From Camelus ferus (lineage: Eukaryota): 64,000 nt of DNA. The stretch lies in contig NC_045712.1 in NCBI RefSeq assembly GCF_009834535.1, forward strand, positions 43,400,001 to 43,464,000, written 5' to 3'. The position numbers were made by a program, and so were the translations under genes. The notes below the pieces were generated by a model, which saw only the letters and a program-made list of their open reading frames with translations, was not told where the DNA came from and made no database searches. Positions 1 to 64,000 of the stretch are shown here, in pieces. The number at the start of each line of letters is the position of its first letter. The stretch's first letter is position 1.

Positions 1-849
1 CTTCTGTGGGGTTGAGTGTCTCAAGGATGTGGGCTTCTGGCTGCATTTGCTTCCTCCCTCATCACACTGTGTGTGTGTGTGCCTCTGCTGGCATCACACC
101 TACACCAAATCCAGGCTGGTGATCAGCAGTAAATCATGTACCAGACAACAGACAAGGTCCTCGGACTGCTCAGAAGCTAACACAGGAATTGCATCCTCTC
201 TTGCCTGCCAGGGCCAGGCAGCCCACCTGAAAGAGCGCGGCTGGCCTGGGCAGGGAAAGCTGCTGCTTTTGCTGCAGACGTACCTTGTTAACCTGTGAAA
301 TGGGAAGACCGCACCTGCTCCCACACAGCCTTCTGATGCCTCTCATTTCCCTGGAGCCCCTCATACCTCTCAGTCTTTGTTTTCTTTTTTGGATAGAGAA
401 AAGCATGTTTTTTCTATTAAAAAAATTTAGGGTTGCTGTGATGGTACGTGGTGATGGACTCTCAGCGCCAGCAGAAGGGAGGTTATAGGGAGCGGTGGGG
501 GCTTGTGCCTGGCGTGGCTGCAGCCTGGCGTGATCATGGGGACCAGACACAGCTGCCATCTTCGGCTGACAAGTGACGTCAGAAGGCTGGATTTTTAACA
601 AATATGAAAATTTGTGATTATAAAATGTTGGCTTAAAAGTAACCAGGCCTGTGGACTAGCCACAGCCTGAAGGCCACCGGTCAGGGGCCTCTGGTCTGTT
701 GGGGCCTCCTGGGAAATTGCAGTTTCCTCTCTTCAGCAAGTCCCAGGAGGAGCCCTGGGCTTTGTTTCTCTGATGTCACCCGCACTGGACTGGGTCCCAG
801 GAATCCACGTCTGCAGGGATCAGAGAAAGGGTTCCTCTGGATTCTTTTG

Positions 850-1365
850 AGCTTTATTCAGATGCTGTATGATTCACCTGTTTAAAGTGCACACTTCACT
901 GCTTTTTAGCTTATTCACAGAGTTACGCAAACATTGTCACAATCAATTTTGGAAATTTTCATCACCCTCAAAAGAAACTCCTTATCTGTTCAGAAGTCAC
1001 TCCCCCATTCCCCTTCCTTTCCAGCCCCAAGCCACCACTAATCCCCTTTGTGTCTCTGTGGACTTGTGTATTCTAGACATTTTGTATAAATGGAACCATA
1101 CGATACGTGGTCTTTTGTGTCTGGCTTCTTTCACTGAGCATCATGTTTTCAAGGTTCATCCCTGTGGTTTGAATCAGTACTGCATCCCTTTTCATTACCA
1201 AATAATATTCCCTTGTGCGTGTGTCTGCCACATTTTGTTTATCAACTCATTAGCCGAAGTAAGTTTGTCTTGTTTCCACTTTTCGGCTATTGTGAGTAAT
1301 GCTGTTATGAACATTTGTGTTGGGAATGTGTTTTCACATCTTTTGGGGCAGCACACTTTGGTAAT
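850..1365 (-). mobile_element. Old L1 (L1MB-like) 3' fragment
   Basis: Diagnostic text: catcaccctcaaaagaaactcc, tggaaccatacgatacgtggtctttt, aatgctgttatgaacatt. Confidence 0.75.
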
Positions 1366-1979
1366 TACATTAGTTCTCTGTGCTGTGTAACGAATCACCA
1401 TAAATATAGTGACCTAAGATGACACTCATTTATTAGATCACTGCTCTGTAGGTCAGTAGTCTGGTATGATGTGACTGAGTTTCAGGGTCACTGGAGACTG
1501 AAGTCAAGGTATTGGCTGGGCCTGCGTTCTCATCTGGACCTCTGAGCCTTCCTTCAAGCTCACATGATTGTGGCAGAATCCAGTTTCTTGTGGTTGTAGG
1601 ACCGAGGTCCCCGTTTTTTTGCTGGCTCTTAGCCAGAGGCTGCTGTCAGCTTCTACATGCCACACATTCTTTGTCAGGTGGCCCCCTCTGTATTCACAGC
1701 TAACAGTGGAGAGATTCTTGTGCCTCAAATCCCTCTCATGCTTTGGATTTCTGCCCTCTTCCATCTCTGACCTCTAGACCTTTGACTTTTAGGGTTCATG
1801 TGATCAGGCCAGGATAGCCTCCCTTTCTTGAGGTCAGCTGCTTTGGGACCTTAACTACCTTTGCAGTGTCTCATCACAGCAGTGTTTAGATGAATGTTAA
1901 ATGAATAGCCAGGAGAAGATATGTGTGTCCACCAGGGGTTGGGAATGTCAGGGTCTACCTGAGAATTCTGCCTACCACA
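1365..1979. mobile_element. MLT1 (ERVL-MaLR) solo LTR
   Basis: ctgtgtaacgaatcacc...gttgtggcagaatccagtttcttgtggttgtaggaccgaggtccc...attctgcctaccaca. Confidence 0.75.
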
Positions 1980-2776
1980 GGGAGATGCTTGATGGGTAGG
2001 GAGTATGCCTTGTTTATCTTGTCTTATTTTCATAAAATGGGAAAAAAGCAGCCGTGACTGGGGAGGTAGGAAAAGAGAACACCATGAACAGGACGATGCC
2101 TGGAGAAGAGATGCTTTGTCAAGGCGGTGAATTTTGGGGAGGCACGGTTATGGGAGTTGGGAATTGGGCATTGATGCATTTGACTCTCCGTGCCTCCAGG
2201 GATAACCTGTTACATTCTGAAAGCTGCTGCATCTGTGATCACAGAGATACCCCGATGCTTGGCAAATAGATATGTCAAAGCAGCAAACGGAGCTGGCAGC
2301 CAGAGGGTGGGGCTGCGAGGGTGGAAACAGTGACAAGAAGACCCTGATGCAGAAGCAGTAGTCACTTTCTTCTCTCGTCCCCAGATAGGCTTTTTTAAAA
2401 TTTTTTTTTCTGGATGTGTATTCTGTTTGCTCTCTAGAGAATAAAGAAGTTGAAGTCACAGCTTGCTGTCATCCTTACAGCTGTAACTGTTGCCTAGTAA
2501 CCAGATTCCCCCTCTCCTTGCTTGTTGCCAAGGAGAGGGGAGAAAGGTAGAGAGGAACGCACTACTGAACCTCTTAAAAGCTATTGTCTTTCCCACTCGA
2601 CACAGGACTCCTTGCTCTGGGAAGTCGGCTGGATTTTCAGGTTCTGTAAGCAGAAGGACATTGGTCCCCTGGCCCGGGGCCGCTGGGGCCGGGAACGGGA
2701 GCAAGTGCACTCGTGAGGACGTCTCCTTACGGCAGGAACCGTGTCAACACCCCCTTCTCGCTCTGGCCCACTCTAG

Positions 2777-2947
2777 GACAGACGGAAGATGTGCAGATGC
2801 TCCTGCACTTTGGGGCAGACCCCACCCTGCTGGATCGACAGTCCCGGTCCCCTGTGGATGTCCTGAAGAGGAACAAGAACTTCAAAGCCATCGAGAAAAT
2901 CAACAGTCACTTGGAAAAGCTGGCTGCGTGTTCTAAGGACCTCTCAG
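2777..2947 (+). CDS. TRANK1: TRANK1 exon (171 nt, phase 1-1), ankyrin repeat QTEDVQMLLHFGADPTLLD...KDLS
   Basis: ctctag|GACAG acceptor, TCAG|gtacag donor; inside ORF 2713..2967. Confidence 0.95.
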
Positions 2948-5900
2948 GTACAGCTTCCAGGGAATGAACTTTTTCGAGGGGGCAAAACTGGTTCTGTGAC
3001 ATTAGATGCAAATCAGTTTATCTTTTCTTAGTACATGAAGACAGAAGTGAGACCCCCCCCCCCCAATCTTCGGAAGAGTTGTTTACTTTTCTTGAAAGCT
3101 AGAATGAGACAACTCTTATTGAGAGAGTGTCTGCCACGTTGTAGGAACTTGGCCAGGTCCACCTTTGGGCAGTAGGGGTGAATTTTTTTTTTTCCATGAA
3201 TGCACACGTTAAAAAAGAAAAAAAAAAATCAGACAGAGCAGGGGATAACAAAAATTAAGCCCACTCCTCAGAACCAGCCACAGCCCCCAATTTAAAAAAT
3301 GTATCTCTATTTTCCAGTCTGTCAGCTGGGGACAGCATCTATTGACTGACTGCTGTATAAGATCAAGTGCAACAAGTCAGCCCTAGTTGTTGAATTTTGT
3401 CAAGTTCTTTGTGTCATTTACATTCTGTTCCTTAACTCTCAGTTTTCTGTGCTTCATCTATAGATTGGTTCTAAACATTGAAAACCAGTAAATGGCATTC
3501 ACAAGGTGGAGTGATGATGTAAATGTTACACTTTCTAGAACTAGTGGCCTTGCTGGACCCATAAAAGAGAATCACCAGATGCTCTTAAAATTTTGCCCTT
3601 TAAGTGTGATACACTTTAAGCATCCTAGATCAATGAAACAGACATATGCCTTATTATATATGTGTGTTTGTGTATGTATGTACACATGCGTCCTTCTTAG
3701 AATCTCTTTAGACTTTTACTTAGACTGTGGCCACAGCACATGCATATTATGCTTCTTTTAGTTCTTGTGACTCCTGTGGCTCAGGCCTGTCTAGATTTAT
3801 CTCTTGCTCTGCTAAATACCTACTTAAGTAAGTTTTTCACGGAGGAGATACGCCTAGTAGACTTAAGGAGTTTTTGAAAATGTCTTTACTTTATCCTTTG
3901 ATTGATGGAGACTGGTCTGCATACAGACATTGTGTTTCTTCCATCCTAAGTTGCACTTTCCCCCCACCTTTGCCTTCTCTGACATTGGGATGTGCATCAC
4001 GATCAGGGACGTGTCACCAGTTAATGGCAGGTGGCTTTTTCTGGTGTGTCTGACAAGCCATGGTCTCAGAGGTTTACGAAATGCACTGTAAAACCTTGTT
4101 CCTCAGAACTCTGTGTTCCAGCTTCCCCTTGTTACTGATGAGAAGTCTGATGCCAGTCTCCCATATCTTCCCTTCTGATTTTCTGTCCTTACAGTTCTGA
4201 AATTTCCCAGAGATGTGTCTAGGTGTGGGTTCTCATTCATTCTTCTCGCTTGGCACCCGTTGGCCCCTTTCAATCTAACTTTTTATAGCTCAGGGAAAGT
4301 ATCTTCTATCATTTTGTTCCCTTCCAGCATCTCTTTGAGCTTCCTGAATGTATAACATGTCTGTCTGCATTCCGTAATGTTTTCTGTTTCCCTTTTTCTT
4401 TCCAGATCTATGACTTGGTCTTTAGCTTTTCCTTTTATAATTCTGCTTGCCTGTTGCTTTTTTTTTTTTTTTAATTTGGAAACTCAGCTTTAATTTTTAA
4501 GAACTCTTTCTGGTTCTCTGCTTGTTTCTTATCTGTGACAGCTTGTATGTGATTGACATTTGCCTTTTTTTTTAATTTTATTTTTTATTGAAGGGTAGTT
4601 GATTTACAATGTTACTTTCAGGTGTACAGCAAACCAATTCAGTTACACATACACACACATATATTTTCAGGTTCTTTTGCTAGCTACTTCTTGAATGGCA
4701 TTTAACAATATTGAGAATTTTTTTTTAAGGCCATCCTCCTCTTTTCTCTGAATTATTTATGTTTTTAGGGGGTTAGTGGACCTGTCTTCTTGCTTCTCCT
4801 TTGTGCACTTGCCTTTCCTATATTATCTTCTGATCTTTGGATGGTTTGTATTTATGAATGAAGGACAAGACTTATTAATACTTGATAGATGGTTAGTGCA
4901 CGTTTATTGAAGTTACTTGGATGTGTTTCCCCAGAAACACTCCCTCCCTGGAATGGGTGAGTAGGCGGCAAGTTGAAGGCAGTATGTGGGGTGTGTGTGT
5001 TTGGGGGAGAGTGGGAGGGACTCTTCCAGGCTGAGGATCTTGGCAATTTCCAGGGTCAGGAAAGCTTTATGTGGGGAAGATTGAAGCTGCTTTTTATCAC
5101 TGCCCCTCCCCCACTGCCTTCCCCATCTATGTTTTAATTCTTATTTATTTATTTAAAATATGTCCTTGTTTCTAGGAAAATGTGGGAATAAGGGGAGAGA
5201 AATGTATCTGCAGAGTCCTGTTTTTCCGGGATGTTCTTTTAAAACTGTGATATATCATGTTTTGTTTTCAAATGACCTCTATTTTAAAGAATTGTAATTT
5301 CTTTGGTGAGGTAGTATATTTAATAAGTCATTTTGAAATGCCTCCTGAGAGCTTATGCCTGTAATCTGTTTCAGGAGGGTTTCTACTGTTTGAGAAATTG
5401 AAAGTAACCAGATTTCTCTGCCAATGAATTTCCAGGTTTTAAAATAACCTTGTAAGGAAGGACCACCAGTTAATGGTAGAAAATGGCTGGTTTGCTTGCA
5501 AATTTATCGTTCATTAATTACAACCTTAATTCTTAGAATGCTGTAGATGTATAGATGTATGTTATATTTAGTGTTATGGACTTTAGTATAAATCATGAAC
5601 TTCTGGTTTCGTTTTTAAAGTTTTGATTTTTTTCATTTTCCTTGTATAATGAATCTTTGAATGTCTGCTGATCCTAAAAACGTCTTATCTTCTGAGATGG
5701 TCTTGCTCTCCCTTCACCTGTCTCCTCCTTCACCAACTAGATCTGTGGTCCAGGTTTGGCACCAAGAGAAGAGACTCAGTAGGATCACAGCTAGCCCCCT
5801 TTCCAATCATTAGAATTCAGCTGTCAGACGCACCTGGCAGATAAACACATGCGGGAGGAGGGAACGTGCCTGGTTCCAGGCTTGACGTGTGGGTCGCTGG

Positions 5901-8900
5901 GGAGTTTGTGTTGCAGTGAATGCAGACAAGCCTAAATCCCCCAGTGCTCATTGGTGAACTTACTGGATGTCTGATAACTTTAAAGCTTTCCAGACCATTG
6001 ACCACGAAGCTTTGCTTGCCACGCTAGAGGGATACTGAATGACTCTAGGGACACACCAAGTCAAAGAAAGCAAAAGAAAATGATAAAAAATCAGAAAGGA
6101 AGAGGATGACAGTTATCAGGCAGGGTAACAAGTTGGAGTCTTCCCAGAGAGCTCTTCCCGAAGACTAGCGGTAGAACCCTTGTAGAAGCCAGTATTGGAA
6201 TATGATCTCTGTATCAAATGTGGCTGTTCGTTTGAGCATCACATGGCTGTTTAGAGTCGTATGCATACATTTTGTTTCTAAGATCTTGCTGGTTGCGCAA
6301 ACTTTAAAACCTGAGGTGGAGCTGAGGGATCTTTGTAGACCTGTACCATGCAGTATAATTTTCTATACTGATGGAGATGTCCTATAACTGCTCTGTCTGA
6401 TGTGCTAGCCGTGAGGCACATAGGGCCACTGAGCACTTGAAATGTGTGTGGCTTGTGCAACTGAGGAACTGAAATTTTAATTTGCTTTAGTTAACTTTAA
6501 TTTTACATTAAGTTAGCGGCCACTGTGTAGGACAGCATCTTTTTAGACTTTAGCCCTAGCACGGGTTTCTGTCCAGAGTAGTAGTTGAGAGGATAGTGGG
6601 AGGGAGATGCAAAGAGAAGGCCTGGGGCCATGGGAATAAATGTGGATCTCCAGTCATAAAAACGAAGATTGCATGGACCTTAATCTCTCCCCATCCTCAC
6701 ACATTACCGGGCCCATTGGAAGCATTATCTTTGAGAAGAGCTCCTGCTATGGGATTGGTACCCTAGTTCTGACCCAAGTCCAACCTGATGGGTTCTGATT
6801 TTCACATCTGTGGTCCTGAGTAAAGCACCAGTAGGACACTAGCTTTTGTACCCCGATGAACAAGCGCTCCAGTTTATAGACTAGGATAAGAGATGCTCTC
6901 ACCTTTCGCTCCTTGGGAGGTTTACTGTGCCCCATTTTGATGAAAATGGAGATGGTGTCTTTCAGTGGCTTTTGCATCTAGGTGAGAAAAAACTTGAGAA
7001 ACAAAGAGTCTCACTGAAAGGTTCTGCTGTTCTCCACACCAGAGCTTCTCGATGTTAATATGCACATGAAGCATTTGGGAGCCTGTTAAAATGCAGAGTT
7101 TGCTCTCGCAGGTTCAGGGCAGGACCTGAGATACTGCCTTTCTCACTAGCTGCCTTGGAAGCTGTAGCCCAGCGGGGGATCCTGAGTGGTCAGGGTTACC
7201 TGGCTGTCTTCCCTGCTTCTCCCGGCCACCACTAGATGGCAGCACGTCCACCTTCTCTGGCAGCTGGTGCCCCAAAGTCCTCAGGATCAAGAACAAAATT
7301 GCAGCCTTTGTTTTTCTCACAGTTGTTTGTGATCTTCGGGGTCTGCTGCTGGGAGACCTGTCTGATGATGGGATGCTTTTATTCCCCCTCATTTTCATAG
7401 TCCATCTCCTTTAAAGTGCTCCCGTCCTGTTAGAACATGGCATGGAACACACATTCACCTCTTCACAATGTGATAGCACGTATGCCGTGGGCCAGGCCTG
7501 TCTCACTGGGTATGAAAACACATGTCCAGTTATCTGTGCAGTAAAATTCCATTTTAACCAGGAGGGCTTTTTGAGTGTATCATCTGATACCAAATAAAAC
7601 ATTTACCCTTTTTCCAGCCTTCCTTCAGTGGGTGATTTTGAATCATGACTCCTTTCTCAGTAAACTGAAGCAAGGGGATAGTGTCTGCCCATTTTTGCCC
7701 AGAGAGCTGGCTCCTTAACTCTTGGCTTTTTCCACTTGTCAGTAAGGTGCGTGGGCAGCTGCCACGTGGCTGGATGTTGCTGCTGCGCTAAGCCATCCTC
7801 CTGCTGTCATGTCCCTGAACCATTATATCAGTTACCTACGGCTGTGTAACAAACGACCCCCAAACTTAGTAGCTTGAAGGAGCAAACACTTAGTTAGCTC
7901 AGGATCCAGCAGTTGAGACTGGGCTATTCTCACAGCCTTAATGGAACTCCTTCAGGTGTCTGCCTCTTGCTGATCTTAGCTAGGCTCTTTCACATCCAAG
8001 GGGCCTCAGTTTGGATGACTGGGCTGATGTTTCTTATCTAGCCTAGACCTGAACAGAACTCATAAACAAGGCCTCTCAAATCCTAGGCTCAGAATTGACA
8101 CAAAAATCACATCCACAGTCTTCTCCCAGTCACGGCAAGTCTTGAAGCCAGGCCAGAACCGGAGGTTAGGGTGCCGGAGGAGGCTGGGGCGGGGTCCTCT
8201 AGTGGCTGGCACTTCGAAGTCACATGGATACGGAGAGGGATGGAGAGGTGTGGTCATCTCTGCCATTTACTGCTGCCATGATCTCTGCAGTCAGAAGCAG
8301 CACCTGGGGGTGTTTTGCAGGTCTGAGCAACGGTGAGGGACCCGCTAGCGAAAGCGACATTTTCCGGAAGGCCTCCGAGCAGCTGGTGACCTACATGAAC
8401 TCAGGAAGCCGGTTGCAGAAAAACTTTCTGAAGCAAGAAGTGGTTCAGAGGTTCTTACGCCTTCTTTCTTCACTGCAAGGTAACTTTCCTCACAGCCTTC
8501 AGTCATGCCCAAGGATGATTTAGGCTCCTTAAAACCCTTCTCTCATATCTTTTAAAAAAAATTATTTGTTTATTTAATTATTTATTTTAAAAAATAGCAT
8601 CACTTTATTTTATTTTAATTTTATTTTATTGGTGGAAGGGGGGAGGTAAGTAGATTTATTTTATGTTTTGATAGAGGTACTGGGGATCGAACCCAGGACC
8701 CTTGTGCATGCTAGGCACACACCCCGCCACTGAGCTATCCCCTCCCCCCTCTAAAACACTGATTTTGAAATAATGTCATGATCTACATGTAAAACATTCA
8801 ATCAACACAGAACGTTCTTCAGTGAAAAATCTGTCATCTACCCCTGAACTTCAGTCCCCACATCTCATCCCCAGAGGCCAACTCTGTTACTTGTTTTTCA

Positions 8901-11900
8901 TGCATCCTCCTGGAACTGTTATTTGCATATATCATCCTTTTTCAAAAAATGCCACAGATGTTTCTTTCTTCTGTTGACTAAGGCTCTACTTCCTTAAGGT
9001 ATTTCCAGCCTTCCCAAGGAGCTCACAGGGCCGGTGCTGGCCCTGAGGTTCACGTGTGGTTGAGTAGCATGCCCGAAGTAACTAAGTACTTGTTTATGGT
9101 TCCCCAGGACCTGAAAATACTGACCAGTAACTTGGGGTATTTCTGTACCGATGTGTTGGGTTGTTGTTGGGAGCAGAAACCACATAAACCATCTTTGGAG
9201 TGTGATGTATTCTTGTTTTTGAAAGAAATTCCTCCTGACCTGGTCTATGACATTAACCGCGACTGTGCCAACACCTTCATCAAGTCTTTACTGGAAAAAC
9301 AGAGATGGCCCGAGGTGCTTCTGCTGCTGACCCGCAAAGCGAGCGGGGAGCTGCCGCTCGGGGACTGCCTCATCAAAGACTGCGACCTCTCGGACCTCGA
9401 CCTCTGTGTGGTCTTCCCCCACCTCTGCACCTGGGACCAGCGGAGGACCCAGCTCCTGGGCCACCTGATAGACCGCGGAGGTGAGTCCTTGAAGCTGAGT
9501 GAGCATCCGGGGGTCATCCCAGGGGAGTCCAGGCCATCACAGGACTTCCTCTTGATTTCCCTTTCTCCTTTAAATTCTGCCTCTTCTCTTCCTCCCTCAT
9601 ATCTTCTCATTTTGAAGCAGTGATGGGGTCAGTGCATTTTTGTGAATTCTCCCCTTGCTCTCTTGTGTAAGGAACCTCAGGCCTGTGGGAGGGGCCTTGG
9701 CCCCGGTTGTAGCCACAGTGGTCATTTCCTCCTGACCTCCAGCTGGACTTTTCCCTGCACTCAGTGTGCCATGTGGGTGCTTGTCAAACTGTGTGGCCTT
9801 CTTTTCTGATCCACGGGTTGGGATTTGAGATGTTTGTTTTTAAAGAAACGGCCAGATAAATGGGTGGGTGGAAACATCTGCCGCTTTAATCAGCACAGTC
9901 ACACTTGGCTGGATGTGTGTCTGGAGTGTGCACACATCTTGCTGGACTGGGTTTTATTTTAAAACTAATTTGGAAACACCAACCTCCTCCCACCCCCTCT
10001 CCCCAGCGCCCCCCAGTAAGGCCACTACTAACTGTGTGATCTTGGGCACGCTACTTATGCCTCTGTCTCCTCATTTATAAAATGGGGGTGAAAATAGTCC
10101 CCCTTAGGTCTGTTTTGAATATTCAATGAGCTCAGAGATGCAGGCTCTTGGAAGAGTGCCTTGGCTGTGTGCTTTTCTGCCTGCCTTGCCGTTTAAGGGG
10201 AAATGACCTTCAGAAGGAGTGATGACACCTTGGTCCCAACCCTCAAAGTGCCATACAAAGCCCATGGGTTTCAGGACGTAGATGGTATGCCTCCATGTTA
10301 TTTCTGCTTTAATTCTTCAATCCATTCCTTGTGTGGAGCATTGCTACCTTTGCCCATAAATGAAGGCGCTTATGGCATTCCTGTTTTGTTCCCGATGAAG
10401 CAGGCACTTATCGAGTACCTCCCTGGGGTCAGGTGCTAGGACCCAAGGATGGAGAGTGAATACATGGCTGCGGGTGGCATTGTGTGCAGGAGGGTACAGG
10501 GCTGCAGGGGATGGAGGTCAGGGAGCCTGCACTGCAGAGGGGAGGCGTGGACTGAGCTAAAAGGAAGGTGGTGTGGGGGTGGAGGAGTGTCAGGGAAGAT
10601 GACAAATGAGGGCAGAAGGGCATTTTCAGGAAGGAGCTTCCTAGAAGCAAAGGATGTGTGAAACACGCCTACGTCTTGATCACTGTGTGTTGGGGACGGT
10701 GCTGGGAAAACCCTGGGAGTTCAGTTGTTTGTGCCAGTCCCTACTCCAGGGCAGTGCTGATGGCGGTCCTGTGGCGGGATGGGAGGGGGAGCTGGAGAGA
10801 TGGGAGAGGAGGCGAGGCCCATGGACAGGGCACTTGGAGGAGCTGGGCTTTCCCTCTGAGGGTGCATGGGAAGCCCTTGCCTCCCAGAAAGGATGCTGGC
10901 GGGAGGGCTTGGAAGTAGGGTCAGCATCAGCTCTTGCTTTGGAATAAAGAGCAGAAGCGGTCCCAGCCCCGCAGGGGTGCAGGGCTGTGCCTCCGCTCAG
11001 GGATGCAGCTGACTGTGCCCTTCTCTCTGCCTCTGCCAGCCTCGCCTGAGGGTCTCCAGGGCAGCCAGGAGAGGCCGATCACCACGTGCCTGAAGCATGA
11101 GGACTTCGAACTGGCCTTCCTCCTCTTGACCAAGGGTGCAGATCCTCGAGGCATTTCTCTCACCGAAGGCGACACTCCTTTGCATGCTGCACTCCACATC
11201 TTTCTAGAGATCAAAGGTAGGCCTTTATTTTGTAAGCAGTCTTTTTCTTGAGGAGGAAACTGGATATCAGAACTGATGCGATGCTCTTTGGTCTTTCCTA
11301 CTGGGAAAACCAACTGTCTGGAAAAGGCTTGTTTCTTGGCCAGGTGCGTATCTCCTGGCCCCTCACACGTAGCTTGATGGGAAGGAGTGAGCATCACAGT
11401 GAATGGTCAGGGTGGGTTCACTGAGAAGGATTCTTAAGTTTCGAAGTCCATAGCTGCAAATATTTTCCATTTACTTACACCATTTTCAAGGGACTTGACA
11501 TAAAGGATCTTACTGGAATATTATAAGGTGATTTCAGGGTTTCTCAGCCTTGGCACTGTTGACAGTTGGGAGGGATAATTCTTTGTGTGTGTGTGGTGGG
11601 TGACCTGTGCATTGTAGGATATTTAGCAATCTCTGGCCTCCACCCACTATATGCCAGTAGTACCTCCTAAATTGTGACCCTCAAAAATGTCCCTAGACAT
11701 GGCCACATGTCTGTTGGGGACCAAATCGCCCCCAGTTGAGAATCACTGGGTTATCAAATCCTTGGGGAAGTTCCGTGTTCTCGGGACCCCTGGCTGGCAT
11801 CTCTCTCAAATCCACGGGGTCTGTGCTCCCCAGAAGAGCTGTTGAGCACTCATCAGGGTTTTTGTGTCTTTCAGCTGACGTCGGTTTTAACTTCCTCAAT

Positions 11901-13614
11901 CACCTGTTGAATCTGTTCTGGTCCAAGCCCAGCGAATTTCACTACCTCAACCCCAACAACCAGGACAGCAGCGGGAACACGCTGATGCACATCCTCTTCC
12001 AGAAGGGCATGCTGAAGCGCATGGGGAAGCTGATAGGTCTGCTGGTGAAGTTTGACATCAACTTCAACCTGAAGAACAAGGAAGGCAAGGACGTGCGGCA
12101 CCGCGTTAAGAAGAACGACGCGCTGCTCCTGGCCTGGAACAAAGCCCTGCTGGAGAGCAAGCGCAGGGGCCGCCAGGACACCGCCGCCCACGCGGGGAAG
12201 CCCCTGCGCTCCGCGGCCCCAGCTCACGCGTCCCAGATCAAGGGCTCCTCCAAGTTGCCACCCTGCGGCGGCGGTGCCCGAGCCCCGCCCGGAGGAGCCG
12301 TGGTCCCTGACAGCTGGGAGACCCTCCCAGATGCCCAGGCGATGAGGCCGGAGCCTGGGGTGTCCAGGCCCAGCTCACGGAGAGACTGCCTCGTGCAGGA
12401 CATCACGGCTTTGATTCGGCAGGTAGGAAATGGATCCATCCCTCTCAGAGGCCTGTCCCCAGGCTCCTGAGCCTCTGGAGGCGGGAGCTGGCCCTGAAGT
12501 GGAGAAGGAGCCTCAGGGCGCCCCGGGGGCGGGGGCCTCTGACAGCAGCGGGAACAACCCCGGTGACCTTGAGGCCGCGGAGGGATGCGTCCATGGGGGC
12601 CTCGGGGCCCGGCAGCCCGTGCCTGCTGGTCACAGGGGGACAGAGGGCAGTGACGACCAGGACGACCAGAGCCTGCCAGAGGTCGAGGCCTGCCTCCTGG
12701 ACTTCGAGAACATGACATGGGAGATCGAGTGCACTTCGGAGATGCTGAAGAAGCTATCCAGCAAGATCATGACCAAGGTCATGAAGAAGAAAATCATCCT
12801 CGCCATCCAGAATCTGGGCAATGGCGAGTGGACGCGGGGCCTGCGGAAGCGGCTGAGGAACCTGAAAGGGAGCATCCAGCTCTTCGAGGCTAAGCTGGAC
12901 AAAGGGGCCCGGATGCTGTGGGAGCTCGCCATCGACTTCTCCCCTCGGTGCAGCGAGAACCCCGAGAAGATCATCGCCGCAGAGCGCGGCGCGCACCCCT
13001 CGGAGAAGGTGGGGCGGGTCTACACGGAAATCATCCGGATCTGGGACGTCGTGTTGGATCACGACAGGCTGCCGGACTCCATCCAGGCCATCTGCAGCGC
13101 CTACAACCGGGGCCTGTCCTGTGTCCTGCGCAAGAAGCTAAAGGGTATCAACAAGGGCCAGGTGTCGGCCAACAAGAAGATCCAGAAGTGGATTCCCCGC
13201 TGCTACGTGGAGGACACGGAGGCCGAACAGAGCGGGGCGCGCGCGGAGCCCGAGTACTTCCCGCCGGCCAGCGCCGTGGAGACGGAGTATAACATCATGA
13301 AGTTCCACAGCTTCAGCACCAGCATGGCCTCCAACATCCTCAACGACACGACGGCCACCGTGGAGTACCCCTTCCGCGTGGGCGAGCTCGAGTACGCCGT
13401 GATCGACCTCAACCCCCGGCCGCTGGAGCCCATCATCCTGATCGGGCGGAGCGGCACCGGCAAGACCACTTGCTGCCTGTACCGGCTGTGGAAGAAATTC
13501 CACGTTTACTGGGAGAAGGCGGGGCAGGCGGGGAGCCCGCTCCTGGCCAGACAGATCTGGCTGAAGAGAAGGTTGGAAGTAGAGCCCCGAAAGGAGGGTC
13601 CAGGCGGGGGAGAA

Positions 13615-13647
<33 letters not shown>

Positions 13648-16600
13648 GAGGAGGAAGGTTCCCTGGAGGTGGAAACACTGGACAGCGGAGAAGAGGAGCA
13701 GGAGACTGAAGCCTGTGCCCGCGGGGCCAGCGAGGAGCCTGGGGGCCCATGGGCAAGGGGCGGAGGGATGCACCCCAGAACAGCCCCACCAGCTGGAGCA
13801 TTTACATCAGATCTTCGTGACCAAGAACCACGTCCTGTGCCAGGAGGTGCAGAGGAATTTCGTGGAGCTTTCCAAGTCTACCAAGGCCACCAGCCACTAC
13901 AAACCCTTGGAACCCAATGTCCACAGACTCCAGGACCTGAAGGATGAGAACTTTCCACTGTTTGTCACCTCCAAGCAGCTGCTCCTCTTGCTTGATGCTT
14001 CTCTGCCCAAGCCATTTTTCCTGAGAAATGAAGATGGCAGCTTGAAGAGAACCATCATAGGATGGTCCACGCAGGAAGAGCTGACCATCCCCAACTGGCA
14101 GGAGGAGGAGGAGGAGGCCGAGGCAGAGGAGGGCTACGGCGAAGAGGAGAAGGCTGCAGAAACGCGGCCGTGTGACAGCGACCCCCGGGTGTTTGTGACA
14201 TATGAGGTGTTCGCCAATGAAATATGGCCAAAAATGATTCAAAGGGAAAACCTCCTACAACCCCGCACTGATTTGGAAGGAAATAAAATCTTTTCTGAAG
14301 GGATCTTTTGAGGCTCTCAGCTCCCCCAAAGGGAGACTGACAGAAGAAGCATATAAGAAATTAGGGCGGAAGCGGTCCCCCAATTTCAAGGAAGACCGGA
14401 GCGAGATCTACGTCCTCTTCTGCCTGTATCAGCAGATCAGGTCTCAGAAAGGTTACTTTGATGAAGAGGATGTCCTCTACAACCTGTCCCGGAGACTGTC
14501 GAAGGTCAAGGTGCTCCCGTGGTCCATCCACGAGCTCTATGGTGATGAGATCCAGGACTTCACCCAAGCCGAGCTGGCGCTGCTGATGAAATGCATCAAT
14601 GACCCCAACGCCATGTTCCTCACCGGGGACACGGCCCAGACCATCATGAAGGGCGTGGCCTTCCGCTTCAGCGACCTGCGCTCCCTGTTCCACTACGCCA
14701 GCAAGAGCACCGGTGACAAGCAGTGTGCCGTGCGGAAGCCTAAGAAGATCCACCAGCTGTACCAGAACTACAGGTCCCACTCGGGTATGTCGGTGCCTTG
14801 GGCTTGCCTGTGAGGGAGGTGCTTGGGCACTGACCTTGGGCTGCTTTTGAAGCTGTGGTCCAGCTTTTGTCAGGCCCTTGACCCAGCTGGAATAAGGACA
14901 CTGTTTTGGAGTTTGTTAGTGGTTACCCTCATGAAAAAGAGATCTTTTGATTTCTGCCAGTACTTACTCTTAGGCTGATCATTTAGGCTGTGGTTAAATG
15001 GAAGTGGACCTTTAAGTTATTACATCTTAAGGTGTTGGCCATGGTATGAAAACATCTCAGGGGAACGTTTAAACTGCTTGAGAACTTTTGTTACAGCACT
15101 TTGGAACTACGTGCTTATGCAAGATAAAGTAATTCACCAATTACAAATCATTAATCCTGAAAGCAGCTTTTCTCCCAAGGAGAAGCAAGAAAAGGCAGGT
15201 GGGAGGTGGTGGGAGATGACACACACTCAGGCGCTTTTGATTTGCATCTCACTTGTGCCTCTCCTCTGTGCCAAGCACGATGCTGAGCACATATAGTACC
15301 TGCTTTTAATCCTCACAACAATCCTACAAAGTAGGCGTCATTCCCATTTTATGAAGACACAGAGGGTTGAAATAGTGGGACACTAATGCCAGAATATTTC
15401 CTTTATCATTTATAGAATGCTCACTGTGTTCTTATGCTGCTATCGTACTATCTTACTGTATTATCAGACTTCTCCAGTGACTCTTTGTGCTTTTGATTGG
15501 AATTTCATTCAATTTCTCAGTCTTTGGGAAGAATTCACATCTTTACATTATAGGGATTTCTGAACCTCGGCATATTTCTCTATTTAGATTTTTTTTTTTT
15601 ACTGCCTTTTGTGATACTTTATAATTTTCCCCAGACATTTTCCCCAGCAGTTAGATTTGTCCTGGGGACCTTATACTTTTTGTTATAATCATAGCTATAC
15701 CTTTTTTCTCTTTTTATATTTTCCAGTCACGTCTTACTGGTAGAGAGGAAAGCTGCTGGTTCTTGTATGTTGATCTGGTGTCTCACAATCTTGCTGAACA
15801 CTCCTCCTACTTCTGCCTCTTAGAGGTTGGCATGTTGGTGCAGATAAGGGCAGTTTTCATCTTCTTTCCTATACTTGTCATTTCTTTTTCCTGTCATATT
15901 CCTGTGTTATTCCTGAAGTTAATGGGAATATTTCTAACATTTCAGTATTTATGCCTGATGTAGGTTTTTGTTGTTGTTGTTTTGGGGGGTGTGGGTAATT
16001 AGGTTTATTTAGTTATTAATTTTTAATGGAGGTAACTGGGGATTGAACCCAGGACCTCGTGTATGCGAAGCAAGCACTCTACCACTGAGCTATACCCTCC
16101 CCCTGGTGTCTCTTTTTCTAGATACATTTGGTAGGCTATAGTCTGATGGTGAGAGAAAACACACACATCCCAAACACACATATACGCATACACATACACA
16201 CTCGCCCACGTACATACATCCAGTGTAAAATTAGATTAAAATTCTGATTTGTGTAGCCAAGGATTCAGAAAAACGGTCAGAGAAGCCAGGTGGCCTCCCA
16301 GAGTGCAGCATGTACCACACAGCTCAGCCCGGTTTCCAGGGCTCTCAAAGTCTCCTGATGTTGCTTGTCCATCACAGGGTCTGGTTGCATCTGAGCAACT
16401 CAGCTTCGTGGCCTTCTGTGGTCTTCCACTTGTGTTGTGTGGGAAGAACTGGCCCAAGGAACTTGATGCTCTTAATAGGAATTTTTAGTCGCCGCCCTTC
16501 TTTCATCCGTTCAGGAAGCATTTATAGAACTCCTATCCCCCAACACTGTTGGAGGGGTCGGGTGACCAAAACCCACATTTCTCTGTCCTCAGGACATGGC

Positions 16601-19600
16601 TCTGGAAGGCACCCCCTTTTTCGTTGTTGGATCCTGTGGAGAGGACCTAGCACGAGCAGTTGAATGAGCCCCTTATTCTGATGTGTACCCCTGGTTCAGC
16701 ACCACTGGTATAGGGACAGCAGCCTTTATGATCAGCAAAGTAGAGAATGGCGAAGGGAATTGTTCCTGCAAACTGAATTTTTTTTTTAAATTGCTGTGCT
16801 AAGCAACCCACACAGATGATTACTGCGTAAACCCCATCTCCCACCTCCTCTCTTAGTTGTTGTTTTTGGTGGCTGGGAGGTAATTAGGTTTATTTATTTA
16901 TTTTTAGAGGAGGTACTGGGCATTGAACCCAGGACTTCATGCATGCTAAGCATGCACTCTGCCACTTAAGCTATGCCCTCCCTCCACCTCTTCTCTTAGG
17001 ATGGAGGGAAGGCTGTGTGATTTCTGTGTATAGAACCAGAAAAAGCCCCAATAAGATGTGCTAGAAAACACATAAAATGTTAAAAAAAAAAATTCAAGCT
17101 CCCTGTAAGGCTGCTAACAACTAACATTTTGTTTTATTTCCTCCTGATCTTTTTACTTATACATATATGCATTTATCACACTCATGTATGTATTTATTGA
17201 TTATGTAGTGAATATATGTTTAGTGAATATTTCCCCATTTTTTATTCTTTAAATTGAGATTCACACAGCATAACATTCATCTGTCTAAAATGTGCAACTT
17301 GGTGGGGTTTTTTAAATAATATATTCATGAGGTTGTGCAATCATAACCACTATCTAACTCCAGAACAGTTTTGTCACCCCAAAAAGAAACCCTAAAACCA
17401 TTAGCAGTCTCTCCTCATTCCCCTAACCCTGTGAACTACCAGTCTACTTTCTAGATTTGCCTATTCTGGACATTTCTGATAAATGGAATCATGCAACATG
17501 TGACCTTTTATACCCATCTTCTTTCATTTCACATCATGTTTCCAAGATTCTTCCGTATTATAGCCTATGTTAGTACTTCAAGTTTTTTGTGGCTGAATCA
17601 TCCTTTATTCTTTGAGTATGTTTATATAAAATAATTTATGTAGTTCCCTAGAAGGTCCTTTAAGTGGATTCCAGTTTTTCACCACAGTGAACACTTATGT
17701 GCCTTTTTCTGATTCTTTCATTAATGTAAATCTCTGAACCACAATATCAGCTGAGTTAGATTAGATTCAACAGTTTCAACTTGTGCTTTCAATTTCTTTA
17801 AACTGTGTACTTTTGATAATAGTAGCCCTGGATGATGAAATTTCCCTTTACTCCTTGATAACTGCAATGGGGACACATGTGCCCATTTCATAGTATTCTA
17901 TCTGGTGTCGAGCAAACGGCACAGGGCCCCTGAGAATAGTGGGAGACCCAGGATGGTCTGTGTTCAGACCAGCTTCAAATCCTGACACTTGGAGGTGTTT
18001 CCTAACTTCTCGGACCTCAGCGTCTCTGTTTGCAAAAGTGGGGTTGTCTGGTCTGTCTCATCGGGCTGTTGGGAGGATTAAAAAGGGATGATTTTTAGGA
18101 AGGTGCCTGTTGTACAGTCAGCATCACTGTCGATGTTACTTCAGTGCTTAGACAAAAATGGGACCCAGGGAGAAAGCTCAATGGAAAGTTCTTTATCCAG
18201 TGTGACAGTTTTTCTTAGTATAGTCCTGTCTCGGCTGGGAATACACCTGGCAGAAAGGGTGATGTCCCAGCTAACATCCAGCACTGCTCTTACCAGGTAA
18301 CGTCTCTGGTGCGCTAAATACCAATGACAGGGGATGGAATAACTTGCTTTTTTACCGTCTACATTAGCCGCCTGTATTGGCATTCTAACAGCTCTAATTG
18401 TTTAGATTACATTTCCGCCTTGACTCTTCTTCATGAGGTAATTTTCTCTAACACGAATATAGGTCAGGAATGAGATTGTACAAAACCTTCGTGCTACAGC
18501 AAACATGCCTCTGTCTTCATCTACTGCACCCAGAATAGTACAGCTCGGCGCCAAAGGGATCATCTAATAGGATCTGGAAATGGGCTTGCAGCTAGCTGTA
18601 TGTACCATCAGGACCAATGCTGCCTCTCAGGAAAAACAAAACAAAACCAAACCCAAAATAAGAAAACAAAATACAAGAAACCCAGCCATGCTGTCATGTT
18701 GTATGTTACATGTTTTTTGTTTTATCCCAGGAATCCTCAATCTGGCATCTGGAGTGATAGATTTACTTAAGTTCTATTTCCCGGAATCTTTTGATCGCCT
18801 TACAAGGGATTCTGGCCTCTTCGATGGTCCCAAACCAATTGTCCTGGAGTCTTGTAGTGTGAGTGACTTGGCAATATTGCTTCGAGGCAACAAAAGGAAA
18901 ACCCAGCCCATCGAATTTGGAGCCCATCAGGTGAGTTTCTTGAGATTGTATGTTTTTAAATAAAAGGCGAAGTGGGGAGGGTACAGCTCAAGTGGTAGAG
19001 TGCATGCTTAGCGGGCACAAGGTCCTGGGTTCAGTTTCCCAGTACCTTCTTTAAAAATAAATAAACCTAGTTACCTCCCCACCTCCACTAAAATAAAATA
19101 AATAATTTTTTTAAATAAAATAAAATAAAAGGCAGTTTGTGATTGAAAAAAGTTTTGAGAAGCTGAGTCATTCCACCAGGTAGAACTCAATAGCCCCTGT
19201 TCCAAAATGAGGAAGTTTCCGGGATGGGTGAGTGACTAATTGTTATTCACAGTCCCACCAGCCTGGCTGACCAAGTCCACACCGGTACTTCTCTTCAAAG
19301 ACATTCTCTGCCTCCCATAGAAATCGACTCAGTGTTACTAGATTTCTCTTTCTACAATTTGATGTTTTTTCTCTTCTATTCCCTCGCTTTTTTTTCCCCC
19401 CTCAGGTGATCCTTGTAGCCAATGAAATGGCAAAGGAGAAAATTCCAGAAGAGCTGGGGTTAGCACTTGTGCTAACAGTTTATGAAGCAAAGGGCTTAGA
19501 ATTTGACGATGTCCTCCTTTACAACTTTTTCACTGATTCCGAGGTATGTCATTCTGAGTTCTTTTCCCACAGTGCATGTATCTGTATGAGCTACCCTTCC

Positions 19601-21608
19601 ACTCCTGGGAAGAGAATTTGGAGCTGAGTCGAAAAGAGTTTGTCACAGGTGCCTGTTTCTGTTTTGGACCATTGTCCATTTGGTGTGGGGCTCTTTGTGT
19701 GTTTGGATGTGGGTTTTGACAAGGGCTGTGGGTTGCTCCGCAGTGTCTCATGACCTGGTTCTTCCCATGCCCTGCCCTTCCCTGCTCTCTTGTATTCATC
19801 TCTTCTCAAGGCCTGGTACCCAAGTGCCAGCTTCCGGTTTTCCCTACGACTGTTATTCTTGACTCCCGAGGATGCTCGAGTTGGAGCAAGCTCTAATGAG
19901 AGCCTTACAAATGAAGGCAAGGTTAGCAGTGTCCACCTGGCGAGGACAAAACTGGGCAAGGTCATCCCTAGAGAGAGTGAACTCCGGGAAGACAAATGAG
20001 CCTTGGTTCCTGCCCCCGGGATCAGGTAACGCAGGAGACCAGAACAGCCGCCCCGCCTGAGCTTCCTTCCGGCATGGCTTCGCCACCACTGCTTGCAGGC
20101 AATGGCAGCCGGAGAGTCCCTGGACTGACAACTCAGTGACCTCTGTGCCAGCCTGTTGTCTCAACTTGGCTCCTGAGTGCTGGTGACAGTCTTTCTCCTC
20201 CAGCTCAGTACATTACGGGGAGAGCCACCAACTCAAGGCCATTGTCCTCAGTCTCCTAGCCACTGGTGTCTCTTCACCACCGTCTTTGATGGGGCTCAGG
20301 CTGGCTGCTGACTGTGGGGTGGGGTCTTCTTTGGGGACCTAGTTGGCTGTGCCCGGGTCCTCGTTGCAGATGTCCCACTGCACATGGCGCGTGCTCGAAG
20401 GGGCTATTTTCATACCCAAGTCAGGAGCACTCTTAGCTTTGACTCCCTAAAAATCTGCCCCAGAACTAACCCTTTGAATGGAGTCCATATTTTTCTTTTG
20501 TCTAGTCTTTTAAAAAATGTCACGTTTGCCTTGATAATACCTACAACTAATATTGCTACGGGCACTTTACAGTTTATAACGTGCTTTTTTAATACATTGT
20601 CTCAGTTCATCCTCCACTGACCCTCTGAGGTTGTATTTTTATTACCCCCATTCTACAGATAAGGCCAGGGGTCATGGACATTAAGTAAATTGCCCATAGT
20701 CATAATGTAGGTGCCAGAGCCTGGAGATGAAGTCAGATGCTCTGAGTTCTAAATCTCATGATCTTTCCCCTAAAATTCCTTCCTTTTAAAGCCCTGCATG
20801 CAAATCGGCTGCCAGAACCTTCCACAATGAATATATCATGGCCATCCCTTAAGTGCATTCCTTTTCTATTGGCTTTTGCTAATAAAATGAGATACATTCT
20901 CATTAATCCTGGAACCATTTTTAATCTCTGAGGACTAACTTTTTTTTCTCATAATACATCCATTGGTCATGGTTGGACCGAGGCTCTCCTAAAAGAGGAA
21001 GGGGTAAGACTTTGTTGTTCCTGTCTTTTATGAAGTGCCAGTTGTATGCTTGTGCTCGTTAGAAGCTCCAGGAGCTCTGGGCTGATACATTGGTAACTTG
21101 TGGTCAACTCTGTGTGTGAAAGAAAAATCTGGTTATTCTCTCTAACCTTGACCCTAGCACGGCAGAGTCCTGGATGCCTTGACCCTAAGCTCCCACCAAT
21201 GGCTCAGTGAGTTGCATGAAATTAAAACAATGACCAATTGGATCTTTTGTAACATCCCCTTCATCCTATGTTTATAATCTCGATATGATGCTTCCCAGTT
21301 GCCATGGGAGTAGAGTCATGCATTCCCCAGCGCAAAGCACACATTCAGTTTATCATTTACAACCCCAAGACCAAAAGGCATCAGTGCAAATGGAAGTAGA
21401 TGCTTTAGTCCAAGGAGAGGAGAGACAGAGGTCACTGAAGTCCCCAGTTGTCCTGGTCTGGCTGCTCACATGGGGTTTCTTTCAAGGTGAAGGCTGCTGA
21501 ACAGTTTGCTATTTGAGGCAGATGGACTGAGGCAAGCACCTCTCTCCATCCCTGGACTCGTCTTCCACCCATGTGTCTAGCAGGCTCACTCTGTGTGTGT
21601 GTGTGTGT

Positions 21609-21640
<32 letters not shown>

Positions 21641-24600
21641 AGGGGCTTCTTGTTGCCCTGACCTGTGAGTCTTCTCTTCAAAGGATCCATAACATCGTGA
21701 TCTATCCCCTAATTAGTCAGTAGGAGAACCGTTCCTATTGAGGAGATGGTGTTTAAAGCACTTAACCTAGTGTTTATATAGTTTAAGTTACAGAATAACT
21801 GAAGGGAGGTGAAGAACTCTACCTACCCCGCCTTTCCATCATCCTTGAAAGGCTACAGAGGTAGAGAATAGCATCATTTTATAAACAGAAAAGAACAGAC
21901 TAGGAGAGCTGACCACCTACTCCCTCCGACACACTAAAGTATGAAATCTGAAATTTCATGGGAATCCTTGACTCTAAACACTGCACGTCCTCTGGGCACT
22001 TTTGCCTCCTTAGGGTCTGCAAACTTAAGTCCTGGCAGCCAGATCCAGCCTGCTGTCTATTATTTTTGTGTGGCCTGTGAGCTCAGAATGGTTTTTACAT
22101 TTTTAAATGGTTAAAAAAGAATCAAAAGGAAAATAATATTCTGTGGCATGTGAAAATTACATTCCATTCAGTTTTAGCATCAAGAAATAACGTTCTATGA
22201 GGTCCCTGCACGCCCATTCATTTACTACGGACTGTGGCTGCTTTTGCTCTACAAGGGTGGAGTGGAGTAGTTACAAGGGAGACCCTACCCACAAAGCAAA
22301 AAGGAGTCATTATCTGACCCTTGACCAAGAAAATTTGCAGACTCTGGTCTACAAGTCACAGTGGTTCTGTGGCTTGATTTGGATAAAGGGAAAAATGGCT
22401 AAAATATGAAGTCTTTCTCAAGCATGGTGTGGACACTTCACATTGATTATCTCCTTTCATTTCCCAACAAACCTGGGTCATTCTATCATCCCGGTTTTAC
22501 AGAAAAAAATGAGACCTAGAAGAAGCAAATAAATATTTGGTCAAAGTCACATAGCTCATAAGTAGGTGAACTGTGCCATGCTGTGTTCTCTCTGAGCCCA
22601 GAGTCCATCTTGCATAGTGTACCCCAAGGCTCCCGAATTTCTCCATCCTTGGTTGAATCATTTAGTTTGGACAGTTTGTCCCATGTGTCTTAATGACTGA
22701 GCCTTAAACATGTTGTGAGAAGAGGTGAGGACGCTGGTTTCCTCTCTCCATCTGCTTGTGGAAATGCTTGCAGCGAGCACTTTGGGCCCTGAGCCTTCCC
22801 CCTGGAAGTGAGCACGTGTGCCTGCTTCGCGGCTGTCTTGGCCCAGCGTCTGGGGCTGTCTCCCCGGTAGCTGCCCTGATCCCTGCCTGGGCCCCGACCC
22901 CCACTCTGAGGCCACAGGACGCCCCCTCCTCATGGCTGGGGCTGAAGGCCTGGCCCCCATGTCAGGAAAAGGGGGCTCAATTCTCCGCAAGGCCTGGGGA
23001 GGCTGGGTGTAAGCTTCAGAAGTGTATTCTGCTGGTCTTTAATGTGTCTTTGTTATTCAGGCTTACAAGGAATGGAAGATCATTTCCTCATTTACTCCTT
23101 CATCCTCCGAGTCCAGAGAGGAAAGCGGGCCACTGATTGAAGTGCCCCTGGAGAAACGCAGCTCCTCCCCGGGGCGCCATCTCACCATCAATCCAGAAAT
23201 GTACAAGGTGATTATCTGCCACTGGTCCTCACACTTACTTGACAGGGAGCCAGTAACCGAGACTTGGACAAGAAAATGAGGTTAGAGATGGAGCCTGTGC
23301 TGTGGGTCTTCCTGCTCATCAGCACTGGAGGGTGGAGGACAAGCAAGGGAACACGGGCATCTTAGCGTTGGGGACCCCTCTCCTCAGCAGAGAGCCGGGC
23401 TCGATTGATAGAGGTGCCCATGGGTAGGCTGCACCTCTGTTCACCTCTGGAACTTGGCTCTGTTCAGAAACTGTGACTGTTGTCTCCCAGCCTTGATTGT
23501 GCAGGGACCCGGCTCCCGGTCCCCTTGGCATCCCAGCTGCATCCTCAAGAAGGAGGCCAAAGCTATGAAGTTCTGTGGAGCTCTTGCCTAAGGGAGGCAA
23601 ATGGGGGCCTTGAGTGATCGCAACATCACAGAAAATCAAACCAGCAAAATCAAAACCTTTGGGAGAAGCTACTGTCCTAGTTTTATGTCTTATACAGAGT
23701 ACAAAACAAACAGAATAGCAGTTATCAGGTTATTTCTGTCAGTGCCAGGAAGGCTCTGCAGAAATAGATGTCAAATCACCGCCAAGCTATGCAAACCTCT
23801 GGATAGCCACAAATCCGTCATTGTTTTGAAATGTGCATTATTTCATCAAGGAGGCCCTCCCTGAGTTCAGGTCATCATCCCCTGAGACCGTCAGGCCTCC
23901 ATCGTCCAGTAGGTCAGGAGTAATTTAGTGCTGATGATAGTCACAACAGAGGAGACTGCTCCAGTTTTACAAAAGAAGTTACAGTGACTGAGTGGGATGT
24001 AACCATGGGGGTAAACGGAGTGAAAAGTTCATGGGACCTGTCTGCACTATCTTCCTATGAATCTATAATTATTTCAAAAGAGACAAGCACAGCAGACCCC
24101 ACGGTGGGTCTGGACTCAGGGCGCCCCTCTCTTGCTAGAGCTCCCTTTACCTGGGCTGCGGCCACAGTGAGCTCTCTGGTCCCGCTCATGCCTGTGCTGT
24201 CCTCCGTGAAATGTTGCACTTCTCCAAAATCCGAGTAAGCCTTTGAAGTGAGTCACACCGCACTCTAGACAGAGGGCTCACATCTTTGTCCTGTTCTCCT
24301 CTTTAGCTCCTGAACGGGGAGCTGAAGCAGCTGTACACGGCCATCACCCGGGCTCGGGTCAACCTCTGGATCTTTGACGAAAACCCAGAGAAGCGGGCTC
24401 CTGCTTTCAAATACTTCATGCGAAGGGATTTCGTCAAAGTTGTGAAAACGGATGAAAATAAAGGTCAGAGGTCATGAAAATATTCTGGTTGTCAGATAGA
24501 AAGCATGTTACTCTCAGCCACTCCAGGATCAGGTATAAAAGGGATAGTTTTTTGAAAGCACTATTCTGTCCACATTCTTCTGAGAAATGAGAATTTGTAT

Positions 24601-27600
24601 TTATCACTAAGGTGTGTGGGAGGCAGAGGTGGAAATGGGATTGGGAGGGTTAACTCCTTCAGGGAAGGTCTTTTATCTGTCCTTTGGAGGTGAGCATCCT
24701 GGACAAGGTTAGAGAGAATAGGCTCTGTTGTGGGGAGGCAAAATGGTGTGGGCTCTTGGACAGCTGATAGGTAATACCTATCCGGATAAAAAATGTACGT
24801 GCCTTTTGACCCAGTAATTCCACTTCTAGGAATCTATCCAGAGATACTAGAGTATTATCAAGGATACTATCCAGAGTATTTCAAGGACGTGTCTCAAGGA
24901 GACGTGCATGAGAGGGTTCACAGCCCTGTTTGTAATTATGAGAAACTAAAAACGGCCTAAGTGTTCATCAAGGTGCAGCTGTTTGCAGGGACTCCTCTGG
25001 TGCCGGGATGGGCGGGTGTGGGGTTGCTGATGAGATGTGGGCACTTTTTACCCTCCTGTGCTGTTTGCCGAGTTTCAAAAAAAAACACCCAACATCATCA
25101 TGAATTGTTTTCATAATTTGCAAAGGCTAGCTAATTAAAAAATGGAATGACGTTCTCCTGATAGCATAACTAGGGGAGAAATAATCAGCTCTCATGAGGA
25201 GATAACTGTTCTCTTTCTCGTGGGTTGGCAGTTGAGTTGGCTCCTCCAGGCCACGGTGAATTTCTCCAAGGATGAGGGGAAAGCTCAGGGCTCCGCGGCT
25301 GCAAAGAGGTTTGCTGGTTTCCTGAGCGTTTTCCAGCCAGTTTTAAGGAGGCTATTTCTGGTTACAGCCAATGGCGCGGCCAGGGACCAAGATCAGATGT
25401 TCTGTTCCTGGGACCTGACTGTATGGGCATAATGGGAAAAGTCAAAGTCTTGTGTTAACCGGGCTTCTCGTTAGAACTCTCCACCTGTGCAGCCACAGGG
25501 CATCATTCAGGGCCCACTTTCTTTCCCTGGGCCTCCTCTTCCTCGTTTAAGAGGAGAACGAGGGGGTGGCCTCCCAAGCTTGTTCTCATTCTTTCCTGCT
25601 GCTCAAACCTGTTTTATTCTTGAACTAGGTTCTGGCATTCGTTATAAAAGGTCATCAAGCTAAGCAGTTTTTGTTTTTTTTAATTAAAAAGTCACAATGG
25701 AAAAAAAAACAAATTTCTTCTGTATAGCACAGGGAACTATTCAATATCTTCATATTGAATATGACGAGAATCTTCAATATCTTGTAATAACCTTTAATGA
25801 AAAAGAATATGAAAACATTTATGTATATATATATGCATGACTGGAACACTGTACTGTTCAACCCCAGTACCTCCATTGAAATAAATAAGTAAATCTAATT
25901 ATCTCCCCCACAAAAAACAGCAACAACAAAAAGACACAAGAAAAAGTACAGTGGTAATTGTGAGTCATGAGTTGCACAGGGTAAAGTCTTTGAGGACATC
26001 TGTTTCCATGGGGAACTTGGGGTGCGTGGAGTGACTATGTCATTGAGGGTTTCTTCCATGTGGCACCAGCAGAGGTCACTGACCTGAGGCAGAGATACTT
26101 CGGGGCTTTGCTGTGGGAATAACGTGTCACCAGGGCACTCAGTGCACATGGTGTCAGGACAAGATGCTGCGAAGTCAGTTTTGCACACAGAGGTGGTGGA
26201 CAGCCAGCAGGGAGGGTCAGGCTGCAAGGATTCGTGTGTGTTTTTGCACCTTCTAAACAAAGCTGGCGTGTCCGCCTGGCTCCTCCAGTTGGCAACCCTT
26301 GGCCTGGGTGTCTCTGATTCGGCATCTGTGTTGTCTCGATACTCAGTCTTTCAGGTGTTTCATGAAGCTGTGACTCAGAATCTGCAGGGAGTGTCACCAC
26401 TGCTGATGACACTTAGAGGGTCTCAGGAGAGCGGGCCAGTACAGTCACCACGGGTTGGTGAGAATAGCAGACGGACCAGCAGCAGGTGATTGTCATGGTC
26501 TGTGTCCACCAACCAGAATGTGTCAGATGGCTTCCTGCAAGGAGGACAAAGTCTGCACATTTGGAAATACTGTAAAATTTTATCACCTTGTCCCTTGCTA
26601 AGGCCCTGGCATGGGAGTTTGTCAAGAGCTACATGGCTTTGGGTTTTCAAGGAAGAATTAGAACTTGGTCTGTCTTCTAACTCATAGCCATACAAAAGTA
26701 GACCAAAGCTCAAATACCAAATGGCATCCTTTCTCACACCCACCTCCTCCTTCCAAAATGCACCAGAACCTGGCTGGATAAGCTCTCCTCTATCTTACAT
26801 GAATACTAGACAGACAACATGGATGTGTTCTCGGGCTGCCAAACAAAGACTGGGTGGCTTACATAACAGAAGTTACTGTCTCACAATTTTGGAGGCTGGA
26901 AGTCCAAGATCAAGGTGCTGGTGGTTTGGTTTCTTCTCACGCCTATCTCCCTGGCTGTAATGATGTGTATGTGTTAATCTCCTCTTCTTATAAGGACGCC
27001 AGTCTGATTGGATTAGGGTCCACGCAACTGCCATGTTTTAACTTGATAATCTCTTTAAAGACCCTGTCTCCAAACACAGTTGAGTTCGGAGGGACTTGGG
27101 GGTTAGGGTTCAAAACTTGAGAAATTTTGTTGAGGCAAGGGTAAATTCAGCCCATAGCAACAGGTTTAAGTGAAGGATGCTCAGAGAGGCAAACCCACGT
27201 TTCTTTTTCATTTTAGACCTTGATGATAGCATGTTTGTTAAGACCTCAACCCCTGCAGAATGGATCGCACAAGGAGATTACTACGCTAAACACCAGTGCT
27301 GGAAGGTAAGGGGTGAGGTCTGCCTGCCCTGTGGCCTCGTCAGGCCTCCCAGATAGGGTTCTCATCACGGCATGTGTCACCAGGATGGGACAGGGGTCAC
27401 AGTGTTTGTGCTGCTGCTGCTTCTGAAACATCCGGGCCTGTCCCTCTGTCTCCTAGGAAGCTGTCATCATCCTGCATTTTAAAACAGTAACAGATTGGTC
27501 TGCCCTTTGTTTCTCAAACTGATCAGGCATGGACCTCACTGCCAATCTGAGTCTGGCGGGCACAGGTTAAGCTTTGTCTCCGGAACTGAGCTCACCGATT

Positions 27601-30600
27601 TCAAGCCACCTGCCATCTTAGCAAGCCCATGCCGTCTTCTTACGGGAAATGTTCTCTCCGTTAGTCCTCTTGAAATACCGACACCAGCTTAAAGAGCCCC
27701 ACAGGCAGCACCCCCACCCCTCACACGGTCTCAGGTGGGGCACCAGGCATTGTGTGTCTCCTGTGATGGAGCAGTAATGATGTCTTCACCTGCAGGTCAC
27801 AAAAACCCCACAGAGTGCAGGAGGGTATAGCTCAGTGGTAGAGCACATGCTTAGCATGCACGAGGCCTGGGGTTCAATCTCCTGTACCTCCATTAAAAAT
27901 GAATAAATAAATAAAAACCTGATTACCTCCCACCCCCCAAAAAAATAAATTTAAAAAAAAAGTGAAATTGTTGAAAAAAAAAAAAAGCTAAAAAAAAAAA
28001 AAAAAAACCCATGGAAAGGGGTATGTTGTTGTTTTTCATCCAACAACAAGAAGTCTGGTCTCAGGGTTGGTTCTGCAGCTGAATCAAGTCTCACTCCATG
28101 TCTTCCCTGTGCTGTTTGCAACTTACCAGAGCTTTCCCCTCCTGGCTGCATAATGGCTGCAGCAGTGCCAGGCACCTCACTCCCCTCAGCAGCATCCCAA
28201 GCAGGAATGAAGTGCAGGCACACATGTTCCTCTTGTGGCCTTTAAAAAAAAAAAAAAATCATGAGGTCCCCAGTGGACATCTTACCTTTCCCTGGTCAGC
28301 ACTAGGTCACCTGTCCCTCCCTGACTGGAACGGATCTAGGAGAGCAGAGCAGTCCCCTCTGGTAGTTTCAGCCCTTCATGGGGGGGCAGGTTCTGCCATC
28401 AGGCAGCAAAGAGAGGACAGGGTCCTGGGGGTAAGTAACCAGCAGAGTGCCACACTGGCCAGGACCGCACAGAAATGCACCCTTCCCGAGACTGACTCTC
28501 CGGGGTGCCTGGGACTGCTCCATGTCTGCAGCTGTAAGCGGTGCTTCCTGAGAGAACAGCTGGAGCTGAGCTTTGGACCAATCCTTGCTTTCCTGTCCCT
28601 GCCTCCACGCTCACATTAGACTTATGTTTTTTCAGACTTAGGTCCGACTTCTCACATGTTACAGGAAAAGTGTCTGCAGTTTCTCTTGCCACTTCTGAAC
28701 AGGTGTTTTAAGACGGTGATTTCTCAAAAGGACTCGTCCTGCTGTTTTAATGATCTACTTTTCCTTGGAATAGGGAGGGTACTGGGAAGTGATGGACGCA
28801 GTGACACAGCAAGTCAGAACTTAAGGGAAGCGACTGCTTGAGGTTCTCCCATGTGACAAGCCTGGGGAAGAGGAATTCTCAGTGTTTTCTTATTCCAAGT
28901 TCTTAGGAAAGTTTTGTCTGCTGTGGCAGGGAAAGTGCTTTTAAGTCTGCAGCAAGTCACTCACATCTGAGAGTTAGGAACTTTTGCTGCATAACAACCC
29001 CAAAAACAAGTCACTTACGTAGCTCACAGTTCTGTGGGTAGGCAAAGCTGAGTCCATCTAAGTAGTTCTTCTAGGCTGGGTGACTTAAGCTGTCCTCAGC
29101 TACCCGTCAGCGAGCAGATCTGTTTCTGGGGGTTGGCTGGCTCTTGGCTCAGGGGATGGGGGGTGAATGGGGTTCCTGGTGTGTTCACATGATGCCCGAG
29201 CAGGTTGCATGAGGGCACATGAGGCCTCGGCCTGGCCTGGGAGCTGGCCCAGTGTCACTTCTTTCTGCTGCATCATGTTGGCCAAAGCAGATCACAGCTC
29301 AGTTCAGGAGGGAGGGGAAACAGGCCACACTCTCCACAGAGAAATGGGAGAAGCTGCACAGTTACTCTGTAAGGGGGTGTGGATGGATGCAGAGCCAGGT
29401 GACGGACTGGGGCAACCCCTGTAATCAATTGTGAGGGAGAGGAAAACAGAATTTGCACTGTTGTGTGTTTGTTTGTGTCTGGAAAGTGTTTCCATGAACA
29501 TGTCACAGTGGTGGAATTTGACCGAGCTCCCACAATGTACTCACTGCCCACCCTTGTTGCAGTTGGAAAGAAATACCAAACACTTGGCTATTGTTATAAC
29601 ACCAAGAATTTTTTTTTTTTTTTAGAAAGGGGGTTGGGGGCACAATATGGGCAGCAGGTATGGGCATGAAATAGGAAAACTGTATAGTCTTTCCTTTTCT
29701 CCCTCTCAGACGGGACTGGGGTGGGACCCAGTGCTCCATCCATGCAGACACGGAATGCATGCTTTCCCTCTCATGCTTCTGCCACCTCCATGACCTAGCT
29801 GGAAACAGAAACCTTTGGCTTATTCCAGGTTGCAGCCAAGTGTTACCAAAAAGGAGGTGCACTGGAGAAGGAGAAACTGGCTTTGGCTCACAACACCGCC
29901 CTGAACATGAAATCCAAGAAAGTCAGCCCCAAGTAAGAGTCTTGGGTGGAGGTTATTTCAGGTTTGCTCTCATGAGAGCTGTGGGTTATACATATACAGG
30001 TGGCACGTCAACCTCCCATGGAAGCTCTGCTTTGTTTCCTCCTCCCAGGGAAAAGCAGGTGGAGTATTTGGAACTGGCTAAGACCTATCTGGAGTGCAAG
30101 GAGCCGAAGCTGTCCCTTAAGTGTCTGAGCTACGCCAAGGAGTTCCAGCTCTGTGCCCAGCTGTGCGAGAGGCTGGGAAAGGTATGCCTGTGGCTGCTCC
30201 TGGGAGAACTGGGCTTCCCTGGGCAGACAGAAGGGTGGCCCCCAGCCTCCGCCTGGGTCAAGACGGGGAGGTTGGCCCTGTTGACTCAGTGGGTGGCCCC
30301 TCTTTCTCCACTCACTCCATTTGTGTGTAGATGGATGCATGGACTCTGTGTGTATGCCCATGTCTGTGCCAATGTTTGGGTTTTTTTTTAATTTTTAATT
30401 GACGTGTGTTGGTTTCCAATGCTAGTTTCAGGTGTACAGCAAAGTGATTCAGTTATACATATACATACATACACATATTTCTCAGATTCTTTTCCATTAT
30501 AGGTTATTACAAGAAATTGAATATAGTTCTCTGTTTTGTACAGTAGGTCCTTGTTTTTTATCTATTTTATTTATAGTAATGTGTGTCTATTAATCCTCAG

Positions 30601-33600
30601 CTGCTAATTTATCCCTCCCCGTCCCTCTCCCCTTTGCTAACCGTAGTTTGTTTTCTATGTCCGTGAATCTGTTTTTGGTTTATAAACAGAATTTGTATCT
30701 TTTTTTTTTTTTTTAGATTCCACATATAAGTGATATCATATGATATTTGTGTTTCTCTGTCTGACTTGCTTCATGTGTCAATATTTGAGACCCAATATTA
30801 ACTACAGGGAGGCTGAATGTTCACATCAAAGGGAAGATGGGTTTTAGATATCCCTGCCTTCTCTTTCTCTGTGTTCAGTCTGGAGTCAGCCTGGGGGGAC
30901 AGTCTAGCATTTACATGGTGGTTTCTCTGTGTTCCCAGCAGTTACCCTAGGTCCGCACCGACCAATCTGACAGCCACTAACCATGTGTGGCTACTTAATT
31001 AAACATTTTTAAGTTAATTAAAATGTAATAAAGTTAAAAAATTCAGTACCTCCGTCTCATGAGCCGCGTCTCAAGTGCTCTATGGAATACAACATTTCCA
31101 TCATGGTGGACATGCTGGTGGACGGAGCTGCTGGTCCAGAGCACAGCGACTCACAGTGCAGTCAGCAGGCTGGCTCCGGCCACAAACAGTTATTACCTGC
31201 AGCGAGATTAACACTCAGGAGGAAAGTAAGCCGTTCATTGCTGTGACATCCCAGTGGTGACAGTTTTCTTAGTGATTTGTTTTTCTTCTTCTTTTTTTTA
31301 ATTGAGATATAATTGATGTATAACATTATATTGGTTTTAACTGTGCAACATAATGATTCAATATATGCATCTATTGCAAAATGATCATGGCAGTAAGCTT
31401 AGTTGATGACTATCACCACCCATAGTTATATTTAAGATCACTTTCCTTTATATGCAGAATCTAAAAAATAAAACAAACAAGCAAATATAACAAAACTGAA
31501 ACAGACTCACAGGTACAGAGAACAAACTGTGGTTACCAGAGGAGAGTGGGAGGGGGTCGGGGCAAAATAGATGAAGGGGATTAAGAAGTACAAACTACTA
31601 AATATAAACTAAGTAAGTTACAAGCTGTAATGTACAGCACAGGGAATACAGCCAATATTTTATAATAACTTTGATGGTGTGTAATCTATAAAAAAATATC
31701 AAATTACTATGTTGTACACCTGAAACTAATATAGTATCGCAAGGGAACTATACGTCAATAAAGAATAATAAAATTAAAATAAATAAAATTTTAAAAAGAT
31801 CTACACTGTTAGTAACTTTCAGATATACAATACAGTATTATTAACTATAGTCACCATGCTGTATGGAAAGCCGTTCATTTTCAAGATTTTAATTAAAAAC
31901 AATTTTTTACTGAAATATAGTTGATACACAGTAATATTATATGTTACAGATGTACAATATGGTGAGTCACAATCTTTAAAGGTTGTACTCCATTTTTAGT
32001 TATTATAAAATATTGGCTGTATTCCCCATGCTGTACAATATATCCTTGTAGCTTATTTTATACCTGATAGTTTGTACCTCTTCATCCTCCACCTCTATCT
32101 TGCCCCTCCCCCTTCCCTCTCCCCAGTGGTAGCCACTAACTAGCTGTTCTCTGTATCTGTGAGTCTACTTTTTTGTTATATTCNNNNNNNNNNNNNNNNN
32201 NNNNNNNNNNNNNNNNNNNNNNNNNNNNNNNNNNNNNNNNNNNNNNNNNNNNNNNNNNNNNNNNNNNNNNNNNNNNNNNNNNNNNNNNNNNNNNNNNNNN
32301 NNNNNNNNNNNNNNNNNNNNNNNNNNNNNNNNNNNNNNNNNNNNNNNNNNNNNNNNNNNNNNNNNNNNNNNNNNNNNNNNNNNNNNNNNNNNNNNNNNNN
32401 NNNNNNNNNNNNNNNNNNNNNNNNNNNNNNNNNTCCGTGTCTTGGCAATTGTGAATAATGGGAAGCAGTTCATTTTTACTGTATCAGTGGTTGTGGGTTG
32501 GACAGGCAGCTTCTGGCCCTCACCACAGGGTGTGTGAGGGCTGTGCTCTAGGGTGCCCAGCTGCAGCTGCTGCATTTCCCCCTGGGTCAGGCTTTAGGAC
32601 CGTCCAGTAGGGAGAGAGGAGTAACTCCTGGACCCTCACAGCACCCTGGGCATTGGGCTCCAGGTCAGTGTTAGAGGAGCTAAGGCCCTCCCCATGCTGC
32701 CTGCCCCACCCCATGTTTACTGAGAGATGTGACTAATCAGGATATGAGAGGAGGGGGTGGAATGGAGATTTCAGTGTGGGTGGATGTTTGGGTCCTAAGA
32801 GTCCCAGAACTAGAGTGGTTTCCAAACTCCACATTCCTTCGTCCTCCACCCTCCAATCTCCAAGGCACCCCCTTGGGCCCTAAGCAACAGGGGACAGACC
32901 TGAATTTGCCACTGTCCCTTGTCCCGTTTGCCTGCTAGTGCCCATCCTGACTGAGCCAGAGACCACTTTGTCGTCTGCTCACCTTGCCTCCCACCGCCTG
33001 CTGAGCTCTGCCTCTGAGAGCAGAGTAGGGCCCAGGAGGCTGTGCATCTGGCCCCCATGCCCGTCTCCATGACCTTGGTGCCTTCAGAATGTGGAGGCAG
33101 CCCTGCTCCCGGAGACATAGCCTTCCCGCCTGCCTCCACTTCCCCAGGGTTGACTACTGGGGATAACTCCTTCTGTCTTTCACAACACATTCTAGCAGCT
33201 CTGAGCCCCCCTGGGGAAGAGTCTGGTCCCCTTCTCTGCTCAGACCCCTTCCTTGAAGAGTATTCAACTTTCGGCCGGCTTCAGACCTCTTGTGGTCATC
33301 TCACCAGTCTAACCAGCATGATTCAAACAGACCAGACTTTGCAAAATCCTTAGGCCAAACCGTCTGCCTGTTTCCAGCCCCCCAACAGGTGCTAACCCCC
33401 TAGGAGAAGTGTTTGTGAGGAGCCTAAGCTTTTTTCCAGGGGTTCCTCCACCTTGCCTGTTTGCTGCCTCTCCAAATAGCATCACGGTTTCCTGGAAACA
33501 TCTCAGGACTCTTCCTCCAGGTGGCAGGAGCCAAGTGACCTAAGCAGGGGGACTGCTTGGAGCCAGCCCTCTCCTCTCTTGGTCCAGTTGGGCACACACT

Positions 33601-36600
33601 CGCACCTGATAGGGCCTGTGTTCACACAGGGGTTTTCTTCTGCGTGGTCAGCACTGTCAAGGAGAGGAAAAGAGACATGGTGGTGAGATGTTCTGGTTAT
33701 GGGTTTGACTGACGTGGCAGGATGCAGCTGGTAGCTAGCTCCCTGGTCCGTGAGGTCTCTGGATGTAGAATAACCACACTCCAGTCTTTTTTGTATTTTG
33801 GCATTTTGTGTAGCTTGTCTCATTAAATAAAACCCAGCTAAGATTTATTAGAGGGCCTGGCCCAGGTACTTTGTTTTTGTTTCATTTTCATTCTGTTCTC
33901 TCTTTGGACCTCAGGTGCAGCCAGTTGACTTAGGAAATTCAATATTCAACATATAGGTAGACCCCCTAGCCTGTGCCAGGCATTGTGAGCACTGGTCCTC
34001 CATATCTGAGGTTCCTCTGTATCCTTGGTTCCACATCACGAGTTCAACCAACTGCAGATCATGTAGTGCTGTAGTATTTACTATTTTTTAAAAACCCACA
34101 TATAAGTGGACCCATGCAGCTCAAACCCGTGTTGTTCAAGGGTCAGCTGTAATCAAATCCATGTTTCTCCCCTGAAGTTTGTGTGTCTTGGGTTTTGTTG
34201 AAGACTTTCTTTACCTCAAGGTTGCAAAGATACTCTCCTACGTTCTTCTCCAGTAGCTTTCACATTTAGATCTTTAACTCATCTGGAGCTTACATTTGTG
34301 TATGGTGTGAGGTTGGGATTTCACTTAATTTTTTTCTTGTAAAGAATTAGTTTTCCTAATATTCCCTATGTTTTAGTGTTTTTCACTGGATTCTAACACA
34401 TAGCAGATACACAACCATCCTCTTTATTATTCATAGTATCAGTTTACTTTTAAGATTATGTTATGAATATTCTAAGAGTAAAATTTTACTCTGTCCTAGA
34501 TAAGAGATGCCGCCTATTTCTATAAGCGAAGCCAGTGCTACGAAGATGCTTTCAGGTGCTTTGAGCAGATTCAGGAATTTGATCTAGCCCTCAAAATGTA
34601 CTGCCAAGAGGAGCTATTTGAAGAAGCTGCTATGGCCGTGGAAAAGTAGGTGTTTTCTCCTCTTCCTCCCCCACCTGCCCCTACCCCACCCTCCTGTTGC
34701 TCCTTGGGGACAGCCTGCCTTGGGTGGTGGTACCCTATTCTTCTAAAGTGACTTGACCATGTCACTCTCCTTGCACTTGAGTGGTAGCCTTGGGGATAGG
34801 TCAGGAATTCCTTGAAAGCTTTGATACTGTCATGAGGAAAAGGGGCAGAAGAAGAAGATAAAGGGTGTGTATGTAACCCCACACATACCTGGCAAAAGAG
34901 AAAAGTCACAGGTTAGACAATAAAAGACTAATGTGTGTGCAAGCCCCCGTCTCCCTTTTCTCAATAACCACATATCAAATGGAACAGGGTTGTATACCCA
35001 AAACCAGTAGCATGCTGTTACGAAATTTAAGGAATTTTTTTTCCAAGGATAATTTTGCTCTGCATAATTTTTGCCCTACAGACTGACTTTCAAACTTAAC
35101 TGTCACTTGCTTAGATTCCAACTCTACTCTGCTTCATTAGTTAGACATACAAATGCCTTGTTCCTGTGAGAATAAAGAATTGTATCAGTGTAAAATGAAG
35201 CCTTTCTAAAGATGCTGGATAACTTTAGGTTCTATTTTGAGGTTCATATTGACATGTGGGCATTTCATAGTTGCTCTATGCTCTGTTTTGTCAATTACCG
35301 ATTGGGTGATAATGAGCTGACACTGGTGTTGCCTGTCATTGCAGGTATGAAGAAATGCTAAGGACCAAGACCTTTCCCATCTCCAAGCTCTCCTACTCAG
35401 CCAGTCAGTTTTACCTGGAAGCTGCAGCCAAGTACTTGAGTGCAAATAAGATAAAGGAGATGATGGCTGTGCTCTCGAAGCTGGACACAGAGGACCAGCT
35501 GGTGTTCCTCAAGTCTCGGAAGCGGCTGGCGGAAGCTGCAGACCTCCTGAACAGGGAAGGTCGAAGAGAAGAGGCTGCCCTCCTGATGAAGCAACACGGC
35601 TGCCTCTTAGAGGCGGCCAGGCTCACCGCCGACAAGGACTTCCAGGCCTCGTGTCTGCTGGCGGCCTGCCCGCCTCAACGTGGCCAGGGATTCGGATGTG
35701 GACCAGACCAAGGCCATCCTTAGAGAAGCCCTTGAGCTCTGCCATCAGACCAATCAGGCATCCGGCATCGCGGAGGCTCACTTCCTGCAGGGGGTGATCC
35801 TGAGAGACTTTCAGAAGCTCAAGGACGCCTTCCTGAGGTTTGACAAGCTCAACCACTCCGCAGGAGCGGTGGAGGCCCTCTCCGAAGCCGCCAGCCAGTG
35901 TGAGGCTGACTCTGACAGTGTCCTGGCCCTGGCTCCAGGGGGCTTGGAAGTCCTCCTCAATCTGGTCAGGGCCCTCAAAAGCGTGACCAACAACGCAGAG
36001 AAGGAAATGGTCAAGTCTTGCTTTGAGTTTTTTGGGATTTCCCAGGTGGATGCCAAGTATTGCCAGATAGCTCAGAACGACCCTGGACCCATATTAAGAA
36101 TAATTTTCGACCTGGATGTGAACTTGAGAGAGAAGAAAGTGAAAGAGCATTTCTTGATTATGACGGACCAGGTGAAATTAGCCATCAACAAACACCTTTT
36201 GAGCAGGCTGTGTCAAATCACACGGAGCCTCCTGGGGAAGACCTACCCGAGCGTCTGCAGGAGGTTTATCGTCGGCTTAAAGTGTGAGGATGAAGACTGT
36301 GAAGATTTCCACAGGCCTCTGCGGCGCTGTGAGGCCAAGTGCGTGGTTCAGACAAAGATACACCTAGTGGCGATCAATGGACTGCTTTTGGAAGCCAAAA
36401 AAGTATTCCCCAAAAGCTTAGCTGAAGAACTTGAAGAAATCGATTGTATTTTGTCTACGGATAAGTATGGCTTTTGCAAATCCTTCCTGAATGTCCTCTT
36501 CCCCAAGCATTTCCATCAAAGAGTGTTGTCGGAAAACCCCATGGCGTGCAGAGAAATCCTCAAGCCGCATTACAAGTCCTTCCGCTCCTACAAGTCTGCC

Positions 36601-39018
36601 CTGAAAGAGTACGTCCATTTTGTGTTTCAAAACGAACGGCCCCGGAGCCGCCGGGAGTCCACGGACCTGTGGCTGAGCGCCATGCAGGCTTTTCTCCTCT
36701 CTGCCAGCTATCCTGAGGAGCTTGAAAAGCTGCTCCACCGGGAGGAGGACAATTACAACAGGGAACTCAAAGCCCTCCAGGCGGACAAGGAGGAAAGGGG
36801 AAGCGGGAGGGGCAGCAGGACGAAAGGAATAGAAGGGAAGTTCGGCATGCTGGCGCCCAACAAGGATGCTGAGAGTGCGGAGAAGACCCATTTGTGCTTC
36901 ATCCGGCTGCTGGAGGATTCCATCCAGCAGTTGTACGTGCACAGGAACCCCGAAGGCTACAAGAGGCGCTTTTTCCGTTTCATGAACGTCCTTGTTAAGA
37001 GGTGTAAGGAACCACTCATCCCTAGCATCGGGAACACAGTGGCCCTGCTGGAGTTACAGTTCGTCCACTGTGGGGCAGTCCTGGCCCGTCTTTGGAAGAA
37101 GGCCATCCTGTGCCTCCCCAAGAGCTACATCGCGCTCTTGCACTACTGGGAGTTCCTGTTCAGCAAGAGGGAGCCCGGGGACGTGTTCTCCATCATTCAG
37201 GAGTACAGACCGAAGGACGTGACCAGAGCCATTCAGGCTTTCCAGTTACACCTGTCCTACCTCGTCAAGGTGCTGTGCGGCTGGGAGAACGCGAACTTCA
37301 ACGTCCTGCTTGATGCCTTCAGTGAAATAGACTATGTGGTCTCCGGGGAGGCAGAGCGGACCCTGGTGCTGTGCCTGGTGATGCTGCTGAATGCGGAGGA
37401 GTTTCTGCAGCCGTCCTGCAAGCCTCTCCTGTCCCGCCACTTCCAGAAGATCGAGGCGAGCCTGCAGCTGATGAGCACGGACTGCCCGGACCAGGTCCCT
37501 GAGAGACTCCTCAGAGTGGTGAAGCGCGTGCTGATGGCGGGCAACGTCAAGTCCGTGGCAGAGGCGCTGCAGGACTTGCTCTTTGAGCGGGACGAAGAGT
37601 ACCTGATGGACTGCCACTGGCGATGGGACAGCGGGCACCCCAAAGGGGCCGGGGTGTGCGGCCTCTACCACGAGGAGGTCAGACTGAACCGCCTACTCTC
37701 CTGTGGACCCCGTGGGCTACTTTGCCGAGCCAGAGGGTGAGTTCGGTCAGGACGAGACGGAGGAGCTGGCCTCTGAGGACCGGGACCACCACCTCCTGGC
37801 CGCCATCCTCTCGCAGAAGCAGCGGAAGGCTTCCATCCAGCGGAAGCTGAGGAGGGCATGCCTGGTGGTGTCCTTGTGCATCAGCTGGAGGAGGAGGGCA
37901 GGGGCGCAGACCGAGCGCTTCCAGGAGGAGAGCGGGGAGCCGGTGGCCCGAAACTTCAAAAAGGCCGACGTGGACCGGACCCAGTGCGACCTGTGCGGAG
38001 TGAAGTTCATCCGAGGTCCCGAGAACTATTTCAGTCCAGGGAACTACTTTGGCCCGGATCAGGCAATTCAGGGAGCAGCTTCTGGGGCTGTGGCCCTTTC
38101 CGGGGCTGAGCTGAACGACGAGGAAGGTCGGGAGAGGAACAGTGAGTCTTACGAGGAGCACATCCGCCTGAAAGGCCACCACAAGCAGCAAGTGGCCTAC
38201 CAGAAGTACTGGAAATTTTTCCGCGAGAGGGTGGACCCGGCTATTGAGAAAGGCAAGCTGGTGGTGCAGGACATCGAGCAGAGCGTGTGGGTCCGCAGCC
38301 ACCTGGGCTCCAAAGAGCAGAGCCACATGCTGCAGGGGAAGGTCCAGGAGAACATCAAGAGGGTTTTGGACGCAGTGGAGGATCTCTACAGGCGGAAGGC
38401 CTGGGCTGACGGTGAGGGTCCTCGGAAGTCGGGCCCAGATGGTCTTAGAACCCAGGCTTTGAGAACGTAGGTCCCAGTCGAGTCCTTTGTGCTCCAGGTC
38501 TGACCTGGGGATGGTGGAATCTTGGCATTGGCAGAAATACAAGTGAGACAGTGGATTTCCAACTGCAGCAAAGCCCCAGTGGTTTGGACCACCCTCCCCC
38601 AATTAACAGGGTGTGATTGTCTTGGGCCAGGATAGTTTCCTCTGGAGTGACAGGCAAGAATTTACTCCCCAACTCTATGGAATGGATTTGGGGAGAGTGT
38701 TTTGAGTCTTGAGGAAACTCTTTAAGTTTCCCCCATTCATTTAGTCAGTGATCATTTCTTGAGTACCTACTATGTGCTGAGCCCTTGACTGAGATCTAGA
38801 GGTGTGGGTAGCTAGTCTCTTCCTTTTAGGAGGGCTCTTATGCCACACCCAGTGGGGGCCTTTAAGAATTCTTATGTAGGCTTTGAATCAGATTTCCTTA
38901 GAAAGTACCCCAACTAGAAAGCCCGCCAAATGGGTGGGCAAGTCTGCCCCAAACCTGTGGGTCCTTGCCTGCCAATAGAGAAAGAATTCTCAGTGGAAGT
39001 AGAGGGACAAAGTGAAAA

Positions 39019-39050
<32 letters not shown>

Positions 39051-41286
39051 AAATAAATAAATAAATAGAAGAGAGAGCTGCTTTATTGCTTAGAGAGAGA
39101 AGTAAAAAAAGAAAACCTTAGAGAGGGGAGCCATCAGCTGGTCCAGACAGCTCCAGCCCCTGATCGGGCGGCAGGGTCTTTTATTGGAAGGCTCTGCCAT
39201 CCTTATCTTCATTCCAGTGGTGCCAGTCTTCTATTACTGGCTCTTTCCTCCAGTAGAACTCAGCCCTAAAACAGAAACTTTGGCAGGGGATAAAAAAGAA
39301 CAAAGAAAGAGATACTGGGGTATGTCCTTGGGATTGATGCAGCAGTGGTGGAACATAAAATGTCCTGGTGTTGGACTGTGTCCTTGGAACCAAGAAGCCA
39401 GCTGCAGGATAAGAGAAACAATCTGTTTTTTAACGGCTTGGCACTTGCTTTCCCTTGTTCATCAGCCAGAGTCAGTAAGCTTGTCATTACTTCCTCATTA
39501 GCCATGTCTTAGCAACACTGGGTGGAAGTTATGTGTAAAATTAGTGAAGTTATGCATTTTTAAATCATTCTATACTTCAGACACTTCATTTTTTTGTTTT
39601 GTTTTGTTTTAGTACATGTTAGTTGGTATCACTTTTTTTGTTTGCTTTTTCTTTTGGGGGGAAGTAATTAGGTTTATTTAATGGAGGTACTGGGGGTTGA
39701 ACCTAAGACCTCGTGCATGCTAAGCATGCACTCTACCACTGAGCTATACCCTCCCCCTCCAGTTTTTTTTTAAAATGACATTTTGAACGAAAGCTCCCTT
39801 GAAAGGCTTGCCATTGGCTGTCTCTACAGACACACAGGACTGTGTCAAGCTGGCTCTGATGGTAGTTTCTGCTCATGGCGGTAGATGCTTCTCCTCTGGG
39901 GAGGCAGAGACACGCTCTTGGGAGACGAGGTTTTGGCTCTAGTACTGAGTTTCCTGGTCCCTGCAGCGACCCCCTCACTCAGGACCCTGGTTCTTTGGTT
40001 CCCTAGCGGAGGAGGTCATGGCACGGCTGGTCAACATCCTGATCCCGTCCGTCAGTGATGCGCGGGAGTGGCTGCGGAAAACAGAGATGCACTTGAAGGA
40101 GGAAGGTGAGGAGCCCTTCATCCCAGGGCGGTGCTCTGGGTCTCATGGTTCTTGGTTTTGCTGGGTCCCAGGTCAGTGTGAGGGGCGCTGCCTACGACGT
40201 GAGCAGTGGTCACTCACCACCATCTAGGAGCATGGCCCCTGGGTGAGTCAGATTATTGACAACCTAGTGTCTGAGTTCCCCATCTGACTGTGAGGGTTAT
40301 TTGGGGCTCATGCCAGCTGCTTTCTCAAAAATTTTTGCCACTCATGAGCTGCTAATGAAGTTCCATACAGTAGAACTTCCTGCTCCATATGGTGATTCCC
40401 AGGATGGACAAAGTGTCTCCAAGCCATCCCTTGATAAATGTTTGCCTGTGCAAACCACTCATGTAAGTCAGTATTTATTGAGTGTCTGGAATGTATCAGC
40501 ACTGTTCTGGGCTTGGGGATAGAAAACAAATTTGTGAACAAAACAGACAAAATCATTGGGGAAACATGCATGTGTCTTCCTACTGAGGGTTGAAGGCTAG
40601 TGTAGAGTGAGTTGGGTTTCTTTCTTGACAGTCAGACTTATCTTGCCAAGTTCTCTGCGGTCTGGAGTCTTCCCTCCTGCTCAGCCCAATGGCTGCCCTT
40701 TCTTGGTGGGACCTTATTTTTTCTTCCTCCAAATATTTCACCTGCCCTGGATGCCATTGTGTGAGTCTTTGTAATCCAGATGCTACTGGAAAATCCAGAC
40801 CCTGGAGCTGGAGGAGACTTGGACAACACAAATGTCTGTGCCAGTAAAAAACAAAAAAATCTTTAAAATATAGCCCCTGGTGGCACTGTGATTTTTGTGA
40901 TTGTTTCATAAAGAAGACAGCTGGTATCACAACTCAAGACTGCAGTCGAGTTTAGGTTTTGTTTGGCTTCTTTTTCATATAAGGGGCCTCTAAAATAAGG
41001 CCAGAGGAACTAGCCTATAAAAGAACATTCCAGAGAAGGGTGTTTACTTTGGCTCTGGCTTTTTTTTTTTTCTTTAAAATAACGATTATAGAGACATTAG
41101 GTTTTACTAGGATGTTATATTTTGCAGTGGAGTGAAAAAAAGAATCATTATTCTGCACTGTATCTGTTTCTTACTTTTTAAACAGGTATCGTTCAGGAAG
41201 AGGATTACGAAAATGAAGCTGAGGACTTTGATGAGCTCCAACCTAGGAGGCGTTTTCAGAAATGTGCGAAGCAGAGAAAATACTAA
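2777..41286 (+). CDS. TRANK1: TRANK1 (TPR and ankyrin repeat-containing 1 / LBA1), 5'-partial. join(2777..2947,8321..8479,9226..9480,11040..11216,11875..14784,18731..18930,19406..19543,23061..23207,24307..24463,27217..27305,29829..29932,30049..30181,34500..34645,35345..38411,40007..40105,41186..41286); five apparent +1 indels
   Basis: All 16 exons have AG/GT boundaries with matching phases. Total 8053 nt minus 5 inserted bases minus 2 leading nt = 2682 codons ending in TAA at 41284-41286. Translation matches human TRANK1 as I recall it (QTEDVQMLL..., GRSGTGKTTCCLYRLW, ...KQRKY*). Confidence 0.97.
4565..4680 (-). mobile_element. L1 3'-end fragment (cetartiodactyl type)
   Basis: ttattgaagggtagttgatttacaatgtt...tcaggtgtacagcaa. 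Confidence 0.75.
6385..6540. mobile_element. MER3-like hAT MITE
   Basis: gccactgagcacttgaaatgtg...actgaggaactgaaattttaatt. Confidence 0.65.
7045..7160. mobile_element. MER5A-like hAT MITE fragment
   Basis: gcctgttaaaatgcag...gcaggacctgagatactgcctttctcactagc. Confidence 0.6.
7824..8290. mobile_element. Old MLT1 LTR ending about 30 nt before a TRANK1 acceptor
   Basis: tatcagttacctacggctgtgtaacaaacgacccccaaacttagtagcttg. Confidence 0.6.
8321..8479 (+). CDS. TRANK1: TRANK1 exon (159 nt, phase 1-1) LSNGEGP...LLSSLQ
   Basis: ttttgcag|GTCTG acceptor, CAAG|gtaact donor. Confidence 0.95.
8604..8748 (-). mobile_element. Camelid tRNA-derived SINE (Vic-1-like)
   Basis: Reverse complement of the GGGGAGGG-ATAGCTCAGTGG...GGTTCGATCCCCAGTACCTC head plus A-rich tail. 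Confidence 0.85.
9226..9480 (+). CDS. TRANK1: TRANK1 exon (255 nt, phase 1-1) EIPPDLVYDI...HLIDRG
   Basis: ttgtttttgaaag|AAATT acceptor, GGAG|gtgagt donor. Confidence 0.95.
10015..10170 (+). mobile_element. MIR SINE
   Basis: actaactgtgtgatcttgggcacgctact...cctcatttataaaatgggg core. Confidence 0.7.
11040..11216 (+). CDS. TRANK1: TRANK1 exon (177 nt, phase 1-1), ankyrin repeat LLTKGADPRGISLTEGDTPLHAALH
   Basis: ctctgccag|CCTCG acceptor, AAAG|gtaggc donor; TPLH ankyrin motif. Confidence 0.95.
11535..11748. mobile_element. MER20 hAT MITE, full length
   Basis: TIRs cagggtttctca / tgagaatcactg; internal gccttggcactgttgac, tttagcaatctctggcctccacccact. Confidence 0.85.
11875..14784 (+). CDS. TRANK1: TRANK1 giant exon (2910 nt as sequenced, 2907 corrected): ankyrin, linker, RelE-like segment, UvrD helicase motifs I-IV
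   Basis: tctttcag|CTGAC acceptor, TCGG|gtatgt donor. Stitched from ORFs 11736..12470, 12430..13947, 13715..14311 and the frame of 14511..14813. Walker A GRSGTGKT 13444-13467, Walker B DEIQD 14544-14558, motif III GDTAQ 14625-14639, motif IV QNYRS 14763-14777. Confidence 0.95.
12426..12427 (+). other. Apparent +1 G frameshift in TRANK1 (GTA G GAA ATG)
   Basis: Homologous frame switches from ORF 11736..12470 to ORF 12430..13947; removing one G gives RQV-EMDPS. Confidence 0.85.
13741..13745 (+). other. Apparent +1 G frameshift in G5 run of TRANK1
   Basis: Removing one G gives CCT GGG GCC CAT GGG CAA (PGAHGQ), joining ORF 12430..13947 to ORF 13715..14311. Confidence 0.85.
14238..14239 (+). other. 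Apparent +1 T frameshift in TRANK1 (ATG ATTC AAA)
   Basis: Removing one T gives KM-I-KGKTSYNPALIWKEIKSFLKG, open to the exon end. Confidence 0.85.
15964..16103 (-). mobile_element. Camelid tRNA-derived SINE (Vic-1-like)
   Basis: A/B boxes, AAACCTAATTACC tail motif, T-rich tail on + strand. Confidence 0.88.
16857..16983 (-). mobile_element. Camelid tRNA-derived SINE with 16-bp TSD
   Basis: TSD ccacctcctctcttag (16841-16856) / ccacctcttctcttag (16984-16999), 15/16 identical. Confidence 0.9.
17240..17600 (-). mobile_element. L1MB-like 3' fragment
   Basis: ccagaacagttttgtcaccccaaaaagaaaccc...ggacatttctgataaatggaatcatgcaa. Confidence 0.75.
18731..18930 (+). CDS. TRANK1: TRANK1 exon (200 nt, phase 1-0) ILNLASGVID...FGAHQ
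   Basis: atcccag|GAATC acceptor, TCAG|gtgagt donor. Confidence 0.96.
18974..19122 (+). mobile_element. Camelid tRNA-derived SINE
   Basis: ggggagggtacagctcaagtggtagag...; TSD-like aaataaaaggc on both sides; TTTTT/AAA L1-endonuclease-type site; 43 nt after an exon donor. Confidence 0.88.
19406..19543 (+). CDS. TRANK1: TRANK1 exon (138 nt, phase 0-0), helicase motif V TVYEAKGLEFDDV
   Basis: cccctcag|GTGAT acceptor, CGAG|gtatgt donor; motif V at 19475-19504. Confidence 0.96.
20560..20770 (-). mobile_element. MIR SINE
   Basis: attacccccattctacagataagg...cattaagtaaattgcccatagtca. Confidence 0.65.
21592..21640. repeat. (TG)n microsatellite, about 24 units with one TA interruption
   Basis: Read directly. 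Confidence 0.95.
22013..22348. mobile_element. MER58B-like hAT MITE
   Basis: Ends agggtctgcaaact / aatttgcagactctg; gctcagaatggtttttacatttttaaatggtt. Confidence 0.8.
23061..23207 (+). CDS. TRANK1: TRANK1 exon (147 nt, phase 0-0) AYKEWKIISS...NPEMYK
   Basis: ttattcag|GCTTA acceptor, CAAG|gtgatt donor; translated by hand (not in ORF track). Confidence 0.94.
24307..24463 (+). CDS. TRANK1: TRANK1 exon (157 nt, phase 0-1), helicase motif VI LYTAITRAR
   Basis: ctctttag|CTCCT acceptor, AAAG|gtcaga donor; motif VI at 24331-24357. Confidence 0.95.
25700..25925 (+). mobile_element. L1 3'-end fragment joined to the 3' half of a camelid SINE
   Basis: tgtatagcacagggaactat...cttgtaataacctttaatg... then ttcaaccccagtacctccattgaaataaataagtaaatctaattatctcccc. 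Confidence 0.7.
26822..27160. mobile_element. MLT1A/B/C-type LTR
   Basis: tctggaggct-like ggaggctggaagtccaagatcaagg; tcttataaggacgccagtctgattggattagggtccac; attcagcccatagca. Confidence 0.78.
27217..27305 (+). CDS. TRANK1: TRANK1 exon (89 nt, phase 1-0) LDDSMFVKTSTPAEWIAQGDYYAKHQCWK
   Basis: cattttag|ACCTT acceptor, GAAG|gtaagg donor; start of TPR-like region. Confidence 0.95.
27820..28007 (+). mobile_element. Camelid tRNA-derived SINE with long composite A tail
   Basis: ggagggtatagctcagtggtagagcacatgcttagcatgcac...ggttcaatctcc; aaacctgattacctccc tail. Confidence 0.88.
28975..29430. mobile_element. Old MLT1 LTR
   Basis: ttttgctgcataacaacccc...agctcacagttctgtgggt. Confidence 0.5.
29829..29932 (+). 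CDS. TRANK1: TRANK1 exon (104 nt, phase 0-2) VAAKCYQKGG...KKVSP
   Basis: tattccag|GTTGC acceptor, CCAA|gtaaga donor. Confidence 0.94.
30049..30181 (+). CDS. TRANK1: TRANK1 exon (133 nt, phase 2-0) EKQVEYLELA...CERLGK
   Basis: ctcccag|GGAAA acceptor, AAAG|gtatgc donor; follows a 116-nt intron. Confidence 0.95.
30385..30775 (-). mobile_element. L1 3'-end fragment (cetartiodactyl type)
   Basis: tcaggtgtacagcaaagtgattcagttatacat...tagattccacatataagtgatatcatatgatattt. Confidence 0.85.
30938..31130. mobile_element. MER3-like hAT MITE
   Basis: cagccactaaccatgtgtggctactt...aaaaattcagtacctcc...tcaagtgctc. Confidence 0.65.
31290..31865. mobile_element. Nested L1s: + strand L1 3' end (about 31440-31790) inserted into an older - strand L1MA-like 3' end
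   Basis: Host halves read continuously across the insert (catagttata..aagatc | aagatctacactgttagtaactttcagatatacaatacagtattatt). Confidence 0.75.
31890..32460 (-). mobile_element. L1 3' fragment spanning the first assembly gap
   Basis: L1 3'UTR text before the Ns; tccgtgtcttggcaattgtgaataatg after. Confidence 0.75.
32184..32433. other. Assembly gap (250 N)
   Basis: Run of N. Confidence 1.
33990..34149. mobile_element. MER8/Tigger2-derived MITE
   Basis: tataagtggacccatgcagctcaaacccgtgttgttcaagggtcagctg-TA end. Confidence 0.75.
34500..34645 (+). CDS. TRANK1: TRANK1 exon (146 nt, phase 0-2), TPR-like IRDAAYFYKRSQCYEDAFRCFEQIQ
   Basis: gtcctag|ATAAG acceptor, GAAAA|gtaggt donor. Confidence 0.95.
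35345..38411 (+). CDS. TRANK1: TRANK1 giant exon (3067 nt as sequenced, 3065 corrected): TPR/helical solenoid with CCCH-like and split C2H2-like fingers
   Basis: ttgcag|GTATG acceptor, GACG|gtgagg donor; ORFs 35355..35723, 35680..37740 and 37703..38470 are consecutive pieces of one protein. Confidence 0.95.
35665..35666 (+). other. Apparent +1 C frameshift in TRANK1 (GCG GCCT GCC CGC)
   Basis: Removing one C gives CLL-AAARLNVARDSD. Confidence 0.85.
37700..37701 (+). other. Apparent +1 C frameshift in TRANK1 (CTC TCCT GTG GAC)
   Basis: Removing one C gives LNRLL-SVDPVGYFAEP. Confidence 0.85.
39015..39066. repeat. (AAAT)n tetranucleotide repeat
   Basis: Read directly. Confidence 0.9.
39633..39757 (-). 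mobile_element. Camelid tRNA-derived SINE
   Basis: Near-consensus reverse complement (ctctaccactgagctataccctcccc). Confidence 0.9.
40007..40105 (+). CDS. TRANK1: TRANK1 penultimate exon (99 nt, phase 1-1) AEEVMARLVNILIP...LKEE
   Basis: tccctag|CGGAG acceptor, GAAG|gtgagg donor. Confidence 0.95.
41186..41286 (+). CDS. TRANK1: TRANK1 last coding exon IVQEEDYENE...KQRKY*
   Basis: tttaaacag|GTATC acceptor; TAA at 41284-41286. Confidence 0.95.
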
Positions 41287-42738
41287 CATCCACACAGCTG
41301 CTGCTTCCTAAACCTTCAGAACATTCCATCCTGACTTAGAATTCCGCATCTGGGGCAGAAGAGGAAAAGCATGTATATTCGCATAAAAAAGTGGGGGTGG
41401 GGTGTCTAACAATGCCTTTGCTCTCTCTTCTTGTTATTTCTCTCTCACTGGTGGCTTAGGGTCTGACTGCTCCCTCAGAGCAGGGGCCTCTTTATAGAGT
41501 TTTCCAAGTTCAAGTCTAACAGGGCTACTTCCCCCTAAACCAGGCTCAGGTGAGAGGAGGCGCAGCTGGAGGGAACCTTGGGCCTCCTCCCCCCCAGGCC
41601 CCCGGGTTCTCTGGCTTGTTTTCACCATGACGTGGGTCAATAGCAGGGACGCCCCTCACCTCCGAGTTGCCGCTGCCCTGGCCTGCGAGCCACCCGCCTA
41701 TCTCCTCATCTCTGTTCACACCGCTGCATCATCAAGTAGTCCAAGTGCTGTGTGTGCCCAGGGTCCCTGTGGGCCCTGCCGCTGGCCACCCCTGACCCCA
41801 GGCCACACTGATCATCTCTGGGCCCACTGGTGGCGTCGTTCCTTCTGTTATATGTGTTAGTTAGCCTTTTCTCTCTGCGGCAGCTTTTCTGCCTGCCCTC
41901 CCTGCATTTTTGGAGACCATTCTCAGCTACCTGTGCAAGTCACAGTGAGACTACCTCAGCATGTAGTCAAGAATCCTCCCAACGTCTTTCCGGCAGCCAG
42001 CCTCAGGACCTTCCTTCTAGAAGGAAAGGCTGGGGGATGTTGCCGGGGGTACCCAGCCTGTCTCTCCAAGGTGGTGTCCTCTGCCTTGTCTATGGTGCAG
42101 ATATTTCAGAATGTGTTTTGTATGTAGCCTTTGGTGTCTGCTTGTCTTGGGTCTCCCTGGCAAGTTTACCATGCTTATCTGGCTGTTCCGATGAGTCCCC
42201 CACCCCCACCCCCGAGCTCACTGTGGGGACACCATGACCTGTGGACCTGGTTGGGGATACCATGACCTGGTTGGGGACAGGTAGACAGAGAAGCCAGCCT
42301 GACGGTGCTGGTCCTTAGGGATTTGGCTGTGAATCACTGCCCCGTGGGTTGTGGGCCTGTAACATGCAGGAGGCCATTGCTGCCTCCACTGAGCCATCAG
42401 TATGTCCTTTTTGGAAAGCCCTCCTGCCTCTCTCGTGGTCACTGCCCTCCCTGTCCCCCATGCCCCAGCTCGGCCTGGTGCAAAAGGTCAGGCTCACACT
42501 GGTCCATCACTGTTTTGTCATCACAGCAGAACCAGCCTTCTCCCCACGTTGCTGCTGCTTTTGCTGCTCATTGTTTTTCCTTCACTGTCTTTCTAAATGA
42601 CTCTTTCTCCTTGAAATGTAAGGTTTCTAATTTTTATTAGACTATGGTTCTAATTTTTATTCTAGGTGTTTTTATAAACTTCACTTACCAGGGTGGGGGG
42701 GGGAATCAAATCTTGCTGTAGTATCACATTTTTATAAA

Positions 42739-42744
42739 ATTAAA
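42739..42744 (+). terminator. Candidate TRANK1 polyadenylation signal ATTAAA (3'UTR about 1.45 kb)
   Basis: ATTAAA after U-rich sequence, followed by a GU/U-rich tract (tggctgtccatttattt); position inferred. Confidence 0.45.
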
Positions 42745-43629
42745 TCATTTCTCTTACATGTGGCTGTCCATTTATTTCCAATCTCAGCTCAGAGAGCAAA
42801 CGAGTGAATCTTGGAGATGGTTCTTTCCGGTCAGCTGGTAGATACTGACCAGGCCAGAAGTTTGCTATGCCTTCTGAAACTTAGAAACCCTGGGACCCAG
42901 AGACCTGTAGCCGTTTGCAGTGTCTCTTAAGGGCCTGCTCGTGTAAGCTCTTTGCCATTGGATGTTCTTGTGCAGGCAGGGTGTGGACTGGAAGGGGCTT
43001 TGTCAGTGCCTCTAACAAGAACATTTCCCTGGGAGGCAGGAGACCTGGAATCGAATCCTAATCATACCCCAGGGAGCTGTTATAACCTGGGACAAGTTAG
43101 ACCCATTCAACACTCCCCGAGGGCACCATGTGGCACCATCCCTGGGGAAATCAGGGTCTGGTGTGGGAGAGAGATGGAGACAGAGGTGTGTGAAGCATGG
43201 GTGGTTGCAGCATTTACATAACCCAGCTGGGCCTCGCTTTCTCCTGGGAGTGGTCTGAGATGCCAGCCTGCCCTGATGCAGAGTGCTTTTGTAGGCTGTT
43301 GCCACTGGTTGGAACCCCCTCAGGTCTTGGGTCTGTGATCCTAGTGTTTGCCTGTGCTGGGCAAGCAGGACAGCTGAGTCTTGAAAAGCAAGAGTCCAAT
43401 CTTGTGCTTCAAGGTCCAGGAGGCTCAGACCTGGGCTGGACTGTCCCAGTACCTCCTCCACCAGCGCTCACCAACAGAATGACCTGGAGACAACCACCCT
43501 GCTAGGGTCCTTACAGCGTAAGCATGGAGTATATGGGGAGGAGACCAGCATTTAGCAGCAGGAGCCGTCATTCCCATTGATGACTTAAGTCCTGAGTCCC
43601 AGTCCTGCACTTGGGGCTTTGGTGTCCCA

Positions 43630-43975
43630 GGTCTTGCCTGGAAGTCAAGGGTAAGGGAGGGTTTCAGGTGCTCACGACGACTCCCAGGTTTGGTAGATCA
43701 CTAGGAGAGCTCAGCATACACTTGTGCTCACTGCTCTGATTTATTACAGCAAAAGCATTAATACCAACCACCACTGGCAAAGGAAAAAGGCAAAGGGAAG
43801 TCTGGGGACACCAGCTACAGGCTCCCGAGGGTCCTTTTCCTGGTGAAGTCACACATGAAATGCTTCATTCTACCCCTCTCTCCCCCCAGCAACTATCTGT
43901 GACGTGTGAAATGTGGCCAGTAAGTAGCTTATTGGAGACTTGGCACTCAGGGTCTTCATTGAGGGTGGTTCTGTA
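43630..43975 (-). mobile_element. MER21-like ERV LTR fragment
   Basis: ctcccaggtttggtagatcactaggagagctcag...gatttattacagcaaaag...aagtctggggacaccag. Confidence 0.5.
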
Positions 43976-44989
43976 TCAAAGCCCCAGAGTCTCTGTGGAA
44001 AATACCATAAACCACTTGGTGGAGAATTAATAAAGCATTATTGTTTTATGCTACTAAGTTTTGTGTGGTTTGTTATGCAGCAATAAGTAACTGAAAAGGG
44101 CCTACTATGTGTCGGGTACTATTAGGCATGTTGCATCTGTGCTAAGTCTTAAAACAACTCTCCCAAATAGAGTCCTAATCGCTAATTTATAAGTGCGTAA
44201 AGTGAGCGGTCTGCCTGAGGTCAGCAAGCAGCATTTTCTGTTGGGAGCCCCTGTTGTTACAGTTTGCCGTTGGAGAAAAGGGTTTCATCTATCTTTTCCT
44301 CTGGCCTGTTAGGGATCCTAGAACCCTAATACTGGTACCTAATACCCTGAGGGGTCCTAGCACCCACCCTTAGAACCAAGCGTTTGTCACATTAGCTATG
44401 TCCCTCCAGGCCTTGACATCTAGCTGTCTGTGCAGGCTTCCCCAGCAGCTGAGACTTGGTTGCCAGGGCAACCTGCAGGCGGAGTTACTCTGATCACTTA
44501 GCTCCTGGGTTTTGGTGCCCCGGGGACACTGGCAGCCAGCACTCTTGGCCTTAACATTGTGGGGCCTGGGGTGAAAATATAAGAGAGGCCACTCTCCCCA
44601 TCCCTTCTCTTCCTGCCCTTTGCTTCATCCTGGACCACGACGGGCCTCTCTGGCATGTGTGGACATTGAAGCCACACAGCCAGGGTCATGACATATCTGC
44701 ACCCTCTTCTCCCCAAACAGCCGCCCTTGGCGACCTCAGTACATCAGCAGGGAAGAGGCCCAGGGCTGTCTGGGCGGGGCGCTCGTTGGTACAGCAATGT
44801 GACCCGGAGGCGGCTGTGGACTTGAACTCTTTTTGCAGGTTTGGAACACAATACTTAACTATGGACATACCACAGTACCACTTGTCCTGGTCATTTCTCC
44901 TCATGCGTCTTTCGCATTCAGGGTCTTGGCAGGACAGGAATCTGGCATTTGCGGGTTTTCCAGCCACGGCAACATTATAATCACCTCAA

Positions 44990-45360
44990 AGCCCAACTCC
45001 TCTCGCGCTCTCACCTGTGCGCATGCGCATGGACGCGCGCGCGCAGACGTGCACGTGCTCGCACTCCCCACCCACCACAGTTCTCCTGGCCGCATGCAGC
45101 CGGCTGACCGCCGTCTGAGGTAGCTTCAAAGTGTTTCTGGATCAAGACCGCGTCATTGCCGGAAATCTGTGTCCCCGAGGTTGTCCTTCAGGTCCTGAGC
45201 CCGAGGAGGGGTAAATCAACGCAGGAGGTAACTGCTCTCCCTCTGCCATAAATACCTTTCCTCAGCCCTCAGACTGTCTTTACCTGATCCTGTCATTCTA
45301 AGCATACTTCGGAGATTCCGCCTGTCGAGTGCAAGGCGGGGGGCGGGGGGGTGTGTGCTA
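44990..45360. promoter_or_regulatory. Small intergenic CpG cluster with NRF1, E-box, ETS and GC-box motifs (candidate promoter/enhancer)
   Basis: TGCGCATGCGCA 45018-45029, (CG)n 45034-45044, CACGTG 45052-45057, CCGGAAAT 45159-45166, GGGGCGGGG near 45340. Confidence 0.55.
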
Positions 45361-46409
45361 GGAGCCGTCTCCCCACCCAGCAGCCCCCATAACAGCACAG
45401 AGGGTAAGCGTTCACGAGAAGCCTCCCTGTTCAACCTGACAGACCTGCACGCCTTCCCCCGGCGGAGACACCAGGTCTGCCTCGTTCCCACCCACCACCC
45501 AGGAAAGTGTGTCTCCACACTTGCTGAGGGGGAGGGAAAGCCATCAGCAAGGTACCAGGCATCCTTTAGGTGGGTTGTTGAGAAACCCGTGACCTGGTTC
45601 TAAACAATTCTAACCCTATTCAGAACCCTAGGTTCTCTGCTGTAAGATGCCGTCTTACCCTCCTCAGTGGTGATGTGACCCAAATATCTGATAGGACCTT
45701 TGTGGGGGATGGGCTGCACTGGGGAAAGGAGAACTGTCGAGCCAAGCCATATGGTTGAAATCTGACTTCTGATACTGGCTATAGGAATTCAGGCATATTA
45801 TTTAAAATCTCTGAGCCCACTTGGGCATTTATACAATGGAAATAATGACACAAGCTTGGAGCTTGGTTGTCATTGCATTATCCTCCCTCCTCCCCTGCTG
45901 CCCTTCCGTAGAGGGACCAGGAATGTGAAAAGATTCCAGGGATCTATTTCCAGGGCAGGGAGGGATGGTCATGAAGGATGACGAGCTCTGGGGACAGAGC
46001 TGGGTCAGCTTTGTGTGGCCTGGACGGAGGTGGGGACATTTCTAAGAGGGCTTTGTTCCCGGCGGGCCAGCCTTCTTTTAGAGACTGAGACTATTTTTAA
46101 TCCAAGTTTTCATGATTCTGCAGGACAGCTGTTTCAGGGAAATATGTAGGCCATTCTGTGATATTTGGAGTCATTGTTTTAAGGTTAGGGAGTGGGATGG
46201 GGGAAGTGAATGAGAAAAACTCCCAAGTTTCTGGGAGGATCCACAGAGAGCTACACCTACCCTGCAGAATTCTGCAACCCAAATTTCCTTTGTGGCTACA
46301 CTTGAGTGTCTGAAGAGGTCGAGCTGATGGACATCTTTTTATTACGCTTCAAGTTGAAGGTCAATGTCTGTCTTTTTTCCATTTTTTAGCCATTCCATTT
46401 GCCAAACCC

Positions 46410-47200
46410 AAATCATGATGGAGAAAAGATTGGCAATGCCTGCATTGGTGAGGCTGTGGGGGCAGGGCACTCATACATACGCCAATGGGAACAAAAGCAG
46501 GATGATCTTCTTGGAGGGCATGCTGACAGCATCTATTAAAGTTAAAAATGGACTCACCTTTGGACCCAGCATTCCTATATTTTGTGTTTTTTTAATTGTT
46601 AGAATTTTTAATTGTGGTAAAATACACATAACATGCTACTCACCATCTTAATCATTTTTAAGGGTACAGCTCAGTCGTGTTACGTCCATTCACACTGTTG
46701 TGCAACCATCACCACTCTCCATCTCCAGAACTGTTTTTTATCTTACAAAACTGAAACTCTGTACCCATTGCACAACTCCTCAGTTCCCCTCCGCCCAGCC
46801 CCGGCAATGCCCATTCTACTCTGTGTCTACGNNNNNNNNNNNNNNNNNNNNNNNNNNNNNNNNNNNNNNNNNNNNNNNNNNNNNNNNNNNNNNNNNNNNN
46901 NNNNNNNNNNNNNNNNNNNNNNNNNNNNNNNNNNNNNNNNNNNNNNNNNNNNNNNNNNNNNNNNNNNNNNNNNNNNNNNNNNNNNNNNNNNNNNNNNNNN
47001 NNNNNNNNNNNNCTTTTAGGGATTTATATTAGAGAAACATTCTGACAAGTGTCCAGATAAACATTCACTTCAGGAGTCTCTGGGAGAGCACAAAATTAGA
47101 GACAACTCAAGTATTCAGCAAGGGCATGGCTGAACACCGTGAATGTGGTTCAGGTTCAGGTTTTAGAAAGATGTAAGCATGTTGGCATAGAACTGTGGCA
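46410..47200. mobile_element. Old + strand L1M fragment interrupted by a - strand L1MB 3' end containing the second gap
   Basis: tttggacccagcattcct | insert | cttttagggatttatattagagaaac joins into one L1 consensus phrase. Confidence 0.65.
46832..47012. other. Assembly gap (181 N)
   Basis: Run of N. Confidence 1.
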
Positions 47201-47479
47201 AAGATTAATTGCTCACTGAAAATTCCAGCTAAAGAGGAAGCTCTATGGTTCAATCCACTTTTGCTTAAAAAAAAAAAGAATTCTGAATTGTTGGTGGTGA
47301 CCTTGAGTACTCTGTAAGACTTGGAATTTTAAAAATAGTTTGGAGTCTATGTGTGGTCACAAAAACCAATAAAGATATCTTTAGATATCAAAATGGAGAG
47401 GAGCAAGGAGACACAGATTTGCTGCTCAAAGAGGTAGTTAGAGGAAAACGTGCTCCATCCACTCAGGTGCTTACAAAGC

Positions 47480-47770
47480 GATGTTATGTCATGTGTTCCA
47501 TGATGGTGATGATTGGAGCAGTTACCTTGGCTGATATGGACTTTACAGAACAGAGTAAAGTCAGTTAAGTCATGCCAGCCACGCTACCCTAGACCAGGTA
47601 GCCCGCAGCCAACCTATCAGCTAACTGGAGGTGCACGAGAGAGCCAAGAAAAAAGGAAATGCCCATCTGAGCCCAGCCTAAATCATTCACTCATACAATC
47701 ATGACCTAAATAAGTGATTTTAAGTGACTACGTTTGGGGGTTGTTTGTTACACAGCAAAAAATAACTGAC
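47480..47770 (+). mobile_element. MLT1F/G/H-type LTR 3' part
   Basis: gcccatctgagcccagcctaaat...tttgggggttgtttgttacacagcaaaaaataactgac. Confidence 0.7.
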
Positions 47771-47779
47771 TTCCCAGCT

Positions 47780-48020
47780 TGCAACAGTGTGGTATAGTAA
47801 ATGAGCATAGGTTTTGGTGTCAGACAGACCTGGGTTCAAATCCTGTCTTTGTTGATTATGATCTTTGTGGTCCTGGAGAGTCACTTCATCTAATTCATTG
47901 CTGAAACCAGCATAGCAATTTCCACACATAGGTTGTGAGGGGTAAATAAGATCATTTGTATAAAGCTAGCAACCTAGCACTTAGTGCATAAGAGATGCTC
48001 TATAACTGAGGTTCTAGCTA
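47780..48020 (+). mobile_element. MIR SINE
   Basis: gtgtcagacagacctgggttcaaatcctgtc...ggttgtgaggggtaaataagatcatttgtataaagc. Confidence 0.75.
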
Positions 48021-49384
48021 AGAACCAAGGTGATTCCTTTTTAAAGTTCAAGGTGTAGGAGGTGCCACCTTTCTTGGAAGCAAGTCTTCTGTCACTCATT
48101 ATGTGTAATTTGCTTTCATTTTTCAGAGGAAGCATTCTTTAAACCATATCTTGACTTTTTCATTACCAGTAACTTCCATTTGCCTTCTTCAACTTCTGTT
48201 TTCCTAAAAACGAAGATAAATAGTGTCTGTTCCTGCAAGACATTTGATTGATGGTAACCTTCTGCACTAGGGCTGTCTAGAGGTCTGAGGCACCAAGCTC
48301 TGTAAACATGAGGGAATACAATGAATGCCACCCATGCCTTTAAACAAAAGTTATCATGCTGCCAAGTTCTGTGGAATTATATAATTATCAGTTTTGCTTT
48401 GTTAGATAATTGTGCTTTTTCAATGCTTTCCTGAAAATAGCTTTAAAAAAATCTACATTTTATACCTTCTCTGAAACGTAGGGATAATTTGAGGGGTTTT
48501 TTTGGTCTGATTTTCTTCTTCTAAAATACTGCAAGAAATGACATTCTTAACCATGAACCAGAACAAAGTTAGGGCATTTTTTTTCATACTTATTCTCTGA
48601 CACAGATGAGCCTGTTTCATTTCCCTGAGTCTCATGGTCTCCACCCACTCCCTGTGTAAGTGGGATGGTCTGAAGATTCATGGAACACTTGCAAAATTTT
48701 TGAAATTTCAAACTGGGAAGGTTCTATTCAAGTGTGAAAAACAAAGGCAGGGACTACATGCAAGACAGTGGATATCCAGACACAGCCACGGATGCCCTGC
48801 TTTCATACTGCAAAAATAGCTACGCTGCCGTTGTTTATTGTTTTTAACATGCTCATTTAGGAATTTATTCTGTTTTTAAATTTAGACCACTCATGGGGGT
48901 TTGGATCGCACCATTTACGAACTTTAGGTTCAAAAACCATCACAATTTTCAAATATTACAAAGCATAACATTGAAAAGTCGAGATTAATAGCAATAGTTT
49001 CAGATCATCTAGGAGAAGTTGGTTTGTTGGTTTGTTTTTCACCAGTATGCCTAGATCTGCCAGCTTGAATAGCAGGCCAGGCTAACTCTCTAGCTGTTTT
49101 CTTTCCTAACTCTCCACTTCTATTAAATCACAATTGTAGGCACTCAGAATACCAGTAGGTGTTTGATAGCTCTATTAGTTGCTCTGGATATTGGGCAATT
49201 TCATACTGAAGGCCACACGGCGAGTCCTCTAGGTTGACAGTTAGAGCCCCGGAGGGTAAATATTTGAGCCTAGAAGGGAGCACTACCTGCATTCCTGTTC
49301 TGCACTTGGTTGACTTGGTCCAGGAAGGAATTTCTTCATGGTCTGATGCAGTGTTTGAATGTGGCTTTTAAACATGCTCAATAA

Positions 49385-49560
49385 TTTTATTTATTTATTT
49401 GTCTGTTTGTTTATATTGAAGTATAATTGATTTATAAGGTTGTGTTAGTTTCAGGTATACAGCAGAGTGATTCAGTTACACACACACACACACATTCTTT
49501 TTCAGATTCTTTTCCATTATAGGTTACTACAAGATATTCAATATCAGTAATATGATATGG
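49385..49560 (-). mobile_element. L1 3'-end fragment with (CA)n
   Basis: attgaagtataattgattta...tcaggtatacagcagagtgattcagttacacaca. Confidence 0.8.
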
Positions 49561-50794
49561 ATTTCTTTCTCTGAAGAGTGAAGAAAGTGTTGGGAAAAAA
49601 GTCCTTCTCAGTGAGAGAGTCATTTATACCCCAGCTCAATCTCCCTGTGAAATTCTGTTAGGCTATTTATTTATTTTTGATATTTACAACTGTGATATAT
49701 TAGCTTTGCAGTTATAAGCTCAACCATCTCTAAGATACTGAACGTGTCATTGACACTTGCCACTGGGAATCATAAAAGAGGTCTTTTATTACATTATCAG
49801 TGACATGAAGAAACCATTTTTATAATCTCATCCTTATCTCTGTAATTTAACATAAGCACATTTCTTCTGAACTGCAGTCATACTTGAGTGGGATTCATAC
49901 AGATCATGCGAAACAGAAGTCTCTTATTGCCTGTTTCTTCCTGCAGCGCGCTGAGAGGGCTTAGTCACTTTGATTTGATCATGTTTGTGATTTTTCACTG
50001 GACCTCCCTGACATGGCCCCACGACCAGAGGGCATGCTGTTGGCCACTGCCTCTCCTCTGCCAGCAGAGCTGTGTGTAGGTTAGCCTTCAGGAACTGGCT
50101 TTGAACTGTGCAGAAATAATCTCTTTTGTGTCATGAGTGGCTGATGCTCTGTCAGCCCCAACCCAACACTTGTTTTCTGGTTTACAACACAGGTGCCCCC
50201 AAATCTCTCCTCCTGGTCCCTGAATGTCATTGAGCGCTACTCTCTCATGTACGTGCTATGCCTGTATCAAGGGTTAGATTATATTTTGCAGTGTTGTGTC
50301 CCAATTTAGGCTGAAGTAACCTCTACCATACAGACACACACACACATACAAGGTTACTCTTTCCTCTTGTATATCCCACTGATTTTACGTGACTTCCTAT
50401 ATTGTTATTTGGTAAGGACTTTTGCCAATAACCCTTTCCCTCTAGGGCATAACTTTGTCCTGGCTGTTGTGGCTGGTTTTCCCAGATGCTTACCCCTGTT
50501 TTTGCTGGAAGGAGTGCAAATTGGACTGATACACCAGAGTCGTAGTCTTTTTTTCAGCCATGTATTGGTAACTTGTCAGTTTGATGCTGGATCATGTGAC
50601 TTATTCTGGGGGCAGTGGGGAGAATTTGGCTTACCTGTAACTGTGGTCCTGTCACTCTGCTTAGTTTGAGAATAATGAATGTGTAGATGACTTCTTACCG
50701 TCTGTGTGACAGCTCTTGAGCATTGGGGTTCAGTAGATTGCTGATTCAGTGATGGTCAGATTTCACATCGTCATTGCTTTGATTGTCCTACTTG

Positions 50795-50875
50795 CTTTTT
50801 TATTTTTTTAAATGGAAGTACTGGGGATTGCACATGCTAAGCTTGTGCTGTACCAATGTGCTATATGCACCCCCA
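50795..50875 (-). mobile_element. Degenerate, internally deleted camelid SINE
   Basis: atggaagtactggggattg...catgctaagc...ctgtaccaatgtgctata; B-box region missing. Confidence 0.65.
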
Positions 50876-52252
50876 ACTTGCTTATTTGCAAACAAACAAA
50901 ACCTTTCTGACTGTGAAATCACATATCAGTCCTAGCATCATTCACTTGTCCCAGCACAGACAGATTTACATTTGATGCTTCTACTGGAATCTTCACTGTT
51001 TACATTTAAAACATTATTTAGAGTTGCAGTGTTCATAATACTATTTTCTTTACCACTTTTTGGCTTCTATGAAAGACTTCATTCAGCTATGAAGATTCAG
51101 TGGAAAGAAAGAATATTATCATCCCTTAAGTAAGCAGAGCTGCTGTTGGAAATTTAAGATGCTCTATCAAGATTGCAGGATGAACTTCCAATTCTTTATG
51201 CATGAGACACACAAAAAATTGCCCAAGACCATATTGAAAAAATGACACCCAAGTTAGAGGCTGTGACATAGTGAGCCATCACAGTCTGGTTGGTTCCATT
51301 CCAACAGGACACCAGAATTACATCTGCTATGGAGGTTAATGGAAATTCATAGGTATTTTAGATATTTAAAAAACTGAATTTGTTTGAGAAATTGCTTTAA
51401 TTCAGGAGCCAGGCAACTTCTCTGATATGATGTCAGCAGCCTAGATACTTTGCTTATATTTCAGGGTCACAATCGAATTCTTCAATACTACATCTTTTAG
51501 GAAAACATAATCATGGAACTGTCTTTCATAAGGATATAGTTACTCTTCATTTTAGATTAAATTATAGATTGAGGGGATTCTGAGGTGGGGGGGTCACATC
51601 AATCTTACTTGAAATATATGTTACCTTAGTGTCCATCCCTCGTTGTTGTTTATGGTCTTTGTGTCCTCAGTGTCTGGCATAGTTACTGAACATAGCAGAT
51701 ACTCCCAGTGTGCTCAGCGATTATTCAGTGGATGGATGCACTGATTGGGCAGCAAGGCATGGTGGGTGGAGCATCACACACCTGGATTCCAGTTCTGCTT
51801 CTGCAGCTTCCTGGGTGTTGTGTAAGCTGGGATGAGCTTCTCAAGCTCTCTAATTCTCAGCTTTCTCAAGTGTTTAAAACTAGAGACAGCCTCAGAAGAA
51901 TGGCAAGAATGACCCTATCTCACAGAGTTATGAATTTTAAGAGCCATCTCCCTTTGTGGAAGGTCATGATAAATAGCTCAGAAATGTTCATCCTTCCTCT
52001 CGTCTGGGGCTTCTCCACTCGATAGAGAGTTTGAGAGTGTTCAGCGAGGGAGCTACATCTACGAATGGGTTGGACACTGAAAGGGTGAGATTAAATCAAA
52101 ATGACTGTTTTGAGCCAAAGAATAAGAAACTTTAATTTTTTTTCCAGAAAAATTTTCATCATTTTTCAACATGAAAAGAAGTAAAACTTTTGGTGGCTTG
52201 CTCTTTTCCTTCTCACCCAAAGACAGAACACAGAAATGTACTGACACTACAG

Positions 52253-52458
52253 CAGGGTCTGCAAACTTTTTCTGTCAAGGGCCAAATCATAAATATTTTT
52301 GGCTTTGTGGGCCACATGGTCTCTGTCACAGCCGTTGAGAGGCAGCACAGACAACATGTATATGAATAGGCATGGCTGTATTCCAGTTGAACTTTACTTA
52401 CACAGATTGGCAATGAGCCAGATTTGGCTGTGATGTTCATATAGTTTGCAGACCTCTG
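52253..52458. mobile_element. MER58A hAT MITE, full length
   Basis: TIRs cagggtctgcaaact / agtttgcagacctctg; aagggccaaatcataaatatttttggctttgtgggcca. Confidence 0.85.
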
Positions 52459-54063
52459 CCCAAGAGCAGCAGTTTTCAGCTAAATATGAGAATCAGAAAA
52501 CATCTATCCACTTTTCTCTCAGTTTATCTTCGAGGATAATATCCATATCCAAGGTGACCTTCTATCCCTTATGTGACATTAAGATGAACAGGAAGACTTT
52601 ATTCGAGGCCAGCTGAATCACTGGTAAATTTATTTCAAAATTTTATGTAAGCGAATTTGAGCCCCTAACTTAGCAATTGTTTTTATAACATTCTCAGTTT
52701 CAGTGTGTCCCACATAGGCATGAACCATATATTATAATTTGCAAATATGTCTGTGCACATTATGTATGTCTCTAACTTTGGGTGCTTACATGTCTTATTC
52801 TGGAAGCTTGGGACTAGATACCATTTACTTACTCTCTCTTCTTTTTTTTGAAGGGCAAGTTTGGTAATTCAATAGAGATCACACATATTTTTGTACTGTA
52901 GTCTAGCTTTTTCAGACTTAAACCCAGTTCAGTTTTCTAGCTTTTATACCTAATTATAGCCAGTGTTTTGAGAAATGCTGATCAATTTCTAAGAGTAGTG
53001 GAGTGTCCTACGATACTTGAAATCTTGCCCTGATTCTGCTACTCTACTGTAAGGGCTGGAGAATATTTTTGACTTTCCTTTTATTACCATTCCACACTGG
53101 AAGATCAATTAGTAGTTTTGCCAGTGCGTTTGTTTTTATTGCTGTAATACAGAAATAATTATCTGCGTCTTGCTTTTACAGCTCTGAGTGCCATATTCTT
53201 GGGCATCAGGAGGGCCCAGATGGCAACTTTAGCAGACATTGGAAATAAACTGGCTCATTTAAAAGCAGGAGATTGCATCTAGGAAAAGTGGTATCATGTT
53301 TTAGATATATTCCTGAAATCATGTCTACACACAGCTGACACACAGTTATCTGAACCAGAGTGAGAAGAGAGATTATATGCATCAATGTCCTCCACAGGAA
53401 ATCCTGCATTTTGTCTTAGGCACTAGTTTTGACTTCTTCTTTTCTGATATACAAAGTCTACTAGAGTGGACTTGGGTCTAACGTGATGAGTTAGCTGAAG
53501 CAGACTGAGGCATTTTGACTGACCTCAAGGTAGACAGTAATCACTGGCTGAAGGGCAAATGCCACTGGCTGGGTCAGCTGTTAGTACTGGAAGGAGATCG
53601 GATTGAGAGTGATGCTGAGATTTCAAACACCTTTCTTTCCTACCTTCCTGCTGGTGGGGAGGGCAGAACAGTTAGGACTTGAATCCTGAGTTGGCAGTTT
53701 ACTTACTGTGAGGAGGTGATGCTTGAGTCAGGGCTGCACAGGGCAGATGGAGCAATGAATGGAAAGAGATGGTGGCCAAGACAAAGCAAGGAATTTGCAC
53801 GAGCTGAAGTCCGGTGTTCCACAGCAGGGATGGCAGGAGATAAGGGTTGAGAGGCAAACAGTGAAAACGAGCCCCCCTGAAATGGAGTTCCCCTGCCGAG
53901 TTCAGGATTAACCTCTCTGTCCAAAGCTTTATTCCCTTTCTTGTCCCACCCCCGTTCCCCTCAGGATTGAGGACAATCAGAGAAAAGGAGGGCTTAAAAC
54001 TGAGCAGGACCCTGTAGTGATTTTCCGAATACAAAAGCCCCTCTGTGTTCCCTGTCTATAGTT

Positions 54064-54644
54064 TGTAGAAAAAAGGCTTTAGTCCCCTAGGCTTTCCCTG
54101 AGTTCCAAAGAGGAGACTCAAGCAATTATTAATTAAGGATATGAGGGAATGCAGAAACAAAGGAAAAGCAGTCAAGCAAGAAAAGTAATGATAGCTTAAA
54201 CAATGGTTGGGTGATCAAACAGCCCTAGTTCCTCCTCAAGGGGTATAGACAACAATCTGATGCATATCTTTGAGTAATTTTGCAGACACTAAGTCCCTTA
54301 TCCAGATGGAGGATGGTCACTTCATGCTGACCACAAGCACATAGACCCCAGACCGGTTGGAACCAGAGAGTTGACGATTAAGATTCCTGAAACATCACCC
54401 TTGTTACCTCACCACCAACCAATCAGAAAAGAGTCCATGAGCTACAACTCTCACCCTAACAGTTGCCTTTAAAAACTCTTCCCTGAAAATCCTCAGGGAG
54501 TTGAGGTCTTTTGATCACGAGCTGCCCATTCTCCTTGCTTGGTGTCCTGCAATACACATGACTTCCCTTCACCACAAGTCAGTGTCAGTAGATTGACTTC
54601 ACTGCATGGTGGGGGCTAGCGGACGCCAGTTTGGTTCGGTAACA
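54064..54644 (+). mobile_element. ERV1-type solo LTR (581 bp)
   Basis: Starts TG, ends gtttggttcggtaaCA; CCAAT (accaatcag about 54417), TATA-like tttaaaaac, AATACA polyA-like signal in U3-R-U5 order; TSD not evident. Confidence 0.7.
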
Positions 54645-55094
54645 AAGGGAGGCTAGGAAATCTATTTATTCCAGGTTGCAGTGTGCTCAGCTAGAAACTG
54701 GGGTCTGTTACTAGGTCAGAAAGAGAGAACAGGTATTTAGGAGGCAATTAGCCATGTCTTCCACCAGGTTCAACAGAGTACATCATGTTTTTCCCTCACT
54801 GTTGGGAGGTACTCTGATAACTTGAGTTAAGGTGTTCATTGTATTTGTTTAATGTGTATATCTAATTAACATATACATGATTATCTAGCCAGTAATTAGA
54901 CACTACTGGACTGCTGCTTTTACAAGAAAGAAAATACAAGTCATTTGAATTCTCTTCCACAAAAATTAAACCCTTTTCTAATAATCAGTTTAAAAAACTG
55001 TTGTCTGCTTCTACAGGATACGCCCAGGAAGAATGGCTACAAAGGCTTCTAAAAAGGAAATATTTAAGTAGCTGAGGGGTACCTAACCTCCAAG

Positions 55095-55320
55095 AGAAAT
55101 TTCCAGGTAGTTTCTTCCCTCAGGCTTTTGCTCAAATGTCACCTTGTCAGCAAGGCCTTTCCTGACTACCCGACTTAAAATAACAGCAGTCCCCCCTCCC
55201 CACACCCCTCTGCTTGCTTCATTTTCTCTGCACCATTTATCACCATGCTTGCTTGCTTGCTTATACAAGGGGAGTGACTTGGAGGCAGGTGGTTTGTGAT
55301 TTTGTTCACTATTGGTGAAC
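55095..55320. mobile_element. L2 3' fragment
   Basis: gctcaaatgtcaccttgtcagcaaggcctttcctgactaccc...ttttgttcactattg. Confidence 0.6.
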
Positions 55321-55764
55321 TGGATTGCTGAAAACGGTCCTTGGTGGTCTTTGGGTTGTCTGACCATTAAACCAGCTGGAAGCAGAAGATCCTTTTTACA
55401 CAATGGCTTCATGAGGCTGTTGTAGCCATTTTGTGACCCTGAGGCAACAGTCTCTGAGTTTGAGGAGAAAAGGCAATATGTTAAAGGTGGCCATGTGGAA
55501 GGCTGGAAAAAGATCTGGTCCTAAGGCCACCCCCGAGAAGCCAGACAGCTTTCTTCTAAACTTCTCGTTATGTATGAGAAAGAGAAAGACAGACCCTGAC
55601 ATCTGGGAACAGGCCTGGTGCTACAAGCTCAGCTTTGGTGTTCTGCTGGACATGAAAAATTTCACAGAACACCACCATCAGACAGGGCCACCTTGTGACC
55701 TGATGGATCAAGGCAAAATAAAGACCCCTCCTGTAAACTTGTCAGTGGCCACGTGGAGAGGTGG

Positions 55765-56250
55765 GTGACGGGGAGGAAGAAACTTTCCTCAGTTCTTCAT
55801 GTTCCTCTGGCTGGTCTGAGAATTAAATTGACACGAGGAGATTAACAGGAGTAAAGAAAACAAGTTTAATAACATGATTACATGAGAGAGACCCAGAGAA
55901 ACAGTAACGTTCCAAATGGCTGAAGCCCTCATCTTAAATGTCATCCTCAGCTAAAGACAAAGAGGGTGTTGAGGTTACCAGGAAAAGCACAGTAAACAAG
56001 GGTAGGTTTGTGATGCAGACTTGTGGTTGCCTTCTCCGTTGATAAGAATTTCTAGCGATTTGGTCCTTCTCTTCCAGGTACTGTCAGGGAGATACCTAAT
56101 AAACGGAGATTTCTTTTACAAATGTAAATGATTCTTACGAAAGGGTAACTCCTACTTGCTTTCAGAGTTTTTTCCATGTCTGCAGCTTCTTAGAAAATAA
56201 CCAGCTAAAAATAATATTCCAAAGAGACACGGTTTGGGGGGCCACTATTT
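55765..56250. mobile_element. ERV1 LTR (MER34/LTR39-like), directly upstream of the DCLK3 CpG island
   Basis: gaaaataaccagctaaaaataatattccaaagagacacggtttgggggg; cagctaaagacaaagagg. Confidence 0.55.
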
Positions 56251-56499
56251 GAGAATATGGGATTGTGACTGCAGACATGGAGTGGGGGAGGTCTGCAAGT
56301 ACAAGGATTAGGCGTGTGGTGTGCTTGGGAAGTGTGTAACAATGCAAAGGGCATGGAGCAGCGTTTAGGTATCACCAGGAAGACACGAGGCTGGAGGGAC
56401 GTTTGTCTTTGAGGTCATAGGTGTGGACAGAGTGTGAGCAGGTCTCTGAATCTGGGCTGAGGGGGACAGCAAATAGGATACAGGGCATCTGCGAGACCC

Positions 56500-57550
56500 T
56501 GAGTCAGTGCGTGAGAGTAGTGGGAATCGGGTAGGAGGAATAGAGCGGTGCGGGATGTCTTATTTCTGAACTGCCCGGAACTGCGAGGATTGCTGAGGTC
56601 CCTGGGACGCCTTTGGTCAGCCACCCACAGAGAACGTGGGCGAGGCTCAGGTTCAAAGCCCTACCGTGCCTGGCTCCACGGCGCGCCAGGCGGGGAAGCA
56701 GCGCGGAAAGGCTGGACCCGGTGGGTCGGGGAGAGGCGAGGCTGCAGAGGGGTTCCCGAGGGCCACCTCGGGCGCTCAGTGTCGAAGAAGAGGGTGTGGG
56801 CTCAAGTTCAAAGCCCGCCCCGCCCGCAGGGCCCAGCGCTGAGCGCACGGCGGGGCGGGCGTGGGGAGCGAGGCGGCGGGCGCGCGGTTGCTAAGCCGGG
56901 CGCCCCCGGAGACGTTGCCGGTGGCTGTCGCTGGGCGCGGCACAGGGCGGGCGGCGGGAGGGGACAAGGAGAGAGGGCGGCGCGGAATCGTCGCCGTTCG
57001 CGCCGCGCCCGCCCCGCCGTCGAGCTGCGGCCCCGCGCTCCCGCCTGGCGCCCGGCGTCCCGCGCCCCGGCCTCCGCGCCATGCCCGCCGCCGCGCCTGC
57101 CCCGAGCCCGCCGCCGCCCCCCCCAGCCCGGCCCGCCCCTGGCTGTCCGGCTCGGCCAACCCCGGGTAAGTGCCCTGCTCTCCGGCGTCCACCAGGTCCC
57201 GGCTGCCGCCGGGGTCGGGGGTCTGGGGGCGGGATGGGGTGGGAAGCCGTTCTGTCGCCCGGCCTCGAGACCCCGCTGGGTGCGCGGTGGGATGCGCAGT
57301 GCCAGCCCCGCGGTGGTGCCCGGAGCGCGTTGTGTGTGCGCGGGTGTGTGTGTACGCGCGCTCGCGCTCGCGTGTGCGTTCACACCAGCTGAAACGCGGG
57401 GTTAACGCTGTCCGAAGCTGGGTTCCTCTCCCTCACTGACCCCCCCGGGCCTGCCTGGGAAACACGTGGGCGTCCTGCCAAATGCAGTGGGGCTTCGGGA
57501 GAGGGAAGGCGCCCGCGAGGCAGCCGGCGTTTATTGAGGATGTCAACGTT
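56500..57550. promoter_or_regulatory. CpG island / promoter of DCLK3
   Basis: Very high GC and CpG density, many GGGCGG/CCGCCC boxes, surrounds an ATG exon with a strong donor. Confidence 0.9.
57081..57165 (+). CDS. DCLK3: First coding exon (85 nt, phase 1) of doublecortin-like kinase 3 long isoform: MPAAAPAPSPPPPPPARPAPGCPARPTP(G)
   Basis: Kozak gcgccATGc, donor CCGG|gtaagt. Pro-rich MPAA..PPPP..ARPAP start resembles mammalian DCLK3 long-isoform N-termini, and DCLK3 lies downstream of TRANK1 on the same strand (from memory). Later exons not seen in the window. Confidence 0.82.
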
Positions 57551-57569
57551 TCAGGTGCTTTGCCTAGAG

Positions 57570-57725
57570 TTGACCTCATTTCGTCCTGTCTACAGACCTG
57601 TCAGGAAGGTTGAGTTATCCCCATTTATCAGATGAGAAAACAGAGGTCCCAGAACTCATGGCTTGCCCGAGGTCCCATGGCTTGATACCGGTGAAGCTGG
57701 GATTTGAACCCAGGTGTCCACAGCT
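57570..57725 (-). mobile_element. MIR SINE
   Basis: tatccccatttatcagatgagaaaacagagg...gcttgcccgaggtccc...gggatttgaacccagg. Confidence 0.75.
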
Positions 57726-58059
57726 CTCTGACCCAGCTAAAGGAAAGGAAGCTGTCCCTAGAACTAGATAAAGAAACATATAAAAGAACTAAAGACTATC
57801 GGGAAAAAGGCTAAAACATTTGGGAATTAATAGAAAAAAAAAAAAGAGTTTGTAAACTATCCCATCAACTAGGACTGCACTTAAGTGCTTTCCGTTTCTG
57901 GCTCTGGGGGCGAGGTGCTGTGAGGTGGGGAGGAGACTGTCCCAGTGCTGGGTGGAGGCATCTGGGGACACCTTTTCTGAGTAGCCACCTGCTGGGAGGG
58001 GAGGATGAGAAGTTGAGGAGAGAACTCAGTTGTGATTTATCCCCAACAGTTAATCATCC

Positions 58060-58170
58060 CTCCATCTTACCCCTCTCCCTCTTCATTCCCTTTCCTTTCC
58101 TCCTCTCCTTTCCCTCTCCTCCTTTCCCTTCTCCTCCCCTCCCCTCTCCTCCCCTTTCCTCTCCTCCCCT
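58060..58170. repeat. Pyrimidine-rich (CCTCT/CCTTT)n tract
   Basis: About 110 nt almost entirely C/T. Confidence 0.85.
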
Positions 58171-58504
58171 TGATGTATTGTCCAAGATAACAACTGTCAG
58201 GTTGAAGCTGGGTCCTACCTTTCTGATTGTCTTGGCATTAGGTGCCTTGATGATTGTGTTAGGAGCTGTCAAGTTAGTCACTGCTTACAGAGGTGGTCAA
58301 CTGGGCTAGTATTGAGCTACCAATCACCAGCACAATGAATGGGGCATCTGGAATAGTGGCCAAGCATTGTACTCATCCCTAAGGGACAAGGTAACAAGAA
58401 GCTAGGACCCCAGGAGGCAAAAAAAAAAAAAAAAAAAGAGGAAAAGAATGTTGTGTTTGCCTGGCAGCCCAACTTCAGAAAAGCATTTCAATTTAATATT
58501 AGGT

Positions 58505-58650
58505 GGGGAGGTATAGCTCAGTGGTAGAGTGCATACTTAGCATGCACAAGGTTGTGGGTTCAATCCCCAGCACCTCCACTGAAAAAATACCAAATAAATA
58601 AACAGATGAATAAACCTAATTACCTTTCCCCCCAAAAAACAAAACAAAAC
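58505..58650 (+). mobile_element. Camelid tRNA-derived SINE
   Basis: ggggaggtatagctcagtggtagagtgcatacttagcatgcac...ggttcaatccccagcacctcc; aaacctaattacc tail. Confidence 0.9.
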
Positions 58651-60254
58651 AATCTAACATGAGATTGCTTTGGGTGGTGCCAACAAATGCTTCACTGGAG
58701 AAAGAACAGAGGCTAAACATGGTTTCTGAAAGATGCTCTGTAACTCATTCCATCAAGGTTTGAAAGGGCTTTGAACTGTGTACTTTTATGATGAGCTAAA
58801 AAAATGTGAGAAGGGAAAGAGTCCCTGCATGCAAACCCCGTGAGGTCTCAGAATGTGGGAGGCAGAGTCAGCGTTATCATGACCAGGCTTTTGGGAGAAA
58901 GGACTACTGGACTCTGGACTGTCACAGGTGCTTCAGTGCTACACCGTGTCCCCTCGGAGGTCTTTGCCCTCTTCGTGCACACTGGTGCCCTGGGTGCTTT
59001 CACTCCCGACTGCCAGCCCCTCCTGTCTGTTGGAGGAGGACCCTGGGCCTGCTGGAGTCGGCTTGGTCTGTAGGAGCTGAGAACAGGGAGTGTCTGGAAG
59101 TTGCCATCTCCCTGGGGGCAGCCCCTAACCAGTGGTTGATTGATGCCAGCATGTAAATCGTCCCGCTCCCTTGTCCTTGACTGGGACACATTTTGTCTCC
59201 AGAAATCCACTGTGGAGTGGTGTCACACTGGCTTCCATGGGTCTTTGCTGGGCTTGCTTCTCTTTTTGGCCTGACGACTTCACTCAGCAGGCAGTTTTTT
59301 CCTGGGAATACTTCCTAATAAAACACTTTCCTAGGAATTCCTTTCTTAGGGTCTGATTCTTGGGGACCCAACAAACACACCAACCCTTTCTCACACTTAA
59401 CATTTCTTTCCTCCCATGATATCCAAGAAGGGCTGTGCCATTGGTACCCGGCTGCCTGTGCGAGCCTGCAGAGAGCCTTGGTGTGAATTCGCACACGGTG
59501 CCTCCTGGCAGATGGAGTCCCGTGCCCAGGCACAGGCTTAGCAAGCAGGGGTTCAGTGTCCATCAGTCCCATCTGGGTGCCTCCGGCAGTGCACACTTGT
59601 GCTGAATGGGTGGCACGGTGCATGGGCGTAGTACTCAGAAAAACAAAACAAAATGAAGAGTTGCTGCATTGTCCCAAGATCTCACTCTTGGCTTCTCTCA
59701 TCCCTCTTTTAACCAGTTCAAGGGAAATTTCCCTCCCATGTCTTCTGAAGTATTCGAATATTGCAGGCAGATGTGTTGCTTTTCTCTGGTTACATGTGGA
59801 GTTGGTTAAATGTCTTAGCCTCTCTCTAAAGCCAGTAAAGAGAAGGAAAGGGCTTTCTTGGCCAGTGGAACCACAATACCACAGGTACTACTGGGCCAGG
59901 GAGGGTGGGGGCCGTCTCTGCCAGCCTGACCTCCCAGGGGGCCTCTGCCCTGACAGGGAGGTCATTGTGAGGGGCTTGGATGGGCTGCGTTAGTCGGAGG
60001 CTCTTGCCTGATGATGTTTCCTTTTCTTGCATCCAGGGGGCCATTGTATCTGATACCCAGAGTTCCTCACCGTTTCATTTGGTGACCTCATGTTTCTATC
60101 TAAATTTGGCCCATCTGGTGGTAAAACAGAGCCCCTTTTGAAGATGAGTATGCGGGAGAGTTCTTTGGAAAGGATATTTTTAACTGTCTGGTAATGTAGG
60201 TCAAAAGAGGGAGAATGGAAGGGTGGAGCAGAGGACATCTGTCCTGGGAGTCAG

Positions 60255-60860
60255 AGTTCTGTTCCACGCCCAGACGTCTGAGGCTCCCTGGTGACCTGGG
60301 GCAAGTTATTGAACTTCTCTGGGAACCTCAGTGTTTTCCCCTTTCTTTACTTAATCATAAGTATTCAGCCATCCTCAGAGAGTTGTTTGATGATCAAGAG
60401 GGAAATATTTTCATTGACTCATGAAATGATTATTGAGCAAGTCCATAAAATCCTTCCCAGGGAGATCTGGCAGCGTCTTGGGGACAGTGGCGTATGTGGA
60501 GGGATGGTAGTGTCAGAAGTAAGTGATGGAACAGAGAGAAAATACTGGTTCGGTGGCTGTGTGATGGGGCATGGAGGTCTCCAGAGCTGGTCTTGAAGGC
60601 TAAGGGTCCACAGAACTTAGCATATGGCAGGGTGCTGTGTAGTGTGTGGTGATGTGGGTTAGAACTCTTGAGTCCAGCGGAACTGCCTTCAAATCCTGGC
60701 TCTGACTCTTCAAAGCCCTATGATGGTGGTCAAGGTGACCAACCAGCCTGAGCCTCAGTCTCCTCATTGATAAAGTGGACATGATGGAATTGTTCTGAGG
60801 ACTGAGTGATGGAAAGCTCTTTGCAGACATGATTACAAATACAAAGTGTTGTTATTAAAG
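60255..60860. mobile_element. Two MIR fragments (about 60255-60430 and 60640-60860)
   Basis: gtgacctggggcaagttattgaacttctctgggaacctcagt; ttcaaatcctggctctg...gcctcagtctcctcatt. Confidence 0.6.
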
Positions 60861-60904
60861 TTACCTTTCAGGATGAAGAGATTCTGTTTGGGCGTCTTGG
60901 GCCA

Positions 60905-61015
60905 GTGCTTCTCAAAGATTATTGCGCATATGAATCACCTGGGGCACCTTTCTAAAATGCGGATTCTGAATCAGAAGTCTGGGTGGAGCCTGAGATTCTG
61001 CTTTTCTCACTAACT
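60905..61015. mobile_element. MER5A-like MITE
   Basis: cagtgcttctcaaag...gaatcacctgggg...aaaatgcggattctgaatcagaagtctgggtggagcctgagattctgc. Confidence 0.7.
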
Positions 61016-61724
61016 TTTCAGTTCTTAAGTGTGGACCGCTGCCTCTCCAGGTAAAGTCTGAGTCCTTCATGGGGGCTGAAGAGCACTGTTTGGGGAGAGG
61101 ATAGGGATGGCTCAGGCTTCCTAGGCAGGTCTGGCCTGGGACTGGGGCAGAGAGAGCTGAAGCTTGCTGGGCTTGCTGCTGTTGGATAAGATGTTTACTC
61201 TGGAAGAAGGGGAGGTAGTGGATTTAACTCAGCTTCCTTCAAGTGCCTTAGGACCAGTCCCCTGGAGGAAGCTCTTCCTGGCCAAATAGCCCAATGCTGC
61301 CTACTTCTCCTGCATGCTGGTCTTGACAGTGTGGAGATGAATAAGCCACTGACCCTGCCACGGTGTAGATGGGGATGGGGTGGGGACAGGCATGCATACC
61401 TGTAATTATTACGTGTTAAGATAAGCACTCTGTAGAGTTCATGGGTAATGGCTATGGGGGTAAGAGGGTTGGAAAAGGGAGGAGAATGTCCTGGTGGTAA
61501 TTATATCTGAACTGGGTTTTGAAGGATGAATCACAGTGATAGGCTGGAGAGCAGGGCAGAAGAGTATAAAGAACAGCCTTCTAGGATTAAGGAACAGCAT
61601 GCGCAAAGATAAGGTGTCATGCAACAGGCTGGTGTGTTCAGGTCACTGAACTTAAGAATTGTTTGGAGCACAGAATATGATGGGAAGAGCTTGGTTCAGG
61701 GAAGTAGATCTCCGTTCGTGAAGA

Positions 61725-62080
61725 TGTATTAGTCAGGATAGGCTAAGCTCTGCTGCAGTAACAAATCAACTTCATCATTCAGTAGCTTAACCCAACCACG
61801 GCCACTTCTCACTCATACTGTGTGTCCTTCATAGGTCATTGGAGGATCATGTTGACAGAGCTTTCTCATCTTACAGACACACCATTTGGAAAAATTGGTT
61901 TATGGAGTCACCAGTGCAGTAGGAGATTGTGGGAGAGCTGATCTCTGGCTTTTCCGTGCTTCAGTCTGGGACGGATGCATTGTTATGCCACAGACCATTG
62001 GCCAGAACCAGTAAGTGAGGGGGCTGGGGAAGCGATGCAGGGTGTGTGGATGGGAAGTTTAGAGAACATCACTGTCTCTC
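61725..62080. mobile_element. Old MLT1 LTR
   Basis: tgtattagtcaggataggctaagctctgctgcagtaacaaatc. Confidence 0.6.
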
Positions 62081-62658
62081 CCACATATACCTTGTTATGT
62101 AGCTTAAGCCTCATTCTGAAGGCCAGAGCTTTTCAAATGGAAGTAACGTGAATTTCTTTCAAGGAAGAAAAGTCTTATAGAGTCTAGTGGTGGCCTGAAT
62201 TATTTTTATTATGGTGCAATTCAAATATGGAATAGCCCTAAATATGTCTAAACTCTATATTTAGAGCTCTCCTATGACCGTAAAACCAAAACAAATATAC
62301 AAATAAAATATCAACACAGCTACAAATCGAGTAAATTCAGATTAACTGCATGAATTTAACATGATGGATGAAGTCATTTTTGCTAAAACTAGATCATTGT
62401 TTCTGGGTCTAAAAAATAATGTTTGGGATGCTGTGTGCCACAACACATAAGTTGGATGATGGCTTAATTCCCCCCTCAGTTTCCTTTGGGTTTATTAAGT
62501 CTGATTTGTTGCTTTCTCTTTAACCTGTGATAATTAAAATAATAGTAATATTTCTTTTTGCCAATGACATCACCAGTGCAAGAATACAGACAGTGGAATT
62601 ATGTGGCCTCACTTGGTCACAATATGTTGGTTTGGATGGTCCAGAATATGTTTCTATT

Positions 62659-62768
62659 TATTTTCTTTCTTTTTTTTTTTTTTTTTGTAATTAATGGAGC
62701 TACTGGGGATTGAACCCAGGACCTCATGCATGCTAAGCACACGCTGTACCGCTGAGCTATACCCTCCT
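62659..62768 (-). mobile_element. Camelid tRNA-derived SINE (short-tail form)
   Basis: Reverse-complement head, poly-T tail, tttctatt TSD-like on both sides. Confidence 0.85.
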
Positions 62769-63869
62769 TCCTGATTTTCTATTAATAATCTTAAAAGAGA
62801 TAATCATTAAAGTGAAAGCACAAAGTTAAACAAAAAATATTTTTGGAGAACTTGTGAACCCTGTAGAATATGTCTGAGGATTCCCCCAGAATCTGAGAAA
62901 CAGGTGGAAACCCACTGGTGAGTTTAGCTGGTGTGGGGGGAGAGAGTTGACCAACTTGATGCTTTAGAGCCATCACTTTGTCCAGGTGTGTGGAAGGCCA
63001 GAGATGGTTCAGGTCCAATATGCTGAGGGTGGACGTTCAAGCAGGAAGTAGTTCAGGGAATGGAGAGGAGGTGCCCACTTTGAGAGACATTTAGGAAGTG
63101 GGATCCCCAGGACTTGGAGATGGAGGGGAGGAGTCAAGGCTGGCTCTTGGTTGCGGGGATCGGGCAGTTGATGGAGCCACCGACCAGCGGGAGGACCACA
63201 CGGGTCCACGGGAGGAACAGAAGAGCTTTAGGCCAAAGCTGTGTTCAGCCATATTCACCACCCCACCTCTTCTAACTGGCTTGAGCCCTCTAGAACCAGT
63301 TTCTGAGGAAATGTTGCATCTTGTGGTGTTTTTTTTTTTCTCTCCAGGACATTTACTTAGTGTTCATTAGACTATTCTGAGTGGCTTTGTTAGCCTTTCT
63401 GCTTTGCCTGCTCCTTCTGTCCTGTTGTCAGGGTTCTGGCAACGTTTTGCCCGATTGAGCGTACCTTTGTCTCCTATATATTGTGAAAAATACTAGAGAA
63501 GATGGCGAATGGTTCTGAAGTTGAAGCCATCATCCCAGAGGCTGTGAGATTAGTTACCTGCCTTCAGTTTTTAAGAGCACCAGCAATCAACTTTCCACTC
63601 TGTTTTTTGTAGAGAGAGTTTCAAAATTCTACGAGGAGAGATCGGACTCGGTGCCAGTTAAATGGTCTCTAGGTAATTATGTGAGGAGTATGGAAACTGC
63701 AGTTTGGGGAAGCGGAGGGCAGAGGGCACAAGGCCTCACAGACACACAGACAAAAATGTTCCAAAAACACATCTGTGGTGGTTAGAGTGAAATCTTGTGT
63801 TCATTAAAGTTTTTGCCCTTAAGTAATTAAAAATGTAATATATTATTTCCTCTGTCTATGAATTTTTTT

Positions 63870-64000
63870 TTGGATTCTTTTTTACTGAAGTATAGTTAGT
63901 TTACAATGTGTCAATTTCTGGTGTACAGCATAATGTTTCAGTCATACATATACATACACATATTCCTTTTCATATTCTTTTTCATTAGAGGTTATTACAA
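63870..64000 (-). mobile_element. L1 3'-end fragment (runs off window)
   Basis: tactgaagtatagttagtttacaatgtg...ggtgtacagcataatgtttcagtcatacat. Confidence 0.8.

Follow-up and report, generated by a model that had tools for sequence, protein, structure and literature searches.

Several large interferon-stimulated proteins, among them HELZ2, Schlafen 11 and 13 and ZNFX1, combine an SF1 helicase with an RNase-type domain and/or zinc fingers, the design logic proposed here for TRANK1. Unlike TRANK1, these proteins contain helicases of the Upf1-like subfamily and RNB or Schlafen core nuclease folds. TRANK1, also known as lupus brain antigen 1, is a bipolar-disorder GWAS locus. The toxins of the RelE/ParE superfamily (YoeB, YafQ, HigB, archaeal RelE and ParE2) have a fold and element order in common with a domain of TRANK1; these toxins are free-standing proteins of ~90 residues encoded next to an antitoxin gene, whereas the TRANK1 domain lies inside an animal protein of ~2,970 residues, gives no sequence-family match to the toxins and contains a ~27-residue insert between β3 and β4. 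Within the superfamily the RelE branch cleaves mRNA in a ribosome-dependent manner, whereas ParE proteins poison gyrase and lack RNase activity. Cami1 (PDB 8phb/8phj) resembles TRANK1 in that a regulatory or sensor part and a RelE-fold effector are carried on one chain. The Cami1 sensor is a CARF domain that binds cyclic oligoadenylate, while TRANK1 pairs its RelE fold with an SF1 helicase, repeats and zinc fingers, and Cami1 is a ribosome-dependent RNase, a dependence that is hypothetical for TRANK1. All seven motifs of the UvrD, Rep and PcrA SF1A helicases and of GajB are found in TRANK1. Its helicase is very divergent from UvrD/Rep/PcrA, with the histidine of motif V replaced by tyrosine or phenylalanine and with large acidic inserts, and unlike the Gabija system it has no GajA partner. 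UvrD-type helicases classically act on DNA, which SF1A members unwind 3'-5' with ATP.

TRANK1 is known as an interferon-induced gene, and the inducibility stated in the first-pass annotation was backed by its presence on an ISG library list (PMC6880163) and in an IFN-β signature (PMC12231911), while a study of cattle endometrium differs and terms the gene interferon-independent (PMC8970397). The literature search found no biochemical study of TRANK1 and no paper describing a RelE-fold domain or zinc patterns within it, and the database names refer only to TPR, ankyrin and a UvrD-like ATP-binding domain. In the giant TRANK1 protein a RelE/ParE fold, like that of bacterial toxins, lies directly ahead of the UvrD-type helicase, and this order is conserved from sponges to mammals.

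The camel DNA that was analysed, a stretch of 64 kb referred to here as the window, contains the orthologue of TRANK1 on the + strand. This agrees with the identity given in the first-pass annotation, and was supported by tblastn with orthologues, which located 16 collinear exons that are covered in order by turtle, mammalian and Camelus ferus proteins (Table 1). The window opens inside the gene, at approximately residue 287 by orthologue numbering, and the exons continue to a stop codon at 41281-41283. The identity to TRANK1 of other mammals was 83–87%. The limits 11875 and 38411 of the first-pass annotation correspond to the start of giant exon 1 and the end of giant exon 2. TRANK1 was the sole gene identified within the window, and a CpG island was observed at 56-58 kb.

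Giant exon 1 encodes the final ankyrin-like repeats and then, after a linker of low conservation, the RelE-fold domain, which is followed by a bridge and by helicase motifs I–IV. The small exons encode helicase 2A/2B and the beginning of a helical solenoid, and giant exon 2 contains the TPR-like helical solenoid, the CCCH pattern, a long helical region and a split C2H2-like finger. The domain order is ankyrin repeats, disordered linker, RelE/ParE-fold domain, bridge, UvrD-like SF1 helicase, TPR-like helical solenoid, CCCH, long helical region and split C2H2-like finger; the tool results back the order of ankyrin, RelE-fold, helicase, solenoid, CCCH and C2H2-like elements that had been read at first pass. 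We are highly confident of this anatomy, that of an intact camel TRANK1 that is transcribed in the animal, with five +1 breaks confined to the record.

Table 1. Position of TRANK1 features in the camel window, counted from its first nucleotide.
Feature	Position	Strand	Basis or remark
Four upstream exons, ankyrin repeats	2779..11216 (..2947, 8321-8479, 9226-9480, 11040-11216)	+	tblastn, splice refinement, Pfam Ank on orthologue
Giant exon 1	11875..14784	+	tblastn with orthologues, RNA runs
Extra base 1, G, +1 break	12426	+	C. ferus protein continuous: ALIRQV/EMDPSL
RelE/ParE-fold domain	12712..13077	+	AlphaFold2, Foldseek, VIA-align 2, language-model neighbours
Motif I (Walker A) GRSGTGKT	13444-13467	+	string located
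Extra base 2, T, +1 break	13750	+	C. ferus protein continuous: EEPGGP/GQGAEG
Motif Ia QIFVTKN	13808-13828	+	string located
Extra base 3, C, +1 break	14240	+	C. ferus protein continuous: IWPKMI/KGKTSYNP
Motif II DEIQD	14544-14558	+	string located
Motif III GDTAQ	14625-14639	+	string located
Motif IV QNYRS	14763-14777	+	string located
Small exons	18731-18930, 19406-19543, 23061-23207, 24307-24463, 27217-27305, 29829-29932, 30049-30181, 34500-34645	+	tblastn
Motif V TVYEAKGLEF	19475-19504	+	string located
Motif VI LYTAITRAR	24331-24357	+	string located
Assembly gap (N)	32184..32433		intron between exons 30049-30181 and 34500-34645
Giant exon 2	35345..38411	+	100% identity across 590 residues to Camelus ferus TRANK1
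Extra base 4, T, +1 break	35667	+	C. ferus protein continuous: SCLLAA/ARLNVARD
CCCH pattern C-x8-C-x4-C-x3-H, CRRFIVGLKCEDEDCEDFH	36256..36312	+	conserved in distant animals
Extra base 5, T, +1 break	37702	+	other mammals RLNRLLS/VDPVG; outside C. ferus model coverage
Split C2H2-like pattern CDLC...F, acidic insert, H-x5-H	37985..38179	+	conserved in distant animals
Final two exons	40007-40105, 41186-41283	+	tblastn, splice refinement

The seven UvrD-type motif strings reported at first pass were all found in order on the + strand. Motif I was invariant in 54 homologues, and motifs Ia, II, III and IV occupied invariant columns of the homologue alignment. The substitution of histidine by tyrosine in motif V was also borne out, and an aromatic residue at this position is a trait of the family, whose representatives contained phenylalanine in 42 cases, tyrosine (as in the camel) in 34 and histidine in one. 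Pfam analysis of the orthologue P0231 gave UvrD_C at 28.7 bits (cut-off 25.6), with UvrD-helicase (20.0 against 23) and UvrD_C_2 (25.8 against 27.4) below their cut-offs, and a phmmer search of the PDB at E 0.01 gave no helicase match for the TRANK1 helicase. The PADLOC defence-system models gave no match for the RelE-fold module and only weak GajB-type UvrD matches for the helicase, the best with an E-value of 4e-10.

The ankyrin repeats, identified by Pfam Ank at residues 211-305 and 473-580 of P0231, extend up to ~12000 in the window. By its composition the region after the helicase, read as TPR at first pass, is a helical solenoid and not an established TPR. The Pfam TPR matches were all below threshold: TPR_IFT122 reached E 0.0016 with 18 bits, where the cut-off is 75, and TPR_7 had an E-value of 1.5. 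The two candidate zinc fingers are patterns conserved across animal phyla that lack Pfam support. The CCCH pattern, which fits the general form C-x7-8-C-x4-5-C-x3-H, recurred at the corresponding position in 10 of the 18 distant homologues scanned, from vertebrates to invertebrates (turtle, shark, lamprey, echinoderms, amphioxus, mollusc and nemertean), and this region matched no Pfam family, including zf-CCCH, at E ≤ 10. The split C2H2-like pattern also gave no Pfam match. Of the 26 family members examined, 25 had both of its halves, with ~10-90 residues of variable insert between them; the U1/matrin-like C2H2 criterion is C-x2-C and H-x5-H with ~12 residues between the pairs.

The domain that precedes motif I was modelled by AlphaFold2 as a RelE/ParE fold with a pLDDT of 88. 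Its layout is β-α-α-β-β-β, interrupted by the insert described above. The domain contains a conserved polar set consisting of E8, E63, K/R65, R71, S81, Y108, R113 and H121 (numbered from 12700), of which E8, R71, R113, H121 and others were kept in 47-54 of the 54 homologues, drawn from several phyla. The conserved arginine lies at the start of β3 and the histidine just past β4, and, going by where the aligned ranges end, R71 and H121 would be in register with Arg65/His83 of YoeB and His87 of YafQ. We take these YoeB and YafQ positions to be catalytic, YoeB Glu46, Arg65, His83 and Tyr84 being presumably the catalytic residues of the RNase members. Across 12 mammals the domain was 88.4% conserved compared to 84.7% for the entire protein. 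The domain is an internal part of a spliced animal gene, with no paired antitoxin or bicistronic module. The putative nuclease-fold domain seen at first pass was borne out as a RelE/ParE fold; a shared fold by itself demonstrates no activity.

A tentative reading of these features, to which we give rather less than an even chance, is that TRANK1 may be an interferon-induced, single-chain nucleic-acid surveillance effector that acts on RNA. The repeats and zinc fingers would select an RNA or ribosome-bound target, and the helicase ATPase would translocate on or remodel it. The RelE-fold domain, held rigidly before helicase domain 1A, would then act on RNA, either as an endonuclease of the YoeB/YafQ type or by docking on the translating ribosome. 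The targeting of RNA or ribosomes, and cleavage, are what we infer from this architecture.

A substantial alternative, also short of an even chance, is that the RelE/ParE-fold domain is non-catalytic, having a regulatory or docking function for the helicase or binding protein as ParE does, and that TRANK1 works as a UvrD-like translocase directed at DNA, or as a scaffold, with an interferon induction that involves no RNA cleavage. The similarity of the helicase to UvrD and GajB is consistent with this, as are the missing sequence-family match to active RelE RNases and the ParE-type clusters that rank first among the language-model neighbours of the domain. The RelE-fold domain and helicase 1A were also modelled as one rigid unit (pTM 0.85), which fits an autoregulatory N-terminal domain. 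However, the dense charged set of E8, E63, K/R65, R71, R113 and H121 has been kept for >600 million years, a conservation beyond what docking ordinarily requires of a surface, and R71 and H121 are probably in register with residues that are catalytic in YoeB and YafQ. CCCH fingers, moreover, usually bind RNA.

The likeness to RelE could also be a chance convergence of a small α/β fold, the domain being an unrelated eukaryote-specific invention, and this we consider improbable. No match to ParE_toxin, YoeB_toxin, YafQ_toxin or HigB was obtained from Pfam at E ≤ 1, and a profile of 54 homologues found no RelE-family chain among PDB sequences at E ≤ 10, so the homology rests on the fold and on language-model features. 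Foldseek gave TM scores by target of 0.62-0.74 to YoeB, aRelE and YafQ, but the E-values for the entire 295-residue model were weak, at 0.07-1; RelE2 and RelE4 of M. jannaschii matched the domain with probabilities of 0.95 and 0.87. VIA-align 2 gave Z scores of 4.1-7.7 for ~37 RelE-superfamily chains, compared to ~3 for unrelated chains, with the RelE domain of Cami1 ranking near the top (Z 6.7-7.0); the program warns that common arrangements occur at Z 6-7.7, and hhalign found no relation of the domain to the bacterial N-terminal domains considered below. Against convergence, the ~37 best matches were consecutive and from one superfamily, with rmsd values of 2.2-3.7 Å, and they spanned whole chains (80-112 aligned residues in chains of 83-118) or the C-terminal domain of Cami1; after them the Z score fell sharply. 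The order of secondary structure elements is identical to that of the superfamily, and an independent language-model search led to the same families, with clusters of ParE, RelE, YoeB and YafQ scoring 0.86-0.90.

The similarity to TRANK1 of other vertebrates is full-length and collinear; the camel record differs in having five inserted single bases and a gap within an intron. The frame breaks were missing from the first-pass annotation. All five are +1 insertions within the two giant exons, and motifs I, Ia and II–IV lie in three different frames of the record because single extra bases break giant exon 1. An independent Camelus ferus model is continuous across four of the five sites, and removal of the five bases gives 2,681 codons without a stop. 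Words spanning 35667 occurred in no public run: for the 101-base stretch centred on this site, 19 of the 20 public runs that include it contained 4/7 sampled words, one contained 3/7 and none contained all seven, which matches the 0.56 expected for reads that lack the base. For 11800-14900 the fourteen best runs each contained 0.96 of the sampled words, compared to ~0.97 expected with three sites absent, and six RNA runs contained 0.80-0.94. The identity of the camel protein to those of other artiodactyls was 84.6-87.0%, an ordinary divergence. Since the breaks are all +1 insertions, with these word counts, the C. ferus read-through, the open 2,681 codons and ordinary divergence, they look like errors of the record and not gene decay. 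The reading of TRANK1 as a decaying pseudogene in camels, with five real frameshifts, draws on the breaks that the record shows in its two largest exons, but it is largely refuted by this evidence and by the recovery of the exon in RNA runs, and is very improbable. The orthologue residues are continuous across the two exons that flank the N gap, so no coding exon is hidden within it; the left flank of the gap, judged by eye, resembles the 3' end of an L1 repeat.

The module of RelE-fold domain and helicase has a pan-metazoan spread, its conservation reaching from sponges and cnidarians up to mammals. Lineages with expansions include lamprey, in which 22 sequences form a cluster, brachiopods and starfish, with several paralogues, and a sponge, with head-to-head duplicates. 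The closest bacterial helicase relatives fetched were 789-residue UvrD-like helicases from Christensenellales (L009) and a cyanobacterial family of ~1,370 residues (L045/L047/L055; 28 members), which were 23-32% identical to the TRANK1 helicase core and have the motif II DExQDFTQ in common with it. The cyanobacterial family, like TRANK1, has a C-terminal TPR-like region, and a ~300-residue N-terminal domain lies ahead of its P-loop. The N-terminal domains of both groups showed no detectable relation to the RelE-fold domain, including by hhalign, the structure model for this comparison being poor (pLDDT 40), and the neighbours of the fetched relatives were housekeeping genes with no defence context. 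These fetched relatives lack a demonstrable RelE-like domain and a defence context, and by the refuting condition set at first pass this leans against a bacterial defence module having been inherited directly. However, searches by shape gave a hint of bacterial UvrD helicases that align over the entire RelE-fold and helicase module, and also found a RelE-fold and UvrD-helicase module in fungi and plants. It is conceivable, though on balance unlikely, that TRANK1 is the animal counterpart of the RelE-type abortive-infection effectors of bacteria. It would then be an endonuclease, induced by interferon and driven by its helicase, that enters translating ribosomes or scans RNA and cuts it, kept since the first animals and possibly common to fungi and plants.

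The exon structure of TRANK1 in the window was determined using tblastn with a turtle TRANK1 protein obtained from a library-wide HMMER search, which placed 16 exons collinearly on the + strand. About 120 mammalian and sauropsid TRANK1 proteins gave the same exon picture, and the exons cover the orthologous protein from approximately residue 287 through to its natural stop codon (41281-41283). The span described in the first-pass annotation starts exactly with giant exon 1 (11875) and ends exactly with giant exon 2 (38411). A Camelus ferus TRANK1 protein model from another assembly (P0315) was 100% identical to the window over 590 residues. One intron is interrupted by a run of N, the left flank of which was judged by eye to resemble the 3' end of an L1 element. 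The closest full-length orthologue (P0231) and P0315 both continue without a jump over the two flanking exons (residues 1833 to 1830 and 1820 to 1817, respectively), therefore no coding exon is concealed by the gap. P0315 also contains an extra segment matching an intron of the window at 19787-20017 (67% identity with gaps) and has an early end in another frame at 37437-37499, so this model is probably imperfect too. Seven matches to tRNA models, with scores of 36-45 bits, are scattered through the introns and flanks and are most likely copies of tRNA-derived SINEs rather than tRNA genes. A CpG-island-like stretch (56000-58000, GC 0.61), in which no long ORF of recognisable content was found, lies approximately 15 kb beyond the TRANK1 stop and may represent the promoter or the first exon of a following gene.

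Coordinates of features in the window, and of related cyanobacterial loci on their own sequences
Feature	Position	Strand	Basis or remark
TRANK1 exons upstream of giant exon 1	..2947, 8321-8479, 9226-9480, 11040-11216	+	tblastn, refined
TRANK1 giant exon 1	11875-14784	+	tblastn, refined
TRANK1 small exons between giant exons	18731-18930, 19406-19543, 23061-23207, 24307-24463	+	tblastn, refined
TRANK1 small exons between giant exons, continued	27217-27305, 29829-29932, 30049-30181, 34500-34645	+	tblastn, refined
TRANK1 giant exon 2	35345-38411	+	tblastn, refined
TRANK1 last two exons	40007-40105, 41186-41283	+	tblastn, refined
Extra single bases	12426 (G), 13750 (T), 14240 (C), 35667 (T), 37702 (T)	+	+1 break each
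Predicted RelE-fold domain	12712-13077		ahead of helicase motif I
C-x8-C-x4-C-x3-H pattern	36256-36312
CxxC...F, acidic insert, H-x5-H pattern	37985-38179
N run	32184-32433		inside intron between exons 30049-30181 and 34500-34645
tRNA-model matches	8672-8743, 16028-16099, 16908-16980, 27821-27892, 39682-39753, 58507-58578, 62695-62766	both
Cyanobacterial helicase loci	L045 8660-12796, L047 2235-6359, L055 8627-12796		amid housekeeping genes

The gene is known, and databases already label it as ankyrin, TPR and UvrD-like. All seven helicase motifs were located where the first-pass annotation had placed them. The tyrosine that it reported in place of histidine in motif V is indeed present but is not specific to the camel, as the position is aromatic throughout the family (Phe in 42 representatives, Tyr in 34 and His in 1). 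Pfam analysis of the closest full-length orthologue placed UvrD_C above threshold, with UvrD-helicase and UvrD_C_2 just below, and identified ankyrin repeats at residues 211-305 and 473-580, the second set extending into the beginning of giant exon 1. The raw ORF pieces of the window gave nothing useful in Pfam, and a phmmer search of the helicase region against the PDB gave no match. TPR-type matches follow the helicase as had been proposed, but all of them are sub-threshold in Pfam, and this region is best called a helical solenoid rather than TPR. The two candidate zinc fingers were also found to be conserved across animals. The CCCH pattern is also present at the corresponding position in turtle, shark, lamprey, crinoid, starfish, brittle star, amphioxus, abalone and a nemertean, while the CxxC...HxxxxxH pattern, with its variable acidic insert of ~10-90 residues, is present in 25 of the 26 family members examined. 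Neither pattern has a Pfam match; their conservation argues that both are real metal sites, through which the protein may bind RNA.

The RelE-like domain that had been suggested ahead of the helicase was borne out as a predicted fold. The structure of the segment at 12700-13584, from which residues are numbered here, was predicted from an alignment with 53 homologues of many phyla, giving a mean pLDDT of 88 and a pTM of 0.85. Residues 5-126 of the model form β1, α1, α2, β2, β3, an insert of ~27 residues and β4, which is the RelE/ParE order. The top ranks of a Foldseek search of the PDB were YoeB, archaeal RelE, YafQ and a YoeB/ParE toxin, with TM scores of 0.62-0.74 by target and probabilities of up to 0.99; matches to topoisomerase II, cyclodeaminase and EF-G had probabilities of 0.01-0.08 and were disregarded. 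A dense group of polar residues is retained among the 54 homologues, namely E8 and S81 (54 each), R71, R113 and Y108 (51 each), E63 and K/R65 (48 each) and H121 (47). Among 12 mammals the domain is 88.4% conserved, compared to 84.7% for the whole protein and 63-70% for the flanking linkers. Alignment ranges from VIA-align 2 place model residues 7-122 on YoeB 1-84 and 6-126 on YafQ 3-92. By arithmetic on these ranges, as opposed to residue-by-residue superposition, R71 would correspond to YoeB Arg65, and H121 to both YoeB His83 and YafQ His87, all three of which we take to be catalytic residues.

The order of domains in the first-pass annotation therefore holds, while the mechanism that it attached to this order is a proposal. 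TRANK1 would act on RNA, perhaps on translating ribosomes, with the helicase supplying ATP-driven movement and the RelE-fold domain either cutting RNA or docking the machine. We consider such an RNA or ribosome effector a tentative reading, somewhat short of probable. Similar weight is given to the alternative that the RelE-fold domain is non-catalytic and that TRANK1 is a DNA-directed or scaffold protein; the possible counterparts of catalytic residues bear on the first reading, and no paper on TRANK1 function, biochemical activity, the RelE-fold domain or the zinc patterns was found in the literature searched. In its working, the effector reading is closest to single-chain fusions of a sensor with RelE, such as Cami1. 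It also has a likeness to HELZ2 and the Schlafens, which are interferon-induced nuclease-helicase proteins.

The resemblance to RelE might also have arisen by chance convergence of folds. The domain has no Pfam match, and a profile of 54 homologues searched against PDB sequences gave P-loop noise and no RelE-type match. TRANK1 therefore belongs to none of the RelE/ParE sequence families, and the claim made here is of fold. The structural comparisons are consistent with one another: VIA-align 2 gave ~37 consecutive rows consisting entirely of RelE/ParE-superfamily chains, including HigB, the Cami1 RelE domain, aRelE, YafQ, YoeB, RelK and ParE2, with Z scores of 4.1-7.7 and rmsd of 2.2-3.7 Å, after which the scores drop to ~3. 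These alignments cover 80-112 residues, of chains 83-118 residues long or of the Cami1 C-terminal domain. Swiss-Prot models of M. jannaschii RelE2 and RelE4 were matched at probabilities of 0.95 and 0.87, and a language-model search with the 133-residue domain alone returned clusters of ParE, ParE-like, YhaV, YoeB and YafQ proteins, the best of them scoring 0.90. We regard convergence by chance as improbable. To our knowledge, whole-entry models in AlphaFold DB do not exceed 2,700 residues, and this size limit may be the reason that the RelE fold went unnoticed.

The module formed by the RelE-fold domain and the first part of the helicase is deeply conserved in animals. Family members were named in lamprey, shark, amphioxus, a hemichordate, echinoderms, a brachiopod (several paralogues), molluscs, annelids, a nemertean, the cnidarian Nematostella and the sponge Oscarella. 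In lamprey (Petromyzon marinus) 22 'TRANK1-like' sequences from many scaffolds fall into one 90%-identity cluster alone, a lineage-specific expansion of the kind that is typical for families of immune genes. Proteins of ~1000 residues labelled 'metagenome' were considered as prokaryotic homologues and rejected, as they are intron-split pieces of TRANK1-like genes of sponges and other animals. One such sponge contig (L005, 1-15693) carries two TRANK1-like genes head to head, each broken up into ORFs (965, 240 and 1223 residues) whose lengths are the same in both genes; the pair resembles a recent inverted duplication within the sponge genome. Foldseek comparison with AlphaFold DB clusters matched the whole module (residues ~2-280 of the query, E 1e-8 to 1e-16) to proteins ~1000-1300 residues long that are named 'UvrD-like helicase ATP-binding domain'. 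From the appearance of their accessions these look like plant, fungal and protist proteins, and they are treated as leads. In two long proteins the module begins at residue 1-2. The same status is given to bacterial UvrD-helicase clusters of 690-776 residues from an ESM Atlas shape search (query 5-290, TM by query 0.42-0.49). On these shape matches, the joined RelE fold and P-loop may be far older than animals.

By the criterion set in the first-pass annotation, the evidence leans against descent of TRANK1 from a bacterial RelE-helicase defence gene. A scan of 185,579 bacterial and archaeal species genomes with the alignment of RelE-fold domain and P-loop gave 600 pattern matches, none of which was confirmed. 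Scanning the species genomes with the helicase core alone identified 55 loci, including 789-residue UvrD-like helicases with a 140-residue N-terminus in Christensenellales and Clostridia. A cyanobacterial family of ~1,370 residues (28 members, each annotated as 'hypothetical') has the shared DExQDFTQ motif II, weak C-terminal TPR matches and a conserved N-terminal domain of ~300 residues (MYVYC...YPYWKR...RLVG...RG..Y). Comparison of the Christensenellales and cyanobacterial N-termini with the TRANK1 domain by hhalign gave no relation, leaving a RelE-like pattern noticed by eye at the cyanobacterial N-terminus without support; a model of this N-terminus from three sequences (pLDDT 40) was too poor to use. 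The neighbours of these relatives are housekeeping genes, encoding, among others, an aldo-keto reductase, an RF-1-domain protein, a citrate transporter, a xanthine-dehydrogenase-like protein, SAM hydroxide adenosyltransferase, an aminotransferase, alanyl-tRNA synthetase and SRP54. In the Christensenella locus L009 the helicase (9065-11434) directly follows a 323-residue protein (8071-9042) with an RF-1 domain, as in peptide release factors, and no PCRF domain. PADLOC gave nothing for the RelE-fold module and generic GajB-type helicase matches only; TRANK1 is not a member of Gabija. Within these searches, it is the lack of a demonstrable RelE relation together with the housekeeping neighbours that tells against bacterial descent.

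An addition to the first-pass annotation is that the two giant exons contain five frame shifts, each of +1, because of which motif I of giant exon 1 is read in frame 1, motif Ia in frame 2 and motifs II-IV in frame 3. Once these bases are set aside, with X placed at each, 2,681 codons can be read without any further stop. That the extra bases belong to the record and not to the animal is indicated by four lines of evidence. Each of the five breaks is an insertion of one base, a pattern that would rarely arise through natural decay. The words spanning 35667 appear to be absent from public reads: seven words were sampled from a 101-base stretch centred on this base, and of the 20 runs containing it (DNA and RNA, ~10 studies) 19 held exactly 4/7 (0.57), one held 3/7 and none held 7/7, the expected share being 0.56 if words across the extra base are absent. 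For 11800-14900, where three absent sites give an expected share of ~0.97, the share was 0.96 in each of the fourteen best runs and 0.80-0.94 in six RNA runs, so giant exon 1 is transcribed. The Camelus ferus protein, which carries no low-quality flag, reads straight through four of the sites (ALIRQV/EMDPSL, EEPGGP/GQGAEG, IWPKMI/KGKTSYNP and SCLLAA/ARLNVARD) and stops before the fifth. The divergence of camel TRANK1 from other artiodactyls is ordinary, at 84.6-87.0%, as expected of a basal artiodactyl branch. That the breaks mark a real camel pseudogene is thus highly unlikely, and this reading was rejected on the read words, the Camelus ferus protein, the open codons and the ordinary divergence; the coding capacity of the gene appears intact apart from errors of the record. 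The five insertions are a warning that 'gene losses' called from frameshifts in this assembly have to be confirmed at the level of reads.

TRANK1 ranks among the most replicated genes in genome-wide association studies of bipolar disorder. Its interferon-inducibility, also put forward in the first-pass annotation, is supported by its place among interferon-stimulated genes (PMC6880163, PMC12231911). Lists of such genes from mammals, birds and a crocodile include it. One cattle paper grouped it with interferon-independent genes (PMC8970397). A predicted RelE/ParE fold joined to an SF1 helicase from sponges to humans offers a concrete hypothesis of RNA or ribosome targeting with named conserved residues. 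If true, a toxin-antitoxin-type fold would join the bacterial immune modules that have been reused in animal innate immunity.

Follow-up and report, generated by a model that had tools for sequence, protein, structure and literature searches.

The window analysed here is a stretch of 64,000 nt from Camelus ferus (NC_045712.1, positions 43,400,001-43,464,000, forward strand). Comparison by tblastn with the TRANK1 protein of the turtle Carettochelys (P0001, 2,971 residues), the closest named homologue of the segment under study, yielded 18 collinear coding pieces between 2764 and 38416 (+), covering residues 272-2903 of the turtle protein; the + strand of the window therefore carries a TRANK1 orthologue. 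According to the same comparison the camel gene is a multi-exon gene of approximately 2,900 codons. The segment itself is contained in an open frame of 506 codons (12427-13944, +), which extends through the Walker A motif of a helicase and aligned by tblastn to residues 708-1156 of the turtle protein, with 57% identity over 453 residues. The main features of the gene are the following:

2764-38416 (+): TRANK1 orthologue, with ankyrin repeats, a predicted RelE-like domain, a helicase and a C-terminal region (tblastn; Pfam on the turtle protein)
12712-13119 (+): predicted RelE/ParE-fold (BECR) domain of TRANK1, made up of the segment 12712-13065 plus a conserved C-terminal helix
13444-13470 (+): Walker A motif, GRSGTGKTT, of a UvrD-like SF1 helicase, 126 codons downstream of the segment 12712-13065
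14544-14558 (+): helicase motif II, DEIQD
14622-14639 (+): helicase motif III, TGDTAQ

The helicase is of the UvrD-like SF1 type: Walker A, motif II and motif III are intact, and the orthologues match the Pfam families UvrD-helicase (PF00580) and UvrD_C (PF13361). The region 14238-14789 is 87.6% identical to turtle TRANK1 (tblastn). An earlier reading of the DNA, made from the sequence only, had placed the domain directly upstream of the UvrD helicase, and the Walker A motif was indeed located in the same open frame. The sequence-only reading had also described TRANK1 as annotated only with TPR, ankyrin and UvrD domains, in agreement with the Pfam analysis of the full-length orthologue, which returned Ank and UvrD domains exclusively. 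Pfam is blank over the RelE-like region and the domain is therefore unannotated there. A run of 15 glutamates (13612-13656) was noted after Walker A and before motif II, inside a Gly/Glu-rich low-complexity stretch of the helicase.

Translation of 12712-13065 (+) gave exactly the 118 residues quoted in the earlier reading, including the two residues to which it had drawn attention, an Arg encoded at 12910-12912 and a His encoded at 13060-13062. In the numbering of this 118-aa segment, which is used throughout, these are R67 and H117.

A phmmer search was performed with a query of 157 residues (12670-13140) against 1.84 billion cluster representatives. It identified 248 proteins at E<=1e-3, of which 110 reached E<=1e-10, distributed from sponge and cnidarian through vertebrates. 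Judged from these sequence matches, the segment is a conserved domain, far beyond what could occur by chance. The named members are TRANK1 or TRANK1-like proteins, from turtle, amphioxus, crinoid, molluscs, annelid, nemertean, Nematostella and the sponge Oscarella. A profile search of proteins with an alignment of 107 domain segments produced 2 fragments only.

Conservation was counted on the same alignment. The near-invariant columns are W3 (106/107), E4 (98/107), G38, R67, W70, F76 (98/107), S77 (107/107), I108, R109 (101/107) and W111 (105/107). The Arg and the His, whose conservation had been proposed as a check, were kept in 99 and 96 of the 107 homologues, respectively. A Glu is found at position 59 in 95 sequences, Lys or Arg at position 61 in 93, Arg or Lys at position 79 in 96, and Ser or Thr at positions 81 and 105 in 101 and 81.

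The structure of the domain was predicted by AlphaFold2, with no templates, from the window sequence and the 107-sequence alignment. The model (pLDDT 86.9, pTM 0.81) showed the order beta1-alpha1-alpha2-beta2-beta3-loop-beta4-alpha3, with strands assigned by DSSP at E18-21, E71-75, E81-90 and E118-128 and helices at H23-30, H36-50 and H131-150, in the numbering of the model. The predicted elements correspond to the following positions in the window:

12721-12732 (+): strand beta1, EIEC, just after the near-invariant W3-E4 (DSSP on the model)
12736-12759 (+): helix alpha1, lysine-rich (DSSP on the model)
12775-12819 (+): helix alpha2, lysine-rich (DSSP on the model)
12880-12894 (+): strand beta2, LFEAK, with K61 at 12892-12894 (DSSP)
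12910-12939 (+): strand beta3, RMLWELAIDF, the first residue being R67 (12910-12912), the candidate catalytic Arg
12937-12954 (+): motif F-S-P-R-x-S, family-specific, at the exit of beta3
12955-13020 (+): variable beta3-beta4 loop (the insert), with pLDDT 55-75 and many gaps in the 107-sequence alignment
13021-13053 (+): strand beta4, YTEIIRIWDVV, which includes R109 (13036-13038) and W111 (DSSP)
13060-13119 (+): helix alpha3, opening with H117 (13060-13062) in the motif D-H-D, pLDDT 92-97

As a second test of the fold, a homologue with a short loop was modelled, namely residues 76-202 of P0061, a protein from a TARA Oceans scaffold (plankton) which is 39% identical. The topology was kept: this model (pLDDT 93.1) is identical in topology to that of the window sequence. 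Both models have the compact element order of the RelE/ParE superfamily, beta1-alpha1-alpha2-beta2-beta3-beta4(-alpha3), and bear out the order beta-alpha-alpha-beta-beta-[insert]-beta that had been read from the sequence. The insert, put at about 30 aa in that reading, proved to be truly variable over some 19 residues, whereas its start, F-S-P-R-x-S, and its end, Y104-x-E106, are conserved, the latter lying already inside the last strand. The variable loop is nearly absent in some homologues, and in P0061 and P0098 it is approximately 5-10 residues long.

Foldseek searches against the PDB were performed with both models. For the window model the top 12 hits were YafQ, YoeB, RelK and HP0892/HP0894 (E 0.02-0.3), and for the P0061 model the top 17 hits were again YafQ, YoeB, RelK or HP089x. 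Over both models the probability was close to 1, the TM-score by target 0.57-0.77 and the E-value 6e-3 to 0.3. The AFDB Swiss-Prot search returned the same toxin families, with the ESM Atlas in agreement. In a VIA-align search of 48,161 PDB representatives, which is independent of Foldseek, 25 entries of the RelE/ParE superfamily ranked first, with scores of 10.6 for Streptococcus pneumoniae HigB, 10.4 for YoeB, 9.8 for Escherichia coli RelE, 9.6 for archaeal RelE, 9.5 for ParE2, 9.3 for YafQ, 8.8 for ribosome-bound HigB1 and 7.3 for Cami1; the first unrelated fold scored 5.8. The whole domain therefore superposes on solved RelE/ParE members clearly above unrelated folds, and the solved RelE, YoeB, YafQ, HigB and ParE toxins are its sole strong structural matches. 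These model-based results, which are those expected from the RelE-like fold put forward in the sequence-only reading, make it almost certain that the predicted fold is RelE-like and real.

The sequence-level comparisons with the toxin families stayed below significance. A significant profile match to RelE/ParE, whose absence the earlier reading had named among the findings that would refute it, was not obtained by Pfam, NCBIfam, PDB or hhalign comparisons. Sequence searches of Pfam, NCBIfam, PADLOC and the PDB, run both with individual sequences and with the profile of 107, returned no RelE/ParE family; PF05016, PF06769, PF15738 and PF05973 are among the families for which no significant match was found. 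The profile gave noise only against PDB sequences (434 Cro, E 0.23), as did individual members in the NCBIfam and PADLOC scans. Gp49, a Pfam family of the RelE/ParE clan, was weakly matched by 4 of the 107 members, with a best E-value of 0.016.

For the hhalign comparisons, E. coli RelE, YoeB and YafQ were taken from the MG1655 record; the family alignments built for RelE (at least 68% identity) and for YoeB (at least 82%) are shallow. A collinear alignment over beta1-beta3 was obtained with the RelE family (P 0.0037, about 0.003-0.01), with a score that was reached by 2 of 200 column shuffles. The alignment with the YoeB family had the same register and was not significant, 29 of 200 shuffles reaching its score, and the YoeB family profile gave no gain over the single YoeB sequence. 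Helix alpha2 was paired with 'KRIVKKINELIK' of YoeB and with alpha2 of RelE. After excision of the loop from the 107-sequence alignment, the hhalign alignment still did not run through beta4.

The marginal or non-significant result of the profile tests, together with Foldseek E-values of only 6e-3 to 0.3 and the fact that small folds can recur, could mean that convergence, or an artefact in the modelling of a small alpha/beta unit, produced the resemblance, and that the segment is a linker domain specific to TRANK1. We regard this explanation as most improbable. Homology of the domain to the RelE/ParE superfamily, rather than convergence, is what we infer with considerable confidence.

No antitoxin family was found by Pfam in the open frame or in the full-length orthologue, and the domain is internal to a large gene. 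The locus does not have the organisation of a type II toxin-antitoxin system, in which a small toxin gene is accompanied by its cognate antitoxin.

The residues at the positions of the toxin active sites were then compared. In both family alignments hhalign paired R67 with RelE R61 and YoeB R65, the latter being the position assigned to this Arg from the sequence. In the alignment with RelE, K61 was paired with RelE K54 and E59 with RelE K52. Hence K61, in beta2, and R67, which opens beta3, are counterparts of the characteristic basic residues of these toxins (RelE K54 and R61; YoeB R65), while the position of RelE K52 is occupied by a conserved Glu. No counterpart of YoeB Glu46 was identified in the TRANK1 domain. 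H117 is located at the beta4-alpha3 junction, where YoeB ends in the superpositions (residues 17-134 of the model on YoeB 1-83/84, with the last YoeB residue at model residue 133-134, a correspondence of ranges only), and RelE R81 lies at the equivalent junction. In these toxins the general acid/base is located either towards the end of beta4 or in helix alpha3: R81/Y87 in RelE, H83/Y84 in YoeB and H87 in YafQ.

A '[KR], R' signature, equivalent to R61 and R81 of RelE, has been given for Tox-RelE, and many BECR RNases carry a conserved Ser/Thr in their last strand (Zhang et al. 2012); the Ser/Thr at position 105 of TRANK1 may be compared with the latter.

No feature of the family is more strongly conserved than the motif F-S-P-R-x-S directly after beta3, and no counterpart of it was seen in E. 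coli RelE, YoeB or YafQ. This motif may be a family-specific element of the active site or of an interface.

The fold by itself does not tell an RNase of the RelE type from ParE, a toxin that is no RNase and fits it nearly as well as the RNase members do. If ParE-like, the domain would act not on RNA but on a protein target, for instance by poisoning or regulating a topoisomerase or some other ATPase. It was with RNase members, however (HigB, YoeB, RelK, RelE and YafQ), that the matches were best and most complete, and the conserved K/R, R, H pattern is that of RelE and YoeB. The ParE toxins, which are gyrase poisons, do not have the RelE catalytic set, whereas TRANK1 keeps K/R, R and H at these positions. 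A ParE-like action on a protein target thus seems scarcely credible.

We slightly favour, as the best overall reading, an ancient RelE/ParE-fold domain that would serve as a metal-independent endoribonuclease effector N-terminal to a UvrD-like SF1 helicase. Catalytic activity is what we infer from the fold and the residues, and the chances that the domain is an active RNase appear evenly balanced; substrate and coupling to the helicase are likewise conjectural. That such an activity would depend on the ribosome is rather doubtful; buried in a protein of some 2,900 residues, the domain might not reach a ribosomal A site.

In the proposed mechanism K61 and R67, located on the exposed face of the sheet, would play the part of RelE K54 and R61, holding the scissile phosphate and polarising it. 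The role of general acid/base, taken by H83 in YoeB and by R81 in RelE, would fall to H117 at the beta4-alpha3 junction, and R109 might also take part in cleavage. Through the adjacent helicase and the ankyrin/TPR arrays the RNA would be selected or fed in, or the protein docked on ribosomes. On this view TRANK1 as a whole would be an endoribonuclease induced by interferon and coupled to a helicase.

The same fold could also be homologous to that of the toxins and yet inert, the domain being an RNA-, ribosome- or protein-binding module, or a regulator of the helicase, whose basic residues bind and do not cut. The lack of a detectable sequence match to active families is in line with this explanation, as are E59 in place of RelE K52 and the invariant FSPRxS motif, for which the classical toxins compared offer no equivalent; moreover, the BECR and HEPN families include inactive, binding versions (PMC3710099). 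On the other hand, the Arg, the Lys/Arg and the His are near-invariant, from sponge to mammal, at the positions of the RelE/YoeB active site, a pattern that fits catalysis better than it fits generic binding. We consider an inert domain, the main rival, less likely than not, and retain the endoribonuclease as the working interpretation.

The TRANK1 domain differs in several respects from the toxins that it resembles. In contrast to RelE, YoeB/RelK, YafQ and HigB, the TRANK1 domain comes with neither antitoxin nor operon and is embedded in a eukaryotic protein of approximately 2,900 residues. It shows no significant sequence match to these toxins and, unlike them, has a variable beta3-beta4 loop, an invariant FSPRxS motif and a Glu at the position of RelE K52. 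Among interferon-induced proteins, an RNA-cleaving domain is combined with an SF1 helicase in the Schlafens (SLFN11/13/14) and HELZ2, or with ankyrin repeats in RNase L, a plan that TRANK1 would share. The nuclease folds of these proteins (SLFN core, RNB and KEN/HEPN) are unrelated to the predicted RelE-like fold of TRANK1. The architecture of RNase L has been described (PMC3710099).

Prokaryotic immunity offers known cases of a RelE-fold effector joined to a sensor or an NTPase, among them Cami1 and the C-terminal domains of Menshen NsnC. Cami1, a CARF-RelE accessory protein of type III CRISPR systems (PDB 8phj/8phb), has a CARF sensor that binds cyclic oligoadenylate, where TRANK1 has a helicase and repeat arrays; it is bacterial, has about 380 residues and has been demonstrated to bind the ribosome, while the likeness of TRANK1 is one of predicted fold.

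The occurrence of RelE-helicase fusions in bacteria, stated in the sequence-only reading, is backed by a 2026 preprint, which reports a bacterial helicase carrying an N-terminal RelE-like domain, and by one ESM Atlas cluster, a bacterial UvrD-family helicase of 987 residues that matched our model with a TM-score of 0.52 over only 95 residues. These prokaryotic proteins share with TRANK1 the domain order, RelE-like followed by SF1 helicase, in a defence context, and differ from it in having no ankyrin/TPR arrays. Searches of the AFDB clusters returned fungal and protist UvrD-like proteins, plant proteins and a cyanobacterial protein of 138 residues (E 8e-8 to 1e-3). As a lead from these model-based matches, the module of RelE-like domain and helicase may be older and wider than the Metazoa. 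Cyanobacterial proteins of approximately 128-138 residues with the same fold were also returned by the structure searches.

TRANK1 is a replicated, leading risk gene for bipolar disorder. Several published data sets connect it with the interferon response: TRANK1 increased by 4.72 log2 units in crocodile cells after poly(I:C) (PMC5702629), and it is included in a human IFN-beta module (PMC12231911) and in a list of ISGs (PMC6880163). In the searchable literature outside subscription journals, no biochemical function of TRANK1, no analysis of this domain and no link between TRANK1 and RelE was found; recent surveys of the RelE/BECR families mention neither TRANK1 nor helicase fusions. An automatic structure-based assignment of the domain may already exist.

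The combination of a RelE fold, active-site-like residues and an intact helicase provides a hypothesis that can be tested by mutation, that of RNA cleavage, possibly on ribosomes. If true, it would give a molecular function to a bipolar-disorder risk gene and would extend the RelE/ParE superfamily to core animal innate immunity, as another immune module shared between prokaryotes and animals. In its most far-reaching form, which we advance as a speculation with the odds well against it, TRANK1 would be the first RelE-type mRNA interferase of animals, interferon-induced and helicase-driven, cleaving ribosome-engaged or viral RNA, with a RelE-helicase core that goes back to defence fusions of prokaryotes and has persisted in animals as distant as sponges and mammals. 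Should the domain be inert, it would still be an unannotated, metazoan-wide domain that is missing from Pfam.

Comparison with turtle TRANK1 revealed five shifts of reading frame in the large exons of the camel gene, at approximately 12440, 13750, 14240, 35668 and 37699, and no in-frame stops in the coding pieces; the RelE-like domain itself is free of frame breaks. One extra C at 14240 interrupts the conserved peptide 'PKMI-KGKTSYNPALIW'. At least 20 DNA and RNA runs contain 0.90-0.95 of the sampled words of 12300-14900, and for the 61 bases across 14240, from which 3 words only were sampled, no run was listed as holder. This pattern weakly suggests indels of the assembly rather than a pseudogene. 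The five frame breaks may be assembly errors, or the gene may be disrupted.

Runs of N are present at 32184-32433 (250 bases, in a TRANK1 intron) and at 46832-47012 (181 bases, downstream of the gene). At 56000-58000, about 18 kb past the last TRANK1 exon, the sequence is GC-rich (GC 0.61) and contains long open frames on the + strand; it resembles a CpG island or the 5' end of an adjacent gene.

Many homologues of approximately 1,080 residues, from ENA 'metagenome' assemblies, were considered as bacterial and this origin was rejected, since the contigs look eukaryotic: each homologue is a single large ORF in a gene-poor contig that bears transposon genes (RVT_1, DUF6589). Such TRANK1-like ORFs were seen beside RVT_1/DUF6589 in L004:8001-15305 and L006:8001-19022, the former having a second ORF, of 1,084 residues, after the TRANK1-like one. 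Many molluscs carry numerous TRANK1-like paralogues, which, together with the ORFs found beside transposons, suggests a lineage-specific expansion of the family in invertebrates.
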